Origin: a phage
Reading direction: 5' to 3' (one strand)
Sequence record: PZ171032.1
DNA: 64,000 bases
Part shown: piece by piece, positions 1 through 64,000 of the stretch
Layout of the letters: every line of letters starts with the position of its first letter
How positions within the stretch are numbered: the first letter of the stretch is position 1
Notes under the pieces: generated by a model
The model's database searches: none
Seen by the model: the letters and a program-made list of their open reading frames with translations, nothing else
Told to the model about the DNA's origin: nothing
Position numbers and translations under genes: made by a program

Positions 1-54
1 AAATAGGCTCCACACAACACCTTTGTGGTAGTGTTCTTTGTAGATAAATTTCAA
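1..54 (-). CDS. possible start of a gene continuing beyond the window edge (partial)
   Basis: AGGAGA (reverse complement of 62-67) lies 7 nt upstream of a TTG at 54 and the frame stays open to position 1; alternative start and very short, so weak. Confidence 0.2.
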   Translation of the reverse strand, partial: MKFIYKEHYHKGVVWSLF

Positions 55-77
55 TTTGCTGTCTCCTAATGCAAAAA

Positions 78-99
78 GCCCCACCCTTTCGGGCAGGGC
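78..99 (-). terminator. rho-independent terminator-like hairpin after the 106..588 gene
   Basis: GC-rich interrupted stem (gcccc a ccc / ggg c a gggc) with tttc loop, followed on the minus strand by TTTTTGC. Confidence 0.4.
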
Positions 100-105
100 C
101 TAGTG

Positions 106-588
106 TTAAACCCGGATACCTATTGTATACTCGGTGGATACCAATGTCAAATCTAAATTTAAAATTTCTTGCATCTCATAATATGCGTCCAGGGTGAGAT
201 ACATTTCCCCATCCTTTTCTACATACTTGTCCAAGTGCTTGAGGCATTTCGGATAACTATCGAGTGCAGCTTTCAGACACTCAAACTCTGTGCTGTTGAT
301 GAGTCCTTCCATCTTGGCTACCCGTTCTGGGGTAACGATAGCACTGTAGTGAGATTTAGCTTCCTGAATGCAATGGGTCCAAGCATCAACTTTCTCTTCG
401 AAAAGCCCGAAGAATTTCTTTTTGGTGAGCTTCAGATTCTTTAAGTGCTTAAGCACTCGGTTGCCGATCACAGCCACATCACGAAACTTAAGGATCACTT
501 TGTCGATATCCTCGCGGCCTATTTTCACAAAGCAAGCCTCACACATTTCAGGAGCTGCGTAACCTACTTTCCACATAAAATCTGACAT
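106..588 (-). CDS. hypothetical protein, N-terminal Cys motif
   Basis: 160-aa ORF; N-terminal WKxGYAAPxxCExC motif is shared with the 19144..19344 product; no recognisable family. Confidence 0.6.
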   Translation of the reverse strand: MSDFMWKVGYAAPEMCEACFVKIGREDIDKVILKFRDVAVIGNRVLKHLKNLKLTKKKFFGLFEEKVDAWTHCIQEAKSHYSAIVTPERVAKMEGLINSTEFECLKAALDSYPKCLKHLDKYVEKDGEMYLTLDAYYEMQEILNLDLTLVSTEYTIGIRV

Positions 589-600
589 AACACTATCTCC

Positions 601-999
601 TTATTCTTCCTGAAAAGCAACGATATCATATGAACTTGCAGACGATCCTGGTGAAGAATGACTCCAGTCTAGGTCATCAGAGTAGTCAGCGTACTGTGCA
701 CCACTACGTAGTTTATATTTTACCCACTTACCTGGTGCAGGGTTTTCACCACCTTCCCATACTTCCCAGCCTTCTGGCAGGCCGTCCTGGGAATAGTCAT
801 CCACCTCACTAATAATCTTAGGGTTTGGCACCAAGATCCCTGCAGGCTCTTCCTTCCGGATAAGTGTCCACACAACATAGGTGTCTGAGCAGGCGCATGA
901 TAGCAAAGTATATCCACTATTCAGAACTTCTGCAAGCTCTTTTTCAGCATCTTCCAATTTGGTTAAGTGGTATTGGAGAATCTTCACACCTGTAATCAT
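601..999 (-). CDS. hypothetical protein
   Basis: 132-aa ORF packed tightly in the co-oriented minus-strand gene run. Confidence 0.55.
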   Translation of the reverse strand: MITGVKILQYHLTKLEDAEKELAEVLNSGYTLLSCACSDTYVVWTLIRKEEPAGILVPNPKIISEVDDYSQDGLPEGWEVWEGGENPAPGKWVKYKLRSGAQYADYSDDLDWSHSSPGSSASSYDIVAFQEE

Positions 1000-1343
1000 C
1001 AGAAACCTCCCACTTCTTCGGCAAATGCAGCTGCTGTCGTCGCTGCATCCAGATAGGACTCTAGTTCACGGGCTGCACGTTTGTAAATTGAGTGGCGAAT
1101 ATCGTTTGGCAGTTGGTAGAAGTCCACCTCTTCACCGTTGTGGTAAACATGCACATCAGTGATCTGTCTAAATCCGTAATAGTCAACATCAGAATCACGG
1201 CACTCCGGGTCTGGCAACTGGACAACTGCCTGAGCTTCTACAGTGAACATATCGTCAAGTTCGAAATCGATTTCAAAAGTGTATGGTTTATAACGTTTCA
1301 TCATTTGATTGTACTCTTTATTGATCAGACTTATCTTTCGCAA
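999..1343 (-). CDS. hypothetical protein
   Basis: 114-aa ORF; its stop overlaps the start of the next gene. Confidence 0.55.
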   Translation of the reverse strand: MRKISLINKEYNQMMKRYKPYTFEIDFELDDMFTVEAQAVVQLPDPECRDSDVDYYGFRQITDVHVYHNGEEVDFYQLPNDIRHSIYKRAARELESYLDAATTAAAFAEEVGGF

Positions 1344-2643
1344 TTAAGGTCGGGGCAAGTTTGTAATAACGGAAGCCACCACCACCTTGCCAGTTTACAG
1401 ACTTAGAAATACCACCTTGATCTTCCCCATCGATCACTTTTTCCAAGCGCGGAATAATATGGGTATGGCAATGATCACCAATCTCGATGGAGATCCAACG
1501 TCTTTTCATCTTGTGAGCTACAGCGGCAGTAGTTCCCGAACCACCGAATGAATCCAATACCAAATCACCTTCTCGCGTACACATTTCGAAAATCCGCTTC
1601 AAAAGCGCTTCTGGTTTTTTCCCATTTTTGAAACTAACGCCGCCTTCATTTGCTATTCCATTCCAACTAATGTCTGTCCAAACATCAGTTATTAGTTCCG
1701 CAGGTTGCATATCACCGTCAATTTCCAAAAGCCTGTTGGAGTAAAAGACCATTTGCCTACCATTTGCGATATAAAATCCTTCAACATCCTCATTTGGATG
1801 TACATAAACCTTATCCCTATCTTTCTTTGACTTCTCTATAGTTTCTTTTCTCTTTATTTTAGCACCACCACCAATTGCAACAGATTGAAATACACGTTCT
1901 GCATTATCAATTGCAAATTGTGCTAATTCATCATCGAATGTGTCAGGCAGTTTTTTCTTGGCTTCTTTTGCATCTTTATAGCCATTGGCCTTTGCAAACG
2001 CATCGGCAATACCGCACCACGTCCAATTTTTATAATGATCATCCGGGTTTAATAGGTATTTGTTATATCCGGTATCATAACCTTTAGGTATATAGATTTT
2101 GTTAAGCGGTTTCTGGGTGCGATCTTTTGCATATACAAGCAAAAAGTTTGCTGTGGAGAAAACTGTGGCTCCTGTTGCCTTAAATCCCGAAGGGGAATTT
2201 GTGGTCATCGATATGGTATTTAACTGATTTGCACGACCAAAAATCTCGTCCATCAAAACTTTTAAATACGCCATTTCGCAATCATCTAAGTGAACGAATA
2301 TTACCCCGTCATCACTTAGAAGATTACGAATTATTTCTAACCTATCCCTCATTAAGCCCAGCCAAATGGAATGCTCCAGACTATCATCGTAGTGCTCAAA
2401 AGCCCTCCCGGTGTTGAATGGTGGGTCTATGTAAACACACTTCACTTTGCCTGCGTACTCTTGCTCTAGCGCCTTCAATGCTAATAAGTTATCTCCAAAA
2501 ATCAGCTTATTATCAAAAATATCGTTTTCGGTAACTCTCTGGCTGTGGTAAGACTTACTCGAATCTTCTAACAAAATGTGCGGCTCTAATTTTTTGCGCT
2601 CGTTTTTACCTATCCAGGTAAGTTCTAATTTGGTTTTGCTCAT
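1318..2643 (-). CDS. DNA methyltransferase, N6-adenine/N4-cytosine family, beta-class motif order
   Basis: Catalytic motif IV 'YIDPPFNTG' precedes AdoMet-binding motif I 'LDSFGGSGTTAAVA' near the C-terminus, with a long intervening putative target-recognition region; AAGGAGAG Shine-Dalgarno upstream. Confidence 0.85.
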   Translation of the reverse strand: MSKTKLELTWIGKNERKKLEPHILLEDSSKSYHSQRVTENDIFDNKLIFGDNLLALKALEQEYAGKVKCVYIDPPFNTGRAFEHYDDSLEHSIWLGLMRDRLEIIRNLLSDDGVIFVHLDDCEMAYLKVLMDEIFGRANQLNTISMTTNSPSGFKATGATVFSTANFLLVYAKDRTQKPLNKIYIPKGYDTGYNKYLLNPDDHYKNWTWCGIADAFAKANGYKDAKEAKKKLPDTFDDELAQFAIDNAERVFQSVAIGGGAKIKRKETIEKSKKDRDKVYVHPNEDVEGFYIANGRQMVFYSNRLLEIDGDMQPAELITDVWTDISWNGIANEGGVSFKNGKKPEALLKRIFEMCTREGDLVLDSFGGSGTTAAVAHKMKRRWISIEIGDHCHTHIIPRLEKVIDGEDQGGISKSVNWQGGGGFRYYKLAPTLIAKDKSDQ

Positions 2644-2670
2644 CGTTTGGTGCTCTCCTTAGTTTTTTGT

Positions 2671-2687
2671 GGGGAGGAGGCCTCCCC
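2671..2687. other. GC-rich stem-loop between the 2705..3046 gene and the methyltransferase gene
   Basis: ggggagg / cctcccc 7-bp inverted repeat; on the minus strand it is followed by an A-run, not a U-run, so it is not a canonical terminator. Confidence 0.3.
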
Positions 2688-2704
2688 TTTATACTCACAT
2701 CTTA

Positions 2705-3046
2705 CTACTCAAGGTCTTCAGAGTCAAGCTCAAAAAGAATCAAACTGTGCATGCCTGCAGAGAGATCAACACACCCTGCAACAATAAGGGTCTGATAGTA
2801 AGGTTCAGCACCCTCGATGTCTTCGTTAAAATCCACAACAAGGTAGTCACCTTTGTTAAAGGTGTATTTGTCCGATGTGAATGCAAAACCTGCCCAGTCC
2901 CCTACTGCAGGATCTTTATCAGTCACCTTTGTTAGCAGTAGATCTTTTTCACGAGATCTTTTAGTAAAATCGTGAATCACAACATCCTTCTCTTCAGGAG
3001 TTGGATTGCCACACACGTAGTTAACGATATTTCTCCACAAACTCAT
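2705..3046 (-). CDS. hypothetical protein
   Basis: 113-aa ORF; its start overlaps the helicase stop. Confidence 0.55.
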   Translation of the reverse strand: MSLWRNIVNYVCGNPTPEEKDVVIHDFTKRSREKDLLLTKVTDKDPAVGDWAGFAFTSDKYTFNKGDYLVVDFNEDIEGAEPYYQTLIVAGCVDLSAGMHSLILFELDSEDLE

Positions 3047-4413
3047 ACGTCCCCCTCTTCGGCTCTGGTTTCAAAATCTTTCCTGACAATTTTGTCTAAG
3101 TCAGGGAATGTTGTATTGTAAAACTCTACGACTCGCGGGTCAACAATAATGTCAACTTCTCTTAGTGGACGCAACAAGTTTATTCCTTGTATTGTCTTAA
3201 CTCTGCTCAAAGCGACATACGTCATCCCAGGAGAGAAAGCTCCGTTCTTTCCAAGGTCTAGGTTGTAACAATCTAGCGTAAGTCCTTGACTTTTATGAGA
3301 TGTTACGGCGTACCCAGATTTCAGAGGAAGTTGCTTGTATGACCCAATCACTACCCTCTCTATAAACTTCTCCATCTTCCTTTCTGCAATGTTGTATCTC
3401 TGAGATGGCTTATACTCGTTATTCTCCCACAACCTCTGCTCTATGTCAACCTGTGTTCCATCTTCAAGCTCTACCACCACCGCCTTGTTCTTAAATTTAA
3501 CAATTGTGGCACGTGTTCCGTTAACATAATAAGGTACTTTGTGCGTCGGGTCAACATCGTTGGCGGTTATCATAACTTTCATGCCAATTTTCAACTTCAT
3601 CTCCTGCTCAACTGGCAGGGTGGAGGGAAACTTACCCTTCATTTCCCCAGTGTATACCTTCTCCGGGGCGTTGATGGCATCATAGAACCTTCTGTTCACT
3701 TCCTCTGCTTGTTTGTTGGTGGCGCAAATTGTGAGAGCGTCTGTTGGTACACCGCCTTTGTAACAGCGAGCATTAAGTTCTGCTACAACCTCTTTTATGC
3801 GACGACCCTCACGAACACAGTTGAGCATTGTGGCAAATCGAATAGACTCCTGTCGGAACTGATCTATTAGGGCTATGTTGTGGAGGTCAAGCTCTTTCCA
3901 AGATTCGGTATAGCAACACAGGTCTGTATGGTAGAAGTTGAAGTAGGCTTCCTTCTCCATAGAAGAGACAACAGGAGGTGCCTGGTAAAAATCGCCAAAC
4001 AATATGACCTGTATGCCTCCGAAAGGTTTGTCATTTTTTCGAAGGAAGCGAAGTTTCCTATCCATCTCTATAAACTTATCAGCACGGATCATAGAGATTT
4101 CATCGATAATCAGGATGGTAAATGCCTTGCTTTTCAAAGGCTTTGCTGTTTTTGCCCTTATTGCGGTCCAGTCTGACTCCATGCTCACACCTGCTGCAAG
4201 ATCGAAGGTTCGGTGTGCTGTTGCTCCATTAACGTTTAAAGCGGCTACCCCTGTCGGGGCAACCGTTATGCAAGAGTCTCCATACATTGACTGGATCATG
4301 TTGATGAGGTACGTCTTCCCACAACCTGCGGGTCCTGAAACGAAGACATTCTCACCGCTCATGATTGCAACGAGGGCAGCATCTGTGCCTACATCATACT
4401 GCCCTTTTTCCAT
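3043..4413 (-). CDS. Dda/PIF1/RecD-like superfamily 1 DNA helicase
   Basis: Walker A 'VSGPAGCGKTY', Walker B 'ILIIDEISMI', and C-terminal 'SHKSQGLT' and 'YVALSRVKT' motifs typical of RecD/Pif1/Dda helicases. Confidence 0.88.
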   Translation of the reverse strand: MEKGQYDVGTDAALVAIMSGENVFVSGPAGCGKTYLINMIQSMYGDSCITVAPTGVAALNVNGATAHRTFDLAAGVSMESDWTAIRAKTAKPLKSKAFTILIIDEISMIRADKFIEMDRKLRFLRKNDKPFGGIQVILFGDFYQAPPVVSSMEKEAYFNFYHTDLCCYTESWKELDLHNIALIDQFRQESIRFATMLNCVREGRRIKEVVAELNARCYKGGVPTDALTICATNKQAEEVNRRFYDAINAPEKVYTGEMKGKFPSTLPVEQEMKLKIGMKVMITANDVDPTHKVPYYVNGTRATIVKFKNKAVVVELEDGTQVDIEQRLWENNEYKPSQRYNIAERKMEKFIERVVIGSYKQLPLKSGYAVTSHKSQGLTLDCYNLDLGKNGAFSPGMTYVALSRVKTIQGINLLRPLREVDIIVDPRVVEFYNTTFPDLDKIVRKDFETRAEEGDV

Positions 4414-4778
4414 TACGCCTCCTCGTAAAGAATGTCGATAGTGTTACCGTCTCGGTCAACCACGTATTCAATCGGGTCTCCGTCCTTGCGTGCTTCCGGA
4501 GCTACCACAATCTCATAGCGGCATGCACGGCACTTAGCGCTATTGTGTTGGTATGGCACACTAACCACATCTGCAGGGTCAACCATGACAGTCATTACAG
4601 TGCCGTAGCTCTTCGCATACTCTTTGCTGGCGCAGTGTAAGCCATAGGAGCACGCAGCTTCAGGATCATCCTCTACAAAGTTACGAGGCATGGATACAAA
4701 AGCACCTTGGTATTGTGGGACTTTACCACTGTGCCAATCCACCCACTTGCTACCGTTAAACTGAACCCTTTGTAGCAA
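4413..4778 (-). CDS. hypothetical protein; may be the frameshifted continuation of the 4673..5617 gene
   Basis: 121-aa ORF with TTG start, overlapping the 3' end of the upstream ORF by about 105 nt in the -1 frame. Confidence 0.4.
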   Translation of the reverse strand: MLQRVQFNGSKWVDWHSGKVPQYQGAFVSMPRNFVEDDPEAACSYGLHCASKEYAKSYGTVMTVMVDPADVVSVPYQHNSAKCRACRYEIVVAPEARKDGDPIEYVVDRDGNTIDILYEEA

Positions 4779-5617
4779 ATGATTCGACCATCTTCTGCAA
4801 TCTGAATATCATTGGCCTGCATAAAATCGTAGAGCATGTTTACAGATTTTGCAGAAGGATTGCGTAGCAGGCGAACGAGGAATTTCACATAGCGGTCATC
4901 CAGCGTTCCGTCTGCATAATCTTTCTCAATTTTCTTTGCAATGGTGGATCGCATCTCTACACCGTAGTAGTAGAGCTTACCATCTTTCATGATCAGGTTG
5001 TCTGCAAGTGTGGTGAACTCATTCTTGCGTTCCAGCCAGACAAGGATTTCACCAATTGCCTCGTCATATTCCTGAACAGAGATATGGTCGAAGACTTTCT
5101 GGTAAACTTCCTCACTTTCGCTGCGGCGAATTTCAAAAATGCCTTCGTTGCAGGTGATCTGGAGGAGTTCCCCACAAATAACTACCAAAGGCTCGATGCT
5201 TCGAGTTTGTTGCTGAGACACACTGCTCACCACCTCCAGCACCGGATCTTTGACTTCTACTAAAGGTTCTTCTGACTTGATTGCCACCCCAGTGAACCCC
5301 ACACCGTGAACAACACACAGTGGGTATACCACGCCCCAACGTTTAACGGAACCTTCGCCTAAGTCTAAGATCATGGCGTACTTACCATTATCTTCCAATC
5401 CATAGCGGAATAAACGGGCCTCTTCGCGGGTTTCAAAATCCTCACGGGTGTAGCAGACGCTGTCACGGTCAGGATCGAACAACTCTGGGGCACCCACTGC
5501 CAGTGTCCAGGTTGTGTCGCCTTTCTCAATGGCACATGTGAAACCCTTCTTCTCAAGTTCTGCACGGCGGTCTCGTGCTTCTTTACGGGTTTTGAAATGT
5601 TCGTAGATGAAAATCAT
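4673..5617 (-). CDS. hypothetical protein
   Basis: 314-aa ORF; no recognised motif; the last ~35 codons overlap the 4413..4778 ORF. Confidence 0.55.
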   Translation of the reverse strand: MIFIYEHFKTRKEARDRRAELEKKGFTCAIEKGDTTWTLAVGAPELFDPDRDSVCYTREDFETREEARLFRYGLEDNGKYAMILDLGEGSVKRWGVVYPLCVVHGVGFTGVAIKSEEPLVEVKDPVLEVVSSVSQQQTRSIEPLVVICGELLQITCNEGIFEIRRSESEEVYQKVFDHISVQEYDEAIGEILVWLERKNEFTTLADNLIMKDGKLYYYGVEMRSTIAKKIEKDYADGTLDDRYVKFLVRLLRNPSAKSVNMLYDFMQANDIQIAEDGRIICYKGFSLTVASGWIGTVVKSHNTKVLLYPCLVTL

Positions 5618-5627
5618 CTTGGTCTCC

Positions 5628-7610
5628 TTATTTGATGTTATTCTTTGTATCGATCAGTTCACGGTATTCAATCATAGCAGGAGTGTCCCAATATTTCAAG
5701 CCCACATGCTTCAAAAGTGGATATTTCTTTTCCAATCTTGCAATATAGGCCTTTCCGCACTTAACCCGGTTGGCGATTAAGATTTTGGCACGATGATTTA
5801 GCTCACTGTGCTTCCACGCGGTGTTACCTTCCCACTTGTGGAAATGTGGCCGATAATTTCCAAAATCCTGCATGGGGATAATTTTCCCTAATTGTCTATA
5901 CAGGCTGTCATATGAAGTTTCATTTGCTGCGCGAGTCAGTAAGAATTTCCAGGCGTCCTCTTTCAACAAATGTTCCACATTTTTCTCTGTAACATACTGG
6001 CAATCAGGATCAGTCCAAAGCAGACGGGATTCTGATACCAGGTACAGGTCTTCCCCTTCAGGAATCTGGAGTGCCGCACGCACACGGTCATAATTTTGCT
6101 GGTAGATGTTACTCAGCTGTCCCAGCCAACAACTTCCACGTTGGATATCGCCCTCATAAGGAATGCAGTGCTTAATCTTCTTGAACTCTGCCTTAGTAAT
6201 ACGTTCACGACGGAAGTAACCATCCTTCTCAAGCTTTTTAACCCAATAACCTGGCTCGTAATGAGTTTTTGTTTCACCTTTCTTCGCAGGTCGGCGAGGG
6301 AGCTCTGATAACAATTTGACCGTATCTGCAAAGAACGGGTGGTGTGCCGCTTCTTTAAACTCTTCCACCAAATCCGTGTTACGGCAATAGAAAACGTTGC
6401 GTCCGGTGATCTCGCTTAAGTAGTTACACTTATTTCGGTTATATTTGCCGTCTCCGTCGTTAAACACTAAGTAGACCCCTCGTAAGAACTCCGACTTTCC
6501 GTAGCAGGCGTAACCTATGCGGCCTTTATTTAAGCCGCCAGCGAAGATCTCACAATCTCCCAAACTTCCTAGTCCTGTCTCTTCCCATCGGTCCCACATA
6601 AAATTCTTACCGAAGATGTGCCCGAACACTCCACTGTTCTTCATCATCTCACGTGCTTCTGAGGATGTTTTTGCTGTCTCCAATTCCGCAACAACTTCTG
6701 CCCCACGAAGACGGATACCCTCTTTGACAAAAGCCTCCAACCGCTCTTGGAATCCACCATCGTCGTGCCCCTCTATGGTCCATTCGCGCCCAGGGTTAAT
6801 ATTGCAATCCCCAATAGGGATCTCTACACAGATTGCAGGGTAGTCTGTCAATGTTTCCAGAAACTTAGAGCGGTAAGGTTGGTGTCCCATCACCACACGG
6901 CTCTCATCAGAGCTGGTATAACCTTTCAGGATAGTCATTTTCCAACCATCTTTCTCGTAGCGATACTGCGCCTCAACCTTGTCACCTTCCAGCATCTTAC
7001 TGGTCATAGGGTCGGTAACGGTAAACGGAAACTTTGCATAGCGTAGGCATGACGCAATAGCAGTGCGATATTTCAGAATATGCTCTTTCTTAACATGGAA
7101 CTGAACTTTTACCCCGTTGTGCTCTTCAGTCTTTCGCTCGCGGATCTTGGTAACGTTTGGGATACCCTGATCCAAGAACAATAGATATGTGCTTTCAACA
7201 CCATTGTGTACACTGATCACATCGAAAGTGTCCACCATGCTGAACGGGGCCTTTGAACCAACACCTTTATTACCCACCAGAGCGTTGCTGTTGCGCTTGG
7301 TTGACTCTCCGAGGTTCATGAAAGTGTTGCGGACCATCTCTTCTGACATGCCTAATCCAACGTCCTGCACAAAGAAGTATGGTTCAAGGTCTGTAGGAGA
7401 GTGAATGATGATCGGTACATCGCCCCGTCCAGACTCAACATGAGAGTCCACAGCATTGAAGATTGGTTCACGGCAGCTTGCCAGCACCTTATCTTCGTAA
7501 ATCCCTTTAATGATTAGCCCAAAAGTCTCTTTGTTCAGAGAAATTGAGCCCCTGGTGACCTCCATATTTCCAGTTAGCACTGCTTTAGTTTCATTACTGT
7601 TTACAATCAT
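5628..7610 (-). CDS. GHKL-superfamily ATPase, Hsp90-like N-terminal domain, with a large uncharacterised C-terminal region
   Basis: N-box 'EPIFNAVDS', G1 box 'QDVGLGMS', Hsp90-like 'NLGESTKRNS' and G2 box 'GNKGVGSKAPF' within the first ~130 aa; the remaining ~500 aa match nothing I recognise. Confidence 0.6.
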   Translation of the reverse strand: MIVNSNETKAVLTGNMEVTRGSISLNKETFGLIIKGIYEDKVLASCREPIFNAVDSHVESGRGDVPIIIHSPTDLEPYFFVQDVGLGMSEEMVRNTFMNLGESTKRNSNALVGNKGVGSKAPFSMVDTFDVISVHNGVESTYLLFLDQGIPNVTKIRERKTEEHNGVKVQFHVKKEHILKYRTAIASCLRYAKFPFTVTDPMTSKMLEGDKVEAQYRYEKDGWKMTILKGYTSSDESRVVMGHQPYRSKFLETLTDYPAICVEIPIGDCNINPGREWTIEGHDDGGFQERLEAFVKEGIRLRGAEVVAELETAKTSSEAREMMKNSGVFGHIFGKNFMWDRWEETGLGSLGDCEIFAGGLNKGRIGYACYGKSEFLRGVYLVFNDGDGKYNRNKCNYLSEITGRNVFYCRNTDLVEEFKEAAHHPFFADTVKLLSELPRRPAKKGETKTHYEPGYWVKKLEKDGYFRRERITKAEFKKIKHCIPYEGDIQRGSCWLGQLSNIYQQNYDRVRAALQIPEGEDLYLVSESRLLWTDPDCQYVTEKNVEHLLKEDAWKFLLTRAANETSYDSLYRQLGKIIPMQDFGNYRPHFHKWEGNTAWKHSELNHRAKILIANRVKCGKAYIARLEKKYPLLKHVGLKYWDTPAMIEYRELIDTKNNIK

Positions 7611-8107
7611 TTATTGCGCTCCTTGTAGTAGATATGACTCCCGAATTGAGCTGTCCTCTGCATCTTTTTTGCCCATTTCGGTCGTACTTTGGTCGTATGG
7701 TAGTGTGTTGCTCCACCTGTTATATCCATAGCCATGTATGCAACATGGTTGTTATTATAGACCTTTAGAAGCATCTTTGCAAGACTTTTAGCGTGATCCC
7801 ATGAATCTTTTTCTGTCACCTTAAAAGTTTTGCCGTAGTTTGTCCACGAAAACTGATTAGGTTGGTAGACAATCTTTCTTATAGTGTCCGGGTATTTGGG
7901 ATGAGATTTCCTGTTTAGGGTGGCAAACCCAGATGCCAGCATACCCATCGTGCCATCCCCTCTAGCTTCCCTGTAGATATTGCATGCTAGAATGTTTTCC
8001 TTAGTATCTGATGGCTTGCAAGTATGGTATACTTTTTGTTTTGGTGCTGCAACAACAGGCAGCGATAAAAATGCGCTCAAAATAATAGCAAAGATCTTAA
8101 TTTTCAC
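7607..8107 (-). CDS. secreted cell-wall hydrolase, SleB-type (Hydrolase_2 family); candidate endolysin
   Basis: N-terminal signal peptide 'MKIKIFAIILSAFLSLPVVAAP'; 'NIYREARGD...LNRKSHPKYPDTIRKIVYQPNQFSW' matches the SleB consensus (IYxEARGE...LNR...P.FP.TI..V..Q..QF). Confidence 0.7.
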   Translation of the reverse strand: MKIKIFAIILSAFLSLPVVAAPKQKVYHTCKPSDTKENILACNIYREARGDGTMGMLASGFATLNRKSHPKYPDTIRKIVYQPNQFSWTNYGKTFKVTEKDSWDHAKSLAKMLLKVYNNNHVAYMAMDITGGATHYHTTKVRPKWAKKMQRTAQFGSHIYYKERNK

Positions 8108-8127
8108 AATGACTCCAAATAGAAAAT

Positions 8128-8143
8128 CCCCGCCGAAGCGGGG
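8128..8143 (-). terminator. rho-independent terminator after the 8157..8537 gene
   Basis: ccccgc-cgaa-gcgggg hairpin followed on the minus strand by ATTTTCTATTT; the same hairpin sequence recurs at 34562 and in near-identical form at 40373. Confidence 0.6.
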
Positions 8144-8156
8144 GAGGTCTTAGAAA

Positions 8157-8537
8157 TTAATCGTAGTGTGCCAAAATCTCTCCATCGTTGCAAGTTCCCT
8201 CTACAAAGTTATGAAGATTCATGCACTCATCTTGATAGAAGAATTTACCGCTTTTCAGCCGTAGGCCAAACAACTCCGCATCTCCACGATGGCAAGCCTC
8301 TACAAGTTCATAGATTTCATACGGCAACTCTCCGTCGTCATGGAAGAATCCAGCCTTATCGTTGACATAAATGAAGAAATAATCACTGCTATCGCAAGCG
8401 TCCAATATTTTAAACCAGATTTCATCTACATCTTTTTCTCGGATATCGATCACGCAAGTGGAGCTGCATTCGTACTCCTTCTCCGGCTCCTCGGTCAATA
8501 CCACCAGGTAGTTTCCCCGCTTACCTACTTTAGCCAT
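8157..8537 (-). CDS. hypothetical protein
   Basis: 126-aa ORF, acidic and Cys/His-containing; no family recognised. Confidence 0.55.
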   Translation of the reverse strand: MAKVGKRGNYLVVLTEEPEKEYECSSTCVIDIREKDVDEIWFKILDACDSSDYFFIYVNDKAGFFHDDGELPYEIYELVEACHRGDAELFGLRLKSGKFFYQDECMNLHNFVEGTCNDGEILAHYD

Positions 8538-8546
8538 ACAACCCCC

Positions 8547-9731
8547 TTAAGCTTTAGCCAAAATGGCGCTAAACTCTTCACCAAACTCTTTTACAATCTT
8601 CATCAGGTTTGGGTATGCTTTGATCAACTGAGCAACAATCTTGTCACGCCCTTTACCGATAAGCAAGGCATTTCCTAAGGCGTTAGGTTTCATCATCGCC
8701 ATAAAGACTGAGAATACAAAATCTCGGTTCTCGTCCTTGAAATTTTCCCAAAGGAAATCGAGGAAGTTTGCCACACAGCTAACAAGATCTTCGTCGGAGA
8801 TACTTGCATTTTCCATCATATTGCGAATAGCGATACAACCTTCAGATCCAAGAATCCACAAAATGTCTGGCTGCTTAGGACCTACGTATTCTTTGCAGCC
8901 ACCTGCCATAATCCGACCGATTTCCGGTAAATTACGTTTCTTGGTGTGGTAAGTCCAGATCTCTACCGCTGCAGTGTGACCAATAGCACCTTGTAGAAGA
9001 ACACGGGCCATAGCGTCAGAAATAATACCGCTGTCAAAATCGTGCAAGATGTCAGATGCAGCAACCCAAGATCGCGGTGTGGCAAAAGATGGACAATTAA
9101 TCTCAGCCATAGCCTCATAATTATCAATAGCTGAGGGAACTCTTTTCAAATATCCAATTACAGAGGAATGCACCCCATTAAGGAATGCGTAGTCCTCAAT
9201 AAACACCTCTGCATTGCTTGTAACCTCTACAATGATAAAACGGTTAGCCAGAGGGGCTTCGAGCGCCGAAAGAACCGCACCATCTGTAGAACGGTTACCC
9301 GCAGCCACAAAAACAGAACCCTTAGGGAATGCATAGGTGCCGCACTTGTGGTCAAGCATAATTTGCATTGCAACCTTTTGCAGGTAGTTATCTGCATGAG
9401 TGAGCTCATCCAGAAAGATAATTCCGCTCCAGTCAGGATCCGCAGGCCAAAATTCTGGAATTGCAAACACTGTACGTGTAGTTCCATCCGCTTCTACAGG
9501 GATAGGTAGCCCAGATAAGTCGGCAGGATCTTTATCTGACAGTCGCACGTCAACAAGGTTGTCATCTCGCTCACCGAACATATTATCAGCGATCTGCTTC
9601 ATCACCTGGCTTTTACCCACACCCATTGGTCCCAAAATTAGGACAGATCGGCTATGACGTTGGGCAAACTGAATAATAGCTGGCAACTCACGGACAGTGA
9701 TTTGACCACTTTCGAATACGTTTCTTGACAT
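8547..9731 (-). CDS. AAA+ ATPase, MoxR/CbbQ-like
   Basis: Walker A 'LGPMGVGKSQ', Walker B 'IIFLDELTHAD'; size and layout typical of MoxR-type ATPases that partner with VWA proteins. Confidence 0.78.
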   Translation of the reverse strand: MSRNVFESGQITVRELPAIIQFAQRHSRSVLILGPMGVGKSQVMKQIADNMFGERDDNLVDVRLSDKDPADLSGLPIPVEADGTTRTVFAIPEFWPADPDWSGIIFLDELTHADNYLQKVAMQIMLDHKCGTYAFPKGSVFVAAGNRSTDGAVLSALEAPLANRFIIVEVTSNAEVFIEDYAFLNGVHSSVIGYLKRVPSAIDNYEAMAEINCPSFATPRSWVAASDILHDFDSGIISDAMARVLLQGAIGHTAAVEIWTYHTKKRNLPEIGRIMAGGCKEYVGPKQPDILWILGSEGCIAIRNMMENASISDEDLVSCVANFLDFLWENFKDENRDFVFSVFMAMMKPNALGNALLIGKGRDKIVAQLIKAYPNLMKIVKEFGEEFSAILAKA

Positions 9732-10000
9732 TAGTAAAAGTCCTCTACTTGTGTGTAAGTGTTTTCAAAGTTTTCCAAAACAGATATCACATCGAATCTG
9801 TCAATATCATACGTGACTCTCCAGTTGTACGCAACCCTTTCTGCTGTTGCCTCTTCTGGCGCTAGTCGTCTGCTGGCATAAAAGAGTGTTGGAGTACACT
9901 TTCTTGCTTGCCCTCTAACTTTCCCATAATAATATCTGTGAATATCTTTGTCAAAATTTAACTCTTTTTCTGCACGAAGTTCATATTGCTGGTATAACAT
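9731..10000 (-). CDS. hypothetical protein
   Basis: 89-aa ORF; stop overlaps the MoxR start (translational coupling). Confidence 0.5.
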   Translation of the reverse strand: MLYQQYELRAEKELNFDKDIHRYYYGKVRGQARKCTPTLFYASRRLAPEEATAERVAYNWRVTYDIDRFDVISVLENFENTYTQVEDFY

Positions 10001-10044
10001 CTCTACTACTCCTTAAGCAGCATCCTTGCCGCCATTCCTGCCCA

Positions 10045-10425
10045 CTAAAATGCAGTCCGAATCCAGACAAGGTTCTTATCTGCCCAATCATAGAGGCAAG
10101 TCATTGCACTATTGAATTGCTCACACGGAGGATAATCTTCTTCCATCTGGCGCATAGCAGAGCCTTGTGGGTAAAGCTCCCGTGCTGCAAACCACGCGTC
10201 GTAGTCATCAACGGTGTCGAAGTAGTATACAACATCCTCTAACTCAGGATCGAACTTTGAACTATCAGGATCCAGTTGTTCAGGGAACTTGGAGCGTAAC
10301 TTGCCAGCTACAATACTTGCCAACTCGCTAACATGCTTATTGTCCCACTCCACTAGCTTCCCGTCTTCAGTGATGCGTCCTAACCACTGATCATGAAGGT
10401 CAACTGTTGTCTTCCACTGGGCCAT
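10045..10425 (-). CDS. hypothetical protein
   Basis: 126-aa ORF with AAGGAG Shine-Dalgarno downstream for the next gene. Confidence 0.55.
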   Translation of the reverse strand: MAQWKTTVDLHDQWLGRITEDGKLVEWDNKHVSELASIVAGKLRSKFPEQLDPDSSKFDPELEDVVYYFDTVDDYDAWFAARELYPQGSAMRQMEEDYPPCEQFNSAMTCLYDWADKNLVWIRTAF

Positions 10426-10427
10426 TA

Positions 10428-10685
10428 TCAGTCCACCTCTTCTTCTCGTTGTAGTTCAAGATACCCGTAGGTCTGGACATCTTCAAGGGTGTGGAACTCC
10501 CCATCTGCCGCTAATGCACGAACAACTTGGCACAAAACCTTATGAGGAACTTCATCCAGACCAAGATTCAGTGCAGGGAACACCTTATCTAAGTCAACAA
10601 AATAAATGAACTGTAGCTCACCAGCTTCAAAAGGTGTATCTTCAATAAACATCTTCTCGGCATTAGTCAAGATCTGCACTTTCAT
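10428..10685 (-). CDS. hypothetical protein
   Basis: 85-aa acidic ORF. Confidence 0.5.
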   Translation of the reverse strand: MKVQILTNAEKMFIEDTPFEAGELQFIYFVDLDKVFPALNLGLDEVPHKVLCQVVRALAADGEFHTLEDVQTYGYLELQREEEVD

Positions 10686-11041
10686 TATTCTACCTCCTCT
10701 TCTTTTTCTTCGGCATTAGTTTCATGGCTACCCCACTCCGGAGTTTCCACCTCGATAGTAAACTCACGCACTACACGGTAATTGCCCATGAAGCGCTCTA
10801 CTTCGTCAAGGCTTATGGAGAGGCCATTGGCAACCAGGTCTGCAGCACCCTCTTCTACCAGGTAGTCCAGATTGGCTTCCAGAGCCTCAGGTTCAAACCC
10901 TGTCAATGCAATCAGATAACCTTCCCCTTCATCAGGGAGGACAATACAGCCCAATTGATTTTCTTTAAAAAGGCAGTGACCATCATTATTGATTGGGTGT
11001 TCATTGCAGTAAATAGCTGCACGATAAGTAACTTTAGACAT
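10685..11041 (-). CDS. hypothetical protein; start re-assigned to the ATG of MSKVTYRA
   Basis: The ORF-track start at 11062 has no ribosome-binding site; the ATG at 11039-11041 is preceded by AAGGAGA at 8-nt spacing; the first 8 codons lie inside the 29-bp inverted repeat. Confidence 0.55.
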   Translation of the reverse strand: MSKVTYRAAIYCNEHPINNDGHCLFKENQLGCIVLPDEGEGYLIALTGFEPEALEANLDYLVEEGAADLVANGLSISLDEVERFMGNYRVVREFTIEVETPEWGSHETNAEEKEEEVE

Positions 11042-11046
11042 CGGTA
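11018..11046. repeat. 29-bp perfect inverted repeat, copy A
   Basis: tgcacgataagtaactttagacatcggta is the exact reverse complement of 12880..12908. Confidence 0.85.
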
Positions 11047-11054
11047 AGGTCTCC

Positions 11055-11333
11055 TTAGGCAATTGTCATTTTACATTCTTGAAATTTTAACACAAGACGG
11101 TGATTGTGTCTAGTGTCTAAAAAGATTTTTTCAACCATCAGGCACACGGTATAACCGTCCATCTTGTTGACAACAAAATCTCCAGGATGAGGGAGGATGT
11201 CTCCCGGATTGGGGAAACATAGTCCACTCAGAAAGGCATCGTCAGTGGTGGACTTAATAGATTTCCACACACTGTCTGCCTGAACATGTTCACCGACGTA
11301 ATATACATTACCACATGCCTTCATCATAGTCAA
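11055..11333 (-). CDS. hypothetical protein
   Basis: 92-aa ORF; start overlaps the upstream stop. Confidence 0.5.
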   Translation of the reverse strand: MTMMKACGNVYYVGEHVQADSVWKSIKSTTDDAFLSGLCFPNPGDILPHPGDFVVNKMDGYTVCLMVEKIFLDTRHNHRLVLKFQECKMTIA

Positions 11334-12229
11334 ACCCTCGCATAAATTAAACTTGTATCAGTATACTTCTTTAATGGGTAAATATCCTGTCCATAGATGC
11401 AATCATTAAACACCTCATCTACCCAAAGGCTACACTTATATCCCATCATTTCTAAAACACCCATCTCTTCTTCGGTAAACTTATCACCGCTCTTGCAAGA
11501 TGTCAATACCTCATTCTGAACTCTTGCTACCTCGAAGCGGTTATTGGCAATATCGCTATTGGCGATCAAATACTCACCTAGAGGGTGTGCGGCATTAAAG
11601 ATGCACAGTGGACGGCTGACGTAATAGTCTCCGGGTGTATAAAAATTGTTGAGGTCTTTCACTAGAACATTCTTATCAGTCACTTCATTTATAACATCAT
11701 GCATATCGCACATCTTTATATGTTTGAGGATTCCATCCCCCATCACAAAATAAAAACTTGCTGAGACACTTTCGGCATAGATCTTACTAGATCCGTTGTA
11801 GTTGTATTTTACTCGGATGCTAACGGGGGTTTTTCCTGTCGCGTTAGCCATCATCCAAAGAAATGGCAGCTCATACTTCTCCTCTGAGGAAACAAAAGGT
11901 GAGGTAGCCAGAGATCGAAAACCTCCAGAGAAGTTGAAAGTTACAGAACCGCTCCGGCGGTATGATACCGCGTATTCTACTTTTATATCGACATACCCAT
12001 TGGAATAGGTGTGTCCTTCATTATCTAAATATGTCCACTTATCAGACCCAGATACCAATCTACGCTCAATAACCTTCATCACTATAGGAATTAATGGGTT
12101 GGTACAAACCGCTTTTGAAGTAGCTTTATCATCTAAAGCCTCGTAAATTGCAGAAAGGATGTCCCCAGCTGAAAGATTGGTTGTTATGTCCTGTTTCCAC
12201 CGCGTACTAAAACTGTTAAGATTTGCCAT
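11330..12229 (-). CDS. hypothetical protein, first gene of the minus-strand early unit
   Basis: 299-aa ORF; AGGAG Shine-Dalgarno 9 nt upstream; sits directly downstream of a sigma70-like promoter. Confidence 0.6.
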   Translation of the reverse strand: MANLNSFSTRWKQDITTNLSAGDILSAIYEALDDKATSKAVCTNPLIPIVMKVIERRLVSGSDKWTYLDNEGHTYSNGYVDIKVEYAVSYRRSGSVTFNFSGGFRSLATSPFVSSEEKYELPFLWMMANATGKTPVSIRVKYNYNGSSKIYAESVSASFYFVMGDGILKHIKMCDMHDVINEVTDKNVLVKDLNNFYTPGDYYVSRPLCIFNAAHPLGEYLIANSDIANNRFEVARVQNEVLTSCKSGDKFTEEEMGVLEMMGYKCSLWVDEVFNDCIYGQDIYPLKKYTDTSLIYARV

Positions 12230-12269
12230 AAGTAAGTGCTCCTATGTTAGTTTTCTTTCGAATGGGTGC

Positions 12270-12298
12270 ACTATATTGTGGAGTTAGAGTAAAGTCAA
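12270..12298 (-). promoter_or_regulatory. sigma70-like promoter for the minus-strand early unit
   Basis: On the minus strand: -35 TTGACT (reverse complement of 12293-12298), 17-bp spacer, -10 TATAGT (reverse complement of 12270-12275). Confidence 0.55.
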
Positions 12299-12311
12299 CA
12301 CGTTTTTGATG

Positions 12312-12340
12312 TTGACATCTGTTGAGACAATTGATACGAT
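12312..12340 (+). promoter_or_regulatory. sigma70-like promoter for the plus-strand unit
   Basis: -35 TTGACA at 12312-12317, 17-bp spacer, -10 TACGAT at 12335-12340; its -35 box forms an inverted repeat with the -35 of the divergent promoter. Confidence 0.4.
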
Positions 12341-12371
12341 TTCTTCACTTACAGAGCACGAGAGACGACTC

Positions 12372-13349
12372 ATGAATCTTGAAAAATATTATACACCAGA
12401 AGAGTTAGAGCGCTTGCTCAAAAAATATAGACGCAAACAGAATAACGCACGGAAACGAGATATAGAGTTCGACCTGTCATGGGAAGAATACCTCCTATTT
12501 GGTAAAAAACTTTTAGGAGATGGAGTATGCGACTATACCCTTATACCTTTTGACATGCACACAGATGAAAACGGGCTGGGGAATCCTTTCTACCCATCTC
12601 TGGAGCGGATAGATGATGAAGGTCCTTATGCGGTTGATAACTGTTGTGTGGTGGGATTGAGATGCAACTCTCTAAAGGACTGTCTGGTAGATAAAAAGAC
12701 TGCAGTCTTGATTAAAGACGAAACTGATCGAAAAATTGTCCAGCAGATGATGCTCCACCTGAGCGAAGAGCGTATGGAGAAATTGAAAGGTGATTATACT
12801 TTTGAAGATTTCATCTTGCAATATGGAACGGAAGAGGATAAACTAGCACTCTTTGACGAAGAAGAGGAGGAAGATATGCTACCGATGTCTAAAGTTACTT
12901 ATCGTGCACCCAAGAAGCACATTTCCGACATTGTAAACGAGCCTATCACAGAAGAGATTGAAGAAATGACGCAACAGGTGCATGAAGAGGAAAAAGAGAC
13001 TCAGGAGGTCGAAGAGGAGATTACAGAAGAGGTTCCTGCACTACCTGATGATGTTGAGATTGCCAAAGCTTACACTTTCTATTGTCAAACGTTCTACGAT
13101 GTAGGTATGAAAGTTGATCTGTCGTTCAGCCAATTTAAGAGTTCGTATATTCGCAAATGCTGTGCTTTAACTGGTGAACGTCTTGGAGCTGGACTTAAAC
13201 CCCTGTTGGTGACCGACTGGAATAAAGGTTTCACTAAAGGAAACTTTATGGTAGTATCTCCAATTATGGAGAAAGCTATGACAGATCTTATGAAGACCAC
13301 CCGCATGACAATGACCGAGTTGGCAGGTATTTTCAAACACGTTAAATAA
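12372..13349 (+). CDS. hypothetical protein with acidic linker; possibly two fused modules
   Basis: The ORF-track TTG start at 12306 lies upstream of the promoter -35; the first ATG after the promoter is 12372 (MNLEKYY); an internal 'MSKVTYRA' at 12884 lies within the 29-bp inverted repeat and is preceded by GAGGAGG. Confidence 0.55.
   Translation: MNLEKYYTPEELERLLKKYRRKQNNARKRDIEFDLSWEEYLLFGKKLLGDGVCDYTLIPFDMHTDENGLGNPFYPSLERIDDEGPYAVDNCCVVGLRCNSLKDCLVDKKTAVLIKDETDRKIVQQMMLHLSEERMEKLKGDYTFEDFILQYGTEEDKLALFDEEEEEDMLPMSKVTYRAPKKHISDIVNEPITEEIEEMTQQVHEEEKETQEVEEEITEEVPALPDDVEIAKAYTFYCQTFYDVGMKVDLSFSQFKSSYIRKCCALTGERLGAGLKPLLVTDWNKGFTKGNFMVVSPIMEKAMTDLMKTTRMTMTELAGIFKHVK
12880..12908. repeat. 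29-bp perfect inverted repeat, copy B
   Basis: taccgatgtctaaagttacttatcgtgca is the exact reverse complement of 11018..11046. Confidence 0.85.
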
Positions 13350-13361
13350 TGACAGGGGCCA

Positions 13362-14843
13362 ATGGCCCCTTCTGGAGTTTTAATGGATAGCAGAAGTTCA
13401 GAAATCATTGCCTCGCAGAAAGATGATGCCCTGAGAATGTTGCAGGCTGCACGTATGTATCTCCTTGAAAAGCTGCCGTTTTATGGCACACTACTGTCAG
13501 GGTTGCAGTTCGTAGAAAACCACACATGGTGCTCCACCATGGCAACCGACCATAAACGCATCTATTACAGTCCTGAGTTCATTATGGGATTGGCTGATGA
13601 GCGCAAGGCTATTCTTAAGGCTTCTCTAACTGACGAGCAGTTTGAGATGGCTGAAGTTTTCTATTCCCCAAAATCTGTGAAAGAGGTGGCCTTCCTTCTG
13701 TCACATGAGGTGGGGCATATTATCTGTGATCATCTAGTCCGTGGTAAAAGCTTTGAGCCGGAACTGTTCAATATTGCTTGTGATCACGTTATCAACACAG
13801 GCCTTGTGGTTGACTTTAGCAAACCTCCTTGTGTTTTCTTCCCGAAGGGGAAAAGCACTACGTTCATGAAAGGTAAGCCTTTTGGCTTCTTAGCCAGCTG
13901 CTACTGTGACATGAGGTTTCATGGATGGATTGCTGAGAACGTTTATGCAGTTCTTGATAAGCAAAGAGATCAGAATAACGGTAAAAGTAAGAACGGTAAA
14001 GGTGAGAACTCTCAAAGTGATAAGCGACAAACCGATGATCACATGAGTGGGAACGGTGGCACCAGTGATAATCTTGGAAAGGCTATGGGGTATGATCAGC
14101 CACAACCTGTAATCAGCCAATCTGATAAAGATCAGGCCATGCAGGACTCTGGTGATATGCTGGAGGCAGCAATGCAAGCTTCCGGAGGTCGTTGCCCTGA
14201 GGCGGTGCGTGAGTTTGTCAAGAACAGGGGTAAGCCTGTAATCAACTATATAGACATCATTAAGCAACGCATGTTGTCTAAACGAAAGGCTGAACTGACC
14301 TACAGAAAACCTGGTCGCCGATCTGGGTCTTTGACCAGCACAATGCGAAAAGTTGGGGCTATAAACAAGAACCAGCACGTTATTGTTCCCGGTCGTAATC
14401 CGGAAAACACCATAGATATTGTTGTAGCTTTAGACGTTTCTGGCTCGATCTCTCAAAGAACTTTAAAGAAAATGTTCAATGAAATCACCGGATTGTGCAA
14501 TCTGTATAAAGAGTTTAAGGTTACAATGTTCTGTTGGTCAACTGAGGTTGGAGAGGTTAAAGTATACACTCGCGGTAACATAGATGAGATGATCAACTAT
14601 GAGGTCCACTCAACATGGGGCACAACAGCTGCTTGCGTGTTCGAGTATCTAGATGCCAACATACCAAATGCAAAAGATGTCATCGTATTGACCGACCTAT
14701 ACTTTGAGCATAACTTTGAACAAAAGGCTGTTGACAACAAGTGGAAAAAGTACGATACTTTATGGGTTCTCACCGAAGGGTATAATAAAAATTATATCCC
14801 TAGCTTTGGGAAAACTGTGGAATTAATCGAGTACGCTAAGTAA
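13362..14843 (+). CDS. metallopeptidase-like (HExxH) plus von Willebrand factor A domain protein (DUF2201-type layout)
   Basis: 'LLSHEVGHIICDH' zinc-binding-like motif in the N-terminal half; C-terminal VWA MIDAS motif 'VVALDVSGSIS'; this layout commonly partners with MoxR ATPases. Confidence 0.72.
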   Translation: MAPSGVLMDSRSSEIIASQKDDALRMLQAARMYLLEKLPFYGTLLSGLQFVENHTWCSTMATDHKRIYYSPEFIMGLADERKAILKASLTDEQFEMAEVFYSPKSVKEVAFLLSHEVGHIICDHLVRGKSFEPELFNIACDHVINTGLVVDFSKPPCVFFPKGKSTTFMKGKPFGFLASCYCDMRFHGWIAENVYAVLDKQRDQNNGKSKNGKGENSQSDKRQTDDHMSGNGGTSDNLGKAMGYDQPQPVISQSDKDQAMQDSGDMLEAAMQASGGRCPEAVREFVKNRGKPVINYIDIIKQRMLSKRKAELTYRKPGRRSGSLTSTMRKVGAINKNQHVIVPGRNPENTIDIVVALDVSGSISQRTLKKMFNEITGLCNLYKEFKVTMFCWSTEVGEVKVYTRGNIDEMINYEVHSTWGTTAACVFEYLDANIPNAKDVIVLTDLYFEHNFEQKAVDNKWKKYDTLWVLTEGYNKNYIPSFGKTVELIEYAK

Positions 14844-14858
14844 GAGAGGAGGTTATTT

Positions 14859-15122
14859 ATGGCAACAGAGTTAAAATTTGCATCAAACCGTAAAACTAAG
14901 AAGTATCTGTCCTCAGTAGCTCCAGGCACTGTGGTGATGTTTGTTGATGAACTTGGGGATGTGAATACAGCACTTGTTGTAAAATCACATCCTGCAAACA
15001 TATATGTTGGGGTATTTGACCTGTTCAGAAAGGTGTTTGTAGAACTGCCTCACAGTTTGGTTGTTACAGAAATGGATGCCTGCATAGAAATTCTTGGCGA
15101 AGTTATGGTGGAGGAACAATAA
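14859..15122 (+). CDS. small hypothetical protein, member 1 of a 4-gene tandem paralog array
   Basis: 87 aa; shares a G-T/E-VV...ELD.KI.ILGE pattern with the next three ORFs; GAGGAGG Shine-Dalgarno. Confidence 0.6.
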   Translation: MATELKFASNRKTKKYLSSVAPGTVVMFVDELGDVNTALVVKSHPANIYVGVFDLFRKVFVELPHSLVVTEMDACIEILGEVMVEEQ

Positions 15123-15385
15123 TGGCTACCAGCATTGTATTCAATTCTAAGGTGAAGAACAAAAAGCGTGCAGACAGTTTTCCGTGTGGGACCGTGGTAA
15201 GTTGCGACGGAGACGGCATTCAAAACATAGTTATGATTGTCAAAACAGGAGAACATTGTGTGTGGGGGTTCGATTTAGAAAATAATGAGTTGTACGATCT
15301 GCCGCCAAACATGAAAGTTACAGAGCTTGACACCAAAATTACCATCCTTGGAGAGACAAGCTATTCAAAAGAAGGAGGAGAATAA
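15122..15385 (+). CDS. small hypothetical protein, paralog 2
   Basis: 87 aa; start overlaps the preceding stop (TAATGG). Confidence 0.6.
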   Translation: MATSIVFNSKVKNKKRADSFPCGTVVSCDGDGIQNIVMIVKTGEHCVWGFDLENNELYDLPPNMKVTELDTKITILGETSYSKEGGE

Positions 15386-15648
15386 TGACCACAAAAATCA
15401 CTATCGCAGAACCGAAAGCTAACACTCAGCCTATCGAAAAGTTTAAGTGCGGTGAGGTGGTAACATTCACACCAGATAATGAAGATGCTAAGATTTTCGC
15501 AATGGTCACAGCTGAGTGGATGTGTGACAACACCACACAGGTTCTGCGTTTTGACACCTATCTTACCGATGAAATCAGGAACGACAAGATTGTGACTGGT
15601 GTGGATACTGAGATTGTTTTCTACAAGAGCTTTTTAGAGGGTTTCTGA
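15385..15648 (+). CDS. small hypothetical protein, paralog 3
   Basis: 87 aa; start overlaps the preceding stop (ATAATGA). Confidence 0.6.
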   Translation: MTTKITIAEPKANTQPIEKFKCGEVVTFTPDNEDAKIFAMVTAEWMCDNTTQVLRFDTYLTDEIRNDKIVTGVDTEIVFYKSFLEGF

Positions 15649-15649
15649 T

Positions 15650-15883
15650 ATGGCAAAAATTAGAAAATTATCTAGCAATCAGGTTGTGAAAGACTTCGAA
15701 TCTGGAGAGATTCTTTATGTTCGTGATGCAGATGACGAAGGTGAAGATCTCGTTATGTTGGTGGGGCACGCTGAGGACGGATGCATCCAAGCTGTTTTTC
15801 TTGAAACAGCTATGGTGCACTGGATAGAGCTGGACCTGAAAGCACGAAAACCTAAAGCAGAAATCCTGATTTACGAAGATTAA
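15650..15883 (+). CDS. small hypothetical protein, paralog 4 (more diverged)
   Basis: 77 aa; keeps the central Gly, acidic patch and hydrophobic C-terminal pattern. Confidence 0.55.
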   Translation: MAKIRKLSSNQVVKDFESGEILYVRDADDEGEDLVMLVGHAEDGCIQAVFLETAMVHWIELDLKARKPKAEILIYED

Positions 15884-15899
15884 CAAAAAGGAGATAGCC

Positions 15900-16349
15900 G
15901 TGTTGAGCAAACGTGAATGCGACAGCATTAGCCTGAATTCTTATAAGAAACAATGGTTTGGGGTGGAAGTTTGCCGACTGCGGCTAGGCTCCTACCTGAA
16001 CTTCGTTTATTATGAGAGTGACAGTCGTATCGTTTCTTATGAAGTGTTCTACACTAAGAACACATTCGAACTGCGCCGTAAAGTAGATGGCGGGAGAACT
16101 ACCCCCCAGAATAATTGGGAAACTATTCTGCCTCCAGATGTTATAGGAAGTCCCCTGAATGTATCTGAAGATGAAAATCTTATGGTTCATGCTATGATGG
16201 GACTTGACAGCTTAGAGCTGGCAATCTATGATATGTCCATCGAAGCAGTTAAGCTGGACTACATCGAAAACACTTTAGAGGAAGGTATCAAGAAGTTTCT
16301 CAGTGAGAAATTAAAAGACCACTTTCATAAGGAGCTATATCTGTTATGA
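15900..16349 (+). CDS. hypothetical protein
   Basis: 149-aa ORF with GTG start preceded by AAAGGAGA. Confidence 0.55.
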   Translation: MLSKRECDSISLNSYKKQWFGVEVCRLRLGSYLNFVYYESDSRIVSYEVFYTKNTFELRRKVDGGRTTPQNNWETILPPDVIGSPLNVSEDENLMVHAMMGLDSLELAIYDMSIEAVKLDYIENTLEEGIKKFLSEKLKDHFHKELYLL

Positions 16350-16591
16350 AGACCCGTAAAGAACGTAACAAAATTTTACCTGGAGCTCTCGAACACCTGA
16401 TGAAGTGCAGATCTATTTGGCACTCTGCCAAGGAAGGGCAGAAGGTGGTTGTGGTTAGTGACAATACCAACCCGTTTGGAGATTATACCACCATGATGGC
16501 CCCATATGTCCGTGATGGCGTTGTAGAAGTGGTCCCTTACAACGGTTTGCATGAACGGCACTTTGAAAGCACTTTGCTAGTGGAGCTATAG
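16346..16591 (+). CDS. hypothetical protein
   Basis: 81-aa ORF; start overlaps the upstream stop. Confidence 0.5.
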   Translation: MKTRKERNKILPGALEHLMKCRSIWHSAKEGQKVVVVSDNTNPFGDYTTMMAPYVRDGVVEVVPYNGLHERHFESTLLVEL

Positions 16592-16593
16592 TC

Positions 16594-17160
16594 ATGGCGG
16601 TCAATGTGGCTTACAACACAGGAAAGCTTGACAGAGACATTGGGTGTCTTGTCCTTTCAGATACAGAAGAGTATTGGGGTTATGGGTTGCTGTCAGACCC
16701 ACACCCGAGCAACCTTGTATCAACAGTGCTATACCGCTACGACCCTGTGCCAACGGTACACGACAAAGACATTCACGACCTTCGGATCAAGTGTCTGGAA
16801 GATCTGCTGAACAATGGTTGCAACGATCTGCGGGTAGCCAAGGAGAAGCTTACAAACATTCACAAAGAGGAAGTGATGAGTACCCTCAGTAAAAGATCAG
16901 TGCACAAAAAGATGATGCTGAACTTTGCAATGGGTATCTACATGGATGGGTATAAGGGAGGGGATCCGATCCTCAAGCTTCGCTGCCCGACACTGTGGGA
17001 AAGAGTGGTTGACAGTAAGGACGGTACTGCCCTGCTCGAACTCCACACTGCAGGTTGGATTTGGCGGTATGTAGACGGATACCCTCTGTGGGCATGTGGA
17101 CCTGGGGAATTTGTTGACAGACCTAGCGCGGTGGTGGACTTACTATTGCAGTTTGAATAA
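16594..17160 (+). CDS. hypothetical protein
   Basis: 188-aa ORF. Confidence 0.55.
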   Translation: MAVNVAYNTGKLDRDIGCLVLSDTEEYWGYGLLSDPHPSNLVSTVLYRYDPVPTVHDKDIHDLRIKCLEDLLNNGCNDLRVAKEKLTNIHKEEVMSTLSKRSVHKKMMLNFAMGIYMDGYKGGDPILKLRCPTLWERVVDSKDGTALLELHTAGWIWRYVDGYPLWACGPGEFVDRPSAVVDLLLQFE

Positions 17161-17217
17161 AAAGGTGAGTTATAAGGTATTCATACACCTACCAACAATA
17201 CAACAGGAGAGACTAAG

Positions 17218-17493
17218 ATGACGAAAGAAGAGGCCGACGTATTAGATTTTGCACTAGAGGCTACGCAGGAGGCTTTGGTGTTAGCTTGGAAAATGAACCA
17301 GCGTGCTGCAGAATGCAACCGCCGCATCAATGAGATCTTGGGCATGTCTATGTATGATTTCACCATGCATGCCGGAGAGATTCCTGAATTAACTGCCGAG
17401 ATGAATGATCTTGACGATAAAATTAATATCATTCTGAAGACAGCAGAAACAACTCACCAAACCGCCCGTAAATTTATCAACGAGAAGGTGTGA
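17218..17493 (+). CDS. hypothetical protein, predicted helical
   Basis: 91-aa ORF; AGGAGAG Shine-Dalgarno. Confidence 0.55.
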   Translation: MTKEEADVLDFALEATQEALVLAWKMNQRAAECNRRINEILGMSMYDFTMHAGEIPELTAEMNDLDDKINIILKTAETTHQTARKFINEKV

Positions 17494-17960
17494 ATATGGA
17501 CTACAGCTACTGCGGGGAAGAAGTCCCTTTTAATTACAGCAATCTTACCACGAGCAATCCATATGAGACTCGCCACGGCACGCACATCATTGCCATCGAC
17601 TTTGATGGAACGTTTAATGCGAGCCCTTTCATCTTCTCCCGCCTGATCAGGGATCTGAAGAAGGAGGGGTGGACAGTCTACCTTGTGACTTTCCGATTCA
17701 TTACTCAAGACAATGTAGACATTGAGTATTGGCGCAAGGAGCTCGATGTTGGTGTGTTCTACACAGGTGGTGTTCAGAAGGCAGCCTACCTGGCGCAGTT
17801 TGATATCTACCCAGATATCTGGATTGATGATTCTCCGGCATGTATTCCGGCTAAGAATCAGTTAGAGTTTGCAATGAAGGAGATTGAGTATAAGTCTGAG
17901 GCTAAGCGGAACGGATGGCCCTTTATTATTGAAGATTACCCAGATCCTGAACCGGAGTAA
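17490..17960 (+). CDS. HAD-superfamily phosphatase-like protein
   Basis: HAD motif I 'IIAIDFDGT' and motif IV-like 'IWIDDSP'. Confidence 0.55.
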   Translation: MNMDYSYCGEEVPFNYSNLTTSNPYETRHGTHIIAIDFDGTFNASPFIFSRLIRDLKKEGWTVYLVTFRFITQDNVDIEYWRKELDVGVFYTGGVQKAAYLAQFDIYPDIWIDDSPACIPAKNQLEFAMKEIEYKSEAKRNGWPFIIEDYPDPEPE

Positions 17961-17965
17961 GAGCC

Positions 17966-18136
17966 ATGAGGCGAAGATATCATTACCTGATGTGGAAGTT
18001 ATATCAAAATGCTGCCAAAGCCTATCATACCATGTTTGGCAATGACGATCACTACATCATGTTACATCTCACCGCTATTGAGCATCACAATGAGTGGATT
18101 CATGCAATCGTGGCAGGTGATAAAGACTTTAAGTAA
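17966..18136 (+). CDS. small hypothetical protein (not in the ORF track, below 60 aa)
   Basis: 56-codon ORF MRRRYHYLMWKLYQ... with GGAGTAAGAG Shine-Dalgarno; fills an otherwise empty 226-nt gap. Confidence 0.3.
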   Translation: MRRRYHYLMWKLYQNAAKAYHTMFGNDDHYIMLHLTAIEHHNEWIHAIVAGDKDFK

Positions 18137-18186
18137 AGTATACCTCAAAAACGTATAGTGCGGCTTTCTAGACGGAGACTGATTAA

Positions 18187-18567
18187 ATGTGCAAGTGTAA
18201 ATCCTATAATTGGAAAGTGAAAGGTGCCAATCATCCAAATGTTATCGTTGATGTGCCTAAAAATCTTCGTGACGGCAAAAAACGTGTGTGCCTTGATAAG
18301 TGTATGGCTAAGCCTATCATGAGTTTGTGGGCAGCAGGTTTGAAAACGCTAAACTGCTGCTGTGGTCATAACAAAGATATTCCAAGCATCATTATCCCAG
18401 AAGATGCAGATCCTAAAGCTTATGCCAAAATACTGACCCGCTATCCCAGCACCTTCCTGATCGGAAAATGGTGTCACGATGAACTCCAATGGTGGATAGC
18501 CTATGGTAGTATAGGCACTACTTTTGGCTTCCCAGCTTTGTCAGAGCGCTATGTCAAAGTGTCATAA
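18187..18567 (+). CDS. Cys-rich hypothetical protein
   Basis: 126-aa ORF with CKCK...C..KC...NCCCGH cysteine cluster; GGAGACTG Shine-Dalgarno. Confidence 0.55.
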   Translation: MCKCKSYNWKVKGANHPNVIVDVPKNLRDGKKRVCLDKCMAKPIMSLWAAGLKTLNCCCGHNKDIPSIIIPEDADPKAYAKILTRYPSTFLIGKWCHDELQWWIAYGSIGTTFGFPALSERYVKVS

Positions 18568-18576
18568 TAGAATTTA

Positions 18577-18594
18577 AGGCCTCAAACGAGGCCT
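18577..18594 (+). terminator. weak terminator-like hairpin
   Basis: aggcctc-aaac-gaggcct 7-bp stem; the downstream U-run is poor. Confidence 0.3.
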
Positions 18595-18671
18595 GTGCCT
18601 TCATAAATTTCCCCACCCTGTGCGATTGCCTTCCTGAATAAAATACCCTCTCAGATCTCTTAAAATTAAGC

Positions 18672-18700
18672 TTGACACCACCACCAGATCTATATATAAT
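18672..18700 (+). promoter_or_regulatory. consensus sigma70 promoter
   Basis: -35 TTGACA at 18672-18677, exactly 17-bp spacer, -10 TATAAT at 18695-18700; followed by GAGGAG Shine-Dalgarno and the ATG at 18733. Confidence 0.65.
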
Positions 18701-18732
18701 TCTCACCAACCAACCAAACAGAGGAGATCGTC

Positions 18733-19140
18733 ATGGATAATCTTGCAGATGTAAATGTCGAAATTGTTAAACTAAAGTTCTTGGGCTTTCGGGACCCTTA
18801 TTCTTTAACAGCCATACTAATGGATACTCACTTCACACCAGGTAAAGAGTACACTGCCTTCCGTTATATTTGCGGAGATCACGAATCAGCTTACAGTGTG
18901 AATACAAACCTCGGCGAGGGATATTTCATCAGAGATATCACAGATCACTTGTGGGGCATGTGGGAGTTGGTGGAGGAAGAGAATAAATCCCTTCCTAAAG
19001 AGATTTGGGTGCACACCTTCCACACAGGTAAGTTTGGAGGTACGGAACATAAGTCTATCCACTATGATGAAGAAAGTGCCATCAAACAACAAGCTGTGCT
19101 TGGTGGATCTATAGAAAAATTTGTTAAATGCGAGGACTGA
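18733..19140 (+). CDS. hypothetical protein
   Basis: 135-aa ORF directly downstream of the consensus promoter. Confidence 0.6.
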   Translation: MDNLADVNVEIVKLKFLGFRDPYSLTAILMDTHFTPGKEYTAFRYICGDHESAYSVNTNLGEGYFIRDITDHLWGMWELVEEENKSLPKEIWVHTFHTGKFGGTEHKSIHYDEESAIKQQAVLGGSIEKFVKCED

Positions 19141-19143
19141 GAA

Positions 19144-19344
19144 ATGGCTGATTTTTGTAAAGATTGCTCTGAAGAGTTGTTTGGCTTTGACTGCAAAGAT
19201 TTGGAAGGTCTGATCACTGAGGATCAGTGGAAGGAAGGCTATGCAGCACCTGTTATTTGTGAAGGTTGTGGCTATACCTATGTTGACCATAAAGGTAAGC
19301 GCGTCAAGCCGTCTGAAGATGGGGCATGTTGGGAGTATTACTAA
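19144..19344 (+). CDS. small zinc-ribbon-like protein
   Basis: 66 aa with two CxxC pairs (CKDC, CEGC); 'WKEGYAAPVICEGC' motif shared with the 106..588 product. Confidence 0.5.
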   Translation: MADFCKDCSEELFGFDCKDLEGLITEDQWKEGYAAPVICEGCGYTYVDHKGKRVKPSEDGACWEYY

Positions 19345-19357
19345 CTATAAAAAGAAA

Positions 19358-19373
19358 GGGGCCGTTTGGCCCC
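19358..19373. terminator. bidirectional rho-independent terminator at the convergence point
   Basis: ggggcc-gttt-ggcccc hairpin flanked by AAAGAAA upstream and TTTTTATTT downstream, so a U-run follows it on both strands. Confidence 0.65.
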
Positions 19374-19391
19374 TTTTTATTTACCCCCTTG

Positions 19392-22300
19392 TTAACGAGA
19401 AAAGGTTGCGTAGGCTTCTAGACGATACTGCTGGTCACCAGGGAACATAACACCTATAGAGGCTGTCCCTAGAATCCTGCCTTCCTTTCCAGACTCCATT
19501 CTGAACCCTACCCATCCTGAACTCCTTGCAGCCTCGATGTTGTCGCTATACCCGAAAGTGGCAAGATCGTCAACACCAGCCCCAAACAGCAACTGAAGCT
19601 GACTTCTCGGAAGCCCTATAATTTCAGGAATATACGCACCAAAGTACACCATCTGCCCTACCTTAGGACCGCTGCCGTACTCCATCGGTTTGCTTGTAGA
19701 GAAAGTCTTCATACCAGAAGTACCTGCCGGATTAGGGTATGCCCCGTTTGTTGCTGTACCTATCCACATTCTCCACTGTGGTGCCATCTGTTTGACAGTA
19801 AAAGATGTTGAAGACGTTTTGCGCCCTGCATCATCTGTAACTACAAACTTTATGGTGACATTCCCAGTAGCTTTAAATGTTACCAGTCCTGTGGTGGCAT
19901 CCACTGTTGCAATGTTGGTATTACTACTTTCCCAAGTCTTTCTAATCCCGGATACGTTGGAAGGGGTAATAGAAGGTTCCTGCATCTGCAGTTTACCGCC
20001 CACAATCCCTATGCCGTTGCCAGGATTATACAGTGCACCAACCTCGTCTATAATGTTCCCTGCTTTGAGACTATACTTCCTTGAGAAATTGTAGGTTCCG
20101 TTATAAGTGTGTGTCCCTGAGAAGGTGACATCTGCCTTCCCGTAAGAGATGCAAACCAACGCATACTTCCTGTCAGGCAACGTTTCTCCAGTCTCTGGGT
20201 GAGTTTTACCTACCTGGAACACACTCGGGTCAGTAGAGTCGTGACTATCACTAACGGAGCTTGGACCGCCCATCAACTGTGACAAACAATTCCTTACCCA
20301 TGTCCAGTTATTATCGCTGGAGAAGTCCACAGTCAAATCAAACACAACCCACTCATTTGGCTTCCACACAGGTGTTGTAATGGACTTGCCTACACCACCT
20401 CCTTGGAGTGTTGCCGACTGTTCAGTGATCAGGGCCGCATAGGCCAGAGTTCCTAAACTCAGAGTCTGGCTTGCTGTCCTCACTACCTTAGAATCAGCAT
20501 CTGTGAAGTTGTTGATGATTTGGAATGTGCCATAAGTGTTTTTACAGGTAATTCTGGCGTTCAGTGTGTCAATCTTCCTCACATCTGCCATAGCAGTGTT
20601 AGACACAGAGAAGTCAGAAGCTTTAGCTGAGTTTGCCGCAACAGCAGGATCAACGTTAAGAGTTGCGTTGAACTGACAAGCAGGAGTAACCAGTAGCTTG
20701 TTATCACCTATTTGCTTCCATGAAACACTTTGAACAGGGAGATTCCATTTAATACCTGAGAAAACCTTAGCAACCCTTGGCCCCAAAGCTCCAGTCCTGT
20801 TGTCTTTACAGCACATAGACATGGTGATCGTTGACGGAGTGGCCTGACCAAATAATTGCTGTGCTTTTGCAGAGGACATAGTGTAGAAATTGTCCTTAAC
20901 AAACTCATCAGCAGCTAAAGATCCATCAGCTCTCCACCACTGAACCTGATACCCTGTTTTGTCCCAACCACCGACCTGCTTCAAGTCCTCCCAGGAGATT
21001 TCCAGATCCCCGGTGGTAGGATTGATTGCAGCAGTTCCTGGTGTTCCAGATGACCATATTGGAATATCGAACCACGCTGGTTTAACCGACTGCACTGCGC
21101 TGGGACCTATTGCGGCAGCAAGTTGCTGGCCCATCAATACGCGAGCATCTTTCACCAGACCCCACTCAATCATAGACCCAGAGTAACCTTCTTTCTTGTA
21201 GGCTGAGGATCCGTTCAAATGGATGAGTCGGCTTGTGCCAAAGTTATGTGCTCCACCACCGTTGTCGTCTGCAAAATTGGTTATGATTCTGTCCCTGATA
21301 TTTTTCCATGCCCTGCCTCCAATCTCGTAGTCATGGTCATAACATCTTTGCAGTGTTGTCCAGCAAATGATCGCCATCCTTCTACCATTGCTGAAGCCAA
21401 AGGCCTGATCGTTAAGCTCTCTCCACAAGTAGCAGTTGGTGGTCCACATGGCCCTATGAATGTTAAACCAGTTTATAGATTTGGCTGAGTTGTTCCACTG
21501 AGTCCCAGGTAATTCAGGCCATACTGCATTAACCAGCATGTCTTCTGTTCCTGCATCAACCAGGAACCCTCTCACCTTCTTACCCATGCCTACCCTATCT
21601 TTTGCAATCCAACTGCCAAACAATCTCAGTTTTGGACCGTAGACAACATCTTCCGGATGCTCAAAAGAAATATATTTTAGGTATATTGTAGGGTCACCAT
21701 AGGTGCCATCACAAACAGCTTTGTGCATGTTCTCACCAAGGTCTAGACGAAGTCCTGTTACAACTCTAGACGTGTCGGTGAATTTGTCTGTTAAATCAAA
21801 CTCATACCACCACCAACCTGCACCCAACAATACTTTCTTACAACGCTGTGCATCTGTATCAGATATTCTCTTATCGCCTGCAAAAGGTGAGTCAGCAAAC
21901 TGATAGTGCAGAGCAACCTCAAAAGGATGTGTGGATGTCCCGTTTTCTGCAAGAACTTGTTTACCTATCAGGTCGCACTTAATGATCATCACAACACGTT
22001 TGTATCCGTTTGTTACCGGAATTTGCATGGACATGGATGTCCCATCCATGTTTGATCTCAGTGCAGTCATGATGATATAAGGGTCAACGGCATTGCCCAA
22101 AGTCTCAGGACCGGGGATTATCTTATACTTCTTGACCTGCCCCATGATGTAGTCACTTGCGTAAGTTGCCTCATTCAAGCAAGATCCTCCACCAGGTAAC
22201 TCACCAGGTCCCCAGAAAAATGCGCCGTAACAGTTGTAGAACCACTTGTTAGGATCGTATTTATTCTTGAAGGTCTGAACCTCGTTGGCCTGTTTTGTCA

Positions 22301-25028
22301 AGAAAACCTGCGTGTCTGTGAAGATTGCAGGGTTTACTCTCGCCTGTCTTGGAGGGTAACCTGTAGTTTGGTTAAACCACAAATTACAAGAGTAATCCCT
22401 CATATAGTCATAATCAGAGTATTTGTTTACATCTTCGTTCCAACACATGTTTAGGTTGGTACCGCCCATGCATACAATATATTCTGCGACATACTTATCA
22501 CTTCTGGTAGGAATACCTATGAACCATCTGTTAACAGGCTCATCCCAAGCTGTGCGCTCATCTTTAACGCAGATAGCAATCCAGTCATGTGTTCCTGTTT
22601 TCTTGCACACATCTCGCTTCATACCATAGTAGAACTCTTTAGTATTCGGCTCAGGTGCATTTATCAGGTAACTCCATGCCTGATTTGCATAAGTTCCATT
22701 GGTGCGTGGATCATGATCAAAGGCATACATGATGATCCTTTCCCCACCAAGATGTTCGCCAAGAGTAACTTTGACATTCACATCGCCGTAACCATTGCGA
22801 ACAACATCCATATTGTCAATAGAGATGCCTCTGGGAGTGTAGGCAATCTTCAGCGAGTTATCCTCACTAGTGCCACCAAGTGTAATCCCTATGTTGTTTG
22901 TTGTCCCGTCGGCATATCTTACTGTGGCTTCCCAGCGTATTCCGAAATATCCTGCATCATGGCTAACAATTTTCAGTGTACGAGCACCAGAGTTAGGTTT
23001 TCCAGGATCAGGCCAAGGATTTGGATGTTCATGGACAGTCAACGATGTCCCGTTTTGCTCGTTGACCTGCAACATTTTACCGCCTCTGCCGTTAGGGTTG
23101 AACTCCCACAAGGCTTGTGTTTTCACAATATTGTCATACGTGGTACGTCTCTGATCGTAGATCTCCTGAGTCACATCGTAGGTTACAGACCCGGCATCCA
23201 TTCTATGGAGTCGTACTATATACGATGTATCGCCTTCTACAGCAGGTTGAGCTGCGTTAAGCCCGAAGTATACAGTATCGTTGACATGGAACTGTTTGTT
23301 TCTACCGACAGTATGCCACTTGCCGTTGGACGGGTACGCTGGGACGATAGTGTTCCAGTTCAAAGTCCTTGTTGTGTGGGTTCTGCCTGTGCCATGTTTG
23401 TCATGATAGGTTATTTTTACAGAGTACAGTCCACGTCTGTTAACATTTCTGTTATATTGGGTAACAACAACTTCGTTGGCCCCGCCGTGGTTCCAGTTGG
23501 TGGAGAATTGGTAATTTGCATCTGTAACAACCGTGCCTGCAGCATTTACCAGTTCAATCTTGTCAATAATGAACGTAGCCCCCTCTGGCTGAGGCTTCAA
23601 TTTCATCTTGACCGTGTCACCAATGTAAATATTGCTAACGCTGCTAACACCGTTAACTTCGAAAATATAATCAACACCCCAACTGTCTACTGGGACATTT
23701 TTATACCAATTCTCAGGAACCTCTGTGAACCCCTGGCTATTAAGTCTGCCGCCAAACAGGTTGTTAGATCCTGCAAAACTTCCCCTTGGGATGCCTGACC
23801 ACCAAAGTTTACCATTAACAACAGTAAAGGTTCCTAAGAAACCTTCTCTGTGGATGCCTTGGAAATAAACACTCTCTGTCCAGCTAACTGGCAGGCGTTG
23901 CTCAACATATTTAGCTGTAGCAAGAGCTTGATAGTGGATAAAATTAGCCCTAGGGCTATTGTTTGCAGATTGTGCACCAATATCATTACACAAGTTGCGA
24001 GAGAATCCACGATACTGTTTAGTGCCATTATTGAAGAAAATGCCACTTGTGCCATATCCACGAGCCATTATCACCTCATGGGTGTAGGTGATATTTAAGG
24101 AACGCCATGTGTCATCTCCCCAGACGTCTTGCCCGTAGAATACGTTAACAAGCTGCTGGTCATTGGGTTTGTGCATCCTCTGTGTGGCAATTATTGCCCC
24201 GTTAGGGCCACACATAAACCCTTTCCACTCCTCATCTGCAGGAATGCCCCTCAAATCGTTACGAGTAATCTGCACAGGGGGCCAAACAAGGTCGTTTCTA
24301 CTGTTATTTCTCAGAAAGTCGTATCCAGCAATCCAGAAACCCCTAGGACCACCGAAAATAACAGAGTTGTCATGCACCTCACAGTTGATGCTTGGGTTTT
24401 TCCAAGGGCCTGTTTCAGGATTTTCCGATGTCTCACCAATCTTTACAGGGGTTGCATGCTGATTTTTATCTACATGCAAAGATCCGTAGGTGTTGTTACC
24501 AGATCCATACAGGTTAAGTATGCCAGTACCTTCTGCCTCTGCAATAACCCAGACAGTGTTGTTAATACCGCCCATCACCTCAATAAGGCGTTCTGGGTGG
24601 GTGTCAAGGTGCAATCCTTTAACAATCTGCTCTGGGAGTGGTGTCCACTCGTTTACGCAAACATCATTACCGCCTGCCGCAGTGGATCCGATAAGACCTG
24701 CAGTGCAGCCGATGTAGAAAAACTGGTTATCAAAAGTCCGGATCACAAACGCGCGGTCTGCTCTCCACACATGATCAACATTCCAGGCTGTTTCGCTCGG
24801 ATAGTTTATAGGGCTACGATCCCCAGTGCGGCACTCTCCGAACTTGTTATAGCCAGTAATATTAAGCTGACCATCATCAAAAAGTATAGCTAAGCTATTT
24901 ACATAGGATACTGTGTTGCTTGTACCATCACTGTTGTCTATTGGGTATGACAGAACAGCAAGTTCCTTAATTCCACCCCTCTTATCGAGGAAATGACGAC
25001 CAAGTTTTAGCAAAGGGATTGGAAGCAT
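19392..25028 (-). CDS. giant virion-associated protein (1878 aa), probable tail fiber/tailspike with RCC1-like N-terminal repeats
   Basis: Largest ORF in the window, at the distal end of the fiber cluster; N-terminus has RCC1-like repeat signatures ('ILFDDGQLNITGYNKFGE', 'VWVIAEAEGTGILNLYGSGNNTYG'); Trp/Tyr/Asn-rich. Confidence 0.6.
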   Translation of the reverse strand: MLPIPLLKLGRHFLDKRGGIKELAVLSYPIDNSDGTSNTVSYVNSLAILFDDGQLNITGYNKFGECRTGDRSPINYPSETAWNVDHVWRADRAFVIRTFDNQFFYIGCTAGLIGSTAAGGNDVCVNEWTPLPEQIVKGLHLDTHPERLIEVMGGINNTVWVIAEAEGTGILNLYGSGNNTYGSLHVDKNQHATPVKIGETSENPETGPWKNPSINCEVHDNSVIFGGPRGFWIAGYDFLRNNSRNDLVWPPVQITRNDLRGIPADEEWKGFMCGPNGAIIATQRMHKPNDQQLVNVFYGQDVWGDDTWRSLNITYTHEVIMARGYGTSGIFFNNGTKQYRGFSRNLCNDIGAQSANNSPRANFIHYQALATAKYVEQRLPVSWTESVYFQGIHREGFLGTFTVVNGKLWWSGIPRGSFAGSNNLFGGRLNSQGFTEVPENWYKNVPVDSWGVDYIFEVNGVSSVSNIYIGDTVKMKLKPQPEGATFIIDKIELVNAAGTVVTDANYQFSTNWNHGGANEVVVTQYNRNVNRRGLYSVKITYHDKHGTGRTHTTRTLNWNTIVPAYPSNGKWHTVGRNKQFHVNDTVYFGLNAAQPAVEGDTSYIVRLHRMDAGSVTYDVTQEIYDQRRTTYDNIVKTQALWEFNPNGRGGKMLQVNEQNGTSLTVHEHPNPWPDPGKPNSGARTLKIVSHDAGYFGIRWEATVRYADGTTNNIGITLGGTSEDNSLKIAYTPRGISIDNMDVVRNGYGDVNVKVTLGEHLGGERIIMYAFDHDPRTNGTYANQAWSYLINAPEPNTKEFYYGMKRDVCKKTGTHDWIAICVKDERTAWDEPVNRWFIGIPTRSDKYVAEYIVCMGGTNLNMCWNEDVNKYSDYDYMRDYSCNLWFNQTTGYPPRQARVNPAIFTDTQVFLTKQANEVQTFKNKYDPNKWFYNCYGAFFWGPGELPGGGSCLNEATYASDYIMGQVKKYKIIPGPETLGNAVDPYIIMTALRSNMDGTSMSMQIPVTNGYKRVVMIIKCDLIGKQVLAENGTSTHPFEVALHYQFADSPFAGDKRISDTDAQRCKKVLLGAGWWWYEFDLTDKFTDTSRVVTGLRLDLGENMHKAVCDGTYGDPTIYLKYISFEHPEDVVYGPKLRLFGSWIAKDRVGMGKKVRGFLVDAGTEDMLVNAVWPELPGTQWNNSAKSINWFNIHRAMWTTNCYLWRELNDQAFGFSNGRRMAIICWTTLQRCYDHDYEIGGRAWKNIRDRIITNFADDNGGGAHNFGTSRLIHLNGSSAYKKEGYSGSMIEWGLVKDARVLMGQQLAAAIGPSAVQSVKPAWFDIPIWSSGTPGTAAINPTTGDLEISWEDLKQVGGWDKTGYQVQWWRADGSLAADEFVKDNFYTMSSAKAQQLFGQATPSTITMSMCCKDNRTGALGPRVAKVFSGIKWNLPVQSVSWKQIGDNKLLVTPACQFNATLNVDPAVAANSAKASDFSVSNTAMADVRKIDTLNARITCKNTYGTFQIINNFTDADSKVVRTASQTLSLGTLAYAALITEQSATLQGGGVGKSITTPVWKPNEWVVFDLTVDFSSDNNWTWVRNCLSQLMGGPSSVSDSHDSTDPSVFQVGKTHPETGETLPDRKYALVCISYGKADVTFSGTHTYNGTYNFSRKYSLKAGNIIDEVGALYNPGNGIGIVGGKLQMQEPSITPSNVSGIRKTWESSNTNIATVDATTGLVTFKATGNVTIKFVVTDDAGRKTSSTSFTVKQMAPQWRMWIGTATNGAYPNPAGTSGMKTFSTSKPMEYGSGPKVGQMVYFGAYIPEIIGLPRSQLQLLFGAGVDDLATFGYSDNIEAARSSGWVGFRMESGKEGRILGTASIGVMFPGDQQYRLEAYATFSR

Positions 25029-25047
25029 TGTGTTCTCCAGATAAGAA

Positions 25048-25069
25048 AACCGCCCCGTCAGGAGCGGTT
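25048..25069 (-). terminator. weak terminator-like hairpin
   Basis: aaccgc / gcggtt stem with a 10-nt loop; U-rich tract follows on the minus strand. Confidence 0.25.
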
Positions 25070-25076
25070 AGATATA

Positions 25077-26822
25077 TTAACGTTGTGCAATTACTACGTC
25101 TACAATATCACCAACACCACAATATGTTAATTGCAGCAGGGTAACACTGTTAGCCTTGTTGTTAATAACAGGTGTTGCCGACAGGATAGCATACTTATCG
25201 TGCAAAGTCACGTTGTGACCTACAGCATCCTGAATGACATAGATAACTGCAGTGAATGGATAAGGTTTATCTTCCGCTGATGTCCCAGGCCACTGCCCTA
25301 TTGTAAAATCCCCTTTAGCGTGGACAACATACATACTGGCCTGCCCGTTAGGTGTCCATGTCCCACTAGATGCGTCAACCTCCTCTAAGTCAAAGTCTAC
25401 TTTTCCTGCATGGAAAGAAGGGGCGGTGATAGTTTTACCTGCCTCGATCTCTTGTGAGGTGGTTATCTTGCCACTAGAGTTGATACCATTACAGACAAAG
25501 TTAACATTAGAGAAATCTGGCAACCACCCTGTCACTGTGCCAGAAATCTCAAGGTTATGCAGGCGTGTTGTTCCTGTGCCGTTGTCATTTAAGCTAACAT
25601 CACCATTTACCTGCAAGTTTCTGGTAACGTTGCAGTTTTCAGAGTTTGCAGTTGTTGCAGTTAAAGTGGTTGTTGTCAGCTCGGTAATTATGCCTTTGTT
25701 GGCTGTAAGACCTTCCCCTTCAAAAGTTGCACGCTCATTGACTCTCAGGGTATTCAGAGCTATGTTTTGGATAGAGGCTGTACCTCGAATAACTACAGAC
25801 CCGCCAACCTCTAAATCGCCATTTACCAATGCATCGCCCGTGCTTTCAATGTAGCTAGGGTAGATCATGGTGCCATCGACAGAGTAGGTTATCCCTGTAA
25901 CGGTGCCTGTCACCTCAAGGTTCTTAACCCTAGCGGTCCCATCGACCTGCAATGTCGGTTCGGTTGCTGCCTTCATGGCATTGCCACGAATGTACACGTA
26001 GTCAAAAAAGTTATTACCCAGACCATCAAAATGCACATCGTTATTATTAGCCACTGGTTTCCCAGAAGTTATAGTGTCAGCTATAATCCTGTGGGTGGAC
26101 ACTTCATGAGGTTGCAGCTCTGTGCTTCTCCAGTCTGCATGCTTAGGATCGCTCCACGCAAAAGTAAGTGTAGAAGTATTTGCCGTGAGGATCAGGTTCC
26201 TGAAGCGTGCATTGGAATCTGCTCCATTAACAGGCCCATGTAAGGTAAGTGTGCCCCCAACTATGGTGTTGGCAAGTTCTGTAAGACCTTTTACCACCAA
26301 AGACCCTACAGTAACTTTCATCCCCTCCATGGCTTTAAATATACTATCTACATAGTCAACAACAAACTCTGTGTTTGCTATAGACTCAGACTTATCGTCC
26401 ATTGGAGGAGTAGGTACTCGCGGGTCACCTTCGAACCTTGGGCTGTTAAGTTTTGCGTAGTATTTTGCCATTACTGCAGAGTCGGTGTATAATCTCCAGT
26501 TTGGAGATTGTGAAGGATCTGCTGGCATTCTAACCGGGTTAGATTTTGATGCTGCGGGAGCGTACCACCACTGAGGGCCTGTGTCCCCTTTAAACTCATA
26601 CAACTGGTTAAAAACTGTTGTGGATGCACCATACGCCCAAGGGATTGGTGGCGTTTTAAAATAAAGGGTGTCAAGCATGGCTTTTCGTACCGTAGGGATA
26701 GTGGTCCCATCCTCTACGACAACTTCATCCACAGCGTTACCGTTGACAATCAAGTGCAAACGTTCAGAATCAACAATTACTTGATCTACCGCCTGCTCGA
26801 AGCTTGTCATGTCTTGCGCCAT
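25077..26822 (-). CDS. tail fiber/tailspike-like protein
   Basis: 581 aa, Thr/Asn/Gly/Val-rich repetitive beta-strand-like sequence ('NLEVTGTVTGITYS', 'LEISGTVTGW'); located in the fiber cluster. Confidence 0.5.
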   Translation of the reverse strand: MAQDMTSFEQAVDQVIVDSERLHLIVNGNAVDEVVVEDGTTIPTVRKAMLDTLYFKTPPIPWAYGASTTVFNQLYEFKGDTGPQWWYAPAASKSNPVRMPADPSQSPNWRLYTDSAVMAKYYAKLNSPRFEGDPRVPTPPMDDKSESIANTEFVVDYVDSIFKAMEGMKVTVGSLVVKGLTELANTIVGGTLTLHGPVNGADSNARFRNLILTANTSTLTFAWSDPKHADWRSTELQPHEVSTHRIIADTITSGKPVANNNDVHFDGLGNNFFDYVYIRGNAMKAATEPTLQVDGTARVKNLEVTGTVTGITYSVDGTMIYPSYIESTGDALVNGDLEVGGSVVIRGTASIQNIALNTLRVNERATFEGEGLTANKGIITELTTTTLTATTANSENCNVTRNLQVNGDVSLNDNGTGTTRLHNLEISGTVTGWLPDFSNVNFVCNGINSSGKITTSQEIEAGKTITAPSFHAGKVDFDLEEVDASSGTWTPNGQASMYVVHAKGDFTIGQWPGTSAEDKPYPFTAVIYVIQDAVGHNVTLHDKYAILSATPVINNKANSVTLLQLTYCGVGDIVDVVIAQR

Positions 26823-26831
26823 GATTTCTCC

Positions 26832-27098
26832 TTAAGCTTTTTGCTCTTCGTTTTTAACGTGGTCAGGGTGCTGGCAACCCCACCGGAGCGAGATGAATTT
26901 GCTAATAAGCTGGGGGCAGGCTACTGAAGGTGCATATATCCACGCATACCATTCAGGAAGCGTATCATTATACCCCATATGAATAAACACCCCAGTCATC
27001 ACCGCCATGCCTATGTTCGACCATAGCTTAGATTGGGATACTTTCGTAGGGTCATCAGATGCCGCAACCAGTCCCCATAAAAACTGAGTTAGTTTCAT
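26832..27098 (-). CDS. small membrane protein (holin-like topology)
   Basis: 88 aa with 2-3 hydrophobic segments ('FLWGLVAA', 'IGMAVMTGVFIHMGY', 'WYAWIYAPSVA') and a charged C-terminus; directly downstream of a fiber gene. Confidence 0.45.
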   Translation of the reverse strand: MKLTQFLWGLVAASDDPTKVSQSKLWSNIGMAVMTGVFIHMGYNDTLPEWYAWIYAPSVACPQLISKFISLRWGCQHPDHVKNEEQKA

Positions 27099-27109
27099 TT
27101 ACCCTCTTT

Positions 27110-28156
27110 TTAAGCATAAGATATAGTGATCCATTGACCGTTTACAAGTTTTTGGATAGCACCTGTCCAGTAATCACCTTGATAAGGGTGTTTATAAGCG
27201 TAGTTACCAGAGCACATCACATGTCCAGGGTAGACTCTTGACTCTCTGTAGGTGGTTTTGAAACGGTTCGCTATCCTTACATCGTCAACCCCTCTACTGG
27301 GCATAGGGACAGTAAGGTTACCACTACCGTCTGCGCTGTTACCGTTTACCCTGCGGACCACGTTTCTTCCACCAACGGTTGCATATTGGCCTCTAACGGT
27401 TTCATCGTTACAATCAACTCTTCCACCTATTTGAGCGCTTCCGCAGGATTGTTGTCCGTTAACAGTGGCTCTTGGTATCGTGACCGCATTGGCATTTGCA
27501 GAGGAACTTTTTGCATCGTTGCATTCAAGATTTCCTTGGATAGCCAGTCTTGCACGGTTGGCAGTTATAGCATTGAGCTTCATAGCCGAAAACACAGTCT
27601 GCCCACCAGAAGGTTGAAATCTCCAACGGAACCCGTCTATTTGGTGAGAAGGATCATCAAGGTCTGTGCCGTCAGCACCACCGATGTTGTCCATAATCCA
27701 GAAGTCCATCGTCGTCTTGTCTGGAGTTATGGTGGTATATATTGCCGCATTGTCTGTTGACGCAGATGCAAACTCGATTCTTTGAAGGCCTAAAGTTTGA
27801 GTCTGAGTCATTATGTCTCCAGACTTGTCAACATACAGATCGTCCATTTCTTCAGGCGAGTATACATTGAGAACTTGACGTGCAGCAGCTTTGTCTGGAA
27901 CGTCTGCTAGATTATTAGTGACCCTTAAGAATCTATTATCCCATCCTGGGACAACATCTTCTGTTAAATGCTTTAACCACGCAGAAAGCATGTGAAGTTC
28001 AAAGTTAACAACTTCACATGCCACTCTTTGTGTCATATCCCAACCTTTCAATCTCTCTTCTTTTTTTGGTTGAGACTTATTCAACTCTCCCGTATTTTCA
28101 AGCACAACATCCTGATTGGCCCAAATATCAAGAGGGATAACTGGTTTAGTCATCAC
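27110..28156 (-). CDS. tail fiber protein with P2 gpH-like C-terminal tip (paralog 2)
   Basis: 348 aa; C-terminus '...AIQKLVNGQWITISYA' resembles the conserved P2 H / Mu S tip ending; paralogous to 29168..30208. Confidence 0.7.
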   Translation of the reverse strand: MMTKPVIPLDIWANQDVVLENTGELNKSQPKKEERLKGWDMTQRVACEVVNFELHMLSAWLKHLTEDVVPGWDNRFLRVTNNLADVPDKAAARQVLNVYSPEEMDDLYVDKSGDIMTQTQTLGLQRIEFASASTDNAAIYTTITPDKTTMDFWIMDNIGGADGTDLDDPSHQIDGFRWRFQPSGGQTVFSAMKLNAITANRARLAIQGNLECNDAKSSSANANAVTIPRATVNGQQSCGSAQIGGRVDCNDETVRGQYATVGGRNVVRRVNGNSADGSGNLTVPMPSRGVDDVRIANRFKTTYRESRVYPGHVMCSGNYAYKHPYQGDYWTGAIQKLVNGQWITISYA

Positions 28157-28183
28157 GTTCTCCTGAGAAAATTCCTTAGGACT

Positions 28184-28212
28184 ATTTTAACACTTTAGGG
28201 AACAAAATGCAA
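28184..28212 (-). promoter_or_regulatory. sigma70-like promoter with extended -10 (TGnTAAAAT)
   Basis: On the minus strand: -35 TTGCAT, 17-bp spacer, TGT-TAAAAT; sits right after the 28212..28233 terminator and before the fiber gene. Confidence 0.4.
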
Positions 28213-28233
28213 GAACGGAGTCCTTTCCGTTCT
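28212..28233 (-). terminator. rho-independent terminator-like hairpin
   Basis: agaacgga-gtcctt-tccgttct 8-bp stem followed on the minus strand by TGCATTTTGTT. Confidence 0.45.
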
Positions 28234-28242
28234 GACCTTTGT

Positions 28243-28557
28243 TTACCTTTTACTATGCTCTACGAGCATGTGCAAAATCTTTTGTACATCGGCTCTGATG
28301 CCGGAGACATCTGTCCTGACATCCTGCTTAAGGTCGTTAATATCGGCCTCTAGCTTGCTTAACCGGGTCTCTATAACGGAATCAAGTTTATCTTTTGTAA
28401 CCATACTGTTTTTCACTAAGATGAGGTCTTTCTCCAGCTCATCCAACCTCTTGGAAATGCCTTTCCATTTGGTGTGCCACTGGTTGAAAGCCCATACACA
28501 GATCGGGACAACGGTACCCATGCAGATACCGTACAATGCCGCCAAATCCAACTCCAC
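28243..28557 (-). CDS. membrane-anchored coiled-coil protein
   Basis: 104 aa; N-terminal hydrophobic segment 'LAALYGICMGTVVPICVWAF' followed by a charged helical region. Confidence 0.5.
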   Translation of the reverse strand: MELDLAALYGICMGTVVPICVWAFNQWHTKWKGISKRLDELEKDLILVKNSMVTKDKLDSVIETRLSKLEADINDLKQDVRTDVSGIRADVQKILHMLVEHSKR

Positions 28558-28568
28558 AACACCTCCTC

Positions 28569-29153
28569 TTAGAGGGTAGGTCGCTCCGGGAAGAAAATGT
28601 CAGGGGCTTTAGATGTATCTATTTCAAGAAGTTTTACCCTGTACATTTTCAAATCTCTGATGTTACGTTTCTGGTCATCAGTAAGATCATATTCAAGGTC
28701 AATCATGTCTTGATAGGCACCAATTCTAGCAGTAGCCCAAGCAAGTTCTGTCTCTATGACACCCTCTGCCTGTTGAACAAAGAATTCATTATCTGTGACA
28801 AATTCATCACCAACTAAACGCAAAGCGTCGTGGTGAAGCATAATGTTTTCTGGTACCTCTTCTTTTTTGGCGATAACCACACGAAGACCTGGAGCAGGCC
28901 ATAAGGCATCAGGTTCTTCTGTAGATGTCTTAAGAATTCCCTTCTCGTCAACAAGTAGGAAGATACAACCCGGATTTTCTTGTCGCAATGTTCGTGACTG
29001 CACATACCAATCGCCATCATCATTACGTAAAAAATACCCAGTGTATGCGGTGTAATCCTCAACCTCTTGAGGGGTCAGCTCCTTGGTTTCCTTGTTGGCG
29101 TGGTATTCGCCAGATCCCGGTTGGTAAAGTTTAAACTCTTTAAGTATTTTCAT
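28569..29153 (-). CDS. tail fiber assembly protein (Tfa chaperone family)
   Basis: C-terminal 'LTDDQKRNIRDLKMYRVKLLEIDTSKAPDIFFPERP' matches the Tfa signature as recalled (a conserved Y-R, a D-x-S and an A-P-D-I ... P tail); immediately downstream of a gpH-like fiber. Confidence 0.75.
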   Translation of the reverse strand: MKILKEFKLYQPGSGEYHANKETKELTPQEVEDYTAYTGYFLRNDDGDWYVQSRTLRQENPGCIFLLVDEKGILKTSTEEPDALWPAPGLRVVIAKKEEVPENIMLHHDALRLVGDEFVTDNEFFVQQAEGVIETELAWATARIGAYQDMIDLEYDLTDDQKRNIRDLKMYRVKLLEIDTSKAPDIFFPERPTL

Positions 29154-29167
29154 GCTAGTCCTCCGAT

Positions 29168-30208
29168 CTATGCATAATTAACAGTGATCCATTGACCATT
29201 TACAAGTTTTTGTAAAGGTCCTGCCCAGTAAGTTGAACCACGCATCTCTTTTTTGTCACCGAAATGCCAGCCTGTGACAACGTAGCCGTTGCGGATTGGA
29301 GATTCAGAAACGCCGTCCACAAGTCTTGCACCGATTCTGATGTCTTGCACACCCGTCTGCGGGATAGTGATCGTTACATCACCGTTACCGTTAGCCGTCA
29401 CTCCGTTCACAGAGCGAACCACATTTCTGTTACCTACAACACAGTGCTGGCTTCTTACAACCATACTGTCACAACTTGCACCACCATTAACATATACTGA
29501 CCCAGCCGTCAACTGACTAGCCACATTACAGTTGGTGAATGTTGCGGTATTGCTGATAGTAAGGTTATTGCACCTCATGTTATCGACAACTTCAACATTG
29601 CCTACCACTTTCAACAGCGCACGGTTAGCCGTGATCGCGTTAAGGTACATCAAAGTGAACTCTGGATTAATATCCGGCTGAGTTGGCTGGAATCTCCAAC
29701 GAAACGCATCTATTGTAGATGTGCCACCATCATCAAACGACCCAAAATTATCACTTAACCCAAAGTCGAGAGTTGTCTTATCTGGGCCAATAGTTGTCTC
29801 TATCCAAGCCTTATCTGTCTCGGCAGCTTTAAAGTTGATACGTTGCAAACCCAATGGGCCTGTCATTGTATCACCTGTAACTTTTACATACCTAGCGTCT
29901 GCCTCTTCCTTAGTAATAATCCCAAGGTTTCTACGGGCAACAGGAATGTTCAAAAGATCACTCAAGTTATTATCACGTACCAGATAACGGCCTTCTTGAG
30001 CGGGGATCTGCTCGTCAGCAATGTATTTTGCCCAAGTCCCGAGCATATTGAAAATATAGTTAAGCTCTTCGCATGAGGGCTTTTGACCAAGATCCCAACC
30101 TTTTCTCCACAAATCATCAATCGGGCGTAGCCTGTTCTGTCTGTGGGTGTTAGGCAGAACCTGATCCTCCTCTGCCCAAATCTCTAATGGAAAACTAGGT
30201 TTTGACAT
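29168..30208 (-). CDS. tail fiber protein with P2 gpH-like C-terminal tip (paralog 1)
   Basis: 346 aa; C-terminus '...GPLQKLVNGQWITVNYA'; N-terminal and central regions align with 27110..28156. Confidence 0.7.
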   Translation of the reverse strand: MSKPSFPLEIWAEEDQVLPNTHRQNRLRPIDDLWRKGWDLGQKPSCEELNYIFNMLGTWAKYIADEQIPAQEGRYLVRDNNLSDLLNIPVARRNLGIITKEEADARYVKVTGDTMTGPLGLQRINFKAAETDKAWIETTIGPDKTTLDFGLSDNFGSFDDGGTSTIDAFRWRFQPTQPDINPEFTLMYLNAITANRALLKVVGNVEVVDNMRCNNLTISNTATFTNCNVASQLTAGSVYVNGGASCDSMVVRSQHCVVGNRNVVRSVNGVTANGNGDVTITIPQTGVQDIRIGARLVDGVSESPIRNGYVVTGWHFGDKKEMRGSTYWAGPLQKLVNGQWITVNYA

Positions 30209-30220
30209 TTTATCTCCTGA

Positions 30221-32293
30221 TTATGAGAAGTCTGGCGGGACAACATCTTCTACATACCCTTTCAGAGCAACCTGCCCCATATGAAGCACGGTAGAATCTC
30301 TAGCGGTAACAGTGATGCTGTCAGACATTACTTGCGGGTATGCCCACACATACTGTTTTACCTCAGGGTATCTATACTCTATAGTTGCCATGTTTCCGCA
30401 AATACATCTCCATAAAAATTCTTGGTAATTCCTAGTTGGGTCGTAGCCATATACCGGAGCAAGCTCTTTACTAGGAACGAACCCTGCAAGGTATTGTATT
30501 TCAGACGGTTGCCAACCTAACTTAACGATAGGTATGTTTACAGACTCTTTTGCCTTTTCAATACCTCCCTGCATCACCCAATCGTAGCACTCAGTGCAGA
30601 AGAAATCAAGAGCACCTGCTTCCTTTTTATATTGGTCAGCAAGGTTCAGCTTTTGCGTAAGCTCGGTTTCCATAATGGTTGGGAAAAACAGCAAAGCTGT
30701 CATCTGAGCTGATGCAGCGTGTGCTTTTATTGCCTTTGAAATAGCCGCAATACGAGCGCCAAGCTTACCACGACAAAATGCTACATACTTGTCGTAAACA
30801 CCGCCAGTTTTAGGATCGTCAATAGTCCCAATATCTAATGCATACTCGCCTGTCTCATCATAAAACGCCTGTTTTGTAGGGTAATCATAAATACAAGGTC
30901 TACGAGTATCGGTATTGTACCACCACCACGGTTCACCAACCTGCATAATCACTGGCAGGTTGTTTCTCATAGCGGCTGATGCAAAATTCTTAAATACTGC
31001 AGTAAGGAAATTCATACCCTCTTCAATGGTTGGAGACAGGAGGTAGCTACAAGGTGTATACCCTGTTTTAGCGTAGTTATCGTTCCAGTCTCTTTGGGTC
31101 CATTCCAACGGGCAGGCGTCGCTGAAAAGCTCAAAACTTACAGATTGCATAACGTCGAAGTTATGTCGTTTGGCATTGTACATAAAATCATCATGCCATT
31201 TATAAGCTGCAGCGTTTAGCGCTCCTGTTCTGTTTATAGACCATTGGGTTCCTGACCATGTGTAGTCATAATAATGACTCATACCAACATAATGGTTTAT
31301 GGTTCCGGTATAGCCCAGACGCTTGATATTGTTCAACACCCTTAAAGGAGACACGTTCCACATATCGTCATATGCGGTGCAGATCCCAACATCGTGCTCT
31401 TTAACCTGAATATTGTTAAGTTGCATCATTTTCCAGCCTGTGTCTGGCTGGAGCAGATCTAGGCGCAACTCACACTCTACATTTTCCGTTCTCGGGTCTG
31501 TGCTATTACTTACCCAGTCTTTAGGCATGAGCGGTATTAAAATCCTTCTCACCTGCCGAGGATCAACACCCATCATGTTGTTGTTCTGGTCCATCCCGAC
31601 GCAGTCCTCAAAATCAATATGAATTTCTGCAACATTCTTATCCTCTGAGATGCTGACAGCATATTGAGCTAAAGGAACATAGATGATTGTGCCATCAACA
31701 AGGTCTACAGTCATAATCATCTTTTCAGGAGTGGAGAAGTTGCTGGCGTTGGTTATTGACATTCTGAACCAAAGCTTGGTGTTTCTCATCTCATAGTGAT
31801 CATCAAACCCAATACCGAAATGGTCATACTTGTCAACTGTTTCCCAAATGCACCCAGCCATACCCCCATATGTTCTTGACACTAAACGGTTAATACAACA
31901 GTTGTTATCTGCAACAATACAGGTACTTTCAGTCTGCTGAGTAGTTGTAACCCAATACCTTGGGTGAAACATTCTCTCCTCAACAGTATCCCAAGATATC
32001 CTGTCAAGATTCTCATCTGAAACTATTGTACATTTCGCCCTTTGTGTTCCAATCATCACCCCTTGAGATTTTGATGAAAACTCCATAAAGAAGCTTCTTG
32101 GCAACCTGTTGGGTAATTTGTCAACAATTTCCACAGGGATCTCAATACTGGTTGCCCCAATTGGGATAGTTACATCGCCCTCAACATGATTATAATCCCT
32201 ACCAGGAACGGCAGTATCCTGAACTGTTCGGTAATGAAACTGTGCAGCCATTGTAGAGTAATCACGGTAAGGTTTAAAAACAGCTGTTGCCAT
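30221..32293 (-). CDS. baseplate/tail fiber-associated protein with possible glycoside-hydrolase-like C-terminal domain
   Basis: 690 aa; aromatic-rich C-terminal half ('GEPWWWYNTD', 'FFCTECYDW') reminiscent of carbohydrate-active enzymes; position between baseplate and fiber genes. Confidence 0.45.
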   Translation of the reverse strand: MATAVFKPYRDYSTMAAQFHYRTVQDTAVPGRDYNHVEGDVTIPIGATSIEIPVEIVDKLPNRLPRSFFMEFSSKSQGVMIGTQRAKCTIVSDENLDRISWDTVEERMFHPRYWVTTTQQTESTCIVADNNCCINRLVSRTYGGMAGCIWETVDKYDHFGIGFDDHYEMRNTKLWFRMSITNASNFSTPEKMIMTVDLVDGTIIYVPLAQYAVSISEDKNVAEIHIDFEDCVGMDQNNNMMGVDPRQVRRILIPLMPKDWVSNSTDPRTENVECELRLDLLQPDTGWKMMQLNNIQVKEHDVGICTAYDDMWNVSPLRVLNNIKRLGYTGTINHYVGMSHYYDYTWSGTQWSINRTGALNAAAYKWHDDFMYNAKRHNFDVMQSVSFELFSDACPLEWTQRDWNDNYAKTGYTPCSYLLSPTIEEGMNFLTAVFKNFASAAMRNNLPVIMQVGEPWWWYNTDTRRPCIYDYPTKQAFYDETGEYALDIGTIDDPKTGGVYDKYVAFCRGKLGARIAAISKAIKAHAASAQMTALLFFPTIMETELTQKLNLADQYKKEAGALDFFCTECYDWVMQGGIEKAKESVNIPIVKLGWQPSEIQYLAGFVPSKELAPVYGYDPTRNYQEFLWRCICGNMATIEYRYPEVKQYVWAYPQVMSDSITVTARDSTVLHMGQVALKGYVEDVVPPDFS

Positions 32294-32979
32294 TAACCCT
32301 CCTGTCTAGTTGCGTTTACTGTAATACTTTCACAATAAATGGTTGTGGTGTCCCAATCAGGTCTTACGTCAGGAACATATAGCAAAGTAGCCAGCCCACC
32401 AACTCCGAATTGGTTTTCTTCCCACACTGATCCGAAGCCAAGAGCTGTGGAGTCCCCTTCAAAACCAAAAGCTTGCCCTTGCGATTCTGTAAGACGCAAA
32501 TGACAAGGCAATGGTAGCATATCTAAGATCTGGTCGATAGACTGCAGTATGTCAAAGCAGGTTTTTCTAATGTTTATGTCAAACCTGAAGTTGTCTCCTT
32601 TCCACGTATCGAAATTGTCTCTTCCGAACAATTGTCGCAAGGTAGAGATGACATCTTCGCGAGTCCCGCCCCTTGATGCTGCGGCCTGCTGAATAATTAG
32701 TGTGGCACGAAAATCAGCATCTGAAAGTCCATTTCTAAGAATACCAAGTTGATTACCAACTTCGTCAAGGTATCTTCCGCTGGCATTGTTAAGCAATCTT
32801 CCTTCAGCCAAACCTACCAGCATCTTATCAACATCCTCCAACCTTTTAAGGTACACGGTTAAGAATGTGACTAAATTAACCTTCTCAGCCAGAAAATCTC
32901 CAGGCAGGTAGTCAAGACCTCCCTGAACAAAATCTGGCAGAGTGTGGATGTGGTTAACATCCGACTTAATCTCTGCCAT
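32293..32979 (-). CDS. putative baseplate wedge/tail-fiber attachment protein
   Basis: 228 aa directly downstream of the baseplate-J-like gene with overlapping stop and start; assignment is by position. Confidence 0.35.
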   Translation of the reverse strand: MAEIKSDVNHIHTLPDFVQGGLDYLPGDFLAEKVNLVTFLTVYLKRLEDVDKMLVGLAEGRLLNNASGRYLDEVGNQLGILRNGLSDADFRATLIIQQAAASRGGTREDVISTLRQLFGRDNFDTWKGDNFRFDINIRKTCFDILQSIDQILDMLPLPCHLRLTESQGQAFGFEGDSTALGFGSVWEENQFGVGGLATLLYVPDVRPDWDTTTIYCESITVNATRQEG

Positions 32980-32990
32980 ATCTCGCCGCC

Positions 32991-34481
32991 TTAAATAGTT
33001 TGTTGGAAAGTTATATTACTTTCGTCGAGGTCAAACACCTCGGTCATGTTCGCAACAATATCGTTTGTAGTGTAAGCTTCATCAGAAGCTCCTACTGGTT
33101 TAACTTGAATTACCAGTCTATTAAATCTGCCTATTGACACAGCAGCAGATGCAGCACCGACCAATTGGATATTATACAACGTATCTGCAACATCCAGTCC
33201 GTTAACAACCTGCAAAAGAGCCTCTACAATGGCATCTTTTTCGGTTGTGGAAAGCGCAGCACCGGAGTAGGTAATTCTTACATCCAGTCGGTAGGTATTT
33301 GCCTTGGAATAATAAATTCTTTCAGTTTGACCGTCAGATGTAGTGACATCGTAGAAAATATTACCATAAGTCCTGTTCGTACAGGCGATAGTTTGGTAAA
33401 GCGCTTGGCAAATGTCCTCCGTTGCACCACCAAACACAACCACTTGGAACTTGTAAGGAGGTATACCTTTAGCATCAGTTTTATCGGTGTTGTTGGAGAA
33501 CACTCTCACTTTCTCAACACCTTTCACCTCGCTTACAGCGCTAAGGATTGCAGGACGAGTGGCCTTAGATGTTAACTGTTTTGTGCTGGAAGCTCTTAAG
33601 CGATACTCGGAGTCTTTCTCAACATCCCTGCCCTCATTGAATCTTTCTCGGTTGGTAAGTTTGATAAATCCACTGGGCGTAGGCGACATTGTTGTTACGG
33701 TTTCTGCCTCTCTTGACAGCTCACCAGCCTCGTTGGCGATAACATCCAGGGTGATAGTTCTTTCCCCTACAATCGGGGATACTCTGAAATCTACTCTACT
33801 ATTAAGTCCAACTTGATCAAGATTCGAATTGTACCCTATCCACAACGTCCCTGTCAACATATCGATCTGAATCAAATCGTCGTTCAACAGGGTTGTATTA
33901 TCGACAATGAATTGCTTAATCTCTCCGTAAAAGCTTGGCAAATCAGAAGAGTCCAGAGACTTATCTGTTAAAACCAGGCTTTTTGTTTTGATACTTCCAT
34001 CTGTCTGGTTGGTAATTTGGAAGTTGTATTTCCCAATCCTTAGGTCTGGAGCATTTATTCTGTGAGCAATAAGATTCCCTGCTACTTGCACATCGTTGCT
34101 AAGAACAAAGTTGCCACTGTCCAGCGTATAAGTTTTGGAATCATAAATCATATTGTACGGCACAGTTGTGTTGATTGTCAACTGGCAGGTACCTGATGAT
34201 TTAGAACGGCCTCTTCGGTAAATACCCTGTCTTCCAAGAAGCTCATCTAGGTAAATACCTTCTGCCCCATACAGCGTCTGTGATGCGTATACAGATGCTG
34301 CCATAAGAATAAGTTGATACTCTCTCTCGTTGAAGATAGTGGTCAGCTTATCTGCAACGGAGTTACTCTGTACGTTGAAGTTTTCGCCAAAAGCACGGAT
34401 CAGGCTTTGCTTAGTTTCAACGATTAGGTCATTTAGGGTTGGTATAACGAAACCAGCCTCTGTCAATCCATACTTAGCCAC
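32991..34481 (-). CDS. baseplate J-like protein
   Basis: 496 aa; N-terminal pattern 'YGLTEAGFVIPTLNDLI...L..AFGENF' typical of the baseplate J family; preceded by its own promoter. Confidence 0.5.
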   Translation of the reverse strand: MAKYGLTEAGFVIPTLNDLIVETKQSLIRAFGENFNVQSNSVADKLTTIFNEREYQLILMAASVYASQTLYGAEGIYLDELLGRQGIYRRGRSKSSGTCQLTINTTVPYNMIYDSKTYTLDSGNFVLSNDVQVAGNLIAHRINAPDLRIGKYNFQITNQTDGSIKTKSLVLTDKSLDSSDLPSFYGEIKQFIVDNTTLLNDDLIQIDMLTGTLWIGYNSNLDQVGLNSRVDFRVSPIVGERTITLDVIANEAGELSREAETVTTMSPTPSGFIKLTNRERFNEGRDVEKDSEYRLRASSTKQLTSKATRPAILSAVSEVKGVEKVRVFSNNTDKTDAKGIPPYKFQVVVFGGATEDICQALYQTIACTNRTYGNIFYDVTTSDGQTERIYYSKANTYRLDVRITYSGAALSTTEKDAIVEALLQVVNGLDVADTLYNIQLVGAASAAVSIGRFNRLVIQVKPVGASDEAYTTNDIVANMTEVFDLDESNITFQQTI

Positions 34482-34514
34482 GTCACTCCTCCGGTATGAA
34501 AATCTCTACAAGGT

Positions 34515-34543
34515 ATTTTACCAAATTTTGTAACAATAGTCAA
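34515..34543 (-). promoter_or_regulatory. sigma70-like promoter with extended -10
   Basis: On the minus strand: -35 TTGACT (reverse complement of 34538-34543), 17-bp spacer, TGG-TAAAAT (reverse complement of 34515-34523). Confidence 0.55.
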
Positions 34544-34561
34544 TCTGAGCATAAAAATAAA

Positions 34562-34577
34562 CCCCGCCGAAGCGGGG
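34562..34577 (-). terminator. rho-independent terminator
   Basis: ccccgc-cgaa-gcgggg hairpin followed on the minus strand by TTTATTTTTAT. Confidence 0.65.
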
Positions 34578-34586
34578 CTTTAAAGG

Positions 34587-37500
34587 TTAGTCGTGAGACT
34601 CGTTCCAAGGTCCCTGGAAGCTTGAGTTAGAACGGCTTACTACAACAGTAGGACAGGATATTGCGACCCCTGTTACAGAAGACGTTGACCATGGTGTGTA
34701 GATTTCAACAACAATATCTATGGTTTGTTCACCAAGACCTGTTATCCCTACCGCACACATGCCGTTGTTGTCGTTTCCGTACTTCTTACCTGCAAGGATT
34801 TGATGTCCGGCTATCCAAACGTTGAGCTGGGAGCTGGCAAGAGTACCATTCAGTTTAAAGAAGAATGTTACGTTCTTACCCTGACCTGAAACGTTATCTA
34901 CGTATCTCCACCTCCAACGGCAAACCCTTTGCTGGGAGTTATATACTGGAGCACAATCCCCATAAGTCCTGTGTGCAACAATTGCACCTTCGAACTGGTT
35001 AGCGCGGATAACAGAAGCTTCTACACGACCACGGAAGGTACCTCCGGTTGCGTCTATGGTGCCTCTAAAGCTACCATTATTGGCATAAACATCCCCACGG
35101 AAGGTACCACTAGTGGCGTTAACTGCCCCTGTGAAGTTACCAGAACTGGCGTTGATGTTGCCTTTCACCCACACATCCATAAATTGGGCGTGCCCGTTCT
35201 TGTTAATATACCAACCGTATTTATGGTACCCGTTGCCATCGTAGTTGTTTGACGAAATTTCTTGTGCGATCTTGGCAGAGGAGATCGTGCCATTCTCTAT
35301 AAAAGCGTCTTTCAAGAATGCTTGGTTGTTCTTGATTGCGAAAGCAAGGGTTGCTGTTCCATTGCCTGGGTTGTATACCGCAAAATTGTTTGCACTAACC
35401 ATGAAGTAGGATTGAACTTGGCCCCCAGACCCTTCCATCCCCAACTGGATACCTGCAACATATTTATTCCCTGCGGAGTCTACCTGTATTTTTGTGCCCC
35501 ACTGAGCATTTACTTTACCCTCTAAGTCGGTTACAGCCTTAGATGTTGTAGCTACTGCAGCCCTGATCTCGGACACATCCCCAACACCATCAATGATCTC
35601 CTGCTTAGCAACGGCAAGTTCTTGACGAATAGCTGACGCTGTGCCGTTAATCAGATCAACAGTGGCGTTATTAGTTTCAGAAATATTCGCAGACAAGTCT
35701 TTCTTCGTCTGAGTCAGCTTATTGTCCAACCCAGTAATATTATTGGTGTTGGTTGTAATCTGCCCTTTAGCAGTGGTTAACTGCTCAGTCAAAGCTGCCG
35801 TTTTCTGATTCAACAGGTCAGTTGTGGCCTTGTTGGTGGTAGAAATCAACGTATTAAGATCAGACTTGGCGGTGTTTATCTTACCATCAAGCGTGGTGTA
35901 GTTTTTGGACACTGTGGCGTTGGTCTGGCTAATCTTCTGGTCAAGAGTCTCAGAAGTTCTGTTCAGCAAGTCCACAGTGGCCTGGTTAGTGCTCAGAATG
36001 CTCGCATCCAACTCAGATCTTTGAGTATTCAACTTGCCCTCTAGGCTCTTATCACCAGCCAGATAGCCTTTTTCAACATCTCCGATCTGCTCAGTCAACT
36101 CGCCCTGTGCAGCAACCAGTTTTTCATCCAACGCCTCTGTTTTCTTATTAAGAAGATCAGTGGTGGATTTGTTGGTTGACTCAATCAAGGATGATAGTTT
36201 AGCACTCTCATTCTGCAGGTTGTTGGTCAACTCACCTTTCGTTGCTGTCAGCTTGCTGTCTAAAGCCTCGGTTTTCCGATTAAGGAGATCTGTAGTCGTT
36301 TTATTGGTTGATACAATCAGAGAGTTCAGCTCAGAGCTTTCCTGTGCTAAAGCATCTTCCAATTCACCCCTTGTTGAAACAATCTTCTCGTCCAAAGCTT
36401 CAGTTTTCTGATTTAACAGATCGGTTGTAGCTTTGTTAGTGGTCTGGATTAGAGAAGTCAACTTGCCACTTTCTTTAGAAAGATCATTTGCAAACTTATT
36501 CTGAGTGGCTACCAGTTTCTGGTCTAGAGTGGTAAGCGTTCCATTAACGTCCTGGAAGTTGTCGTGGGTTTCTTGGATGAATATTCCAACCCTATCCCCC
36601 AACTGAGCATACAGCTTGTCTACTCTAGAGAACTCACCTTCCATGTGGTCAAAAGCCTCGTCAACTCTACCATCCATGTACCTGTTAAGTTCTGTGACAC
36701 GATTTTCAACCTCTTCAATAGAGGAATCCAAAGTGCTCATCAACTCTTTATAAGTTTCTGTCTTTTTGAATTCAGCATCTATCTGAGGCATCAAATCCTC
36801 GATAGAGGTGTAGCAGCGTGCAGCGCATTCTACAAACTGAGAGCTACCAAAAGCGTTTGTGGTTCTAATATACCAATAATAAACCTTATCGTTCTGCAGG
36901 CCTTCAGATGTCCAAGTTGAACCAACACCCATACGGGTGGCGTTTGAAGTAACGGTTGCATCACTGGTGTCGGGCAACCTTGTCATACCAGATGTCCAAA
37001 AGTCATACTGGGTGCTTACACTTGCTAAATCCCTGCTGTGTGGAATCAAGGTGATAGCAAAGTATCCCTGCTTAACCTCTACAGAAACAGGAGCTTCAGG
37101 TGCCTGAATGTTAAACTCGCAGTACGCTTCTGGAGATACACCACCTTTATAAGATGTTGCAACCACGGTTGCTGTGTATGATCCTTTGGTCAAGCCTTCT
37201 ACTCGGACAAACTGCTCAACTGTCTGTGCTGTCCAAACAATCTCTCCGTTCTTTCTTACCTGTACAATATTTTGAGCGTAAGTTCCAACGTTGTCCCAAG
37301 CCAAAACACCGTGAGTTACTTCTCCGGCTTGGAGAACGGAATATCTGAAGTTTTGCGGTTGAGCTACACCAGATGGAGATATCGGAATATCTACATTGCC
37401 AGAATCCGGAAGTTGCCCTGTGGCATCATTCCACTCTTTAGCATCTTGACGAAGTTTTACCTTGACACCACCCTTTTTGGTAAACTCCCATTCAAGAACC

Positions 37501-38732
37501 CTCATTTCTTGGCCCACTATACCAATACTTGGAAGGTTCATTGTAACGTAACGACCAGGTTTAAATTTAAAACCTCGCATATTGCAGGTGACTTCAATAA
37601 TCCTGCCAGCTCTAGCGCGTCTTAAGAAGATTGCAGAAACACGCTGAGCTTGATAAGGACTGGTAACAAAGCGATAGTCTATATCGATTATCTTTCTTTC
37701 TCCATCCTTCTCTATCCACTCTGGGACAAACACTGATGGAAAATCTGTTTCAGAATACCCTTTGGTCGGACTAGTGAATCTGCCAGTTATTGTGTTGGAT
37801 CTTTTGTCAAATGAGGCTTCCGGATAGATCTTGACCTCACCACAGACACAATCCTCACTCAGCGTCATTGTTGCCGGGCCATAGTATGCACCAACCAGCA
37901 AACCATACTTACCAGCTACATAGCTGAGATCTGCGCCACAAGCTTTCAGCATTTCTGCCATAATGCTTGCCGGAGCCTCGTCCATGTCAAACTCGCCATT
38001 AATGGTGTATCGGCGCTCACTGGTTCCGTCTGCGTTTTTTACCGCCTCGTCGCATATGTTAGCAGCCTCCTTGAAGGACTCCCAGTTGATGGTTTCGTCA
38101 GGACATTTAAGGTACGTTCTTAAATAGTCTAGAATCACCAAGGACGCGTTATTGGTATACACCTCTTTACTGATGCGAGGATCATAGCATTTTTTACCAA
38201 CCTTGACGAGTGTAACGTTTGGCAACCCAAAAGGAAACTTGTTAGGGTCGAACTTGAAGCTGGCACGTAGCCAACTGATCCCTCTACCTATCATGTCTGG
38301 TGACCACGATGGGCAGTGTGTCCCCATGAAAGGATCAGCCGTTTTTCTGTCGTTATGTAACTCCCACGATACCAAATCTCCATACGAGGAAATAGGATTA
38401 CCATCGACAAGTATATCTTCTATACCTTCCAGAGGGTGATTGGCAAGAACAATAGCACAATGGAGGGTTTTGTCTCTATCCTGCTCCAAAAACGCAAGCA
38501 ATCCAGATGTGCGTGTCTTTCCATACACTACAGAGCAAGGTGCAGCAGAAGATCTGAGAAGCTTTTGTCTATCTTGCTGACTTCTGTAAGATTTGTTGCC
38601 CTCAAAAATCTTATCCAGAGTTCTGGTGGTAACAGTGTTCAGGCTGTCAGCCAGAGCTGCCTTGGATGCGTTCCAGTCATAACTTGAAGATCTTGCAGAA
38701 GCAACGATGTTATCAATCATTGCAATTGGCAT
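34587..38732 (-). CDS. large tail fiber protein (1381 aa) with central coiled-coil repeat shaft
   Basis: Central ~300 aa of ~44-aa tandem repeats ('LIxSTNKxTTDLLNxKTEALDxKL...GEL'); C-terminal Gly/Asn/Thr-rich region; large structural ORF in the fiber cluster. Confidence 0.7.
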   Translation of the reverse strand: MPIAMIDNIVASARSSSYDWNASKAALADSLNTVTTRTLDKIFEGNKSYRSQQDRQKLLRSSAAPCSVVYGKTRTSGLLAFLEQDRDKTLHCAIVLANHPLEGIEDILVDGNPISSYGDLVSWELHNDRKTADPFMGTHCPSWSPDMIGRGISWLRASFKFDPNKFPFGLPNVTLVKVGKKCYDPRISKEVYTNNASLVILDYLRTYLKCPDETINWESFKEAANICDEAVKNADGTSERRYTINGEFDMDEAPASIMAEMLKACGADLSYVAGKYGLLVGAYYGPATMTLSEDCVCGEVKIYPEASFDKRSNTITGRFTSPTKGYSETDFPSVFVPEWIEKDGERKIIDIDYRFVTSPYQAQRVSAIFLRRARAGRIIEVTCNMRGFKFKPGRYVTMNLPSIGIVGQEMRVLEWEFTKKGGVKVKLRQDAKEWNDATGQLPDSGNVDIPISPSGVAQPQNFRYSVLQAGEVTHGVLAWDNVGTYAQNIVQVRKNGEIVWTAQTVEQFVRVEGLTKGSYTATVVATSYKGGVSPEAYCEFNIQAPEAPVSVEVKQGYFAITLIPHSRDLASVSTQYDFWTSGMTRLPDTSDATVTSNATRMGVGSTWTSEGLQNDKVYYWYIRTTNAFGSSQFVECAARCYTSIEDLMPQIDAEFKKTETYKELMSTLDSSIEEVENRVTELNRYMDGRVDEAFDHMEGEFSRVDKLYAQLGDRVGIFIQETHDNFQDVNGTLTTLDQKLVATQNKFANDLSKESGKLTSLIQTTNKATTDLLNQKTEALDEKIVSTRGELEDALAQESSELNSLIVSTNKTTTDLLNRKTEALDSKLTATKGELTNNLQNESAKLSSLIESTNKSTTDLLNKKTEALDEKLVAAQGELTEQIGDVEKGYLAGDKSLEGKLNTQRSELDASILSTNQATVDLLNRTSETLDQKISQTNATVSKNYTTLDGKINTAKSDLNTLISTTNKATTDLLNQKTAALTEQLTTAKGQITTNTNNITGLDNKLTQTKKDLSANISETNNATVDLINGTASAIRQELAVAKQEIIDGVGDVSEIRAAVATTSKAVTDLEGKVNAQWGTKIQVDSAGNKYVAGIQLGMEGSGGQVQSYFMVSANNFAVYNPGNGTATLAFAIKNNQAFLKDAFIENGTISSAKIAQEISSNNYDGNGYHKYGWYINKNGHAQFMDVWVKGNINASSGNFTGAVNATSGTFRGDVYANNGSFRGTIDATGGTFRGRVEASVIRANQFEGAIVAHRTYGDCAPVYNSQQRVCRWRWRYVDNVSGQGKNVTFFFKLNGTLASSQLNVWIAGHQILAGKKYGNDNNGMCAVGITGLGEQTIDIVVEIYTPWSTSSVTGVAISCPTVVVSRSNSSFQGPWNESHD
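35590..36490. repeat. imperfect tandem repeats (~132-nt period) encoding the coiled-coil shaft
   Basis: About six degenerate copies of the motif gttttctgatt-aacagatc-gttgt-gc-ttgttgg visible in the nucleotide sequence; boundaries approximate. Confidence 0.6.
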
Positions 38733-39169
38733 TAATACCTCCAGACATCAACAACGATAGAATCTTTCATATCGAACATAAAGACCCCTTTATCACCTTT
38801 CGCCCAAATCTGGTTGTTCCAGAACACACCAGCGGTGAGCCCGTTCAGACCCTCGAAGATAACAATATCGCCACGCTGAACCTGTTTAGGAGTATCTAGT
38901 CGAGTCATAAAGAGATCAAAAATAGTAGGCAGGTGTGTGGTTTTGAAACGGAGCATGCACCATCTTTTGCTTTCCAACTCTGTTTTATACGTTCCTTCGA
39001 AGTTAGAAAGAAAATCTGTTCCGTATTGGGCATCAACACACTTAGCTGCAAAGGTGCAGCAATCGTGGAATCCCCATTCAAAAGGTATGGTGGCCTCTTC
39101 GTCAAACACTTTCCACAATCTTTCTTGCCAATCCACTAAACGAGGGTGTGTGCTCATTAAACCTCCCAA
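38732..39169 (-). CDS. hypothetical tail-associated protein
   Basis: 145 aa; 'WGFHDCCTFAAK' looks superficially like a Cys-peptidase motif but no matching catalytic His was found; stop overlaps the fiber start. Confidence 0.45.
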   Translation of the reverse strand: MGGLMSTHPRLVDWQERLWKVFDEEATIPFEWGFHDCCTFAAKCVDAQYGTDFLSNFEGTYKTELESKRWCMLRFKTTHLPTIFDLFMTRLDTPKQVQRGDIVIFEGLNGLTAGVFWNNQIWAKGDKGVFMFDMKDSIVVDVWRY

Positions 39170-39723
39170 ATGATCGGGCGGCTCGCCACCTGATCCACAT
39201 ATTTAAAAAATCTGTCATTATCGTTTCTTGAGCTGTGGCTTTCCTCCGTGTACCGATAAGGAAAACCTCTTAACCAGCTGTTGAAGATGGAAGAGATGGA
39301 TATGGACAAAGCACTATTCTCACCTGTCTGAATAGCCATATCTGTTATAAGTCCGTCAAACAAGCCATTAGTTGTAACAGGTAGACCATTCTCCATAGCG
39401 GTAATGTACAACGTGGCACGACAACCAGAATACTCCGTCTTCAGCAGATCACCCACATACTTAGGATCAAACCCGTTTAATGTTGCTACCACAGATCCGA
39501 AGTTGGTGGCATCTTTCTCAGACACAGCAGTTAATGTTGCTGATCCCCCTATCCCTATAAAATGTTGCCCCTCAATTACTACAACACCAGTGCCTGAGCA
39601 CACTCTGACAGTTCCTGTCGGTAGCTCCAGCTTTGCAGCAATTAAGATCTCAACACCATCAAGCTCCAGCTTTTCAAGAAATAAATTATCTAATGGCGCT
39701 CTGATCATCTTAGAAATCCTCAA
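39157..39723 (-). CDS. hypothetical tail-associated protein
   Basis: 188-aa ORF co-transcribed with the fiber genes. Confidence 0.5.
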   Translation of the reverse strand: MRISKMIRAPLDNLFLEKLELDGVEILIAAKLELPTGTVRVCSGTGVVVIEGQHFIGIGGSATLTAVSEKDATNFGSVVATLNGFDPKYVGDLLKTEYSGCRATLYITAMENGLPVTTNGLFDGLITDMAIQTGENSALSISISSIFNSWLRGFPYRYTEESHSSRNDNDRFFKYVDQVASRPIIWEV

Positions 39724-40300
39724 AGAAGTTGATAACTATATTATCACCTTTTTGCATAGCATCGACTTTTTGCTTAATTTTATAAATATCTCTGATATGA
39801 AACCTACCCTTCGGGGATTGAGTTATTATCTTCATAGTGTCCCCTGCGGCAATAGGTTTTCTAAGTCTTGGAGATATGCTTATAACAGCAGACCCAACAC
39901 CATCGCTACGCACTGGAGCTGTTACCACTTTCAATTCATCATTGACAGATATTTTATCCCCAGCTCTGGCTATGTCTCTGTTTGGCTCCCACCCAACCGT
40001 CTTCAAAAAATCGTCGTTACCAGTAGGCCCAAGGGCGATTGGCTCATTAGCTGTTACCGAGTGACCGTAAGTTTTAATAAGAAAGATGTTCCCATCTTTA
40101 TACACCTGATCAACAAAGCTCTTAAGCTCTAGCAACTGTGACTCGCTGATATTGGAAACCGTCAAAGTGCCTTTCCAGTTGGGTGTGGCATAGGTTACTT
40201 TTTGCGTTTTACCTGTAAACGGACTTTTAAACGTAACAATATCTGCCAGCAGCTCCAATCTAATATCTGGAAGGTATCTAGGCCTTTCCCATAAAAACAT
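39710..40300 (-). CDS. hypothetical tail-associated protein
   Basis: 196-aa ORF, first gene after the 40373 terminator and promoter. Confidence 0.5.
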   Translation of the reverse strand: MFLWERPRYLPDIRLELLADIVTFKSPFTGKTQKVTYATPNWKGTLTVSNISESQLLELKSFVDQVYKDGNIFLIKTYGHSVTANEPIALGPTGNDDFLKTVGWEPNRDIARAGDKISVNDELKVVTAPVRSDGVGSAVISISPRLRKPIAAGDTMKIITQSPKGRFHIRDIYKIKQKVDAMQKGDNIVINFFEDF

Positions 40301-40331
40301 TGTGCCTCCAGGTTAAACAATCATGATAATT

Positions 40332-40360
40332 ATTTTACCAGATTTTGAGTTAATACGCAA
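40332..40360 (-). promoter_or_regulatory. sigma70-like promoter with extended -10
   Basis: On the minus strand: -35 TTGCGT, 17-bp spacer, TGG-TAAAAT (reverse complement of 40332-40340). Confidence 0.4.
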
Positions 40361-40372
40361 TACAAACAAAAA

Positions 40373-40392
40373 GCCCCCGCCGAAGCGAGGGC
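40373..40392 (-). terminator. rho-independent terminator
   Basis: gcccccgc-cgaa-gcgagggc hairpin (one mismatch) followed on the minus strand by TTTTTGTTTG. Confidence 0.5.
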
Positions 40393-40399
40393 AAAACAG

Positions 40400-43300
40400 T
40401 TACTTCAGTTTCTCTTGCAACCCAGCAACAACCTCTGTCAATTTTTTAACCTGCTCCTCAAGGGCAGTTATTTTATCGTCCTGTTCCCTGCAAACCTGGA
40501 CAAGCAAGCCTGTTACAGCTGCGTAATCCACGCTGTAGAATCTTTCCTCTGTTATTAAAGGAGTTCCATCCTGATCAGGGTTTGGGATTTCCTTGCTTTG
40601 CACGAAAGAGCTAACTGCTTCCGGCAGCGCTTCAAGCACTTCTTGTGCTATAACACCTGCATAAGGCATACCATTCTCTTTTAAAGTGTAGGTATAGCCC
40701 TTCATCTTCCTGATAGCTTCTAACGCGTTAGGAATAACCTCTATGTTATCCTTCAGGTCGCGGTCAGAGTTTTGGTTCACAGATACACAGTTCACTGCAC
40801 CGTTTACAGAAAGGTATCTTGATTTATCTGGCAAGGTACCACAATGCCATACCCAATTTGATTGAGAATCGTCAAGAACCTTAAACTCCAACACGTTTGG
40901 ACGATTTCCTGTACTGCCGTTGCCCCAATAGTGCATATGAGCGCTATTCGCAGGCATGTTGCCACCGTTATTAGTAACATGGCTTCCAGAAATATATACC
41001 TTTAACTCTGAGGTCGGTATTTCCCCTTCGGGAGTTGTTCCTCCATATCTGAAGCTAACACCATTGCCACCTGTTTGGGTCCACGGGCCCCAAGTGAAGG
41101 TTTGTCTCACCATATTACCATAACGTATAAATCTATCGCCGTGATAGGTAATATACTCTTGAACACACCCATTACCGTTATTGGCGTTATTCTGCAACAC
41201 AATAAGTGTTCCAGCTTCATTTACCGGATAATGACGATCATATGTTGCATCATTATTTGCCGATTGATGGTAAATGCCTTCCCACAACCCATTATAGGTG
41301 TCAAGGTCTGAGGTACCGAGACCCTGACCCCTGTGCTGCATAGCTTTATTCCAGGGGTGGTGATTACCGCCTTCTATAGACCTGGTGTATAAGTTACTTT
41401 GTCTGCCAGCAATCTGGAAAGCGTAGTTTCCCGAGAATCCTACAGATAAACCTCCTACAACCATGGTGTCTTGTGGACCGTTAACATTACCAGCCATTAT
41501 TTTTGACGGGTTATTAGGCCCGAACTGGTTGTTCCAGTCTCCACCAGTATGACATACAAAACCACCTGGGGCTGAAAAAGTACCATCCTTATTGAAGTTG
41601 TAGAATCTATGAGCTGTGCCCACAACATCTCGAACAATAACTTGACCAGCCTCTGGAGTAGACCTGAACTCTGCTTGACCTTTAAGGCCAGCACCATTAC
41701 CGCATTTAGAGGTAAACGTGCCGTTAGTTAGATCCTCTGTTCCATCTGATGCACACTGGAATCCTGCGTTAGAGAATAGCGCCTTTCTAGGACCACTGTA
41801 GCACAAATAGTCAAAACCGTCAGCCCATAGCTCTACTTTAGGCATGTTCATTTTGCTCATTATCGCATAGCGTTCAGCAGTGCCTATATAGTGCCACTGT
41901 GTGCCGCCGCCAGTGTAGAACCCTGAAGTCCCTTTGAAGTCAACAATAGGTCTAGTGTTGGTATTGTTATCTCCAAGAACAGCCAGATTTAAATCTGCTG
42001 ACTGGAGAGGTGCAACGAACTTAACACCGTCCTGATTGTTTGTTACAGAGCCGACTTGATAATCTTGCTCTCTGGTAAACACTTCGACAACATTTCTACT
42101 TGCGTATATGCTGACAGGGAAAGCACGAGCCTCTGCATAGAAAGCAACATACTCTTGTTTACCCCTTGTTGGAGCAACCATCCCAAGAAGTGCTTTTTCA
42201 TTTTGATAGAAATTCACTACCCCGTAGAAAGAGTCCCCTCTATCTGTCCAACCACCAGTTCTATAGTGACACTGTAAGGTGGCGCAGTTCATAGGGTCAC
42301 CGCCGGATGACGATCTGGTGACTAGGGTAATATCAGTGCCAGTTGCTGGAGCATAATACGGATCTGTTCTAACGATGATTGGGTAGTATTTCCCATCTTC
42401 CATCCCTGCAGTTCTTGGCAGTGTTAAGAAATCTTTGACACCCGCAGCTATAGGAACTTTGAACAGATTCTGAGCATCTGCCAGGGTTGTAGCCCCTGTA
42501 CCACCTGCTGCATGAGGTAAAGGTTCCCACTTAGCCTTCCGGTTGTTATAAACACCCCACTCCAGACTTCCGTTACCGGATTCGTCCATCCCACCATCCC
42601 AGATAACCATCTTGGCGGCTTTCTTGGACCCCCAGAAGCCTCTTTCTGCTCCTGAACTACGGATCCACTCTCCAAGTCCCCAGTTTGTCAGCTGACCAGT
42701 AAGATCCCCAACCTGCATGTATTTAGGGCAGTCTAATACACCGTCTTCGCGGAAACCTAGATATCTATGAGTTTCAGATCCTTTTGCACCTTTGTGCAGG
42801 TGGATTGTCAACCAAGCTTTATTGTCGTTTCTTACCTCAGAGTAGATCCTATATCCATGCTCAAGGACACCGTCAGCGCTATATTTGTCCCCGTTAACAA
42901 TACCGGATGCTGACTTAACATCAGCAGAACTTTGAGACAGGTAAAGGTGCCCGAAGGTAGGGGAGTTTCTAGACCCGAGACCGATGTGCGATCTAAAGGT
43001 ATCATCGTTACGAGGTCTGACCATCGGCTGCCATGAAGTCCACTGGTTTGTGTTGGCCTGATAGGTTCTCAAATACCAAACATCTACGTTAGAGAATGGA
43101 TAGTATTCCTGACGACAGCCTGTACCGCCGTTAGCATTGTTCTGCCAAACAATCAAGTGACCAGCACCAGAACCTGCAGGGTAACCATTTGCCTCGGTTG
43201 CATAAGCAGTCATCGGCTGATAGTATACACCATCCTGATTACCAGTCAAGTTATTGATATTGAAATTTGGCTCAAGGGCTGCACGTTGCTTATAGAAAGC

Positions 43301-44212
43301 CCCTAAGTTAATGCGTGCACCTGCGGCATCTCTGGCCCCAGTACCGCCTTGCTCTATAGCAAGAGGTTGCCACGAAGCTGTTTGTTGGTTCCACATGCCC
43401 CAACGGCCTGTTGCATCAAGCTGCAAGTACCCTGCTGTGTTTAAATCATCTCCAGCACGGATAACTGTTCTTGTTGGGTTGTTTGCCTCTAGGCGTTTAA
43501 ATTCATCACGAAGTGCTATTCTTTTTGTTGTTGCTACACCGTTGGTTACTGCAATGGTATACATGGCTCCGGTGGTAGCGCCACGGAAAATACCATCAAC
43601 AGTTGTAGTATCACGACGAGATACCACACCATTCAGAAATTTTTCACCAGCTGCTACAGAAGGGTAGTTGGTAGTTCTTCCCTCTTCAATAACTGCAGGA
43701 CCAACAAAGTTATCAAGGTGAATAACATCACCTACAGTGTGCACTGTACCAAAATCTACACGCTGTGCAAGTGCTTTAGCATCGTTAGCTGTCTGAACAG
43801 TAACATCCATTACATCCTGGACAGACTGCCCTTCGGCTGTCATAATCATAGATGCACCAATGGTAGATTCCAGCTCCTCCCTTAGGGACGGGTCAGTATA
43901 TACCATCCATGCAGCGTCAGTAATCCCACCATCTGAGTACGGTGAAGACAATGCAGGAACAGTGTGTGGAAATTCGCCTTTCCAACGCAGGTAGAGGTCT
44001 TCCTCTTCGAAGTAGGCAAAATCCATTGGGCCGTTTAACTTACCACCTTCCTTAAAGGAGATTACATGAGAAACAGTCCCATCAACATGGACAACATCGC
44101 CAATTTTTACACGACGGGTCAGGTCTGGTTGTTGAACAACCAGGTAATCATCCTCTGTCACTGCGGTAGTGGCAGGAAGAGATTCAATTCTGACAACTTT
44201 AATATCAGCCAT
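40400..44212 (-). CDS. tail fiber/tailspike (1270 aa) with C-terminal intramolecular chaperone domain (peptidase S74-type)
   Basis: C-terminal 'NQNSDRDLKDNIEVIPNALEAIRKMKGYTYTLKENG...AGVIAQEVLEALPEAV' matches the autoproteolytic chaperone signature (SDxRxK ... GxIAQEVxxxLPEAV); N-terminal ~100 aa homologous to the 46847..47515 product. Confidence 0.85.
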   Translation of the reverse strand: MADIKVVRIESLPATTAVTEDDYLVVQQPDLTRRVKIGDVVHVDGTVSHVISFKEGGKLNGPMDFAYFEEEDLYLRWKGEFPHTVPALSSPYSDGGITDAAWMVYTDPSLREELESTIGASMIMTAEGQSVQDVMDVTVQTANDAKALAQRVDFGTVHTVGDVIHLDNFVGPAVIEEGRTTNYPSVAAGEKFLNGVVSRRDTTTVDGIFRGATTGAMYTIAVTNGVATTKRIALRDEFKRLEANNPTRTVIRAGDDLNTAGYLQLDATGRWGMWNQQTASWQPLAIEQGGTGARDAAGARINLGAFYKQRAALEPNFNINNLTGNQDGVYYQPMTAYATEANGYPAGSGAGHLIVWQNNANGGTGCRQEYYPFSNVDVWYLRTYQANTNQWTSWQPMVRPRNDDTFRSHIGLGSRNSPTFGHLYLSQSSADVKSASGIVNGDKYSADGVLEHGYRIYSEVRNDNKAWLTIHLHKGAKGSETHRYLGFREDGVLDCPKYMQVGDLTGQLTNWGLGEWIRSSGAERGFWGSKKAAKMVIWDGGMDESGNGSLEWGVYNNRKAKWEPLPHAAGGTGATTLADAQNLFKVPIAAGVKDFLTLPRTAGMEDGKYYPIIVRTDPYYAPATGTDITLVTRSSSGGDPMNCATLQCHYRTGGWTDRGDSFYGVVNFYQNEKALLGMVAPTRGKQEYVAFYAEARAFPVSIYASRNVVEVFTREQDYQVGSVTNNQDGVKFVAPLQSADLNLAVLGDNNTNTRPIVDFKGTSGFYTGGGTQWHYIGTAERYAIMSKMNMPKVELWADGFDYLCYSGPRKALFSNAGFQCASDGTEDLTNGTFTSKCGNGAGLKGQAEFRSTPEAGQVIVRDVVGTAHRFYNFNKDGTFSAPGGFVCHTGGDWNNQFGPNNPSKIMAGNVNGPQDTMVVGGLSVGFSGNYAFQIAGRQSNLYTRSIEGGNHHPWNKAMQHRGQGLGTSDLDTYNGLWEGIYHQSANNDATYDRHYPVNEAGTLIVLQNNANNGNGCVQEYITYHGDRFIRYGNMVRQTFTWGPWTQTGGNGVSFRYGGTTPEGEIPTSELKVYISGSHVTNNGGNMPANSAHMHYWGNGSTGNRPNVLEFKVLDDSQSNWVWHCGTLPDKSRYLSVNGAVNCVSVNQNSDRDLKDNIEVIPNALEAIRKMKGYTYTLKENGMPYAGVIAQEVLEALPEAVSSFVQSKEIPNPDQDGTPLITEERFYSVDYAAVTGLLVQVCREQDDKITALEEQVKKLTEVVAGLQEKLK

Positions 44213-44226
44213 TCTTTCTCCTGAAA

Positions 44227-44243
44227 GGGGGCAAACAGCCCCC
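44227..44243 (-). terminator. intercistronic hairpin (attenuator/terminator-like)
   Basis: gggggc-aaaca-gccccc hairpin immediately after the upstream stop codon; followed on the minus strand by TTTCAGGAGAAAGAATG (Shine-Dalgarno and start of next gene). Confidence 0.4.
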
Positions 44244-44247
44244 TATG

Positions 44248-46845
44248 TTAAAGGTACAATCCACGGTATTGAGCATAGAGGCCCAGACCGCGAAGGATTT
44301 CGCCAGAGTGATAGCCTACCGGATCAGAAACTGCCCAGCAGCCGTTTAAAACATTATCCCCATTAATGAAGTGGTGCTTTTGCAGTAGCTTCACACAGGC
44401 TTCTACAACAATGTCTATTTGAGGTATTGTCTCTGAATACCCGCACAGACCTAGCCAGCAGCAACCTGCAAGCCATTCACCTACCACCCACATCCTGTCT
44501 CCTCTGTCTTGATAAGAATATCCCCCAGAGGTGTTAAAGTCTGTAGGCAGATTTCCTGAATGAGATGACTGGAATCTGTTGAGGAACCATGCCCATTTCT
44601 GGCAGAACAGGAATAGTCTTTCATCAACAGGTTCTTTATGTTTCTTGAGCTCATATATTGTGCGGCACGCAGCAACAAAAGATCTTGACTGGAGCTTAGA
44701 GTTATCTACCATCTCCCACCAACCAGCCAACCCTTCATTACCTCTTTGCCATACATAACGTGAGGCAACTGGACCCTCTGTCTTAAATGTATTGTTATAC
44801 CAGACTTGAGCGTCATACAGAAAGCCTATTGTATTTGACAATCTATGGCGATCTATGTTTTCTGCACCCATGCAGTAGACTGCTGGGTATTGCATGCCAG
44901 GATAGGGCCAATTTGGCCTTTCCTCTAAAAGATAGTTTTCCTTATCTATTACCTTTCCGGCAGGGAACACACCTGGTGTGTGCCTGTATGCACCTTGCTT
45001 GTAGTTTCTGACATAGCAATCGCCAACCTTAGCGGTTGATTCTGTCTTGCTTGCCATCCACACGCTAAACCAGATTAGATAAGCATCTCTATCTGCAATA
45101 TAGAATTGCGGCAGCGTGTTGACGCAATACAGATCAAACAAGCCATTACCTATCTGCCTGTCGCTTAGGCTGAAATCTACAGAGGTGAGCCCCTTAGGAT
45201 TAGCAAAGAAAGGTTTAATCTCTTCTTCGGTGTGATGAGGTTGTGTCGGATCTAGTTTGAAATCTCCTAGAGTAAGAGTTTCTGTTATCCATTGTCCATT
45301 AGTGGCATATAGATCAGCATACCATAACCACCTGTCTTTGTCAAGAAATTTGACCCTTACCATCTCATCATCTGATCGATAAGTTACTGAGTTTAAAGAA
45401 ATCTCTCTCCCAAAATTGAAAGTTACTTTACCTCTTGCTATATTACAACGGGTGAAGTTGTCAGAGTGGTTGTAAATGTCTGTATCATACTGCATACTAA
45501 CACTAGCGCCACCGCTTACGGCAATGTTTTCCTCTTTAGGTAAGAGATACGGATTACCGTCTTTACCAACTACCTCTACGAAATCAGTAACCTTGGCAAC
45601 TATTTCTGTTACCTCTGCCCCTCCAAAAGGAACCCCTATCCTGTACTGTTTTTTGTTATTGTTGCCATCATTAAGGATGAAATGTGGCTGGAACAGAACC
45701 CCTTCTCCTCCGAAATTCATAACAATTTCAGCATCTCTGCCTATTTTGTATGTAGTCCCTTTTTGAATTATTTCGCAAGGCTGGCGTGCGTTCATTCTAA
45801 AATTGATATACCCGTCACTGTCCCTGCTCATGACAGGAACTGTTCCTGCAACAAGACAAGCACCATCTGTAAACGGTGCCTTAACCAACGTGGTCTTTCT
45901 AAACAGTTTGTCGTAGGCGTTTATGTCACTGAAATTAAGCAACTTGTTGTAAGACTGTTTAAACGCGGTGTAATACTTTTCCTCACCTGTCAAGGTGTAG
46001 AGTTGATAACAAGCGTCACACCACATTTCTTCCCCGTCCAACTCTGGGGCCTGATTATCTGCAACCACGTTTATAGGATTTACAATTACAGGGGATCCTG
46101 CAGGTATCACCGATCCACCCTGCTCTTGAGGTAATCTCACACAATAGGTTACCTTGTGGCTGCCTGTAACACCCTTATCTTGTAATTGGATTGTGCCGAA
46201 CTCTACAGACGTATGACCACTATCGGCTATGCTACCGTTAGCCCAATAGCGGTTACCATCCCATGCTATATACCACTCAACCCACCAACTTAATCCGGAT
46301 GTTGTCCAATCCGGGTTAGCATCTGTGCCGCCGTAAACATCAGAGTCTACAGTGTTTCTTCCTAACACACCGTTATACGCTTGGAATGCCTTGTCCAGGT
46401 ATTCCCCCCATGTCGGAGATCCAGCTGGGATTTTTCCTCTACCATTGGTAAAAGACACCACCACATCTTTAAACCCACCATGTGATGGAACCCCATCTGT
46501 GGATAGAGGGTAGTGGGACAATCTTTGCATTTTACTTTCTACTGCATATGCACCCAGAAGATGGCTATTGTAAGCTTCCCAAGCATCTTTTGCCCTATCC
46601 AAGTAGAAATCGCTTTTCGATGCCCTGTATGCTTCAATGTACCCCAGAATCAACACAGCTTGGGACTCATGCATTGCCCAATCATTATTTATCTTATTAC
46701 CTGACCACCCTGCAGCTATAAGACCATCAGGGTTTACTAGCTTATTTTGTGTAGGGGTGTTGGTAATACCTGTGTTGTTATCGAGGCACTTCCTGTGCCC
46801 CTCAATCATCTGAAATACGTTATCAATGTTGTGTTGAATACGCAT
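44248..46845 (-). CDS. tailspike-like protein with probable enzymatic (glycosidase/depolymerase-like) domain
   Basis: 865 aa, Trp/Tyr-rich ('SWWVEWYIAWDGNRYW', 'VGEWLAGCCWLG'); lacks its own N-terminal anchor; its start (ATG at 46843-46845) abuts the upstream adapter stop codon (46847-46849). Confidence 0.55.
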   Translation of the reverse strand: MRIQHNIDNVFQMIEGHRKCLDNNTGITNTPTQNKLVNPDGLIAAGWSGNKINNDWAMHESQAVLILGYIEAYRASKSDFYLDRAKDAWEAYNSHLLGAYAVESKMQRLSHYPLSTDGVPSHGGFKDVVVSFTNGRGKIPAGSPTWGEYLDKAFQAYNGVLGRNTVDSDVYGGTDANPDWTTSGLSWWVEWYIAWDGNRYWANGSIADSGHTSVEFGTIQLQDKGVTGSHKVTYCVRLPQEQGGSVIPAGSPVIVNPINVVADNQAPELDGEEMWCDACYQLYTLTGEEKYYTAFKQSYNKLLNFSDINAYDKLFRKTTLVKAPFTDGACLVAGTVPVMSRDSDGYINFRMNARQPCEIIQKGTTYKIGRDAEIVMNFGGEGVLFQPHFILNDGNNNKKQYRIGVPFGGAEVTEIVAKVTDFVEVVGKDGNPYLLPKEENIAVSGGASVSMQYDTDIYNHSDNFTRCNIARGKVTFNFGREISLNSVTYRSDDEMVRVKFLDKDRWLWYADLYATNGQWITETLTLGDFKLDPTQPHHTEEEIKPFFANPKGLTSVDFSLSDRQIGNGLFDLYCVNTLPQFYIADRDAYLIWFSVWMASKTESTAKVGDCYVRNYKQGAYRHTPGVFPAGKVIDKENYLLEERPNWPYPGMQYPAVYCMGAENIDRHRLSNTIGFLYDAQVWYNNTFKTEGPVASRYVWQRGNEGLAGWWEMVDNSKLQSRSFVAACRTIYELKKHKEPVDERLFLFCQKWAWFLNRFQSSHSGNLPTDFNTSGGYSYQDRGDRMWVVGEWLAGCCWLGLCGYSETIPQIDIVVEACVKLLQKHHFINGDNVLNGCWAVSDPVGYHSGEILRGLGLYAQYRGLYL

Positions 46846-46846
46846 C

Positions 46847-47515
46847 TTAGATAGCTCCTGCGATAATCAGTGCCCCGTACCAAGTTAACCCGTTGTCGTA
46901 GGTTTCCAACTTGAAAATATCTGTTGCACCAGCTGTAAATGTTAGGATAGGATCTCTTCCGTAGGACCATTTAACATTACCAGGCCAATAGACTTTGTTG
47001 CCGCCAGAGGTCTGAGTAATGCATACGGTTATAGTTCTCGCCACTCCTTCAAGACCTTCTGTTTGATTTTCAAAAGAGATTGTGGTATTTGAAGTTAGTC
47101 GAACCTTAAAGGTATCCGCAACTTCAAGATCCATATCAAGCTGACCACCGATAGATCCGTAATCAACTATTCTGCCAGAAGAAGTTGCAGCAAGCTCACC
47201 AAAAACAGACCAGGCATTTGCAGACACACCCCCAGCACCCTCTACAGTGGAGTCTGGGAGGATTATTTTAGGATAATCCCCGTTCCACGTGTAGTAGCGC
47301 TTAGTTTCTGGGTCATAAGCAAAGTCCTTCTTGCTCTTAAGATAACCACCCTCTGTGAAATAGACTATCTTAGTAATGCTAAGATCGTTGACAACATCGT
47401 CAATCTTAGCCTTTCTTGTCCCATCAGTCTGGTTGACAACCAAGAAGTCATCACTCAGGACTGTTTCTGCATCTTCAAGATCTGGAATTGGTATTGTAGG
47501 ATAAGCTACAGCCAT
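46847..47515 (-). CDS. tailspike adapter/anchor protein
   Basis: 222 aa; N-terminus 'DDFLVVNQTDGTRKAKIDDVV...FTEGGYLKSKKDFAY' is homologous to the N-terminus of the 40400..44212 fiber. Confidence 0.55.
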   Translation of the reverse strand: MAVAYPTIPIPDLEDAETVLSDDFLVVNQTDGTRKAKIDDVVNDLSITKIVYFTEGGYLKSKKDFAYDPETKRYYTWNGDYPKIILPDSTVEGAGGVSANAWSVFGELAATSSGRIVDYGSIGGQLDMDLEVADTFKVRLTSNTTISFENQTEGLEGVARTITVCITQTSGGNKVYWPGNVKWSYGRDPILTFTAGATDIFKLETYDNGLTWYGALIIAGAI

Positions 47516-47524
47516 GATTTCTCC

Positions 47525-48241
47525 TTAGTTAACATCAATAGCACGACCAGACTGGTTGGCAATAGCCTCATCATTGGAGGTAGCAATAACACCAGAGTAT
47601 TCGCGCTCATCTGGAGCAAGCGTCCAGGTATTGCGGTTAATGGTTTGTTCTGCCTCAGTCATCAGCAGATCTTTATCCTGAGTCAACAGAGAGCCTACAG
47701 GGATCGGGTTTTCCATCTCAGGACCAGCATACTGGTTCCACCATGTGGCATCTCCGGTTCTAGGTAATCTGAAGTTGATCAGGTAGTACAGTTTATTAGC
47801 CCACTTAATCCAACCCTCATCATCACAGAGAGAGGTTGTCCCAGAATCAGGTTGTGGGTAGGTGAACTGATCAAGACCTACGAAAGCCAGCCTTACAATC
47901 TCGTTCTCTTTGGTAACAACCTCGAAGAACGCTTGGTATGTTCTCGATCTTCGGTCCATGGTAGACTGGAAGTTTATGATGTTTAGCACATCCGGCTCTT
48001 GTCTTGCCACTTCCATGATCTTGTTATCAAGAACAGTCTTCATGACCTTCTTGCTGAGAAAGTCCATATAAGGGAAGCCAAACAGCTCGTCAAAGTACCA
48101 GCTCCCCTTCCACGTATTAAACCTCATCCACAAGCGCTGGCGCAGACTTACCTGGTTTGAATCTATCAACTCAAGACCTTTGTCTATCGCCAAATCGCCT
48201 GTCTGCGGGTCCATCAATATATCACTATAAAGCGTAGCCAT
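47525..48241 (-). CDS. baseplate wedge protein, gp25/gpW-like
   Basis: 238 aa; N-terminal 'DPQTGDLAIDKGLELIDSNQVSLRQRLWMRFNTWKGSWYFDELFGFPYMDF' matches the GPW/gp25 pattern. Confidence 0.5.
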   Translation of the reverse strand: MATLYSDILMDPQTGDLAIDKGLELIDSNQVSLRQRLWMRFNTWKGSWYFDELFGFPYMDFLSKKVMKTVLDNKIMEVARQEPDVLNIINFQSTMDRRSRTYQAFFEVVTKENEIVRLAFVGLDQFTYPQPDSGTTSLCDDEGWIKWANKLYYLINFRLPRTGDATWWNQYAGPEMENPIPVGSLLTQDKDLLMTEAEQTINRNTWTLAPDEREYSGVIATSNDEAIANQSGRAIDVN

Positions 48242-48253
48242 GAAAGCCCTCTA

Positions 48254-48931
48254 TTAGTGCGGTCCACTTGTCTCGCCATCAGGGCAAGAGTGGGTATGAC
48301 CTTTATATTCTGCATAGAATGAATCCAAATCCACACCTGCAGCAGTTATAATTCTACCAGATGGGTCTATTGTAGCACCATTCATTCTGATATTCCCATC
48401 CACAGCAGCTCGCAAATTGGCAGCCCCGTTAGTGAAAGAAAACTCCCCGCTGCTGTCGCACCGTAATGTCCCACCAGGTGTTTGAAGCTCAAAATCGCCA
48501 GAAGGTGTCAGTTTAAAATAAACTCTATCATTCCATAACTCTACGTTATCAGGATCGATCTGTAAGGCGTTTGAGTCTGAATGAACAGAGGTGATTGCCC
48601 ACCCTGGAAACAGGCCGTGAGTTTGTTGATCGTCATTATTGTTTTCATTCCTCTCTGAAAACTGCAATCCTACAACATCTCCAGCCTTAATAGGAAGTGT
48701 TAACCTTGCCTTTCCGCTGTTTGCAGACATCACCTGAATTGGAACGTCATAGATAAGAGGGTATCTCTCCACATCTCCGTCATCAAACGTGGTTTCAGCT
48801 ATTGGCTGCACGGCTGCAGAAGGTATACTGTAGTCAACACTGACAACTCTGGCCCTGATACTTGTGTGGTAATCCCTCATTATTTTTTCTATGAAGGATC
48901 TTACAGCAGCATCTTTCCTATTTATTGCCAT
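48254..48931 (-). CDS. baseplate central spike, gpV-like
   Basis: 225 aa; C-terminal 'YKGHTHSCPDGETSGPH' is an apex-type His-containing motif; sits between the baseplate hub and wedge genes. Confidence 0.55.
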   Translation of the reverse strand: MAINRKDAAVRSFIEKIMRDYHTSIRARVVSVDYSIPSAAVQPIAETTFDDGDVERYPLIYDVPIQVMSANSGKARLTLPIKAGDVVGLQFSERNENNNDDQQTHGLFPGWAITSVHSDSNALQIDPDNVELWNDRVYFKLTPSGDFELQTPGGTLRCDSSGEFSFTNGAANLRAAVDGNIRMNGATIDPSGRIITAAGVDLDSFYAEYKGHTHSCPDGETSGPH

Positions 48932-49935
48932 TATACCTCCTCAGTTTTGTCAACAACTCCACCCACTGTTTCCCCAAGGCCAAGCTCTGTAGTGTAATCA
49001 CCTCCTTCTATGGTGCCCTTATGATGCACCGTGATCACCTTATAGAATCCTGTATATTGCTTGCTTTTAAGATAAATAGTGGACTCTGGGAGGATAGCTC
49101 CGTTAAGGCATGTGGTTACAGTAAGGCCAACATCCTCTCTCGGGTTTTTCTTTTTCTTTTTAGATGTCGAACCACCTTTGGCAGCAGCTTTAGCTTTTCG
49201 TTTTTTAGCAGGTTCTGGGTTTTTAGGGGTAGGCGATCCGTGCATCCCAGACTCTGCACTTATTTCAAACACAGAGTCTTTGAACCTTTTTCCAACCTTG
49301 GTCCAATACAAAGCTCCATCCTGAACGCTAAACGTGGAGTTGGTCAGCCTTGCAAACCTGCGTAGGTTCTCTGCAGTGTTTCCAGAGAAAGCCATAGAGT
49401 ATTGCAAAGTCTGGTTTCCAAAACCAACAACCCTACCTTTTGGCAAGTTCATATCCTTCAGCAGGTCATTAAGCACAGAATTCAGAGGTGTTCCTTTCTG
49501 ATAAGATCTTGTGCTTTGGCACTTAATGATGTTCTCAGTACCATCCCCAAAGATGAACTTAGTTTTTCTGGTCGGACCTTCCCACCTGTCTTCAACAAAC
49601 TCTACAGTTCCGGAGAATATCAACTGGTTCTCATCATCATAGCCAGCCTCAAACATGACTGCAAGGGCATCAGCCTGATGCATATCCAGATAGTTAACTG
49701 TATCGTCAGACAGGTTGTAAACTGTCACATAACCTTTGTTTGGCTCTTTGGTATTGTCCTTTTGTATGTCAAACTCTATATTGGCAGCACCAGTGTCTGA
49801 GCTAACTTCATAAACTCCGGAATCACTATCCCCTTTCTTTTCAACAGATTTTGGGATATTGGTTTTTGATTTACCGCCATGTTCTACCGGACGACCAAAC
49901 AATAATCGCCATGTTCTACGTCTGTACTCTGCCAT
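48931..49935 (-). CDS. baseplate hub/tail protein with Lys-rich low-complexity insert
   Basis: 334 aa; contains 'PAKKRKAKAAAKGGSTSKKKKKNPRE'; assignment by position after the tape measure gene. Confidence 0.45.
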   Translation of the reverse strand: MAEYRRRTWRLLFGRPVEHGGKSKTNIPKSVEKKGDSDSGVYEVSSDTGAANIEFDIQKDNTKEPNKGYVTVYNLSDDTVNYLDMHQADALAVMFEAGYDDENQLIFSGTVEFVEDRWEGPTRKTKFIFGDGTENIIKCQSTRSYQKGTPLNSVLNDLLKDMNLPKGRVVGFGNQTLQYSMAFSGNTAENLRRFARLTNSTFSVQDGALYWTKVGKRFKDSVFEISAESGMHGSPTPKNPEPAKKRKAKAAAKGGSTSKKKKKNPREDVGLTVTTCLNGAILPESTIYLKSKQYTGFYKVITVHHKGTIEGGDYTTELGLGETVGGVVDKTEEV

Positions 49936-50315
49936 TATTCTAACCCTTGCTGTTCCTTGTAAAGATCAACCGGAGTGCCGTATACAAGTTGTAGCTCAGA
50001 TCTCGCCCCAAGGTTATATCTTCCAACCCTACCCCAATATTGATCGTCTTTAAACGACAGCACCATCAGTCTACCTTTCGGTAAATCATCTCTGTAATGC
50101 AGTCCGTCTAAAATATCTTGACAAGCTGTTACTTTTCTGGTTACTAAAGGGCTGTCACCTACTGGACCAAGAGATAACCACCAGGACTCATCCCTCTCAT
50201 TCCATTGCATACGCATTTCATACGTTTCGTTGTCTAAAACAACACGCATGGTTTGATCAGGAAAGCCGTCAATGTCCCACACAAAGGTGATTATGCACCA
50301 ATCTTTAAGCTCCAT
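49935..50315 (-). CDS. hypothetical tail/baseplate protein
   Basis: 126-aa ORF, translationally coupled to its neighbours. Confidence 0.5.
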   Translation of the reverse strand: MELKDWCIITFVWDIDGFPDQTMRVVLDNETYEMRMQWNERDESWWLSLGPVGDSPLVTRKVTACQDILDGLHYRDDLPKGRLMVLSFKDDQYWGRVGRYNLGARSELQLVYGTPVDLYKEQQGLE

Positions 50316-50327
50316 TATACGCTCCCC

Positions 50328-51212
50328 TTATTTCCCGTTAACTCTGTTGTAGTTTCCCTGCTCAGATGGGACTATGGTAGAGGGTCTTCCATATTCCTGA
50401 TAATACCAATCAGCAGCTGATTGGGTAACACCGTTTTCATCTGTCCACATCATGGATTTATATGGCTGCCACTCCTCTGCAGCATTTGTGGATGCAGTGT
50501 CTGCAAATGCCCCTGTGTCCCTCTTGTTACCTACGTTACTACCATTCTTACAGTCGTTGACAGCACCTTTTTGTTGGGTCTTGCCTACTTTCTTGGGATT
50601 GCTGTATACAGTTGCATTAACAACCTTGTTCAAGTAGAATGTGCGGAACTCTGTAAGTTCTACATCAAAAACCATTGCAGCACCTTCGCCAACAGACTTG
50701 CTGGCAGAAAGACTGGTTATGATATAGTTCTCAAGAAGTCTCTCCTCGGTAACCAAAGAAACCAACTGTCGCTTATTAATGATCTCAGTCAAAGCCTCCA
50801 GTGCAGCACTTGGTCGCATAGATGCTGCGGGGTTTTTAGAGTCAGTATTCCTATCGATGTAGTTTTGCTCATAGATTATATGTGGAGATGTATTTACCCT
50901 ACCAGTAAAAGAAAATACACCATCTTTAATTACAGCGTGGTCTGACAGGGTAGATTTATCTTCCACCGCAAACCCAGTCTTATCAACAGAATGTTTGAAA
51001 GAGTAATTCTCAACCTGATCGAAGATAATGGCAAGATCGTTAGTAAAGTTTTTACCCTTCATCTCTATGTTGCGACCGCCATAGTTAAGACCGCTGACAA
51101 ACATGGTGTACTTTACATCGCTTTCGGTTTGCTGCTCTGCCTTTTCAGCCTTTGGAGATTTAACCTCTCGAGGCTTGTACAGGTCTTTTTCATCAACTAT
51201 ATTACTTTGCAT
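50328..51212 (-). CDS. tail/baseplate protein (post-tape-measure gene)
   Basis: Start re-assigned to the ATG of MQSNIV (preceded by GGAGAGG); the ORF-track start at 51239 lies inside the promoter region. Confidence 0.5.
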   Translation of the reverse strand: MQSNIVDEKDLYKPREVKSPKAEKAEQQTESDVKYTMFVSGLNYGGRNIEMKGKNFTNDLAIIFDQVENYSFKHSVDKTGFAVEDKSTLSDHAVIKDGVFSFTGRVNTSPHIIYEQNYIDRNTDSKNPAASMRPSAALEALTEIINKRQLVSLVTEERLLENYIITSLSASKSVGEGAAMVFDVELTEFRTFYLNKVVNATVYSNPKKVGKTQQKGAVNDCKNGSNVGNKRDTGAFADTASTNAAEEWQPYKSMMWTDENGVTQSAADWYYQEYGRPSTIVPSEQGNYNRVNGK

Positions 51213-51245
51213 AACCTCTCCAGGACACTCCGATACCATCTAAAT

Positions 51246-51274
51246 ATTGTATCATAAAATAGCCGTTTTTACAA
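51246..51274 (-). promoter_or_regulatory. sigma70-like promoter
   Basis: On the minus strand: -35 TTGTAA, 17-bp spacer, -10 TACAAT, between the 51290 terminator and the gene start. Confidence 0.35.
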
Positions 51275-51289
51275 CACTGATAGAATAAA

Positions 51290-51305
51290 GGGGGCCAGAG
51301 CCCCC
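51290..51305 (-). terminator. rho-independent terminator after the tape measure gene
   Basis: gggggc-caga-gccccc hairpin followed on the minus strand by TTTATTCTAT. Confidence 0.6.
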
Positions 51306-51316
51306 TGCACAGTTTA

Positions 51317-53653
51317 TTACCAAAGGTCGGTAGACATGAAGTTGATATCTTTATTGTTCTCCCACTCCAGTTTTGCATCAAATATTTTGTTAAACTCACC
51401 CTCATCTATTGAAATCGTGATTTTCCCATCACTGATTTCTAAAGGTAACATTTCCATAGTTCTTAATTGAGAAGCAAAACCAGGGCCACCTGGTAACGGA
51501 AGAGTCCCGCCCGGCAAGGTGTCCAAAGGATTAACAAACCCGTTACCTCCTGATATGATATCTTTGCGAATCATATCGCTGATAGTATCCAGCTGCTGAT
51601 TTCTTTCACTCAACGGGTTGTAACGGTCATTAAACAATTCCCCGGCGCTTAGTATTGTACCGATAATGCCTAACTTACCGAGCAGACCAACTTTGCCACC
51701 AGGTGTCTTGAGGCCACCTCCCCCCTTTCCTGCCGGAGCGCCACCACCAGATCCTTCTGTAGTAGCGGCACCCGCTGCTCCAGCTGCACCCCTTAGAGAG
51801 TTAAGGAATTTAAAGGTTTTTACAAGCATGGATGCCATGACAAAACCTTTTGTAAGGGCGTTCACTACCAGCATGATGGCAGCAGCAAACCCTGCCCATT
51901 TAGCATAGCTAAAGGTGTCATGAAGCTCTTCAGAATATTCCTTCGTCTTGGCTGTTATGAATCCCCATTTAATCCCCCATTCAAGGAAAAACATGCGGAT
52001 CTTGACTATAGTGTTGTTTAGTTCACCAACTACCCAGTTAAGGCCTCTCACAAATCCACTAACAAAATCACCAGAGGCATCCCACACAAATTGCAGAGTC
52101 TCGCCAGTGCGGATTAGTGTATAATAGAACTCTGTCAGTTCGTCAGACCAACGGGTGAACAGTTTCTGACGAGTCAGTTCGATGAAGGTTTTCAGTCTGT
52201 TTTCTGCCAGCACGTTAGACTTCTGCATTCTTTCATAGCCAGCTGCAGATGCCTCGTTCATGTACTTAGCCACATACTTCATGATCTTGGCTGTTTTAAC
52301 CTCACCTTTCTTCATCATGTCCATGAACTGATCCATGGATAGTTCAGAAAGACCAAAAGCCTCTTTAGTGGCCTTGATAAAAGGTTCGTATGCACCCGGC
52401 AATGCTTCAGCAAGTTGTTGCTTCAGTTCTTCGGACATTACTTGTCCTTTCCCAAGCATCTGTTGGATTGCCATAATACCGCGCTGGTATTTTACCTCAT
52501 CAGCACCATAAGCAGCAGCATACTGGGAGTATGCAGAAAACAGCTCATGCACTTCCTGATTTGTCATCTGGTTTTTGGCGTTTACCGACATCTGGGCGTA
52601 ACCTTGAAGACCAGATTTGAGATCAAAACCAAGACGCATAGCCTCTTGCTGGACAAACGCAACCTCACTGTTGGCTTTGTTTGGATCTCCAGTAACAGCA
52701 GTAAGAGCAGCACTTGCGCCCTCCATCATGTGACCGGATCTGTTAACCGCAGCAAATCCAGAAAAAGCTGTATACGCAGCTGTTGCATTAATAACAGATC
52801 TACGTAAGTCTCTCATGGCATCGCCTAGTGTAAGCGTTTGGCTGGTGGCACTTTTAAATCCAGACTGCAGCGCTGACAGGTGGGCGTTAAAGGTTGACTT
52901 TTTCATTTCCCCGCGAGCAAACCTGGACTCTAACTCTGAGTATCCTGGCAAGCTTCCACGGAATCCTGCCCCATACTTGGCAGAGAGTCTTATCGCAGAG
53001 TTGTAGAGGTGGGTTCTTCTTGCCTCACGATCCGACATAAGCCTATTATCCATACCAGCTTTACTGTCTCTTCTTAGCTGTCTATGATAACGATTCATAG
53101 CGGCTGTCTGGGCTTTCACAAGATTAGGATCTGAAGCCACCCCACCCATGTTCGGGTTGCCTGGAATATATCTGAAAGACTTGGCGTTAGCAAGAACTCT
53201 TGCCTTAGGTGCCTTATAACCCCCATAGGATACTGGTGCAGATTTGGCAGCTTTTTTAGCCTCTTTAGCTTGCTGCTGGTAGAACTTACGCATCCTAGCC
53301 ATCTCTGGGTTTTTGGCGGTAAGATTGCCTACAGCTTGCCTACGTCTTGCATTCTCCCTACGCTCTATTGCAGCCTTTACTGCAGCCTCTTTCTTGGCCT
53401 GAGCAACGCTCTCCCTGTGCAGTTTAGCATTTGCCTGAGATTGCTGTCTGGCAACCCTCTGCATTGTCTGCTGGGTTTTAACAGCTACCGCCTGCCATCT
53501 ACTCATGGGGTTGGCTGAGTTAAAATCCTCGCCCAGTTTCCTGAACTCCCTCCCAATACTGCGAATTTTCTCTACAGCTTTTTTGTAGGAGGAGTTCTCT
53601 ATCTCAAAGCCAATCTTGTTGACTGTTGTGGCAACTATTTTGTTTGTAGCCAT
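51317..53653 (-). CDS. tail tape measure protein
   Basis: 778 aa, Ala/Gln/Lys-rich helical N-terminal half, Gly-rich C-terminal region; position after the frameshifted chaperone pair. Confidence 0.8.
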   Translation of the reverse strand: MATNKIVATTVNKIGFEIENSSYKKAVEKIRSIGREFRKLGEDFNSANPMSRWQAVAVKTQQTMQRVARQQSQANAKLHRESVAQAKKEAAVKAAIERRENARRRQAVGNLTAKNPEMARMRKFYQQQAKEAKKAAKSAPVSYGGYKAPKARVLANAKSFRYIPGNPNMGGVASDPNLVKAQTAAMNRYHRQLRRDSKAGMDNRLMSDREARRTHLYNSAIRLSAKYGAGFRGSLPGYSELESRFARGEMKKSTFNAHLSALQSGFKSATSQTLTLGDAMRDLRRSVINATAAYTAFSGFAAVNRSGHMMEGASAALTAVTGDPNKANSEVAFVQQEAMRLGFDLKSGLQGYAQMSVNAKNQMTNQEVHELFSAYSQYAAAYGADEVKYQRGIMAIQQMLGKGQVMSEELKQQLAEALPGAYEPFIKATKEAFGLSELSMDQFMDMMKKGEVKTAKIMKYVAKYMNEASAAGYERMQKSNVLAENRLKTFIELTRQKLFTRWSDELTEFYYTLIRTGETLQFVWDASGDFVSGFVRGLNWVVGELNNTIVKIRMFFLEWGIKWGFITAKTKEYSEELHDTFSYAKWAGFAAAIMLVVNALTKGFVMASMLVKTFKFLNSLRGAAGAAGAATTEGSGGGAPAGKGGGGLKTPGGKVGLLGKLGIIGTILSAGELFNDRYNPLSERNQQLDTISDMIRKDIISGGNGFVNPLDTLPGGTLPLPGGPGFASQLRTMEMLPLEISDGKITISIDEGEFNKIFDAKLEWENNKDINFMSTDLW

Positions 53654-53707
53654 GGTTTCCTCATAATAAAAAGGGCCAGATCCCAGAAAAGGAATCCGGC
53701 CCTTAGA

Positions 53708-53956
53708 TTATCCTCTCCTGCGCTTAGCTTTCGCAGCAGCTGCGGCAGCCTTCTGCTCCCGCTCCATTTCCCTGTTTTGGACGGTATCTAGGAATTCTTC
53801 GATATCAAGATACTCACAGAGCTTCAGGAAATACGCCATATCTGCAAGATTTAGCGATTCAAAATTTTCCCCTTTGAAATTCTTGAGCACCCTGCACCAA
53901 AGAAAGTCGAACCAGTTGAGTGAACTATTCTTAGCTGCCCACTCACTGGCCCTCAC
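53708..53956 (-). CDS. tail assembly chaperone, frameshift extension segment (T-like part)
   Basis: 82-aa ORF with GTG start, in the -1 frame relative to 53968..54441; that frame is open upstream back to the slippery site. Confidence 0.55.
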   Translation of the reverse strand: MRASEWAAKNSSLNWFDFLWCRVLKNFKGENFESLNLADMAYFLKLCEYLDIEEFLDTVQNREMEREQKAAAAAAKAKRRRG

Positions 53957-53967
53957 AACAACCTTGC

Positions 53968-54441
53968 TTATTCCTGCTCTTCCGGAGTCTGATCCAGGTT
54001 GTTCACCTGCTGAATCATACCCATCTGCTGTAACATCTCCAGAAGGCTTCCTAAACCGTCTTGTGTGAAAAAACAGCCGTAGTTAACCTCCAGAACCTTA
54101 CCTGCCAGCTTAATCATCTCCAGCAGATGCCCTGCAAACACAACATCAGGGTTAAGCTTATCCACACCATCTACGGTAATATCTTCGAACAAGATTTTAA
54201 ATAACTCTTCAATAGAGCTATCATCGAGTTCTTGGAACAGGTAAGCCAGAGCAGTAGGAAGGACCTCTGCCATATTCTGACCACCAGAGATAATAGATCC
54301 ACCGATAGCACCTAGCGGGACAGCCACAATCTTACCGATTTTAGGCATGTTTTTCATTGCTTTCATCGGTCCCCAGTGGGTGATCACGAAGTTGTGCCCT
54401 GCTAAATCAATCTCTGTTGTAGGTCTAAAGTTTATAGCCAT
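53968..54441 (-). CDS. tail assembly chaperone (G-like part)
   Basis: 157 aa, between the tube and tape measure genes; contains an in-frame U UUU UUC slippery heptamer. Confidence 0.65.
   Translation of the reverse strand: MAINFRPTTEIDLAGHNFVITHWGPMKAMKNMPKIGKIVAVPLGAIGGSIISGGQNMAEVLPTALAYLFQELDDSSIEELFKILFEDITVDGVDKLNPDVVFAGHLLEMIKLAGKVLEVNYGCFFTQDGLGSLLEMLQQMGMIQQVNNLDQTPEEQE
54067..54073 (-). other. candidate programmed -1 ribosomal frameshift site
   Basis: Minus-strand heptamer T TTT TTC, phased X XXY YYZ with the 53968..54441 reading frame; the -1 frame is open from here through the 53708..53956 ORF. Confidence 0.5.
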
Positions 54442-54484
54442 TTTATAGCATCCTTATTAGTCATGTTGTGCACCATATTTGTGT

Positions 54485-54513
54485 ATTTTACCATGATTAT
54501 GGTGCATTGTCAA
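54485..54513 (-). promoter_or_regulatory. sigma70-like promoter with extended -10 and overlapping inverted repeat
   Basis: On the minus strand: -35 TTGACA (reverse complement of 54508-54513), 17-bp spacer, TGG-TAAAAT; a 9-bp inverted repeat TGCACCATA / TATGGTGCA (54469-54477 and 54498-54506) straddles the -10 element. Confidence 0.55.
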
Positions 54514-54565
54514 TTTAACCTTTCAAGCAATTCAAGAACGTGTGTCAAAACCATAAAAGCAAAAA

Positions 54566-54585
54566 GCCCCACCCGAAGGTGAGGC
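54566..54585 (-). terminator. rho-independent terminator after the tube gene
   Basis: Minus-strand GCCTCACC-TTCG-GGTGGGGC hairpin (one G-U pair) followed by TTTTTGCTTTTAT. Confidence 0.65.
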
Positions 54586-54603
54586 TTATGCTAAAGTGTG
54601 CCC

Positions 54604-55077
54604 TTAGATAATACCTGCAAGACCTGCGAGGCCAGTAAGAGCACCAGTGATGTTATCACGGTTGAGCCATGCATCCAGAATACCGATATCCCAGTCCAGT
54701 TGGCCTACTTCGGTTCCGTAAGTCAGGTCAGGCTGTTTCTGGATCCAACCGATTGTGGAAATACCAGGACCCTGGCTACCTTCCAGCAGAACCGGGAAGA
54801 ATACCAGACCAGTAATCGATGCCTGTTTCTGCCAGTCAGAAAGGTAAGCGTTCCATACAGAAGTGTTCTGCAAAGACACGGTCATAACACCAGATTGGTT
54901 ACGGGACAGAGCTGCAGACATTTCACCATCCACACCAACGTGAGGATAAATGTTGTCTTCGTTTCTTGAAACAACAATCTTGGTGTCAGCAGCGAAGCCA
55001 GTGACACGCTGCTGCATCAGATACAGTTTGACCTTTTTAGGGTCATACGCATAAGGAGTTAAAATTTGAGTTTCCAT
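54604..55077 (-). CDS. tail tube protein
   Basis: 157-aa ORF directly downstream of the sheath-sized gene and upstream of the chaperone/tape-measure unit; followed by a strong terminator. Confidence 0.55.
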   Translation of the reverse strand: METQILTPYAYDPKKVKLYLMQQRVTGFAADTKIVVSRNEDNIYPHVGVDGEMSAALSRNQSGVMTVSLQNTSVWNAYLSDWQKQASITGLVFFPVLLEGSQGPGISTIGWIQKQPDLTYGTEVGQLDWDIGILDAWLNRDNITGALTGLAGLAGII

Positions 55078-55087
55078 CTAGGCTTCC

Positions 55088-56464
55088 TTATTCAGTCATT
55101 GCAACAGCATTGGTGGATTTAGAACCAACTTTGTCCAGAAGGACGTTGATCCGGATACGAACGAAGTGCAGGGCGTTGTTATACACCAGTTCTACTTTCA
55201 CACCTTCCAGAACACGAGCAGCCAACTGATTGGTTGGGATTTCTGCACGTTTAGGAACTGTGATGATCGGGTCGTAGAATACATTATTGTCTTCGTCGAA
55301 ACCCGTCAGGATCGCACCATTCTTAATGCCAGTGTTGATTGGGTTGTTCATCAAGACAGATTTGATAACCGGAAGATCATCATCAGACATCTTCATGCTT
55401 AAACCCATATTGGAGCGACGATGCATGTACCCAAACATGGATTCTTCAGATCTGAACTTGATCCAGTGTGCAAAACGAATAGCGTCTGCATACTGACCTG
55501 AAGCACACTTGCCTTCCCAGAAAGCACCAACACCATTAATCATTCTGTAGAAGTTAACGTGGTTTTCCCAAATCGCCATACGCTGAGTTAAAGTCAGAGA
55601 TGGGGCAATCACACCCGGCATCTGTTTTAAGTGCAAGCTGTCACCGTAAGACGGATCGTTGGATGCCATAGCGCCTACGATACCACCCTCTGGAAAATCT
55701 TTATCAGCACGAGGATCGTACATGCCAACACTGTCATACTGTGCAGCCATTAGCTTGGTGGCGATGTTATTATCTTTACCAGTCACATCTTCTGCAGTAG
55801 AGTAGACATGCAGCTTGTAGTTAGCCTGAGCCCACTTAGCACATGCTTCAATGTCGGTGTGGTCTTCATGGCACAGGAAGTACCAATTGTCACGCTCAGC
55901 ATTGATCTTATCAACTACTGTCGAAGGTTTTTCAGCATTGGCGATATTTTTGATTGTATAGTTACCGGTATGATAACCAACAGTGCAGTCACCAGTGATG
56001 GTGAGAACACCTTCATCAGCCTCTACAGTGATATCGTTCAAGCTATCATCTGCTTCAATTTTAGTCTTCATTGACTCTGCAATCTGAGTTGCACCTGTTC
56101 CACCAGAGATAGGCACTATCAAAGAAGTATTGTAGCTACCTTTTGCAATAGTCATTACGACATCGGTATCAGCTGCGGCAGCAATACCTTTAAAATCTAC
56201 AGTGGTCTTTTCTTTGGCCTGTCTGCCGATCATAACATATTGTGGAGGGAATACACCACCAAAAGCTTTTGCTGCAAACTCATACGCTGCAGAGCCTTGT
56301 GCGAAACCATCTTCCACCATCTGGTCCAGCTCAGCATATACGCGAGCTCGCTCAGTAAAGTTATTGTGGATAGCGATGAACAGGGGAGTTTCGAAACCTA
56401 CAGTGTCAATAGGCTGGGTTCCGAGGTTAACTGTAACATCTACCACTTTATCTAAATATGGCAT
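55088..56464 (-). CDS. tail sheath protein
   Basis: 458-aa ORF immediately upstream of the tube gene (conserved sheath-tube-chaperone-tape-measure order); assignment by synteny and size. Confidence 0.55.
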   Translation of the reverse strand: MPYLDKVVDVTVNLGTQPIDTVGFETPLFIAIHNNFTERARVYAELDQMVEDGFAQGSAAYEFAAKAFGGVFPPQYVMIGRQAKEKTTVDFKGIAAAADTDVVMTIAKGSYNTSLIVPISGGTGATQIAESMKTKIEADDSLNDITVEADEGVLTITGDCTVGYHTGNYTIKNIANAEKPSTVVDKINAERDNWYFLCHEDHTDIEACAKWAQANYKLHVYSTAEDVTGKDNNIATKLMAAQYDSVGMYDPRADKDFPEGGIVGAMASNDPSYGDSLHLKQMPGVIAPSLTLTQRMAIWENHVNFYRMINGVGAFWEGKCASGQYADAIRFAHWIKFRSEESMFGYMHRRSNMGLSMKMSDDDLPVIKSVLMNNPINTGIKNGAILTGFDEDNNVFYDPIITVPKRAEIPTNQLAARVLEGVKVELVYNNALHFVRIRINVLLDKVGSKSTNAVAMTE

Positions 56465-56503
56465 TTGTTTCCTCTTAATATCTGTGCACGGATATCAAAC
56501 ACG

Positions 56504-56520
56504 CAGTGTAATCATTACAC
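56504..56520. promoter_or_regulatory. perfect 17-bp palindrome upstream of the sheath gene
   Basis: AGTGTAAT-C-ATTACACT lies between a TATAAT hexamer (reverse complement of 56526-56531) and the sheath Shine-Dalgarno. Confidence 0.4.
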
Positions 56521-56536
56521 TACACAATTATAACGA

Positions 56537-57088
56537 TTACTGACCGCTGTCTGTAACCGCTTGACCAGCATCGGGTGAAGGGAAATGTGTGGTTACTTCA
56601 GCCTTGATTCCCTGGAGATCTTCAAAAGCCCCAATGTCTGTCTCAACAAACCTTACGTTAAATGTCAGCATTACTGTGGCTCTATTTTCATACGTCTGCT
56701 TATTCAACGGCACCCTTTGAGGTGAGATTGTTGAATTGTTGGAGTAGGCAAAGCACGACCCCAGAGGGAAATACTTGTCATAAAACATTGGAAGATTTAT
56801 TGCTTGCAATACTCTACTCAGTGCAGCATATGCCCTGCCACGATAAGCTGTTAACAGATAAGTAACAGTGTAACTGTGGGTGACGTAAGCATTACCCTCC
56901 GCATCTTGAAACTCATTGTCTTCCCAAGTGGTGGGGTTGATCGCCAAAGTTTGTAAAAGTACAAACTCACCTTCCGGCTTCGGTATAGTAGAACTTTCTG
57001 CCAGAACCACAGTTCTTCCTGTAGCAACCTTGACGAGTTTAGCAATAGTGGTTTCAAGATCAGAAAAAACTTTTTCGAAAGCTTCCAT
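56537..57088 (-). CDS. virion neck/tail completion protein (by position)
   Basis: 183-aa ORF in the head-tail joining block. Confidence 0.5.
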   Translation of the reverse strand: MEAFEKVFSDLETTIAKLVKVATGRTVVLAESSTIPKPEGEFVLLQTLAINPTTWEDNEFQDAEGNAYVTHSYTVTYLLTAYRGRAYAALSRVLQAINLPMFYDKYFPLGSCFAYSNNSTISPQRVPLNKQTYENRATVMLTFNVRFVETDIGAFEDLQGIKAEVTTHFPSPDAGQAVTDSGQ

Positions 57089-57513
57089 TAGTTTTCTCCT
57101 TCAGGCTCTTCTACCACAAAAAATCTATATCTCCCCCCGCCAGACGTGACATATGCATCACACTTTAAAACGGTAAACCATTTCAAGTCACCACGGATGT
57201 CAGGCAGTTGAATTTGATCAGCCATTGCATACGTTCCTTCATCTGGACTATACAACTTGGTTGATGAGTAAACTGTAAAAGCCTCATACTGTCTGTCACC
57301 TTCAGGGTTTATTTGAGAGGAGTAATCTTTAGCTGCCCTTCCTGTCAACGGCTGCACAACACACTCTAAGACATCAAACTCTTCATACTCAAGTTCTAAC
57401 CCCTCGTTGACAAAAGGCCCACCAGTTGTTTTGTTATACACTCTGTGGCGACCTTTGAATGTTTTACGAGGTATTAGCCTGTTCTTTCCTATCAGCCTAT
57501 AACCTGCTGCCAC
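57088..57513 (-). CDS. virion neck/head-tail joining protein (by position)
   Basis: 141-aa ORF, translationally coupled. Confidence 0.5.
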   Translation of the reverse strand: MAAGYRLIGKNRLIPRKTFKGRHRVYNKTTGGPFVNEGLELEYEEFDVLECVVQPLTGRAAKDYSSQINPEGDRQYEAFTVYSSTKLYSPDEGTYAMADQIQLPDIRGDLKWFTVLKCDAYVTSGGGRYRFFVVEEPEGEN

Positions 57514-57522
57514 TCAACCCCC

Positions 57523-57987
57523 TTATTTTTGCTGTCCGATTTTAAAGGTTGCAGATTCAAGCAGCACATCGTAATGCCGCATAGCTTCGTTGAAGCCCTT
57601 CTCTTGTGCCCACTGCTCACTAACCGTAGGATTACTAAACTGCCCAGCCTCAATAACAAACTGGATAGCTTTGGCCCCTGTATCCCCCATCTGCCTGAGA
57701 ATGGCCTCTGCACTTGACCCTCTAGCCATAGCTCTCAACAATTTTTCTGTTAAGGTCTGCAGTTGAGTGCTGTGAAATGCAAAGGCTGTCTCCATAAAAT
57801 TGCGAACAGGCAGCCCGTTCCAACCGAAGTTGTGAATAGCTGCCAATGTCGCCATATTTAAGCCCGAAGGGTGAGGTTCGTCATAAAAGCCGTAGGTTAT
57901 TGTTTTGCTCTCAAGTTTCACAAGTTCTTTGTAAAAGCGATCTAAACGCTTTAGGTTGAACCTTGTTTGACATTTAACCTTTAGCAT
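57523..57987 (-). CDS. virion neck/head completion protein (by position)
   Basis: 154-aa ORF downstream of an extended -10 promoter. Confidence 0.5.
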   Translation of the reverse strand: MLKVKCQTRFNLKRLDRFYKELVKLESKTITYGFYDEPHPSGLNMATLAAIHNFGWNGLPVRNFMETAFAFHSTQLQTLTEKLLRAMARGSSAEAILRQMGDTGAKAIQFVIEAGQFSNPTVSEQWAQEKGFNEAMRHYDVLLESATFKIGQQK

Positions 57988-58006
57988 TATTATTCCTCAC
58001 TAATGT

Positions 58007-58035
58007 ATTTTACCACAAAGATGAATCAAAAGCAA
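58007..58035 (-). promoter_or_regulatory. sigma70-like promoter with extended -10
   Basis: On the minus strand: -35 TTGCTT, 17-bp spacer, TGG-TAAAAT (reverse complement of 58007-58015). Confidence 0.4.
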
Positions 58036-58041
58036 CAATTT

Positions 58042-58662
58042 TTAAAAGCTGCGTTTGCGTCTCGGGTGGCGAGGAGGTTGGTTATTTAGACCACTGATAG
58101 GTGTAATCCCCTGGACATCGAACGGTCCGTTGCTGTTTTCATTAAATTTAACCCGAATTCCTTCATCTACACGAACACCACCAATGATAATCATTCTGCT
58201 GTAAGCATCTAGCTCAGAGTCTACATAGTCTGGGTGTGCCAGCAGCCAATCAAGGAAATCTTTCCATTGGGCGTAGGAAGATCCACCACGAATCTCTATG
58301 GTCTCATCCCCTATTTTTTCCAGACGGGAAGTTATACTTGCATTACCGCTGGACACTTCCTGCATCATCAGCCACCGCACAAGCTGCACAAGCACATTGT
58401 ACTTAAGCAGAGGTAGCTTATCAGGATCTGCCGGATAATTTAGTTTCAGCTTCTCCATGTCAAGGAATGTTTTAATTACCTCGTCAGAGAGGGTTTCCTC
58501 ATCAACATTGCCAAGCAACAACCTAATAATATTAATAAGAGGTTGGTCTGGATCAGGTTCCGGAGGTACAGGATCTTCTTTTGGTGGTTCTTCTGGGGTA
58601 TCAACTACACCATCATGGTTAGGCGGGGACGGGATAATCTCTTCATCTTCATACCATGCCAT
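58042..58662 (-). CDS. hypothetical virion protein (head-tail connector region)
   Basis: Start re-assigned to the ATG of MAWYEDEE (GAGG Shine-Dalgarno 9 nt upstream); the ORF-track N-terminal extension to 58719 covers the terminator hairpin. Confidence 0.5.
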   Translation of the reverse strand: MAWYEDEEIIPSPPNHDGVVDTPEEPPKEDPVPPEPDPDQPLINIIRLLLGNVDEETLSDEVIKTFLDMEKLKLNYPADPDKLPLLKYNVLVQLVRWLMMQEVSSGNASITSRLEKIGDETIEIRGGSSYAQWKDFLDWLLAHPDYVDSELDAYSRMIIIGGVRVDEGIRVKFNENSNGPFDVQGITPISGLNNQPPRHPRRKRSF

Positions 58663-58686
58663 TTGAAAATACCTCGTAAAAATAAA

Positions 58687-58711
58687 GCCCCATTCCTGAT
58701 TTGGAAGGGGC
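58687..58711 (-). terminator. terminator-like hairpin
   Basis: gcccc ... ggggc stem with inner ttcc/ggaa pairing, followed on the minus strand by TTTATTTTTAC. Confidence 0.4.
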
Positions 58712-58721
58712 CTTAACAAAA

Positions 58722-59567
58722 TTATGCCAGTGCAGCCTCAAAATCTTTCATCATATTTTGGAAAGTTTTTGCCTTACTTAAGGTAACACCGTACTCTTTG
58801 GCGAAGGTTTGGAGTGCATCTTTTGAACCACTTTTGTCATCTTCGTTGTTAAGAGCTGCTGCCTGCTGTAGTATGGCATCAACATCACTACGAGAAGATC
58901 TTGATTCTTGTGCCTGTTCAGGATCCTGCTCAGTGCCTTCCTCAGGTACAGTCGGGCCTTGGGATTCTTCACCACCACCAGGTTCAGTAGGACCTACAGG
59001 CGGCTCCGGCTCTGGTTCAGGCGGTGGAGCTATCGTAGAGACCAGTCCAAGATTTACAACCTGAGAACGTTTCTTAGGCCACTCAATGGTGAAAGTTTGG
59101 GTATCTTCTTCATAAACAATGTTGCATTCCTCATCGTTTATGGTCACTTTTTTAGGCATCCCTACAGGGTCCCATAGATGGCCCTCTGCCACGGAAACTT
59201 GGAAAGCCGCATCTACCTCTTTAAACACTGACGGGGTGAGTGTGATATTGACATCCCCGCTTTGCAGTGTTAAAGTGCTTTCATCAAGGTTCTCTGTGAA
59301 GAACAGAAGAATAACACCCATACGGATAGTTGAAATACCAGTATCAATTGGCAGGCCTGTGTGTTTTGCAATCTTCTCGAAGAAGTCTACAATCGTTCTA
59401 CATGGATAGTGAACACTGCCGATAACGAATTCTGTTGGTGGCAGCAGGGCTGATAAACCAACATTGATTTCTGGGTTATATTGTGCTAAAAATTGATAAA
59501 AACTTAACTGATTGTTGAAAACTCTTAATAGAGGATCATACTCAACTGGATATACGGCTCTCTTCAC
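58722..59567 (-). CDS. hypothetical virion protein with Pro/Glu-rich linker
   Basis: 281 aa with GTG start and AGGAG Shine-Dalgarno; contains 'PPPEPEPEPPVGPTEPGGGEE'. Confidence 0.55.
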   Translation of the reverse strand: MKRAVYPVEYDPLLRVFNNQLSFYQFLAQYNPEINVGLSALLPPTEFVIGSVHYPCRTIVDFFEKIAKHTGLPIDTGISTIRMGVILLFFTENLDESTLTLQSGDVNITLTPSVFKEVDAAFQVSVAEGHLWDPVGMPKKVTINDEECNIVYEEDTQTFTIEWPKKRSQVVNLGLVSTIAPPPEPEPEPPVGPTEPGGGEESQGPTVPEEGTEQDPEQAQESRSSRSDVDAILQQAAALNNEDDKSGSKDALQTFAKEYGVTLSKAKTFQNMMKDFEAALA

Positions 59568-59600
59568 GGGACACTCCTGTTAAACCCTAATAAATAAAAA

Positions 59601-59623
59601 GGGGAGGGGAGAACCCCCTCCCC
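59601..59623 (-). terminator. strong rho-independent terminator after the major capsid gene
   Basis: 9-bp GC stem ggggagggg / cccctcccc with agaac loop, followed on the minus strand by TTTTTATTTATT. Confidence 0.7.
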
Positions 59624-59647
59624 ATATGGGATGAATCACCTTAGTGA

Positions 59648-60658
59648 TTAGCCACCGTTTTTCAGAGTTACTTTAACAACCAGCTCTGGGCGGGTGTTAA
59701 CTGCCAGCATAGAAGTTTCAGATTCAATCTTCTCTTCACGCAGGTATGCAGAGTGTTTGTACCACATGTACAGTTCCTGTGCTGGAGTGTTTGCTTCGTT
59801 AACATCGTCTGCCGGAGCAAAGTGCAGCTGGAACATCTGATCAATACCCATCGGCAGGATGCGAGCCTCTTTCTTAGGAATATTGCCAGAGATATCTTCG
59901 ATAAAGGTGATACCTTTATGCTCAAACACACGGTATACGCTGTCTTGACCGCCAGCACCCAGACGGCGACGCAGAGGTTCCTGAGCAGAGCCGTAATAGG
60001 TGTATGCCAGTTCTACCAGAGGATGATGGGTAATAGCACTGAAGAACTCTGGTGAGCACAGGGCTACAATACGATAGCCAGCTGCGTTATCGCCAGCTTG
60101 CAGCGCGATGTGCAGACGAGCTTCTTCCAGAACCTCCATCGGATCCTGATCTGCTTTTGCAGGGTCAATCTCAACAGACTTCTGAGAAACACCCCACAGA
60201 GTGTAGTAGTCATACTGACAGGTTGTGTCGCCAGGTGCATAGGATTTACCCAGAATAGCCTGGAACAGCGCCTTCTCACGCAGTGCTTCATGAGAAACAC
60301 GGATACGGCGAACAACGCGGGTTACTACATCCTGAACAGTTTTCGGAGCATCAGGGGTGAAGTAACGACGGAAGTTCTGAACATCTGCTGCGGTGATGCC
60401 TTTGTCCAGAGGGAAGAACGGGATGTTCAGGTTTTTAACCTGAGCACGTTCACTACCAACGTAGTTACGCTCACCGCCACGACGGCGTGCCGGAATGTCG
60501 GTTACAACTTCATCAACACGCTCAATCTGGGCAATTGTTGAGGTGCCGAGACGGGTTTCGAACAGATCCATACCAGTAATCAGGCGGAATTGACGCGGAA
60601 CAAGGTCCAGAGTAGCACCTAAATCAACAATGCCAAATTCATCTTTACGAGTAATCAT
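59648..60658 (-). CDS. major capsid protein (lambda gpE-like family)
   Basis: 336 aa; follows the scaffold and decoration-like genes as in lambda-type head modules and is followed by the strongest terminator in the window; the family assignment is from recalled resemblance to lambda gpE (~341 aa) and is not verified. Confidence 0.65.
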   Translation of the reverse strand: MITRKDEFGIVDLGATLDLVPRQFRLITGMDLFETRLGTSTIAQIERVDEVVTDIPARRRGGERNYVGSERAQVKNLNIPFFPLDKGITAADVQNFRRYFTPDAPKTVQDVVTRVVRRIRVSHEALREKALFQAILGKSYAPGDTTCQYDYYTLWGVSQKSVEIDPAKADQDPMEVLEEARLHIALQAGDNAAGYRIVALCSPEFFSAITHHPLVELAYTYYGSAQEPLRRRLGAGGQDSVYRVFEHKGITFIEDISGNIPKKEARILPMGIDQMFQLHFAPADDVNEANTPAQELYMWYKHSAYLREEKIESETSMLAVNTRPELVVKVTLKNGG

Positions 60659-60706
60659 TTATTTCTCCAAAGTAAAACTTAAATATTTTCCCGAACAATT
60701 TAGGGC

Positions 60707-61096
60707 TTACTCTTCACCAAGAGTCTGGACGTGAACTTTGTTACCCAGAGCTTCCAGCTTTTCAAGAACAGCCTGCTTAGCTGCTTCACCGTTAGACCCC
60801 AGCAGCTTATCTTTTGCAAAGGTAACACCGTGAACTGCAACAACCAGTTTATATTTCTGACCTGTTTGCAGAGGCTCAGCGAGATGAACTTTTCCTGCAT
60901 CTTTTACCAGAGCTCGGTCTACGAGAACGCCATAAACGTCTGAGCCATCATCGTTAGCGATAGTGCCAGTTTTTGTTACAACAGTACCAGCATGATGGTG
61001 CTCTGTCAGTGTAATTTCCATCTCTTTAAAATTGTAGCCAGCATCGCTAGAATCAACTTTGCCGAGCACGATATCAGAATATTGAGCGGTAATCAT
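60707..61096 (-). CDS. head decoration-like small capsid protein
   Basis: 129-aa ORF between scaffold and major capsid genes, the position of gpD in lambda-like head modules. Confidence 0.45.
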   Translation of the reverse strand: MITAQYSDIVLGKVDSSDAGYNFKEMEITLTEHHHAGTVVTKTGTIANDDGSDVYGVLVDRALVKDAGKVHLAEPLQTGQKYKLVVAVHGVTFAKDKLLGSNGEAAKQAVLEKLEALGNKVHVQTLGEE

Positions 61097-61116
61097 TTAT
61101 TTCCCCCGTTAATGTC

Positions 61117-62094
61117 TTATTTGTTAGATTCTGCACGTGCACGAGCAAGTGCTTTTGCAACGTTTTCAGCAAGAATTTCTTCTGCGGATTTTGCAATATC
61201 ATCCACAACAGGTTCGCCATCATTACCATGTTCAGTGGTGGCAAACTCTTCTTTGGTTTTATGCACCTCTGCTTCCAGCTCTTCAATTTTTGCTTGAGCT
61301 TTCTCCAGCATAGCTACGATAGGTTCGTTAGCTTTTTCCAGCATGAAGTCAACCAGGGTTGCATGATCTTCTTCACCAACAAAGCTTAAAGCTTGAGCCT
61401 TAGTCAGCATTTTAGCTTTTTCAACTTCAACCTGGGCCTTGATGATTTCTTCAGCTTTACTCTGGGTTGCTTTCAGCTCTTCTACTTGCTTCAGCAGATC
61501 CAGATACTCTTTAGTTTTGGTTACGTCCACCGGATTCTCCTCGGTATTTGCGGATTTTGCAACATCATCCACCTCGGTAGTTTTATCCACCTCAGCAGGT
61601 TCCTGTACCGCCTTGATCAGGTTCCCTTCTTTATCGAAGAGATCAGCGGTTACTTGTTCAAAAATCTGTTGTGTTTTTAACAGGCTGTACTGATCTACCA
61701 CACTAAGCTGCTTGCCTTCTTTTGCAGCCTTATGAATGGTCACGTTATCACAACGCTCTTCCAGCCATGCAATACAAGACTCTGCGTCAGCTTGCGCCCA
61801 TTCCCAATCAGGATGCTCTTTAGCCCAAGCCTCCTCTTCAATCTCAAAACCAAGCATGTGTGCAAGTGCTTTAGCATCATCATACCACATATCGAAGAAA
61901 CGACGCAGGTATTCTTCAAAACTAAGCTCCACAGTAACTTGGCGAAGTGCCTTAACAATATCGTCTGTTAACTGCTCAGGCTTAAGATCACTCTTCATCA
62001 AAAGAGATACAGGTCTGTTGTTAGCGCTATAGCCTTGCGCCTTATGGCACAGGGCAATCCCCTTCTCTTTAATAGTAATCGTTTTTTCAGACAT
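61117..62094 (-). CDS. capsid scaffolding protein
   Basis: 325 aa, acidic and Ala/Glu/Lys-rich with coiled-coil character ('KIEELEAEVHKTKEE'); directly upstream of the capsid genes. Confidence 0.6.
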   Translation of the reverse strand: MSEKTITIKEKGIALCHKAQGYSANNRPVSLLMKSDLKPEQLTDDIVKALRQVTVELSFEEYLRRFFDMWYDDAKALAHMLGFEIEEEAWAKEHPDWEWAQADAESCIAWLEERCDNVTIHKAAKEGKQLSVVDQYSLLKTQQIFEQVTADLFDKEGNLIKAVQEPAEVDKTTEVDDVAKSANTEENPVDVTKTKEYLDLLKQVEELKATQSKAEEIIKAQVEVEKAKMLTKAQALSFVGEEDHATLVDFMLEKANEPIVAMLEKAQAKIEELEAEVHKTKEEFATTEHGNDGEPVVDDIAKSAEEILAENVAKALARARAESNK

Positions 62095-62525
62095 TATTCA
62101 TTGCCCTCTTCTACAACACTGATCCCGAAGTTTACGTTGGTAATTTCACCAGTTTCTTCATCAACATTACCTGTTGCCTGAATGCTTAGGCCACCAACAA
62201 TGCCAGCCTTCTTAGCTTCCCATAATTCAGGATTATTGTATTTAACTTTAGCAACCCAAGAGCCAGCCTTGATGACCTGCTCAGTGCCAATTACTACAAC
62301 ATCAAACTCTTCTTGAATCCACGTCTTTTCAATAGTGAAAGCATCTGTAGAGGTCAAGTGAAAAAGGTTTTCAGAAACTAGGCCTGCGGCGTATGCTGCG
62401 TCCCAGTTATCTTTAGCCTTTTTGATGGTGTCTTTACTCATCCACTCACCGTGAGCATCTTTAGTGTCAGGCTCGTAGATGATTTCGTAGGAAATCATTT
62501 CTTCCTGTGGCATCTTATTCCCCAT
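62094..62525 (-). CDS. putative prohead protease/head maturation protein
   Basis: Located between portal and scaffold; the ORF-track N-terminus overlaps the portal gene by ~90 nt, so the start is set to the internal Met (MGNKMPQEEM); no catalytic motif verified. Confidence 0.35.
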   Translation of the reverse strand: MGNKMPQEEMISYEIIYEPDTKDAHGEWMSKDTIKKAKDNWDAAYAAGLVSENLFHLTSTDAFTIEKTWIQEEFDVVVIGTEQVIKAGSWVAKVKYNNPELWEAKKAGIVGGLSIQATGNVDEETGEITNVNFGISVVEEGNE

Positions 62526-62580
62526 GTGGATTATTTTATCACGCCAAAGGAGGTTTTGCAACCCCCTGTGTTGATAATTT

Positions 62581-63993
62581 TTAATTTTCCATGTTGGATA
62601 TGGAATTATCTCTGGTTGATGACATCTTAGAAGTGCCGTTGCCAGTGGATCCTGCAGCCATTCCATCACCAGCCCTACTGATGTCCTGGCCCAAGAGCTT
62701 CATCAGCTCTTCCTGATCCATGTCCTCGTCAAATCTTTCATCAAACCCGCCTACTTCAAGAATCTTATTAATTACTGCAGGAGTTTTTGGCAAGTAACCT
62801 ACAGCACCGATCCTCTGGACAAACTTGGAGAAGCTCTCCATATCCACTTCTTCAATCAGACCAGGTTTCAGTTTAGGCATATCATCATCTTCAAGGATGA
62901 TACCATTCAATGCCAGAAGCTGCGGAATAAGATCTTTATTGAAGGCCTCAGTGATAATATCTATATCACGCTGAACAAAATGACCATGGATAGACTGTTT
63001 TGACTCAGACAGAGAGAAGGACCCAACGTTATCGTTACCGAGGTTAATAAAGCCAGCACCGAAACGGTCAAGAATCGCCTTCTTACGGGCATCAATCAAA
63101 TCTTTAGTGGAATACTGCTTACCCATACCGTCAACCCCCTTCAGGGTCATGGAGTAAAGCTCTTTACCAGACTTATCTCTATCAGACGGAAGTATAAAGA
63201 AACTTTGCTCACCACTATGGGCGTTTGCTGCGTCAAGCATAAGGTCTGCAACCATTCTCCCTTCCATTGAATTCGGGTCAATGCTGGCCTTGTTCAAAAT
63301 ATTGGAAGGAATTTTCAGCTCAAGCACACCACCAAGGTCTTTGGAACAGCCAACAACCTCAAGGTTTTCAATCAGAACTTTCTCACGGAAAGATCTGTAG
63401 CAACCTATCATCGGTGACACACCTGCAGGGTTAGATTCTGTTCCTGACAGGGTCATGAGCATAAGCTTTTTAGCAGGGATGAAAATTTCAGGCTCATTAA
63501 AGCCTTTTGAAGGCATTGCAGCAAGAGGTCCAGCCCAGCGTGCATTCTGAGTGTTTAGAAATGCATTAGGTGATTGATAAATACCTGTCAGTGTTCTACT
63601 ATTCTTGTCAAAGACAAACGGCTCTGATCTGGACAAACTGGCCTGAGGTCGGAATGCAATTTTATCAATAAGAAGCATCCCGGCATATTTACCTTCTTTC
63701 TCTCTGCGGTATACTTTCTCAAACAGTGAAAAACCATACTCGTTAAAGGTAGCTGCACTTCTTGCAATATCTCGAAGAGTTTGTTGGTTTGCCAAATTAC
63801 GCAAAGAATACTCTATAAGCTCGGCAGCTTTCTTAGAGTCTTCACTTTTAACATTATAAAGGATCTTAAAATCATTAAATGCTTTCGTGATGAAAACATA
63901 TTTTGTATCTAAGGCAGTAGCAACTGTGGAATCACATTTCATAGTCTCCACTGTAGCAATCAGCTGAGGCCAACGCAATTCCTCAACCATCAT
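62581..63993 (-). CDS. portal protein (5' end probably beyond the window)
   Basis: 470+ aa, first gene of the head module with an acidic Gly/Ser-rich C-terminus; the frame upstream of the first ATG stays open to the window edge. Confidence 0.5.
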   Translation of the reverse strand: MMVEELRWPQLIATVETMKCDSTVATALDTKYVFITKAFNDFKILYNVKSEDSKKAAELIEYSLRNLANQQTLRDIARSAATFNEYGFSLFEKVYRREKEGKYAGMLLIDKIAFRPQASLSRSEPFVFDKNSRTLTGIYQSPNAFLNTQNARWAGPLAAMPSKGFNEPEIFIPAKKLMLMTLSGTESNPAGVSPMIGCYRSFREKVLIENLEVVGCSKDLGGVLELKIPSNILNKASIDPNSMEGRMVADLMLDAANAHSGEQSFFILPSDRDKSGKELYSMTLKGVDGMGKQYSTKDLIDARKKAILDRFGAGFINLGNDNVGSFSLSESKQSIHGHFVQRDIDIITEAFNKDLIPQLLALNGIILEDDDMPKLKPGLIEEVDMESFSKFVQRIGAVGYLPKTPAVINKILEVGGFDERFDEDMDQEELMKLLGQDISRAGDGMAAGSTGNGTSKMSSTRDNSISNMEN

Positions 63994-64000
63994 AGATTGC

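Follow-up and report, generated by a model that had tools for sequence, protein, structure and literature searches.

Why do two unrelated genes of one phage share their first eight codons, and does the sharing serve a purpose? The question arises from a 64,000-nt stretch of DNA (PZ171032.1; "the window") from an rV5-like coliphage (Vequintavirus). In this window, positions 11018–11046 (arm A) and 12880–12908 (arm B) form a perfect inverted repeat, as originally predicted: the 29 nt are 100% complementary, 1833 nt separate the arms, and both arms encode MSKVTYRA in frame. We conclude, with a probability of about 85%, that arm B is a mutational scar, that is, a templated patch that was copied from the start of the gene that contains arm A.

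The repeat and the genes that contain it

Arm A, the donor, lies on the minus strand and runs from -5 to +24 relative to the start of gene A (TACCG ATG TCT AAA GTT ACT TAT CGT GCA). Gene A (10685–11041, minus strand) encodes 118 amino acids, is the ortholog of rV5 gp008, and belongs to phrog_12908, which has no assigned function. It is confined to the genus Vequintavirus. Arm B, the recipient, is the same 29 nt on the plus strand, in frame within gene B (12372–13349, plus strand, 325 amino acids), where it encodes (L)PMSKVTYRA. Gene B is the ortholog of rV5 gp011, which was annotated as a "Srd-like anti-sigma factor" in the rV5 paper (PMC3606486). The A of the ATG in arm B is at 12885 instead of 12884, and the arm is not downstream of an acidic linker, as had been thought, but within it, with acidic sequence on either side. 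This hypervariable linker spans roughly amino acids 150–222 of gene B (12819–13037, plus strand).

Between the arms are two leftward genes (11055–12229, minus strand), which are orthologs of rV5 gp009 and gp010; gp010 is annotated as a "putative alpha-1,3-fucosyltransferase." A divergent promoter region (12230–12371) separates the leftward unit (gp010, gp009, and gene A onward) from the rightward unit, of which gene B is the first gene, and it has promoter-like sites at 12312–12340 on the plus strand and at 12298–12270 on the minus strand. Pfam had no match to gene A, gene B, or the intervening genes, and the intervening genes belong to PHROGs of unknown function. A single-sequence AlphaFold model of gene B was unusable (pLDDT of 34). 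When we compared the N- and C-terminal domains of gene B with hhalign, the expected motif was aligned, with an E value of only 0.057.

The 29-nt inverted repeat is the longest perfect repeat in the window, and a search that tolerated up to three mismatches found these two copies of the 29-mer and no others. There were no matches to it in 100 dinucleotide shuffles, and by our own arithmetic (about 2e9 position pairs times 4^-29), the chance expectation for a 29-nt match is about 1e-8, so it was right to call a chance match effectively impossible. The original prediction also allowed for a sequencing or assembly artifact. The repeat is not an assembly artifact because the same B copy is present in 28 GenBank/RefSeq records, from different laboratories, and in a contig from a gut metagenome. 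Given the shuffles and these independent records, the probability that chance similarity or an artifact explains the repeat is practically negligible. (We also examined a second perfect repeat, of 20 nt, at 43764/61859, as a possible second patch. It showed no sign of a recent event, and both of its contexts are conserved across the genus.)

Arm B is the derived copy

Roughly 90 of 118 related records have a version of gene B without arm B, which we call unpatched. At the site of arm B, these relatives read ACCRATG, then 25 nt, and then ATCGTG(C/G)AG. The two short blocks that flank the 25 nt are also found at the start of gene A, where they enclose 13 nt. As seen in an alignment of gene B from 14 genomes and in the arm contexts from 20 genomes, arm B has these 13 gene A-specific nucleotides (TCTAAAGTTACTT; 12888–12900, plus strand) in place of the ancestral 25 nt (CAGGAYTTTAAAAAYTTCATGGCTR), for a net loss of 12 nt (four codons), which preserves the frame. 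To the left is ACCGATG (12881–12887, plus strand), which is ACC(A/G)ATG in unpatched alleles and exactly ACCGATG in rV5 and JES2013. To the right is ATCGTGCA (12901–12908, plus strand), which corresponds to ATCGTGCAGC in the rV5-type unpatched alleles (10 nt in common with gene A) and to ATCGTGGAG in the FV3-type alleles. Both blocks are intact in rV5 and in I29. In total, there are about 12 aligned differences plus the 12-nt deletion within 12880–12908, while the flanks are about 10% diverged. Outside the 29-mer, A and B share no extended homology, and their identity ends precisely at its edges. At 12880, the T is likewise of the gene A type. The bases just outside (C at 12879 and C at 12909) match neither gene A nor any known unpatched allele, so the exact switch points are uncertain.

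The rV5-type and FV3-type alleles differ elsewhere in the linker, yet both read ...ATGTCACCRATG-CAGGAYTTTAAAAAYTTCATGGCTR-ATCGTG(C/G)AGCC. Because this sequence is common to two otherwise differing families of unpatched alleles, we take it to be the ancestral state. Both unpatched families and the start of gene A share the flanking blocks, and therefore arm B is derived. Microhomology is present at both switch points in both unpatched families (ACC(A/G)ATG and ATCGTG(C/G)AG). Furthermore, the same genome contains, at another site, an exact donor that is older than the event, as arm A is also present where gene B is unpatched. These comparisons show copying in the direction from A to B, with arm B as the derived sequence and the flanking microhomology already in place, and they show that identity between the arms was not maintained afterward.

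Distribution among related phages

Gene A was found in about 117 related records, with every match starting at residue 1, and arm A is at its start, either exactly or with 1–3 changes, in every relative that we examined. Arm B is present in 28 of about 118 related records, plus the gut-metagenome contig, and is missing from about 76% of them (including rV5, FV3, JES2013, V18, I29, and others). Its carriers, among them Murica and pangalan, belong to one sub-lineage of rV5-like coliphages. It had been proposed that the repeat would be called into question if independent isolates had just one copy. Most isolates, including rV5, do have just one, but 26 independent phages have both arms.

Among the carriers, the 60 nt around arm B (including the arm) are identical in 27 of 28 records, and the patched haplotype as a whole is 98–99% identical. 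The nearest unpatched allele is about 11% diverged from this haplotype. We did not find the direct unpatched ancestor in GenBank phages, IMG/VR, or JGI/ENA metagenomes. A gapped pattern built from the haplotype-specific flanks had no matches in IMG/VR and one match among metagenome contigs, which is patched. Relatives of gene A in IMG/VR were at only two loci, both unpatched.

This distribution bears on the suggestion that the 29-mer is a shared regulatory target, such as a translational operator or a site for a small RNA or a protein, that couples the expression of genes A and B. Because the genes diverge, both mRNAs bear the same sense sequence, including a start codon and the first eight codons, and the near uniformity of the 60 nt around arm B might seem to reflect a conserved function. 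Some phages do have translational operators that are shared by several mRNAs (the T4 RegA type), and these also overlap the start codon. Unlike at those operators, relatives do not conserve the second site here, the arms show no covariation, and structure is absent: the 29-mer and its contexts fold no better than shuffled sequences (z = -0.05, -1.39, and +0.25). About 90 of the 118 relatives, rV5 among them, do without arm B; the arms have drifted independently in five of the 28 carriers; just two copies of the 29-mer are present in 64 kb; and the uniformity of arm B matches that of the entire haplotype. In other words, neither conservation at both targets nor covariation of the arms was found among these relatives. 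The comparative data thus offer no support for a shared regulatory target, which we consider very unlikely.

How the patch could have formed

We propose that arm B arose by template switching. In the ancestor of one gene B haplotype, DNA synthesis in the gene B linker would have reached ...ACCGATG, and the growing 3' end would have left its template there. It would then have paired, 1.8 kb away, with the complementary CATCGGT at the start of gene A (11039–11045, opposite strand), where at least the 13 A-specific bases (11038–11026) would have been copied before synthesis returned to gene B via the common ATCGTGCA. The outcome would be the replacement of 25 nt by 13 nt, in frame, which changes SPMQDFKNFMADRAAN to LPMSKVTYRAPK and converts an imperfect inverted repeat (blocks of 7 and 8–10 nt) to a perfect 29-nt repeat. 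As to the enzymology, the switch may have occurred at a replication fork (for example, from the leading strand to the lagging-strand template), or a break may have been followed by repair synthesis primed by microhomology. The donor sequence may have come from the same molecule or from a co-infecting genome.

Template switching of the kind that joins imperfect inverted repeats is an established mechanism; it was originally put forward for phage T4 and is known to replace several residues within genes (PMC8604942); a four-point model of the process is also available (PMC7954356). Arm B resembles these quasi-palindrome switches (the Ripley model in phage T4; rpsL and thyA in E. coli; CYC1 in yeast; the four-point model of Loytynoja and Goldman) in that one inverted-copy event explains both a cluster of changes and a change in length, microhomology is found at both switch points, adjacent coding residues are replaced, and the inverted donor turns an imperfect repeat into a perfect one. 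It differs in that the copied tract carries another gene's start codon and in the distance between the arms. In the quasi-palindrome events described so far, the arms are usually "tens to hundreds of nucleotides" apart (PMC7954356), and the 1833 nt here falls outside this range. The donor is unusually far away for a templated patch. With the arms 1.8 kb apart, a hairpin intermediate is unlikely, and a switch across the fork or between molecules would be needed. Exonuclease I/VII mutations, 5-azacytidine, and AZT are factors that increase quasi-palindrome switching (PMC7202029, PMC6357072).

The event also resembles ectopic micro-conversion of the MMBIR or SDSA type, with a short tract from an ectopic donor, priming by 7–10 nt of microhomology, and a return to the original locus. 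According to two reports, microhomology-mediated template switching during break repair is unconstrained in distance and orientation (PMC7954356; bioRxiv 10.1101/2023.08.09.552703). Compared to those processes, the tract at this locus (13–29 nt) is at the very short end, and the break and the enzymes are putative. Substrates for templated patches are common: any 64-kb sequence of this composition contains about 56–68 inverted pairs of 9+7-nt quasi-repeats within 3 kb.

Coding context of arm B

Arm B lies between two conserved domains of gene B, in the most divergent stretch of the region. When the window is compared to its unpatched relatives, the 12800–13000 bin is 73–83% identical, versus 90–100% for most of the flanking bins. 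In other genera the linker contains gaps, and the outgroups PVP-SE1, Av-05, and Seu621 cannot be aligned there. Because the site is in a poorly constrained acidic linker, the patch is most likely neutral.

Alternatively, the patch might have made or strengthened an internal translation start at 12885, which would give a separate C-terminal product of gene B of about 154 amino acids. The transplanted tract is part of a genuine initiation region (-5 to +24), including the A-rich second and third codons, and its new site is between two conserved domains and downstream of a GGAGG run. However, this ATG, as well as the ATG at 12876, was already present in all of the unpatched alleles (DMSPM), and the real Shine-Dalgarno sequence of gene A was not copied. 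The original prediction had a Shine-Dalgarno-like sequence upstream of the B copy; the GGAGG is indeed there, at 12866–12870, but it derives from glutamate codons, is 14 nt from the ATG at 12885, and would suit the in-frame ATG at 12876 better. Homologs from other genera have no comparable site. With an ATG that predates the patch and a badly spaced Shine-Dalgarno-like run, the comparative data lend no support to an internal start, and we view it as quite unlikely.

Orientation of the 1.8-kb segment

Inverted repeats of about 26–30 bp in coding sequences or at their ends are also a feature of the Hin, Gin, and Cin systems and of shufflons, in which inversion would swap parts of proteins. Could the arms be the crossover sites of an invertible 1.8-kb segment, with either a Hin/Gin-type switch or flipping driven by recombination? 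The arms form a perfect inverted repeat that is read in the same frame in both genes, and they bracket the divergent promoter region, so inversion would be expected to give in-frame products. However, all 116 full-length relatives, including all 28 carriers of both arms, are collinear with the window and align as a single piece on one strand; the inverted orientation was not found among these 116 records. We also found no recombinase domain in the intervening and flanking genes. Unlike in the known switches, most relatives lack one of the arms even though the segment itself is conserved, and a repeat of 29 bp is near the lower limit for homologous recombination. An invertible segment is highly improbable, and so we rejected an invertase; equally improbable is the rearrangement that inversion would produce, in which B(1-171) is fused to A and the C-terminal half of B is freed behind A's Shine-Dalgarno sequence. 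We also considered a mobile element with terminal inverted repeats and rejected it, as the intervening genes are present in all relatives regardless of arm B and there is no transposase.

Consequences of the patch

Overall, our results support neither a regulatory target nor an internal start nor an invertible switch. What the locus shows is a clean but ordinary mutational scar, left by a copy-error process that is already known, and not a new biological system. It is unlikely that the patch gave gene B of this sub-lineage a new property, whether internal initiation at 12885 (a free C-terminal domain), co-regulation with gene A via a factor that recognizes the 29 nt, or rare inversion that yields a B(1-171)::A fusion and a free C-terminal half of B behind A's Shine-Dalgarno sequence. 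If it did, then a template-switch error created a new gene architecture that has been retained in about one quarter of the known Vequintavirus isolates.

As a scar, the locus offers a natural and well-resolved case of templated multi-nucleotide mutation in a phage, for which the donor, the recipient, the state before (about 90 genomes), and the state after (28 genomes) have all been sampled. It suggests that templated events can act over 1.8 kb. A single event would have replaced a dozen residues of a protein, deleted four, and given the same first eight codons to two unrelated genes. It would be easy to misread this kind of pattern as positive selection, a regulatory motif, or a recombination site, which is a caution for annotation and for dN/dS analyses. 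The locus is also a candidate for measuring long-range template switching during phage replication.

Recombination and drift after the event

The repeat had been proposed to mark a recombination junction or a module boundary. Of the original readings, recombination comes closest: arm B is derived and was templated by the start of gene A. It is not, however, a boundary between modules that were joined by illegitimate or homologous recombination. Gene B is mosaic, with the region's greatest divergence in its linker, as might be expected of such a boundary. On the other hand, both sides of the patch are orthologous to unpatched alleles, and when we tested phylogenetic affinity, it did not change across the 29-mer. 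The junctions that we inferred for homologous recombination are nearby, at about 12600, 12720, and 13020–13200, and none is at 12880–12908. The map of sequence differences led us to reject a module boundary at arm B, for which we see only a very remote chance.

These junctions fit with the later history of the patch. Ordinary homologous recombination has since carried the patched haplotype into different genomic backgrounds. For example, phage inoa is identical to the window over 12721–13019 and is about 89–97% identical to the left of that. Conversely, I29 and 10C2 have an unpatched allele, yet they are 97–100% identical to the window in each 200-nt bin up to 12599, and I29 has no differences from it over 12300–12599. 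The two arms have also drifted independently since the event, as A now differs from B in five of the 28 carriers (nomine, A51.2, PMBT16, Alma, and ECP32).

An exact inverted repeat shared by two genes

The longest perfect repeat in the window is a 29-nt inverted repeat, with one copy (arm A) at 11018-11046, a second (arm B) at 12880-12908, and a spacer of 1833 nt. Even with up to three mismatches allowed, the 64 kb contains only these two copies. As first noted, both arms are exact and carry TACCG-ATG-TCT-AAA-GTT-ACT-TAT-CGT-GCA in frame, encoding MSKVTYRA, and a chance match is excluded (no copies in 100 dinucleotide shuffles). An artefact is likewise excluded by the 28 records and the metagenome contig described below.

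The window belongs to an rV5-like coliphage of the genus Vequintavirus. Over 10000-14000 it shares 99.6% identity with several phages, including pangalan, rV5_ev146, and Murica, and 116 records have a coverage of 80% or more across this interval. Arm A lies at the start of gene A (10685..11041, minus strand), which is orthologous to rV5 gp008, belongs to phrog_12908 (no function assigned), and is found only in Vequintavirus. Arm B lies in gene B (12372..13349, plus strand), the orthologue of rV5 gp011, which was labelled an “Srd-like anti-sigma factor” in the rV5 paper (PMC3606486). Two leftward genes (gp009 and gp010) and a divergent promoter region lie between them.

A piece of gene A replaced part of gene B

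We compared both arms across 19 related loci. All 19 carry arm A where gene A begins, either exactly or with 1-3 changes, and only some carry arm B. The alleles of gene B that lack arm B, which we call unpatched (rV5, JES2013, V18, I29, 10C2, ev147, ev158, FV3, SYGMH1, phita32, and two IMG/VR contigs), read ...GATATGTCACC(A/G)ATG-CAGGAYTTTAAAAAYTTCATGGCTR-ATCGTG(C/G)AGCC... and encode ...DMSPMQDFKNFMA(D/N)R(A/G)AN.... Patched alleles (the window, Murica, inoa, nomine, Alma, A51.2, PMBT16, and ECP32) read ...GATATGCTACCGATG-TCTAAAGTTACTT-ATCGTGCACCC..., with the 13 nt TCTAAAGTTACTT plus a T at 12880 in place of 25 nt (a net change of -12 nt that keeps the frame). The blocks ACCRATG and ATCGTG(C/G)A(G), which bracket the same 13 nt at the start of gene A, are found in the unpatched alleles and so were already there. 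Identity between the two genes stops exactly at both edges of the 29-mer.

A 60-nt probe across arm B detected patched alleles in 28 records, which represent 26 distinct phages after removal of RefSeq/GenBank duplicates; 31 further records match the probe through arm A alone. A metagenome contig from the human gut (136,967 nt) also carries the patched version. The 28 records are exactly those with at least 95% identity in the 152 nt that follow the patch; the best of the others reach 89%. The unpatched alleles form two families whose linkers differ but that share the 25-nt version, so the patched state is derived and the copying ran from gene A to gene B.

The suggestion that the 29-mer is a regulatory target shared by the two genes is not supported: arm B is absent from about 76% of relatives, and we found no covariation between the arms and no RNA structure at the 29-mer. 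Also proposed was an internal translation start in gene B. An ATG is indeed present, with its A at 12885 rather than 12884, and a GGAGG does precede it (12866-12870). But the GGAGG consists of Glu codons, is 14 nt 5' of this ATG, and is better spaced for the in-frame ATG at 12876; the ATG of arm B is older than the patch; and the Shine-Dalgarno sequence of gene A was left out of the copied tract. The sequence thus leaves an internal start unsupported, and it is very improbable that gene B gained a new product or new regulation from the transplanted initiation region.

Arm B as the probable scar of a template switch

Clustered changes with a change in length, a nearby exact inverted donor, microhomology at both ends, and an inverted repeat made perfect are the signature of template switching, and we interpret arm B as a scar of this known form of templated mutation. 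Template switching, originally proposed for phage T4, has since been documented in organisms ranging from bacteria to humans, and in yeast genes it has replaced several residues at a time (PMC8604942; PMC7954356). That the microhomologies were already present calls for no special explanation, as inverted quasi-repeat pairs (9+7 nt, within 3 kb) number about 56-68 in any 64-kb sequence of this composition.

The arms are unusually far apart, at 1.8 kb; the short-range events in the literature cover distances of tens to hundreds of nt (PMC7954356), and a hairpin intermediate is unlikely over the longer range. We consider three other routes more plausible. The nascent leading strand could have switched to the template of the lagging strand, at a point that trails the fork by roughly one Okazaki-fragment length; a break could have been followed by microhomology-primed repair synthesis; or the donor could have been on a co-infecting genome. 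The exact switch points are uncertain because the bases at 12879 and 12909, just outside the 29-mer, differ from both gene A and the sampled unpatched alleles, and no direct unpatched ancestor of the patched haplotype was found among GenBank phages, IMG/VR, or metagenome contigs. We regard the feature as a new natural example of an established mutational process, one with an unusually long range, rather than as an element of a new kind.

The location of arm B would explain why the site tolerates such a patch. Arm B is within the acidic linker of gene B (about amino acids 150-222), not just after it as first described, and the linker is flanked by two conserved domains. Of the 200-nt bins across the region, 12800-13000, which contains the patch and most of the linker, diverges the most: its identity is 73-83%, compared with 90-100% for most bins on either side. 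In PVP-SE1, Av-05, and Seu621, which belong to other genera, the linker has gaps and cannot be aligned, although the alignment of both domains is good. These domains share a motif (amino acids 76-98, SLERIDDEGPYAVDNCCVV; about 279-301, PLLVTDWNKGFTKGNFMVV), which hhalign aligned with E = 0.057 only; gene B may be an ancient internal duplication with the linker between its halves.

Fate of the patched haplotype

The arms have not stayed identical since the event. Phages nomine, A51.2, and PMBT16 have TTGCCGATG as arm A, and Alma has two changes there; in ECP32, both arms have changed, and not alike.

The patched haplotype is found in differing genomic backgrounds. Phage inoa matches the window exactly over 12721-13019 and at about 89-97% leftward, and I29 and 10C2 are 97-100% identical to the window per 200-nt bin over 10600-12599 (with no differences for I29 over 12300-12599) yet carry the unpatched allele. 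Ordinary homologous recombination has therefore shuffled the linker, with junctions near 12600, 12720, and 13020-13200. The proposal of a recombination junction or module boundary was partly right: arm B is a copy of the start of gene A, but it does not mark a boundary, as none of these junctions is at the 29-mer.

An invertible segment or mobile element was ruled out: gene A, gene B, gp009, and gp010 have no recombinase or transposase domain, the interior is conserved, and all 116 full-length relatives, including those with both arms, are collinear, with no inversion seen.

There is also sharp local mosaicism among otherwise near-identical relatives at 11200-11400 and 12000-12300. For example, nomine, A51.2, and PMBT16 have 88% identity in the 11200-11400 bin versus 97.5-100% in adjoining bins. 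This indicates that short homologous-recombination tracts are frequent in the early region.

Annotations, other repeats, and related records

The gene B orthologue of V18 (KY683736) is out of frame past about residue 17 and is thus either a pseudogene or the product of a sequencing error; the CDS annotated for it (2211..3032) lacks the 5' part, and the one in Alma is shortened at the same end. RefSeq labels both gp011 (12372-13349) and gp012 (13383-14843) as “HNH endonuclease,” which appears to have been propagated without test. For gp011, matches were limited to PHROGs (Srd, “decoy of sigma70,” and endonuclease families), with none in Pfam, and gp012 combines a DUF2201 metallopeptidase-like domain (Pfam E = 8.5e-28) with a VWA-like one (3.3e-11). 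Together with an AAA-type ATPase at 8547-9731 (Pfam AAA matches are weak and under the cut-off), gp012 resembles a MoxR-VWA-like pair; here the two genes are separated by about 3.6 kb and belong to opposite transcription units. Four small ORFs follow in succession at 14859-15883 (three of 87 and one of 77 amino acids), abutting or overlapping by one base; with their like lengths and N-terminal pattern MAT..K...K, they look like a tandem array of paralogues. The first has no Pfam match.

A perfect 20-nt direct repeat (43764-43783 and 61859-61878; reverse complement GATGCTAAAGCACTTGCACA; a third copy, 80% identical, at 61142-61161) encodes DAKALA in a tail-fibre protein of 1270 aa and in an unrelated head scaffold/decoration protein of 325 aa. 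Both contexts are kept across the genus, which argues against a recent patch. The GC-rich hairpin CCCCGCCGAAGCGGGG occurs three times (8116-8143, 34550-34577, and 40363-40390) and is probably a shared intrinsic-terminator stem. Finally, 16-18 GenBank “Campylobacter phage” records (MG0656xx, host Campylobacter jejuni) are 93-99% identical to E. coli rV5-like phages in the queried regions and look like mislabelled or contaminating coliphages.

Follow-up and report, generated by a model that had tools for sequence, protein, structure and literature searches.

An array of four small genes in a Vequintavirus operon

The window, a 64,000-nucleotide stretch of phage DNA (sequence record PZ171032.1), carries four small genes, here called A, B, C and D, that lie head to tail and encode proteins of 87, 87, 87 and 77 amino acids (Table 1). 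The four open reading frames were found at the positions reported in an earlier note made from the sequence alone, and their start and stop codons are joined as that note had described. The A/B and B/C junctions each consist of a TAATG with a one-base overlap, and C and D are separated by a 1-nt gap (TGAtATG). These overlaps and the short spacing permit translational coupling, and the genes of the array are probably coupled in this way. According to the annotation of phage Murica, each of the four genes also has its own Shine-Dalgarno site. In every record examined, all four are annotated as "hypothetical protein".

Positions 13300-17200 of the window share 99.6% identity with Escherichia phage vB_Eco_Alma and matched 119 records, nearly all of them from Vequintavirus, the rV5-like genus to which we assigned the window. 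Members of this genus are myoviruses of about 137 kb. Few E. coli phages are isolated as often as those of the rV5-like group, which are candidates for phage therapy and most of whose genes lack a known function.

The array sits in a short plus-strand gene block (about 12306 to 19140) with minus-strand blocks on both sides, and gene order was fixed in 118 of 118 array-carrying genomes. The gene that follows D borders the array in every lineage. No terminator-like site was found in or beside the array. In rV5, genes 11-26 were described as one transcription unit with host-type (sigma-70-type) promoters by Kropinski et al. (PMC3606486), and the position of the array falls inside this unit. We infer early expression of the array genes; a literature search found no transcriptome for the rV5-like phage group. 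The sigma-70-like promoter match listed in Table 1 lies ahead of the operon, in the divergent control region.

Table 1. Features of the array and its surroundings (positions in the window)
Feature	Position	Strand	Description
AAA+ (MoxR-type) ATPase	8547..9731	-	Divergent arm; length and synteny as bas54_0063
Srd-like "anti-sigma" protein	12306..13349	+	Operon gene 1; homologue of rV5 gp11; relatives' annotated start ~12372
Promoter match, sigma-70-like	12312..12340	+	TTGACA, 17 nt spacer, TG-extended TACGAT; consensus match only
VWA-metallopeptidase	13362..14843	+	493 aa; upstream of the array, same operon; DUF2201_N (HExxH) and DUF2201 (VWA-like, DxSxS MIDAS); = bas54_0055
Gene A	14859..15122	+	87 aa; PHROG 10698; pI 5.0; member of the exchangeable A+B cassette
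Exchangeable cassette (A+B segment)	14874..15373	+	500 bp; right breakpoint at the ribosome-binding site of C
Gene B	15122..15385	+	87 aa; PHROG 10698; start overlaps A stop (TAATG); modelled as an all-beta SH3/Tudor-like barrel
Gene C	15385..15648	+	87 aa; PHROG 12861; start overlaps B stop (TAATG); = rV5 ORF15, bas54_0053
Gene D	15650..15883	+	77 aa; PHROG 12046; pI 4.6; = rV5 ORF16; identical to bas54_0052
Downstream gene	15900..16349	+	149 aa; PHROG 6790; names vary ("tail protein" or "holin"); not a member of the family

The array proteins as diverged paralogues

Large phages often carry tandem families of small accessory genes. The earlier note had regarded the four genes as paralogues that share a conserved sequence pattern and belong to no recognized family. 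Searches of the array proteins against Pfam, NCBIfam, the defense models of PADLOC and the sequences of the PDB returned nothing above threshold. The PHROGs collection holds the same proteins under the label "unknown function" and treats them as three unrelated families: A and B were assigned to phrog_10698 (E 1e-41 to 1e-43), C to phrog_12861 (E 9e-62) and D to phrog_12046 (E 5e-55). The relationship between A and B was evident from BLASTP (37% identity across 87 aa, E 2.6e-11), and the pairwise BLASTP similarity of C and D to the other copies was not significant.

Because pairwise comparison was not significant for C and D, and PHROGs splits the four proteins into three families, we compared profiles, which were built from all relatives found: protein X of rV5 (see below), the diverged A', B' and C variants of other lineages, and the single-copy protein P0044. 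Using hhalign, the A/B/X profile matched C with a probability of 92.8% (P 3.9e-7, 74 collinear columns, score 39.5), and the profile of A, B, X and C matched D with a probability of 80.4% (P 1.3e-5, 66 columns, score 31.1). Both scores exceeded the controls: none of 150 column-shuffled profiles scored above 17.2, and 16 unrelated small proteins from the window phage and from N4 scored 8-13. Similarly, a single HMM built from all five types recovered the whole family with E values of 1e-27 or lower, the next match being at E 0.2. The four genes are accordingly paralogues, A and B by BLASTP, and C and D by profile comparison only. The shared pattern is also real: every copy keeps one Gly and one Ile, and the copies have in common an "F..G.VV" motif, a hydrophobic strand and a "TELD..I.I.GE" motif. 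Profile comparison, together with the modeling described below, places the three PHROG families, allele X and single-copy P0044 in one superfamily.

Identity between copies ranges from 13 to 40%, and no similarity was detected at the DNA level between any two of them. Since the copies have no nucleotide similarity, the duplications must be old, and the recent "tandem amplification" proposed in the earlier note gives way to an ancient divergence. C is a diverged paralogue with the highest conservation of all members; D is the most diverged paralogue and lacks the N-terminal strand. The 81-aa gene at 16346-16591 was considered as a fifth paralogue and ruled out (hhalign score 10.6, P 0.24).

A predicted small beta-barrel fold

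We modeled representatives of the family with AlphaFold2. The model of B is all-beta, with eight strands (pLDDT 77.8, pTM 0.65), and the model of D has the same five-strand core and lacks the N-terminal strand (pLDDT 80.3). By structure comparison, the modeled core has the features of SH3-like small beta-barrels, namely five strands, a closed or partly open barrel and about 50-60 residues. In addition to the core, B and D have neighbors in common in BFVD; N4 gp21 is one of these uncharacterized proteins of 70-90 aa, which come from N4-like and other phages. The alignments behind the two models overlap, both drawing on one shallow alignment of 20 sequences, so the assignment of A-D to an SH3/Tudor/KOW-like small beta-barrel fold is moderately secure, but the details of the models are not. 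The small beta-barrel is among the commonest small folds.

The predicted fold resembles a range of known SH3-like barrels, including Tudor domains (SMN, PHF19), the KOW domain of Spt5, the ribosomal uL2 barrel, domain I of EF-P/eIF5A and the C-terminal Tudor domain of UvrD/PcrA. The array proteins differ from these barrels in sequence, with identities of only 4-18%, and in their strongly acidic surface; A and B also differ in having an added N-terminal strand and a C-terminal hairpin. At the Pfam and NCBIfam thresholds, no Tudor, KOW or SH3b sequence profile matched. N4 gp21 and similar phage proteins resemble the array proteins in length and in the fold predicted for them (Foldseek TM 0.6-0.8). 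The gene for gp21 lies three genes upstream of those for N4 gp24 and gp25, an AAA and VWA pair. We searched for a sequence link between the array family and gp21 or other small N4 proteins and found none (hhalign P 0.06 for gp21). The comparison with proteins of the gp21 type gives no mechanism.

The members of the family are single-domain proteins of about 9 kDa. All are acidic (pI 4.2-5.0), the net charge on the barrel being -7 to -9, and in A and B a basic N-terminal arm (+4) is attached to the acidic barrel. No catalytic motif, signal peptide or membrane segment was found in the four proteins.

Distribution and copy number of the family

We searched for further members in three ways: a word-indexed search of 5.8 billion proteins, run once with A as query and once with the family alignment, a full HMMER search of 1.84 billion representatives, and a tblastn search of 50,697 phage genomes. 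All three of these independent whole-database searches confined the family to rV5-like phages and a few metagenomic relatives. Outside this group the sole match was to a repeat protein of 540 aa, at a marginal E of 6.4e-4; by eye, this protein resembles bacterial SH3b repeats. Copy number varies from one to four: the metagenomic relative L099 has a single copy, which also follows the VWA gene, three are present in rV5, and four in the window and in the diverged lineage L092.

In Seunavirus, Mydovirus and Henunavirus, no array follows the VWA gene. Instead, a single gene of 84-91 aa, which we term S, lies between the Srd-like and the VWA genes. Comparing the S family with the array family by hhalign yielded a local match (37-55% probability, score 25-27, compared with a shuffle maximum of 16), and the array-family HMM did not detect the S family in HMMER. 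The S proteins are similar to the array proteins in size and in the module that they belong to, and their motif "F.(V/I)GD.V ... VLF ... WGF(R)LEG" aligns to the first three strands of the barrel. They differ in being encoded before the VWA gene, in being single-copy and in not being acidic (pI 5.1, net charge -1.5). We take homology between the two families to be no more than possible.

Two ancient alleles in the first slot

Among the 118 genomes with an array, 44 carry A and B in the first position, and 74 carry a single gene, X, of 85 aa, which occupies a segment of about 230 bp and is about 40% identical to both A and B. On either side of this exchangeable cassette the flanks are 97-98% identical, as far as window positions 14873 and 15374, and there is no nucleotide similarity between these points. 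Comparing the X genes of rV5 and FV3 revealed 22 synonymous differences and no non-synonymous ones. The first slot is occupied by two discrete ancient alleles, each under purifying selection.

We considered two origins for these alleles. One was that X is a hybrid with the N-terminus of A and the C-terminus of B, formed by unequal crossing-over. The half-wise identities with A and B (18/44 and 15/42 in the N-terminal half, 13/37 and 17/37 in the C-terminal half) hold no real signal of this kind, and X is therefore a third, equidistant lineage. A foreign origin of the cassette was likewise rejected, as A, B and X, at a GC content of 0.40-0.44, match the flanks.

Among the matches listed, tallies of isolation hosts, which are confounded by isolator, give a hint that X is commoner in phages isolated on O157/O121 strains and A+B in those isolated on K-12.

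Extreme conservation of C and D

Comparing the window with L092, in which the neighboring proteins are 37-82% identical and the synonymous sites of their genes are saturated, we found that A and B are 57% and 64% identical, and C and D are 98% and 95% identical. The corresponding dN/dS values are 0.024 for C and 0.043 for D. Purifying selection on C and D is very strong, and few proteins of the operon are as conserved as these two, which implies that these genes matter in nature. The earlier note had described the array as rapidly evolving. This does not apply to C and D; the first slot alone is variable, in the form of two discrete alleles that are each conserved.

Within the genus, C shows a pS of up to 0.64 with a pN of at most 0.027. 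Its synonymous divergence exceeds that of its flanks in the same pairs of genomes; between the window and rV5, for example, it is 0.37 for C as against 0.08 and 0.00 for the flanks. This pattern suggests deep allelic lineages of C that are shuffled by recombination. Vequintaviruses recombine readily in the laboratory, as described in the Aionostat evolution paper, which reports no changes at the array locus.

Dispensability of the array genes

Transposon-insertion sequencing (HIDEN-SEQ) of the phage Bas54 (MaxBurger, MZ501093) was described in a 2025 preprint (bioRxiv 10.1101/2025.11.20.689424). The Bas54 genes bas54_0054, bas54_0053 and bas54_0052 correspond to X, C and D, with identities of 84/85, 86/87 and 77/77, respectively. 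On K-12, the preprint classed all three as non-essential, with TA-site saturations of 1.0 for D, 0.87 for C and 1.0 for X. The orthologues of X, C and D hence tolerate insertions and the phage still forms plaques on K-12, and the genes are accordingly accessory.

These data also bear on whether the array encodes minor virion or assembly proteins, an idea that derives from the "tail protein" name given to the PHROG 6790 gene downstream and to some records of the S family. These labels are unsupported and have been propagated; elsewhere the same genes are called "HNH endonuclease", "holin" or "DNA repair ATPase". Mass spectrometry of the rV5 virion identified gp52, 53, 60, 61, 64 and 133, and gp14-16 were not among the proteins found. 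Moreover, the operon that holds the array appears to use host-type promoters, the array is separate from the blocks of structural genes, and transposon insertions in its genes are fully tolerated. We thus consider a role in the virion or its assembly very improbable. The description of A-D as paralogous small beta-barrels, restricted to phages, of an accessory kind and no part of the virion, is much more secure than the reading of their function given below.

A broad anti-restriction role is also unlikely, because the Vequintavirinae are reported to be exceptionally sensitive to restriction-modification systems (PMC8594841).

The array beside a MoxR/VWA pair implicated in counter-defense

The same preprint found that the MoxR ATPase bas54_0063 is needed against the defense system DS-28 of the clinical strain CFE311 (bioRxiv 10.1101/2025.11.20.689424). 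Comparing insertions on K-12 and on the uropathogenic strain CFE311, the log2FC was -7.23 for the MoxR ATPase (q 0) and -2.20 for the VWA-metallopeptidase bas54_0055 (q 0.009), which is therefore also conditionally required. It was -2.28 for the 149-aa downstream gene (q 0.195) and -1.32 for D, a weak and non-significant depletion (q 0.68), and there was no significant change for C (+0.33), X (+0.46) or the Srd-like gene (-0.08); CFE311 is the sole natural host behind these figures, and they derive from single-gene insertions, so redundancy among paralogues may mask effects. X and C did not share the phenotype of the MoxR ATPase and the metallopeptidase on this host.

The location of the array raises the question of whether its products work with this pair. 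The small proteins could be adaptors, specificity subunits or clients of a machine made of the MoxR AAA+ ATPase and the VWA-metallopeptidase; they would dock on the MIDAS of the VWA domain through acidic surfaces or through their C-terminal tails, and the first slot would select the host protein. Several observations point in this direction. A member of the family directly follows the VWA gene in the window, rV5, L092 and L099, and this adjacency is kept within the Vequintavirus-like lineages. In the mosaic phage L095, a C gene (82% identical) occurs alone in the same module, just upstream of the Srd-like gene. The S gene lies between the Srd-like and VWA genes in other genera and has a weak profile match to the array family, and N4 gp21, a structural neighbor of the B and D models, is encoded near gp24 and gp25. 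Relatives of the VWA protein all retain its HExxH and DxSxS motifs, and both the ATPase and the metallopeptidase are conditionally required on CFE311. However, X and C were neutral, and the drop in D non-significant, in that same experiment, indicating that they are not obligatory partners for this function, although redundancy among the paralogues could mask a role. In addition, about 80 loci around distant homologues of the VWA-metallopeptidase held no sequence relative of the array family, the resemblance of N4 gp21 does not extend to its sequence, and the link to the S family went unseen by HMMER. The conserved adjacency makes a partnership with the MoxR/VWA machine attractive, and it is the main rival of the reading that we favor, but on balance we regard it as unlikely.

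A more specific version goes further. Here the array would encode interchangeable adaptors that deliver host immunity proteins, via the MIDAS, to the MoxR/VWA counter-defense machine for unfolding or cleavage; A+B and X would be alternative recognition modules under balancing selection, and redundancy would explain the neutral insertions. We consider this a long shot.

A different possibility is that the paralogues assemble with each other. Small beta-barrels of this class (Sm/Hfq-like) often oligomerize via their edge strands. The array proteins might accordingly form a hetero-oligomer, derived from a homo-oligomer in single-copy lineages, kept equimolar by head-to-tail translation and binding nucleic acid or protein. 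The stop/start overlaps, the gene order fixed in all 118 genomes and the contrast between one copy in L099 and three or four elsewhere would all suit such an assembly, as would the basic N-terminal arm that A and B carry on an acidic barrel. Yet Sm and Hfq proteins did not rank with the best structural matches, disrupting X, C or D one at a time produces no common phenotype, and the acidic surface of the barrel speaks against binding to nucleic acid. A hetero-oligomer consequently appears improbable to us.

Accessory binding factors as a tentative reading

The reading that we favor, and to which we would give a little less than an even chance, is that A-D are non-enzymatic accessory binding factors useful only in some hosts, with C and D as a core and an exchangeable first slot. 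The array would be co-transcribed directly after the genes for the Srd-like protein and the HExxH/VWA metallopeptidase, apparently from a host-type promoter, and the four proteins would be made head to tail. Given that catalytic motifs, signal peptides and membrane segments are all missing from the four proteins, that they are not in the virion set and that they are dispensable on K-12, stoichiometric binding is their most likely mode of action: in certain hosts, they may sequester a macromolecule of the host or the phage, or redirect it. As accessory host-interaction factors, they would serve host takeover or counter-defense. C and D would represent the conserved core of the set, and the first position a specificity slot that can be exchanged between the old alleles A+B and X. 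We infer both the action by binding and the link to host defense.

Several observations count against the accessory-binder reading. The insertions in X and C were neutral on CFE311 and D was depleted only weakly and non-significantly, the reported sensitivity to restriction-modification makes broad anti-restriction unlikely, the models draw on a shallow alignment, and proteins as nearly invariant as C and D are atypical of genes engaged in an arms race.

The analysis unites three PHROG families by profile comparison and modeling, and it reveals a two-allele cassette with sharp breakpoints, an extreme conservation of C and D, and the location of the array beside a newly implicated counter-defense pair. 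Should the small proteins prove to be part of the MoxR/VWA machine, they would represent a new mode of counter-defense; if not, they would be ordinary accessory genes.

The first slot can be compared with the variable accessory regions surveyed in bioRxiv 10.1101/2023.04.06.535777, a study that does not mention rV5-like phages. As in those regions, alternative gene content lies between conserved flanks. The array differs in that paralogy links its alternative cassettes to one another and to two invariant neighbors. A single array thus presents a sharp contrast between two almost invariant members and one slot with two ancient alleles.

The MoxR ATPase and metallopeptidase pair

The phage encodes a MoxR-type AAA+ ATPase and a VWA-plus-HExxH metallopeptidase, whose genes lie on divergent arms of the window. 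The ATPase was reported to be required for overcoming the defence system DS-28 in Bas54, an rV5-like phage studied by transposon sequencing (bioRxiv 10.1101/2025.11.20.689424). According to the supplementary table of that preprint, the Bas54 metallopeptidase was likewise significantly depleted (log2FC -2.20, q 0.009), a result absent from the main text. In all, 624 phage records contain homologues of the VWA protein, those of N4-like and jumbo phages among them. A 660-aa protein encoded on the minus strand matches the Bas54 gene annotated rIIA in length and synteny.

Coordinates of the features discussed, as window positions
Feature	Position	Strand	Remark
660-aa protein	5628-7610	-	HATPase_c_3 domain
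Cell-wall hydrolase	7607-8107		Hydrolase_2; next after the 660-aa gene
MoxR-type AAA+ ATPase	8547-9731	-	Phage-encoded
VWA-plus-HExxH metallopeptidase	13362-14843	+	DUF2201
Gene C	15385-15648	+	Small beta-barrel gene of the array
188-aa gene	16594-17160		Downstream of the array
126-aa gene	18187-18567

Conflicting annotations and records

All relatives have the metallopeptidase as a single gene of 487-493 aa, whereas the rV5 reference record DQ832317 (L087:1-385) splits it into two overlapping ORFs, ORF12 and ORF13; a frameshift or a sequencing error in the reference is the likely cause. Public names for the same genes also conflict across positions 12306-16349 and in the relatives. The Srd-like gene and the metallopeptidase are variously labelled “HNH endonuclease”, “anti-sigma factor”, “anti-termination” or “DNA repair ATPase”, and the 149-aa gene that follows the array is called “tail protein” or “holin”. 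The “HNH endonuclease” name carried by PHROG 3118 and 1314 looks like a propagated error. Sixteen records (MG0656xx) titled “Campylobacter phage”, with Campylobacter jejuni as the stated host, share 97-99% identity with E. coli rV5-like phages over the array region, and are probably mislabelled or carried-over coliphages.

Divergence, duplication and mobility of small genes

Compared with the rV5 reference (L087), a diverged lineage (L092) and a further relative (L091), the synonymous divergence of gene C was unusually high within the genus (pS 0.26-0.64), despite an almost invariant protein. Its adjoining genes gave pS values of 0.0-0.28 in the same genome pairs. This excess could stem from balancing selection tied to the dimorphic slot next to it, or from the gene having been acquired repeatedly from diverged lineages.

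In a 124-kb metagenomic rV5-like phage (L099), the 188-aa gene occurs twice in a row, as diverged copies of 197 and 183 aa (L099:5938-7128). The small beta-barrel genes are thus not the only ones in the operon to have duplicated in tandem. An unclassified mosaic phage (L095:3558-5319) resembles Vequintavirus in patches only, at 75-80% nucleotide identity. These common patches comprise gene C, a homologue of the 126-aa gene and a 142-aa gene; identity of the Srd-like and VWA proteins is merely 38% and 46%, respectively. Small accessory genes evidently move among these phages independently of the Srd-like/VWA module.

The metagenomic phage also carries a TnpB-like gene (L099:1119-2258; OrfB_IS605, with a Cas12f1-like TNB domain), inserted in the divergent promoter region directly upstream of the Srd-like gene.

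Follow-up and report, generated by a model that had tools for sequence, protein, structure and literature searches.

A Predicted Early Two-Gene Unit with a Consensus Sigma70 Promoter and a Putative Zinc-Ribbon Protein in an rV5-like Coliphage

Organisation of the cassette

The window, i.e., the whole stretch of 64,000 nucleotides of phage DNA analysed here, carries a two-gene cassette that very probably forms a transcription unit of its own, closing the early gene 11-26 block of an rV5-like coliphage (Table 1). The host sigma70 RNA polymerase would start at promoter P025 (18672-18700) and produce a transcript of about 0.67 kb that has a strong ribosome-binding site and a CA-rich leader free of predicted structure. 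Transcription would stop at a bidirectional intrinsic terminator, the common end with a convergent late tail-fibre gene. The mRNA would encode gp25, a 135-residue protein made of two exchangeable modules, and gp26, a 66-residue protein expected to hold one zinc through two CxxC pairs. At a guess, gp26 could work as a zinc-ribbon adaptor on nucleic acid or its machinery early in infection.

The 2.1 kb around the cassette display 99.5% identity to the Escherichia Vequintavirus phages JLBYU08, nomo, CarlMeissner, and Gotham, and 97% identity to the genus type phage rV5. Its sequence places the window in the genus Vequintavirus, among the rV5-like phages of E. coli. The 135- and 66-residue genes are those of rV5 ORF25 and ORF26, “hypothetical” in all records, and their products are 97-100% identical to the rV5 counterparts. 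Kropinski et al. 2013 (PMC3606486; GenBank DQ832317) proposed rV5 genes 11-26 as one unit with sigma70-type promoters, and Table S4 of that work lists promoter P025 (TTGACACCAACAATAGATTTGTATAGGAT) and terminators t026/t027 exactly at the position of the cassette. The GenBank record of Gotham has a promoter and a terminator annotated there as well. Promoter, genes 25/26, and terminator were already predicted in rV5 in 2013 and in the records of close relatives, and the cassette has little weight as a discovery since these precede it. A sigma70 promoter followed by the 135- and 66-residue genes and a bidirectional terminator is also what the first-pass annotation had read from the letters of the window, and this anatomy is confirmed, with both ORFs on the + strand and a hairpin at 19354-19381.

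The terminator (GGGGCC-GTTT-GGCCCC) has predicted folding energies of -19.6 (+ strand) and -18.7 kcal/mol (- strand) and is provided with U tracts in both directions (UUUUUAUUU on the + strand, UUUCUUUUU on the - strand). At the other end of the cassette, no pairing is predicted in the leader, including the Shine-Dalgarno sequence of gene 25. Gene 26 starts 4 nt after the gene 25 stop, so that translation of the two genes is probably coupled. Taken together, this anatomy supports an autonomous, efficiently translated early unit. Its early timing is plausible, the cassette closing the rV5 gene 11-26 unit that is read from sigma70-type promoters. Of note, the leader displays a repeat-number polymorphism between the promoter and the ribosome-binding site: the ACCAACCAACCAAAC stretch is found at 18705-18719, and Gotham has one ACCA unit fewer.

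Upstream of the promoter, a stem-loop (18577-18595) folds with -13.9 kcal/mol (z -2.35). Its stem is identical in all ten Vequintavirus variants, nom displaying a single changed loop base. It may serve as a weak terminator or a stabiliser of the RNA 3'-end, separating the cassette from upstream transcription, or else as a processing element, and upstream transcripts may have their 3' end here. An Rfam search of 18000-19700 returned no match.

Table 1. Features of the cassette and of the genes discussed with it (positions in the window).
Feature	Position	Strand	Basis or remark
Gene of the 160-residue protein (phrog_12900)	106-588	-	ORF list, PHROG match
WKVGYAAPEMCEAC motif, residues 6-19 of the 160-residue protein	532-573	-	String match
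MSDFMWKVGYAAPEMCEAC, first 19 residues of the 160-residue protein, motif-bearing	532-588	-	Sequence
Stem-loop AAGGCCTC-AAAC-GAGGCCT	18577-18595	+	Just 3' of the rV5 ORF24 stop; no U tract
Predicted sigma70 promoter (rV5 P025)	18672-18700	+	12/12 match; Table S4; Gotham annotation; ten variants
CA-rich leader (ACCAACCAACCAAAC)	18701-18732	+	Sequence
Shine-Dalgarno sequence of gene 25, AGAGGAGA	18720-18727	+	5 nt before the ATG
Gene 25, 135 residues (rV5 ORF25, phrog_15992)	18733-19140	+	ORF list, PHROG match
Shine-Dalgarno sequence of gene 26, GAGGA	19132-19136	+	Sequence
Gene 26, 66 residues (rV5 ORF26, phrog_2210)	19144-19344	+	ORF list, PHROG match
WKEGYAAPVICEGC motif, residues 29-42 of gp26	19228-19269	+	String match
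Bidirectional intrinsic terminator (rV5 t026/t027)	~19354-19381	both	Between the cassette and the convergent tail fibre gene
Lateral tail fibre gene, 1878 residues, convergent with the cassette	19392-25028	-	Annotation

Proteins encoded by the cassette

gp26 is a full-length member of phrog_2210, which it matches with an E-value of 1.2e-36, residues 1-65 aligning with positions 1-65 of the 66-position profile. This family has no curated model, and its members include T5.062, Felix O1 Q6KGT0, and PaMx41 ORF35. Homologues are found in 836 phage records, comprising those of Vequintavirus, Felixounavirus (about 72% identity), T5-like phages (about 60-64%), and phages of Pseudomonas and Stenotrophomonas. 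An exhaustive profile search returns 1,102 clusters at 50% identity (E-values up to 0.001), and among the 150 clusters listed nearly all members are stand-alone proteins of 56-120 residues. Neither 61 diverse members nor 54 viral sequences show any exchange of Cys5, Cys8, Cys39, or Cys42, and the MADFC start and the CEGCG knuckle are nearly invariant in the family. Many distant members possess in addition a C-x4-C-x3-H segment and an acidic tail.

In the AlphaFold2 model of gp26 (pLDDT 80), the first CxxC pair (5-8) is located at the N-terminus of a helix and the second (39-42) on a β-hairpin. On its invariant cysteines, gp26 is a putative C4 zinc ribbon that would bind one zinc via the two CxxC pairs. 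The earlier description of the protein as zinc-ribbon-like is supported. Among curated zinc-ribbon models, no Pfam or NCBIfam match to gp26 reaches the cut-off. A BFVD fold search with gp26 retrieves family members only, and a profile of 61 relatives run against the PDB and Pfam yields weak, generic zinc-finger matches only. gp26 is a marker of a widespread phage zinc-ribbon family devoid of a Pfam model, and hence a reasonable target for a family description.

The gene neighbourhoods of the gp26 homologues are heterogeneous, and no conserved partner gene emerges from 80 loci. In small environmental phages, homologues are found among genes for nucleases, a DnaQ-like exonuclease, RecA-like ATPases, and methyltransferases. 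Placement in early or replication modules is the sole recurrent theme, and on this weak ground gp26 is guessed to be a small adaptor of the zinc-ribbon type that would act early in infection, on nucleic acid or on the machinery handling it. Two of these neighbourhoods deserve mention on their own. T5.062 (locus L147, 1481-1681) is a hypothetical protein encoded in the early tRNA/stable-RNA cluster, immediately beside the HNH endonuclease gene hegD; a literature search on T5.062 found nothing relevant. In Felixounavirus, as exemplified by Salmonella phage Mushroom (L006 2702-3487), a 261-residue “phosphatase” directly succeeds the gp26 homologue with no intervening gap, and the N-terminus of this “phosphatase” resembles, by eye only, a macro (ADP-ribose-binding) domain.

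Profile matches divide gp25 into two modules and make it a mosaic: residues 12-81 align with phrog_30425, and residues 91-133 with phrog_3955 and families related to it. The N-terminal module (residues about 13-80) is found as a stand-alone 72-residue protein (51% identity) at the same position in nom, SophiaRose, and bov10K2. The C-terminal module (residues about 89-135) corresponds to an ORF of ~45 residues present in about 300 records of T1-like and other coliphages. A word-index homologue search with the whole 135-residue protein and with the C-terminal module retrieved close relatives only. Between its promoter and gene 26, phage nom carries a 109-residue gene (phrog_12630) and a 72-residue gene, with no 135-residue gene. 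From this slot content, promoter, gene 26, and terminator are constant and the first position is exchangeable. This variable slot is a candidate cargo insertion site in Vequintavirus therapy phages.

Selection on the two genes is strongly purifying, and diversifying selection has left no trace: dN/dS is 0.04-0.09 for gene 25 against seven relatives and 0.06-0.16 for gene 26. Gene 26 exists in the genus as two alleles (FDCKDLE...GAC and RDCGDLK...GSC; the window compared with loci L141, L143, and L089) that are about 0.8 apart in dS. The adjoining gene 25 displays a dS of only 0.13-0.24 between carriers of the two alleles, a discrepancy that points to recombination breakpoints inside the cassette.

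The first-pass annotation had placed the cassette among immediate-early host-takeover or anti-defence modules, a reading that has several attractions: the strong sigma70 promoter, the small acidic proteins, and the dedicated terminator would all suit it. The gene content that varies within the genus between the promoter and gp26, with the 109- and 72-residue genes of nom, and the sharing of the gp25 modules with unrelated coliphages both follow the pattern of accessory genes, and of all features it is the exchangeable first gene alone that would suit an accessory role. Nevertheless, this reading is unlikely, and nothing ties either protein to such a function. Neither protein resembles any characterised one. 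Searches of Pfam, NCBIfam, and PADLOC with the 135-, 66-, and 160-residue proteins, and of the PDB by sequence with the 66- and 135-residue proteins, gave nothing above threshold, and no fold match to a characterised protein was obtained either. Homologues of gp26 occur in many groups of lytic phages with hosts of different genera; a factor directed against one defence system would rarely be so widespread, and a general function looks more likely. The purifying selection on both genes (dN/dS 0.04-0.16) also speaks against it, and the base composition of the cassette is the same as that of its flanks. Furthermore, the BASEL study found the Vequintavirinae to be exceptionally sensitive to restriction-modification systems (PMC8594841). 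An autonomous early unit encoding a putative zinc-ribbon protein is the reading retained.

The P025 promoter and its natural variants

P025 is found in a 165-nt intergenic gap, in the orientation of gene 25, 33 nt upstream of its ATG at 18733. The -35 box TTGACA (18672-18677) and the -10 box TATAAT (18695-18700) are separated by a 17-nt spacer on the + strand, exactly as the first reading of the window had it, matching the consensus at 12/12 positions. Transcription is expected to start near 18706-18708. A scan of both strands for exact TTGACA-N16-18-TATAAT retrieves this single site in the 64-kb window, together with seven other sites matching at 11/12 positions. Shuffled versions of the window contain a mean of 0.03 perfect matches, 3/100 of them having one or more. 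The claim that this is the only fully consensus promoter holds within the window but not genome-wide, as the complete genome of the near-identical Gotham harbours four perfect sites. In rV5, 33 sigma70 promoters have been predicted (PMC3606486). With these two counts, the site appears strong but not singular.

Promoter conservation was assessed by aligning the intergenic region from ten Vequintavirus variants. In the -35 box, TTGAC is invariant, the sixth base being A in 7/10 and C in 3/10, and the spacer is 17 nt long in 9/10, with 18 nt in nom. The -10 box occurs as TATAAT in the window and its close kin, TATGAT in six variants, and TAGGAT in rV5 and phita32; that of nom reads TATTCT, with TG in front. 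Positions T1, A2, and T6 of this box are retained in all ten variants, and A5 in nine, nom being the exception. The spacer and flanks diverge by 12-19% across the variants, and the 141-nt region displays only 80-90% identity in 64 of 86 records, comparable to the synonymous divergence of gene 25 (pS 0.12-0.30). A 16-mer scan of viral contigs for further promoter variants returned mostly chance matches, together with just three Vequintavirus loci, all already known.

P025 probably functions as a sigma70 promoter, since ten diverged variants retain the -35 box, the spacing, and the key -10 positions despite drift in the spacer. On the same alignment, the 12/12 match represents a derived state, confined to a single sub-lineage. 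That P025 is a fortuitous match, genes 25-26 being read through from upstream early promoters, is very improbable: a perfect site does arise somewhere in 64 kb in three of the hundred shuffles, and a read-through contribution is likely given that the upstream hairpin is devoid of a U tract, but the location of the site in an intergenic gap, correctly oriented and just ahead of a start codon, the retention of TTGAC, TA...T, and the spacing in ten variants while neighbouring bases drift, and its prediction by two independent annotation efforts (rV5 Table S4 and the Gotham record) all argue for a genuine promoter.

Perfect-consensus promoters can be limited at the step of promoter escape, and a rank of P025 as the “strongest” is not assured for this reason. 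A literature search found no transcriptome or 5'-end map of a Vequintavirus, and promoter activity and early timing are predictions drawn from the sequence. The natural 12/12 promoter, with sister versions matching at 11/12 and 10/12 positions in the same context, constitutes an allelic series for phage promoter strength.

The Cys motif shared with a distant protein

The string WK-x-GYAAP-xx-CE-x-C, which the first-pass annotation had described as linking gp26 to the N-terminus of the 160-residue protein, is indeed present in both; homology of the two proteins does not follow from it. In the gp26 model, WKEGYAAPVICEGC runs from the end of a helix through a loop to the strand that precedes the second CxxC knuckle. 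A BLASTP alignment of the two proteins pairs gp26 residues 24-42 with residues 1-19 of the 160-residue protein, with 10/19 identities and 14/19 positives. Its E-value is 6e-6 as a single comparison and 0.001 against all 481 ORFs of the window, and its significance becomes borderline over all comparisons: when 225 ORFs are all compared with one another by BLASTP, the pair comes seventh at a per-query E-value of 0.003, where about 0.7 chance hits are expected. Weaker pairs come just behind (E-values 0.004, 0.008, and 0.009), forming a continuous tail. With a gp26 family profile from which Vequintavirus sequences had been left out, the 160-residue protein obtains an E-value of 0.35 and comes fourth among the 225. 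A complete 137-kb genome contains no third copy of the motif.

At the DNA level, 31/42 bases of the motif match, and 6/10 identical residues are encoded by different codons. An origin of the motif by recent duplication or gene conversion is excluded by these differences at synonymous sites. The 160-residue protein has one CxxC only, and its single-sequence AlphaFold2 model, with a pLDDT of 39, is too poor to be informative. It is confined to Vequintavirus at ≥95% identity, and conservation is for this reason unusable as a test of the motif. The string match is real, while common ancestry is not established by these comparisons.

True common ancestry would make the N-terminus of the 160-residue protein a remnant of a gp26-like ribbon, with MADF joined to WKEGYAAPVICEGC and the first knuckle lost, fused to an unrelated body. 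This is possible, though doubtful on balance. The pairwise E-values, both singly and against the window ORFs, argue for it, as does the fact that the 160-residue protein harbours the sole other copy of the motif in the 137-kb genome. Both proteins start with M-[AS]-D-F, and W-x-x-G-Y-A-A ahead of the CEGC knuckle recurs in distant family members (P0045 and P0039). Moreover, a weak match of phrog_16551 to the 160-residue protein extends from residue 19 onward only, which suggests that the N-terminal 18 residues may be an add-on. On the other side stand the 0.7 pairs expected by chance and the position of the pair at the top of a continuous tail, the E-value given by the independent family profile, the base and codon differences that leave no room for a recent duplication, the single CxxC, and the low confidence of the model.

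A bolder proposal is that the gp26 family targets a machine conserved across Proteobacteria and that WK-x-GYAAP-xx-CE-x-C is its contact surface, captured by the Vequintavirus-specific 160-residue protein. Its chances appear slim; if true, two unrelated early proteins, gp26 and the 160-residue protein, would dock on one partner.

The 160-residue gene is the last of an operon that also comprises the gene of a 441-residue protein (1318-2643, - strand), which the Gotham record lists as the methylase subunit of a type III restriction-modification system.

Comparison with known systems

The closest counterpart of the cassette is the rV5 locus itself, with the same gene order, -35 box, spacing, and terminator. 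They differ in the -10 box, which is TAGGAT in rV5 (10/12) and TATAAT in the window (12/12), and in the leader, that of rV5 being shorter by one ACCA.

Within phrog_2210, gp26 shares with the other members the MADFCxxCS start, the CEGCG knuckle, and the four invariant cysteines. The contexts are diverse: T5.062 is encoded among tRNA genes, the Felix O1 copy ahead of a macro-domain-like “phosphatase”, and PaMx41 ORF35 in a replication module. Unlike gp26, these three copies have no consensus promoter and terminator of their own. No function has been described for any member of phrog_2210.

Generic C4 zinc ribbons and treble-clef-like fingers, such as ribosomal protein S27e and zf-C4pol, resemble gp26 in having a pair of CxxC motifs spaced by about 30 residues, with one motif located, for gp26 in its model, on a β-hairpin knuckle. 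Mu Com and the TraR/DksA-like proteins are small phage zinc-finger regulators of 60-75 residues and of the C4 type, acting on mRNA or on RNA polymerase. gp26 is similar to them in size, C4 character, and phage origin, a resemblance of kind only: it displays no sequence similarity to Mu Com or the TraR/DksA-like proteins and does not match the Pfam TraR/DksA zinc-finger model.

T5 PN25 and T7 A1 are strong early sigma70 promoters of coliphages with near-consensus hexamers, used by the unmodified host polymerase. The near-consensus hexamers, the short leader, and the dedicated terminator found here recall these promoters and moron-like cassettes, the activity of P025 being a predicted one. As in moron-like autonomous cassettes, the two genes come with their own promoter and their own terminator. 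The foreign composition or sporadic presence that also characterises morons is not seen: the GC content is 0.40-0.43, like that of the flanks, and the cassette with gp26 is present in every Vequintavirus examined, where only the gene content upstream of gp26 varies. A foreign origin of the cassette was rejected on the same GC values.

Other observations on the window and its relatives

Three head-to-tail genes of 87 residues each (14859-15122, 15122-15385, and 15385-15648, + strand) correspond to rV5 ORF14-16. The counterparts of ORF14 and ORF15 share 39% identity, and the three genes form a tandem paralogue array in the early unit to which the cassette belongs. Just ahead of them, a 493-residue protein (13362-14843, + strand) displays a DUF2201 metallopeptidase-like and a VWA-like domain; a 394-residue gene product with a P-loop-like motif (8547-9731, - strand) could be its partner.

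In GenBank, about 16-19 “Campylobacter phage” records of the MG0656xx series give C. jejuni as host and are about 99% identical to E. coli Vequintaviruses. This host label is probably in error, or else the phages came along with E. coli isolated at the same time.

Follow-up and report, generated by a model that had tools for sequence, protein, structure and literature searches.

Gene content of the locus

The window (the whole stretch of 64,000 nucleotides that was analysed) is, judging by its sequence, part of a Vequintavirus (rV5-like) E. coli myophage, and sheath, hub and spike genes identify the genome as that of a myovirus. Nine large open reading frames (ORFs) in a 28-kb region of the window had been listed in a preliminary description as tail fibre or tailspike candidates. 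All nine are present, on the minus strand, and are real genes, as indicated by their PHROG and Pfam matches and by their orthologues (Table 1). They correspond to gp27, gp28, gp30, gp33, gp34, gp37, gp41, gp42 and gp43 of phage rV5, whose gene numbers are used below. Each is 94-100% identical in amino acid sequence to an annotated protein of rV5, RudolfGeigy or ECML-10 (tblastn), and all of them match either a tail or tail-fibre PHROG or a fibre domain in Pfam; profile and structure searches did not class most of them as non-structural. The fibre genes had also been said to follow the baseplate genes, which needs qualification: the two wedge genes, a chaperone gene and small ORFs are interleaved with them.

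Table 1. Genes and transcription signals of the locus (positions in the window; genes named after their rV5 orthologues).
Feature	Position	Strand	Size (aa)	Description
gp43	46847..47515	-	222	Small anchor/adaptor; Tail_spike_N and small C-terminal domain homologous to phi92 gp140
gp42	44248..46845	-	865	Globular, non-fibrous; predicted (alpha/alpha)6-barrel glycoside-hydrolase-like fold with beta-sandwich inserts
gp41	40400..44212	-	1270	Long lateral fibre; N-terminal Tail_spike_N anchor, C-terminal Peptidase_S74 intramolecular chaperone
Intrinsic terminator	40373..40392	-		Closes tube-initiator-to-gp41 operon; 8-bp stem, 7 GC pairs, T-run; -16.9 kcal/mol
Promoter	40331..40360	-		Before gp40-gp37 cassette; TTG at -35, 17-nt spacer, extended -10 TGGTAAAATA
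gp40	39710..40300	-	196	Like siphovirus distal tail protein (Dit)
gp39	39157..39723	-	~183 from internal ATG	Cassette gene 2; PHROG 2048 'tail protein' at 9e-68
gp38	38732..39169	-	~141	Cassette gene 3; DUF6950 protein, Pfam PF22262 at 3e-33
gp37-type	34587..38732	-	1381	Lambda-J-like (central tail fibre); Pfam Ig_J, Ig_J_second, Phage_Tail_Tip
Intrinsic terminator	34559..34580	-		Closes J-type cassette; 9-bp stem, T-run; -16.5 kcal/mol
Promoter	34514..34543	-		Before wedge/gp34/short-fibre operon; TTGACT, 17-nt spacer, TGGTAAAATA; promoter scan and motif search
gp36	32991..34481	-	496	Baseplate wedge subunit, Baseplate_J family (Pfam PF04865); not a fibre
gp35	32293..32979	-	228	Second wedge subunit; PHROG 4056 'baseplate protein'
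gp34	30221..32293	-	690	Calx-beta, NCTSP_N and TIM-barrel (poly-GlcNAc-deacetylase-like) domains
gp33	29168..30208	-	346	Short tail fibre paralogue 1, Mu-type
gp32	28569..29153	-	194	Tail-fibre assembly chaperone; Pfam Caudo_TAP at 8.5e-12
Promoter	28183..28212	-		Before gp30; TTG, 17-nt spacer, TGTTAAAATA; terminator scan, motif search, alignment, folding
gp30	27110..28156	-	348 (347 from ATG at 28153)	Short tail fibre paralogue 2, Mu-type
gp28	25077..26822	-	581	Baseplate-attached fibre; N-terminal helix, putative beta-helical shaft, C-terminal beta-sandwich head
Intrinsic terminator	25048..25069	-		After gp28, ends ~20 nt before gp27 start codon; terminator scan, intergenic sequence, folding
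gp27	19392..25028	-	1878	N-terminal module of ~200 aa, conserved; Ig-like region (Big_2, intimin-type) at C-terminus
Terminator	19355..19376	-		Closes structural gene block, convergent transcription point; terminator scan, folding -18.7 kcal/mol

The locus is syntenic with rV5 gp27-gp43, and all 23 ORFs, compared by tblastn with rV5, RudolfGeigy and ECML-10, are 94-100% identical and in unchanged order. At the DNA level, ECML-10 is 96% identical to positions 19392-44212 (24.8 kb) over 100% of their length; in GenBank, coverage of this segment reaches at least 80% in 61 records. Allelic variation relative to rV5 is concentrated in the three largest genes, gp27 (94% identity), gp41 (95%) and gp37 (~81-86%; indel of 102 aa), and the rest of the proteins are 98-100% identical; gp28, gp30, gp33, gp34, gp42 and gp43 are nearly invariant across more than 100 phages (98-100% amino acid identity). 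The GC content of the DNA is 44%. The idea that the ORFs are chance frames or decayed pseudogenes is refuted, its likelihood being practically nil: they run to as many as 1878 codons with strong family matches throughout, and their 94-100% amino acid identity has been kept in dozens of independently isolated viable phages.

The fibre and anchor domains found across the locus are Tail_spike_N, Peptidase_S74, Caudo_TAP, Ig_J with Phage_Tail_Tip, the NCTSP TIM barrel and Big_2. In gp43 (100% identical to its rV5 orthologue; Pfam PF18668 at 2e-10), the N-terminal ~100 aa share 38% identity with the start of the long fibre gp41, and residues 109-222 are 42% identical to phi92 gp140. The predicted fold of gp42 is an (alpha/alpha)6 barrel, as in the GH8, GH48, GH76, GH88 and GH105 folds. 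Identity to its structural matches is 9-13%, Pfam and NCBIfam searches gave no family match, and gp42 did not qualify as a member of a CAZy family; the modelled fold makes it look enzymatic, a putative glycosidase-like protein, and gp43 presumably anchors it. The long fibre gp41 has PF18668 and PF13884 domains; its PDB matches are tailspike N-domains and the distal fibre of S16, and it is 98.5% identical to its RudolfGeigy counterpart. It corresponds to class TC12 of RBPseg, seen on Bas54 by cryo-EM.

Four genes then form a cassette resembling a siphovirus tail tip. The first, gp40, matches PHROG 1302 'distal tail protein' at 2e-50, and its homologues outside Vequintavirus occur only in siphoviruses of 42-61 kb. 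Identity to the tip genes of siphovirus JenP2, starting with its first post-tape-measure gene, is 32% for gp40, 38% for gp39, 46% for gp38 and 50% for gp37, the last being compared with the J-like protein. gp37 also matches lambda J (PDB 8iyk) at 2e-28 and PHROG 31 'central tail fiber J' at 1e-159. ECML-10 and BP9 already have this allele (99% identity), and the protein diverges from its 1279-aa rV5 counterpart only at residues ~650-1050, in a shaft that is 102 aa longer. The phage collection contains 122 records with at least 80% coverage of gp37. The cassette genes have their own operon, with promoter and terminator, ~11 kb downstream of the tape-measure gene.

The wedge subunits gp36 and gp35 are 32% and 29% identical to phi92 gp145, a wedge protein of solved structure, and gp146, respectively. 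The adjacent gp34 (100% identical to rV5 gp34, 42% to phi92 gp142) has Pfam matches to PF23845 (4e-80), PF23844 and PF03160 and a PDB match to N4 Gp64 (9lc0) at 2e-24. In the literature, the gp34/gp142 family is assigned as the receptor-binding protein for the NGR glycan (formerly 'ECA'); its domains are consistent with an NGR-binding protein with an N4-type TIM-barrel deacetylase domain, which looks enzymatic and is a putative enzyme. 

Two paralogous Mu-GpS-like short fibres and a Tfa-type chaperone are all present. Paralogue gp33 resembles the short fibre of phiTE (9cuy_c, 1e-19) at its N-terminus and Mu GpS (5yvq) at its C-terminus; the protein is 99% identical to rV5 gp33 and 43% to its paralogue gp30. 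The latter matches PHROG 4465 at 3e-165, is 98% identical to rV5 gp30 and falls in RBPseg class TC1, visualised by cryo-EM. The chaperone gp32 is 31% identical to phi92 gp148. In gp28, residues 8-325 correspond to the lateral fibre that phiTE carries on its baseplate (9cuy_g, 1.8e-77); the gp28 N-terminus is 44% identical to that of phi92 gp150 and its C-terminus 48% identical to that of gp151. BASEL labels gp28 'glycosidase'. Its features agree with those given for RBPseg class TC8, and its AF2 monomer model (pLDDT 51) is confident only at residues 480-580. Finally, the giant gp27, a putative accessory fibre or adhesin, matches Pfam Big_2 at 4e-8 and PHROGs 15684, 215 and 11922. It is 94-97% identical to the proteins of rV5, RudolfGeigy and ECML-10 and 99.9% to that of ECP2303, only residues 1-197 are shared with Phapecoctavirus-type phages, and 110 records in the phage collection cover at least 80% of it.

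Each of the nine proteins had been proposed as a candidate for novel depolymerase activity. This does not stand: the proteins are nearly identical to known ones, and only gp34 and gp42 show enzyme-like folds, gp30 and gp33 being Mu-type short fibres and gp37 a lambda-J-type fibre.

Transcription signals

Several of these genes had been credited with their own terminator and promoter, which holds in part: the region contains four strong terminators and three promoter copies, and together these divide the locus into operons. The four intrinsic terminators (-15 to -19 kcal/mol) lie directly 3' of the genes for the 1270-, 1381-, 581- and 1878-aa proteins, and GC skew changes sign at the last of them. 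The promoter motif, TTG-N17-TGgTAAAATA, has five copies in the window (expected number 0.37), all intergenic and on the coding strand; three of them lie inside the fibre region, and in the alignment of the five TTG and TGnTAAAATA are invariant. The copy before gp30 overlaps the base of a hairpin (28212-28233) that comes after a 104-aa ORF. gp27 sits behind a strong terminator without a promoter of its own, and is presumably expressed by terminator read-through.

Relation to known adsorption systems

The multi-fibre locus is already well known, near-identical published phages being available. In rV5 and its BASEL relatives Bas49-Bas59 (RudolfGeigy and MaxBurger, for example), gene order is the same and all proteins have orthologues. 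Two Mu-like short fibres with their chaperone, an N4-like deacetylase fibre, a long fibre with S74 chaperone, a J-like fibre and a giant Ig-like protein are common to these phages and the window, and the differences from rV5 are allelic only. The set of fibres had been called unusually large. This is true by comparison with phages in general, but within the Vequintavirinae such a set is normal.

The same concept was described for the Justusliebigvirus phi92, as a 'multivalent adsorption apparatus' and 'nanosized Swiss army knife'. The common core comprises the wedge proteins gp145 and gp146, the short fibre gp147, its chaperone gp148, the deacetylase fibre gp142, the enzyme-like gp141 and gp140; tblastn against the phi92 locus matched gp141 (35%) and gp142 (42%), as well as gp145, gp146, gp147 and gp148. 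An N-terminal anchor domain is common to gp28 and phi92 gp150, and another pairing of this kind links gp41 and phi92 gp151. However, the shared proteins are only 23-48% identical. By tblastn, the phi92 endosialidase gp143 had no match in the window and the colanidase gp150 matched gp28 only over its first ~107 aa. Conversely, the J-type cassette gp40-gp37 and the 1878-aa gp27 are both without counterpart in phi92. Thus, the locus works like that of phi92 but belongs outside its genus-level system.

More limited likenesses concern single components. In the Pectobacterium phage phiTE (Certrevirus, Vequintavirinae; PDB 9CUY), the baseplate-docking N-terminal parts of the lateral and short fibres are homologous to gp28 and gp33, whereas phiTE is flagellotropic, the distal parts of its fibres are unrelated and only two fibre types are modelled. 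The N4 sheath/appendage proteins gp65/gp64, which bind NGR, share with gp34 the NCTSP_N and NCTSP TIM-barrel domains and, according to the literature, the dependence on NGR; unlike in the podovirus N4, the TIM-barrel domain here belongs to a baseplate protein of a myovirus, which also carries Calx-beta. As for classical beta-helix tailspikes (P22, CBA120 TSP), their Tail_spike_N-type anchor (PF18668) is present in gp41 and gp43, with PDB matches to the N-domains of CBA120 TSP3/TSP4. Pectate-lyase/beta-helix Pfam matches were obtained for none of the nine proteins, gp28 giving only a sub-threshold bactofilin match and a poor monomer model.

The remaining likeness is to the lambda-like/Queuovirinae siphovirus tip (Dit/gpM, gpL-like, gpK-like and gpJ, as in JenP2, PY54 and lambda). 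Four window genes are collinear with those of JenP2, and gp37 has all three J domains (Ig_J, Ig_J_second and Phage_Tail_Tip). In contrast to the siphovirus arrangement, the cassette belongs to a contractile-tailed phage and does not directly follow the tape-measure gene, and compared with the J protein of JenP2, gp37 has a shaft insertion of ~280 aa and is ~200 aa longer at its C-terminus. The published annotation labels gp37 only 'lateral tail fiber with fibronectin type III domain', and RBPseg mentions briefly a similarity between its N-terminus and central tail fibres. We found no paper on the cassette of four genes, on its separate promoter and terminator or on its position in the virion; its occurrence inside a myovirus is the sole under-described point of the locus.

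Probable adsorption by several fibre units

The 28-kb region is very probably a host-recognition gene module encoding several fibres of a contractile-tailed Vequintavirus of E. coli. The reading as a multivalent adsorption apparatus of about eight fibre or spike units, offered in the preliminary description, agrees with the domain and homology results and with work on near-identical phages. It has already been published: phi92 (2012), rV5 (2013), BASEL (2021), RBPseg cryo-EM (2025) and HIDEN-SEQ (2025). BASEL and RBPseg annotate nine tail-fibre proteins in the locus. What is said here of virion presence, visible fibre sets, receptor dependence and conditional essentiality is drawn from published work on phages whose corresponding proteins are 94-100% identical, and would extend to the present phage by analogy. 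Mass spectrometry of rV5 virions detected gp27, gp30, gp33, gp37, gp41, gp42 and gp43. Coverage of gp27 and gp37 was only 3-4% (3.1% for gp27), partly with non-tryptic peptides, and their membership in the virion is accordingly tentative. Cryo-EM of Bas54 showed three fibre sets on the baseplate, and in Bas49 and Bas54 only three fibre types were located near it. In the BASEL study, three fibre sets were described as co-expressed; the primary receptor was given as ECA-type (later renamed NGR) and the terminal receptor as LPS-core glucose. By transposon sequencing, HIDEN-SEQ found that five genes of the locus tolerate insertions on K-12. It reported gp40 and gp37 as dispensable on that host in Bas54, and gp41 and gp27 as dispensable there too; on different uropathogenic E. 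coli isolates, different lateral-fibre genes were conditionally essential.

On a rival view, only a minority of the ORFs would encode genuine receptor-binding proteins, and the phage would be functionally monovalent, using NGR via gp34 and the LPS core via the short fibres, the rest being scaffold, decoration or exopolysaccharide/capsule-clearing enzymes without a role in specificity, so that 'arsenal' would suggest more receptors than there are. In the BASEL set, all Vequintavirinae phages tested depended alike on wecB and waaC/waaG, and Maffei et al. drew attention to the high conservation of most of the locus and to the possibility that, on K-12, these phages are in effect monovalent. Indeed, the near-invariance of six of the proteins across more than 100 phages is unlike what is expected of proteins chasing variable receptors, a point also made by Maffei et al.; moreover, only three fibre sets are seen by cryo-EM, and gp42 is globular and enzyme-like, not fibrous. 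Nevertheless, the conditional essentiality of different lateral-fibre genes across clinical isolates, the allelic variation of gp27, gp37 and gp41, and the N-terminal anchor modules that the accessory proteins share with proven fibres make functional monovalence rather unlikely.

Alternatively, the cassette, as a captured siphovirus tip operon, and the Ig-like adhesin gp27 could be recent and largely dispensable cargo outside the adsorption machine, rarely assembled or serving another role such as adherence to mucus or surfaces. The self-contained transcription of the cassette, its collinearity with the JenP2 tip genes at 32-50% identity and the restriction of its homologues outside Vequintavirus to siphoviruses favour such an origin, as do the lack of phi92 homologues for both units, the tolerance of gp40, gp37 and gp27 to insertions on K-12, the position of gp27 behind a terminator and the low mass-spectrometry coverage. 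It should, however, be noted that both units are kept across many Vequintavirus genomes (122 records for the J-like protein and 110 for gp27, at least 80% coverage), which argues for selection, and that gp37 and gp27 are allelically variable, as expected of host-contact proteins. Together with the conditional essentiality found within the lateral-fibre locus by HIDEN-SEQ, this leaves the cargo interpretation with a low probability. For the cassette itself, we tentatively raise another possibility, without holding it to be probable: gp40-gp39-gp38-gp37 (34587-40300) may be a complete Dit/L/K/J-type siphovirus tip cassette, captured by a contractile-tailed phage and assembled as an accessory, host-range-extending appendage on a baseplate that already has a hub and a spike.

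Returning to the host-recognition module with several fibres, the following mechanism can be proposed. A wedge made of the 496-aa and 228-aa proteins would carry several sets of trimeric appendages. The gp34-type protein, through its N4-like TIM-barrel deacetylase domain, would bind the conserved NGR glycan as primary receptor and thereby take the phage past the O-antigen layer. Then, gp30 and gp33, folded by the Tfa-type chaperone gp32, would engage the outer-core glucose of LPS as terminal receptor, an engagement presumed to trigger contraction. Five accessory units, namely gp41, gp28, the gp43 anchor with gp42, the gp40-gp37 J cassette and gp27, would widen the host range. They probably bind or cut strain-specific surface glycans, and would be dispensable on the rough K-12 host and needed on particular wild isolates.

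Composition and relatives of the fibre locus

The nine ORFs listed as fibre or spike candidates in the preliminary description were all found exactly at their positions on the minus strand (table below; gpNN is the name of the orthologue in rV5). Each of the nine matches a tail or tail-fibre PHROG or carries a Pfam fibre domain, and each is conserved in many phages. This conservation rules out chance ORFs or pseudogenes, and an explanation by tRNAs or mobile elements was rejected as well, the window being devoid of tRNAs. For the small ORFs gp29, gp31, gp35, gp39, gp40 and gp44, relaxed scans against Pfam and NCBIfam gave no usable match, and self-BLAST of the four largest proteins detected no internal repeats.

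In a nucleotide search of phage records, segment 19392-44212 matched 133 records, 61 of them over at least 80% of the query. Escherichia phage ECML-10 is 96.2% identical over 100% of the length, and all taxonomically placed matches belong to Vequintavirus (Vequintavirinae). About 16-18 unannotated GenBank records (MG0656xx), named 'Campylobacter phage' with Campylobacter jejuni as host, are 94-96% identical over the whole fibre locus; probably their host is mis-attributed or a coliphage was co-isolated. Phage Gotham and others match the left part of the window at 98% identity. In the early region, back-to-back short ORFs form a small tandem gene family with no assigned function: the first two are paralogues (39% identity), and the other two, for which BLAST detected no homology, have a similar size and charge pattern. 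A 394-aa ORF is the counterpart of the MoxR-type ATPase bas52_0063 of the BASEL collection of E. coli phages; its Bas54 orthologue, bas54_0063, was reported to be an anti-defence gene required against the predicted system DS-28 (HIDEN-SEQ, 2025).

Features of the fibre locus and of other parts of the window (aa, amino acids)
Feature	Position	Strand	Length	aa identity	Domains, matches and remarks
Motif promoter	58006-58015	-
Motif promoter	54484-54493	-
Tape-measure, tube-initiator, hub, spike and sheath-initiator genes	47525-53653				transcribed before the fibre genes
gp43	46847-47515	-	222 aa	100%	Tail_spike_N anchor domain (Pfam); C-terminal half matches phi92 gp140
gp42	44248-46845	-	865 aa	99%
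Hairpin GGGGGCTGTTTGCCCCC	44213-44247	-	35-nt gap		-15 kcal/mol; short T tract only
gp41	40400-44212	-	1270 aa	95% to rV5; 98.5% to RudolfGeigy	Tail_spike_N anchor, 38% identical to that of gp43; C-terminal Peptidase_S74 chaperone
Terminator after gp41	40392-40373	-			followed by the promoter before gp40
Promoter before gp40	40360-40331	-			motif at 40331-40340
gp40, gp39, gp38, gp37	34587-40300	-			Dit-like; tail protein; DUF6950; lambda-J-like fibre
gp37 (J-like protein)	34587-38732	-	1381 aa	99% to ECML-10 and BP9	Ig_J, Ig_J_second, Phage_Tail_Tip
Terminator after gp37	34580-34559	-
Promoter before gp36	34543-34514	-			motif at 34514-34523
gp36, gp35					wedge subunits; Baseplate_J; homologues phi92 gp145 and gp146
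gp34	30221-32293	-	690 aa	100%	Calx-beta, NCTSP_N, NCTSP TIM barrel (4e-80); matches N4 Gp64
Short-fibre block					short fibre gp33, Caudo_TAP chaperone gp32, 104-aa coiled-coil ORF, hairpin and promoter, short fibre gp30, 88-aa ORF
gp33	29168-30208	-	346 aa	99%
Motif promoter before gp30	28183-28192	-
gp30	27110-28156	-	348 aa	98%
gp28	25077-26822	-	581 aa	98%	residues 1-325 match the baseplate-bound lateral fibre of phiTE (1.8e-77)
Terminator after gp28	25069-25048	-
gp27	19392-25028	-	1878 aa	94% to rV5; 99.9% to ECP2303	C-terminal Big_2 (intimin-like) Ig region; N-terminal module of ~200 aa common to Phapecoctavirus-type phages
Terminator after gp27	19376-19355	-
Tandem short ORFs	14859-15883	+	87, 87, 87 and 77 aa		14859-15122, 15122-15385, 15385-15648, then the 77-aa ORF
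MoxR-type ORF	8547-9731	-	394 aa

Among the proteins of the locus, the J-like protein gp37 is the sole notable allele with respect to rV5. It is longer than the 1279-aa protein of rV5, RudolfGeigy and MaxBurger, the last two being rV5-like members of BASEL; the long allele also occurs in ECML-10 and BP9. The N-terminal 650 and C-terminal 330 residues are nearly identical to those of rV5 gp37, whereas residues ~650-1050 are divergent and 102 aa longer, so that the variable part is the shaft, not the tip. A repeat was rejected as the source of the overlapping alignments to rV5 gp37, their cause being this divergent and longer shaft.

The AF2 monomer model of gp28 is poor (pLDDT 51), and Foldseek with this model returned the phiTE homologue and noise only. 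In BASEL, the protein is labelled 'glycosidase'. The precomputed Pfam annotation of gp28 homologues contains PF26208 and PF26209, presumably newer phage-fibre families, neither of which matched gp28 of the window in a Pfam-A scan.

Transcription units and a siphovirus-type cassette

GC skew is negative throughout the fibre block, which fits a single long block of leftward transcription ending at ~19.3 kb. Several of the genes had been credited with their own terminator and promoter. This is partly borne out: four GC-rich hairpins with T-runs (-15 to -19 kcal/mol) were found directly after gp41, gp37, gp28 and gp27, and three promoters within the region. A generic sigma-70 scan gave no excess over shuffled sequence (41 vs 33.7±6.5 and 28 vs 26.6±5.4). 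Direct reading of the intergenic sequences, on the other hand, disclosed an extended -10 motif, TTG-N17-TGgTAAAATA, which is significantly enriched, with five copies in the window vs 0.37 expected. All five lie between genes, on the coding strand of the structural genes; the three inside the region precede gp40, gp36 and gp30. This motif is probably the promoter class of the structural operons of this phage.

The start of gp27 lies ~20 nt past a strong terminator, and the gap between gp28 and gp27 (25029-25076) has no promoter motif. It is therefore likely that gp27 is expressed by read-through of the terminator, hence probably at a lower level and in low copy number. A further GC-rich hairpin, between the genes of gp42 and gp41, may act in attenuation or RNA stability rather than as a full terminator.

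With its own promoter and terminator, gp40-gp37 constitutes a stand-alone operon. These four genes are collinear with those directly 3' of the tape-measure gene in the siphovirus JenP2 (Queuovirinae), with identities of 32, 38, 46 and 50%, respectively. In the phage collection, Vequintavirus homologues of gp40 are at least 90% identical, and those of the more variable J-like protein at least ~70%, whereas homologues of either protein from outside the genus are all below 60%. Moreover, among the matches listed, the gp40 homologues from outside the genus all come from siphovirus-sized genomes (42-83 kb, nearly all 42-61 kb). On these comparisons, gp40-gp37 looks like a siphovirus tail-tip operon captured by a myovirus. 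Unlike in a siphovirus tail tip, the Dit/L/K/J-type genes reside here in a contractile-tailed phage whose baseplate has its own hub and spike. Such a capture would concern the whole genus and not this window in particular. On the cassette, RBPseg (2025) offers only the remark that the N-terminus of the J-like protein resembles central fibres.

Adsorption apparatus and its precedents

The locus and its multivalent reading are already in print. The 2012 paper on phi92 carries 'multivalent adsorption apparatus' as its title. In the rV5 genome paper, gp30, gp33, gp37, gp41 and gp43 were analysed as fibre proteins, and virion mass spectrometry found gp27, gp30, gp32, gp33, gp36, gp37, gp41, gp42, gp43 and gp45. 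Exactly these fibre-locus genes were annotated in BASEL, where variation between phages is confined to the three largest genes and the phages were shown to depend on wecB (ECA) and the outer-core glucose of LPS (Maffei et al.). The primary receptor was subsequently renamed the N4 glycan receptor (NGR), and the protein that binds it was placed in the gp34/phi92 gp142 family. Structures of the baseplate are published for phi92 and for the Vequintavirinae phage phiTE. 'Nine annotated tail fiber proteins' are reported for Bas49 and Bas54, three of them placed by cryo-EM (RBPseg, 2025); according to the published descriptions, these correspond to the short fibre, the gp28-type fibre and the gp41-type S74 fibre.

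Functional evidence comes from HIDEN-SEQ (2025), in which insertions on K-12 were tolerated in bas54_0026, 0027, 0028, 0031 and 0041, that is gp42, gp41, gp40, gp37 and gp27 according to the Bas54 annotation. The conditionally essential fibre genes differ between uropathogenic isolates, which supports the core of the proposal of a multivalent apparatus. The same published data answer, in favour of multivalency, the single-gene knockout check suggested in the preliminary description.

The outline of the mechanism can be proposed with high confidence. The gp34 protein would bind the conserved NGR glycan, which it may also deacetylate, and so bring the particle past the O-antigen layer. The Mu-like short fibres, whose folding is assisted by gp32, would attach to the LPS outer core, the terminal receptor; on the model of phi92 fibre III (gp147), contraction would be triggered when they rearrange. 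Confidence is low for the individual accessory units, which would comprise the gp41 fibre, the gp28 fibre, a gp43/gp42 unit, the J cassette (gp40-gp37) and gp27, and which would be needed on some wild strains and dispensable on rough K-12. We infer that gp43 anchors gp42 because the two genes are adjacent, gp43 carries an anchor domain and gp140 pairs with gp141 in phi92. It had also been suggested that each protein is a candidate for a novel depolymerase. This goes too far, since of the nine only gp34 and gp42 look enzyme-like; the short fibres and the J-like fibre act by binding.

With phi92, the window has in common the wedge, the short fibre and its chaperone, gp140, gp141 and gp142, as well as the anchors at the N-terminus of gp150 and gp151. 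It has neither the endosialidase of phi92 nor its colanidase catalytic domain, and the J cassette and gp27 are absent from phi92. Thus, the window acts like the phi92 system, yet it is an rV5 type of locus. 'Unusually large' overstates an arsenal that is the norm within this genus. Every gene is near-identical to its published rV5 and BASEL copies and the multivalent reading is in print, so the window adds nothing to multi-fibre biology. What can be used is a clean map that sorts the ORFs into fibres, enzymes, wedge proteins and chaperones, together with the operon structure. The multi-fibre phages of this group, with their broad host range, serve in phage cocktails and in the engineering of host range.
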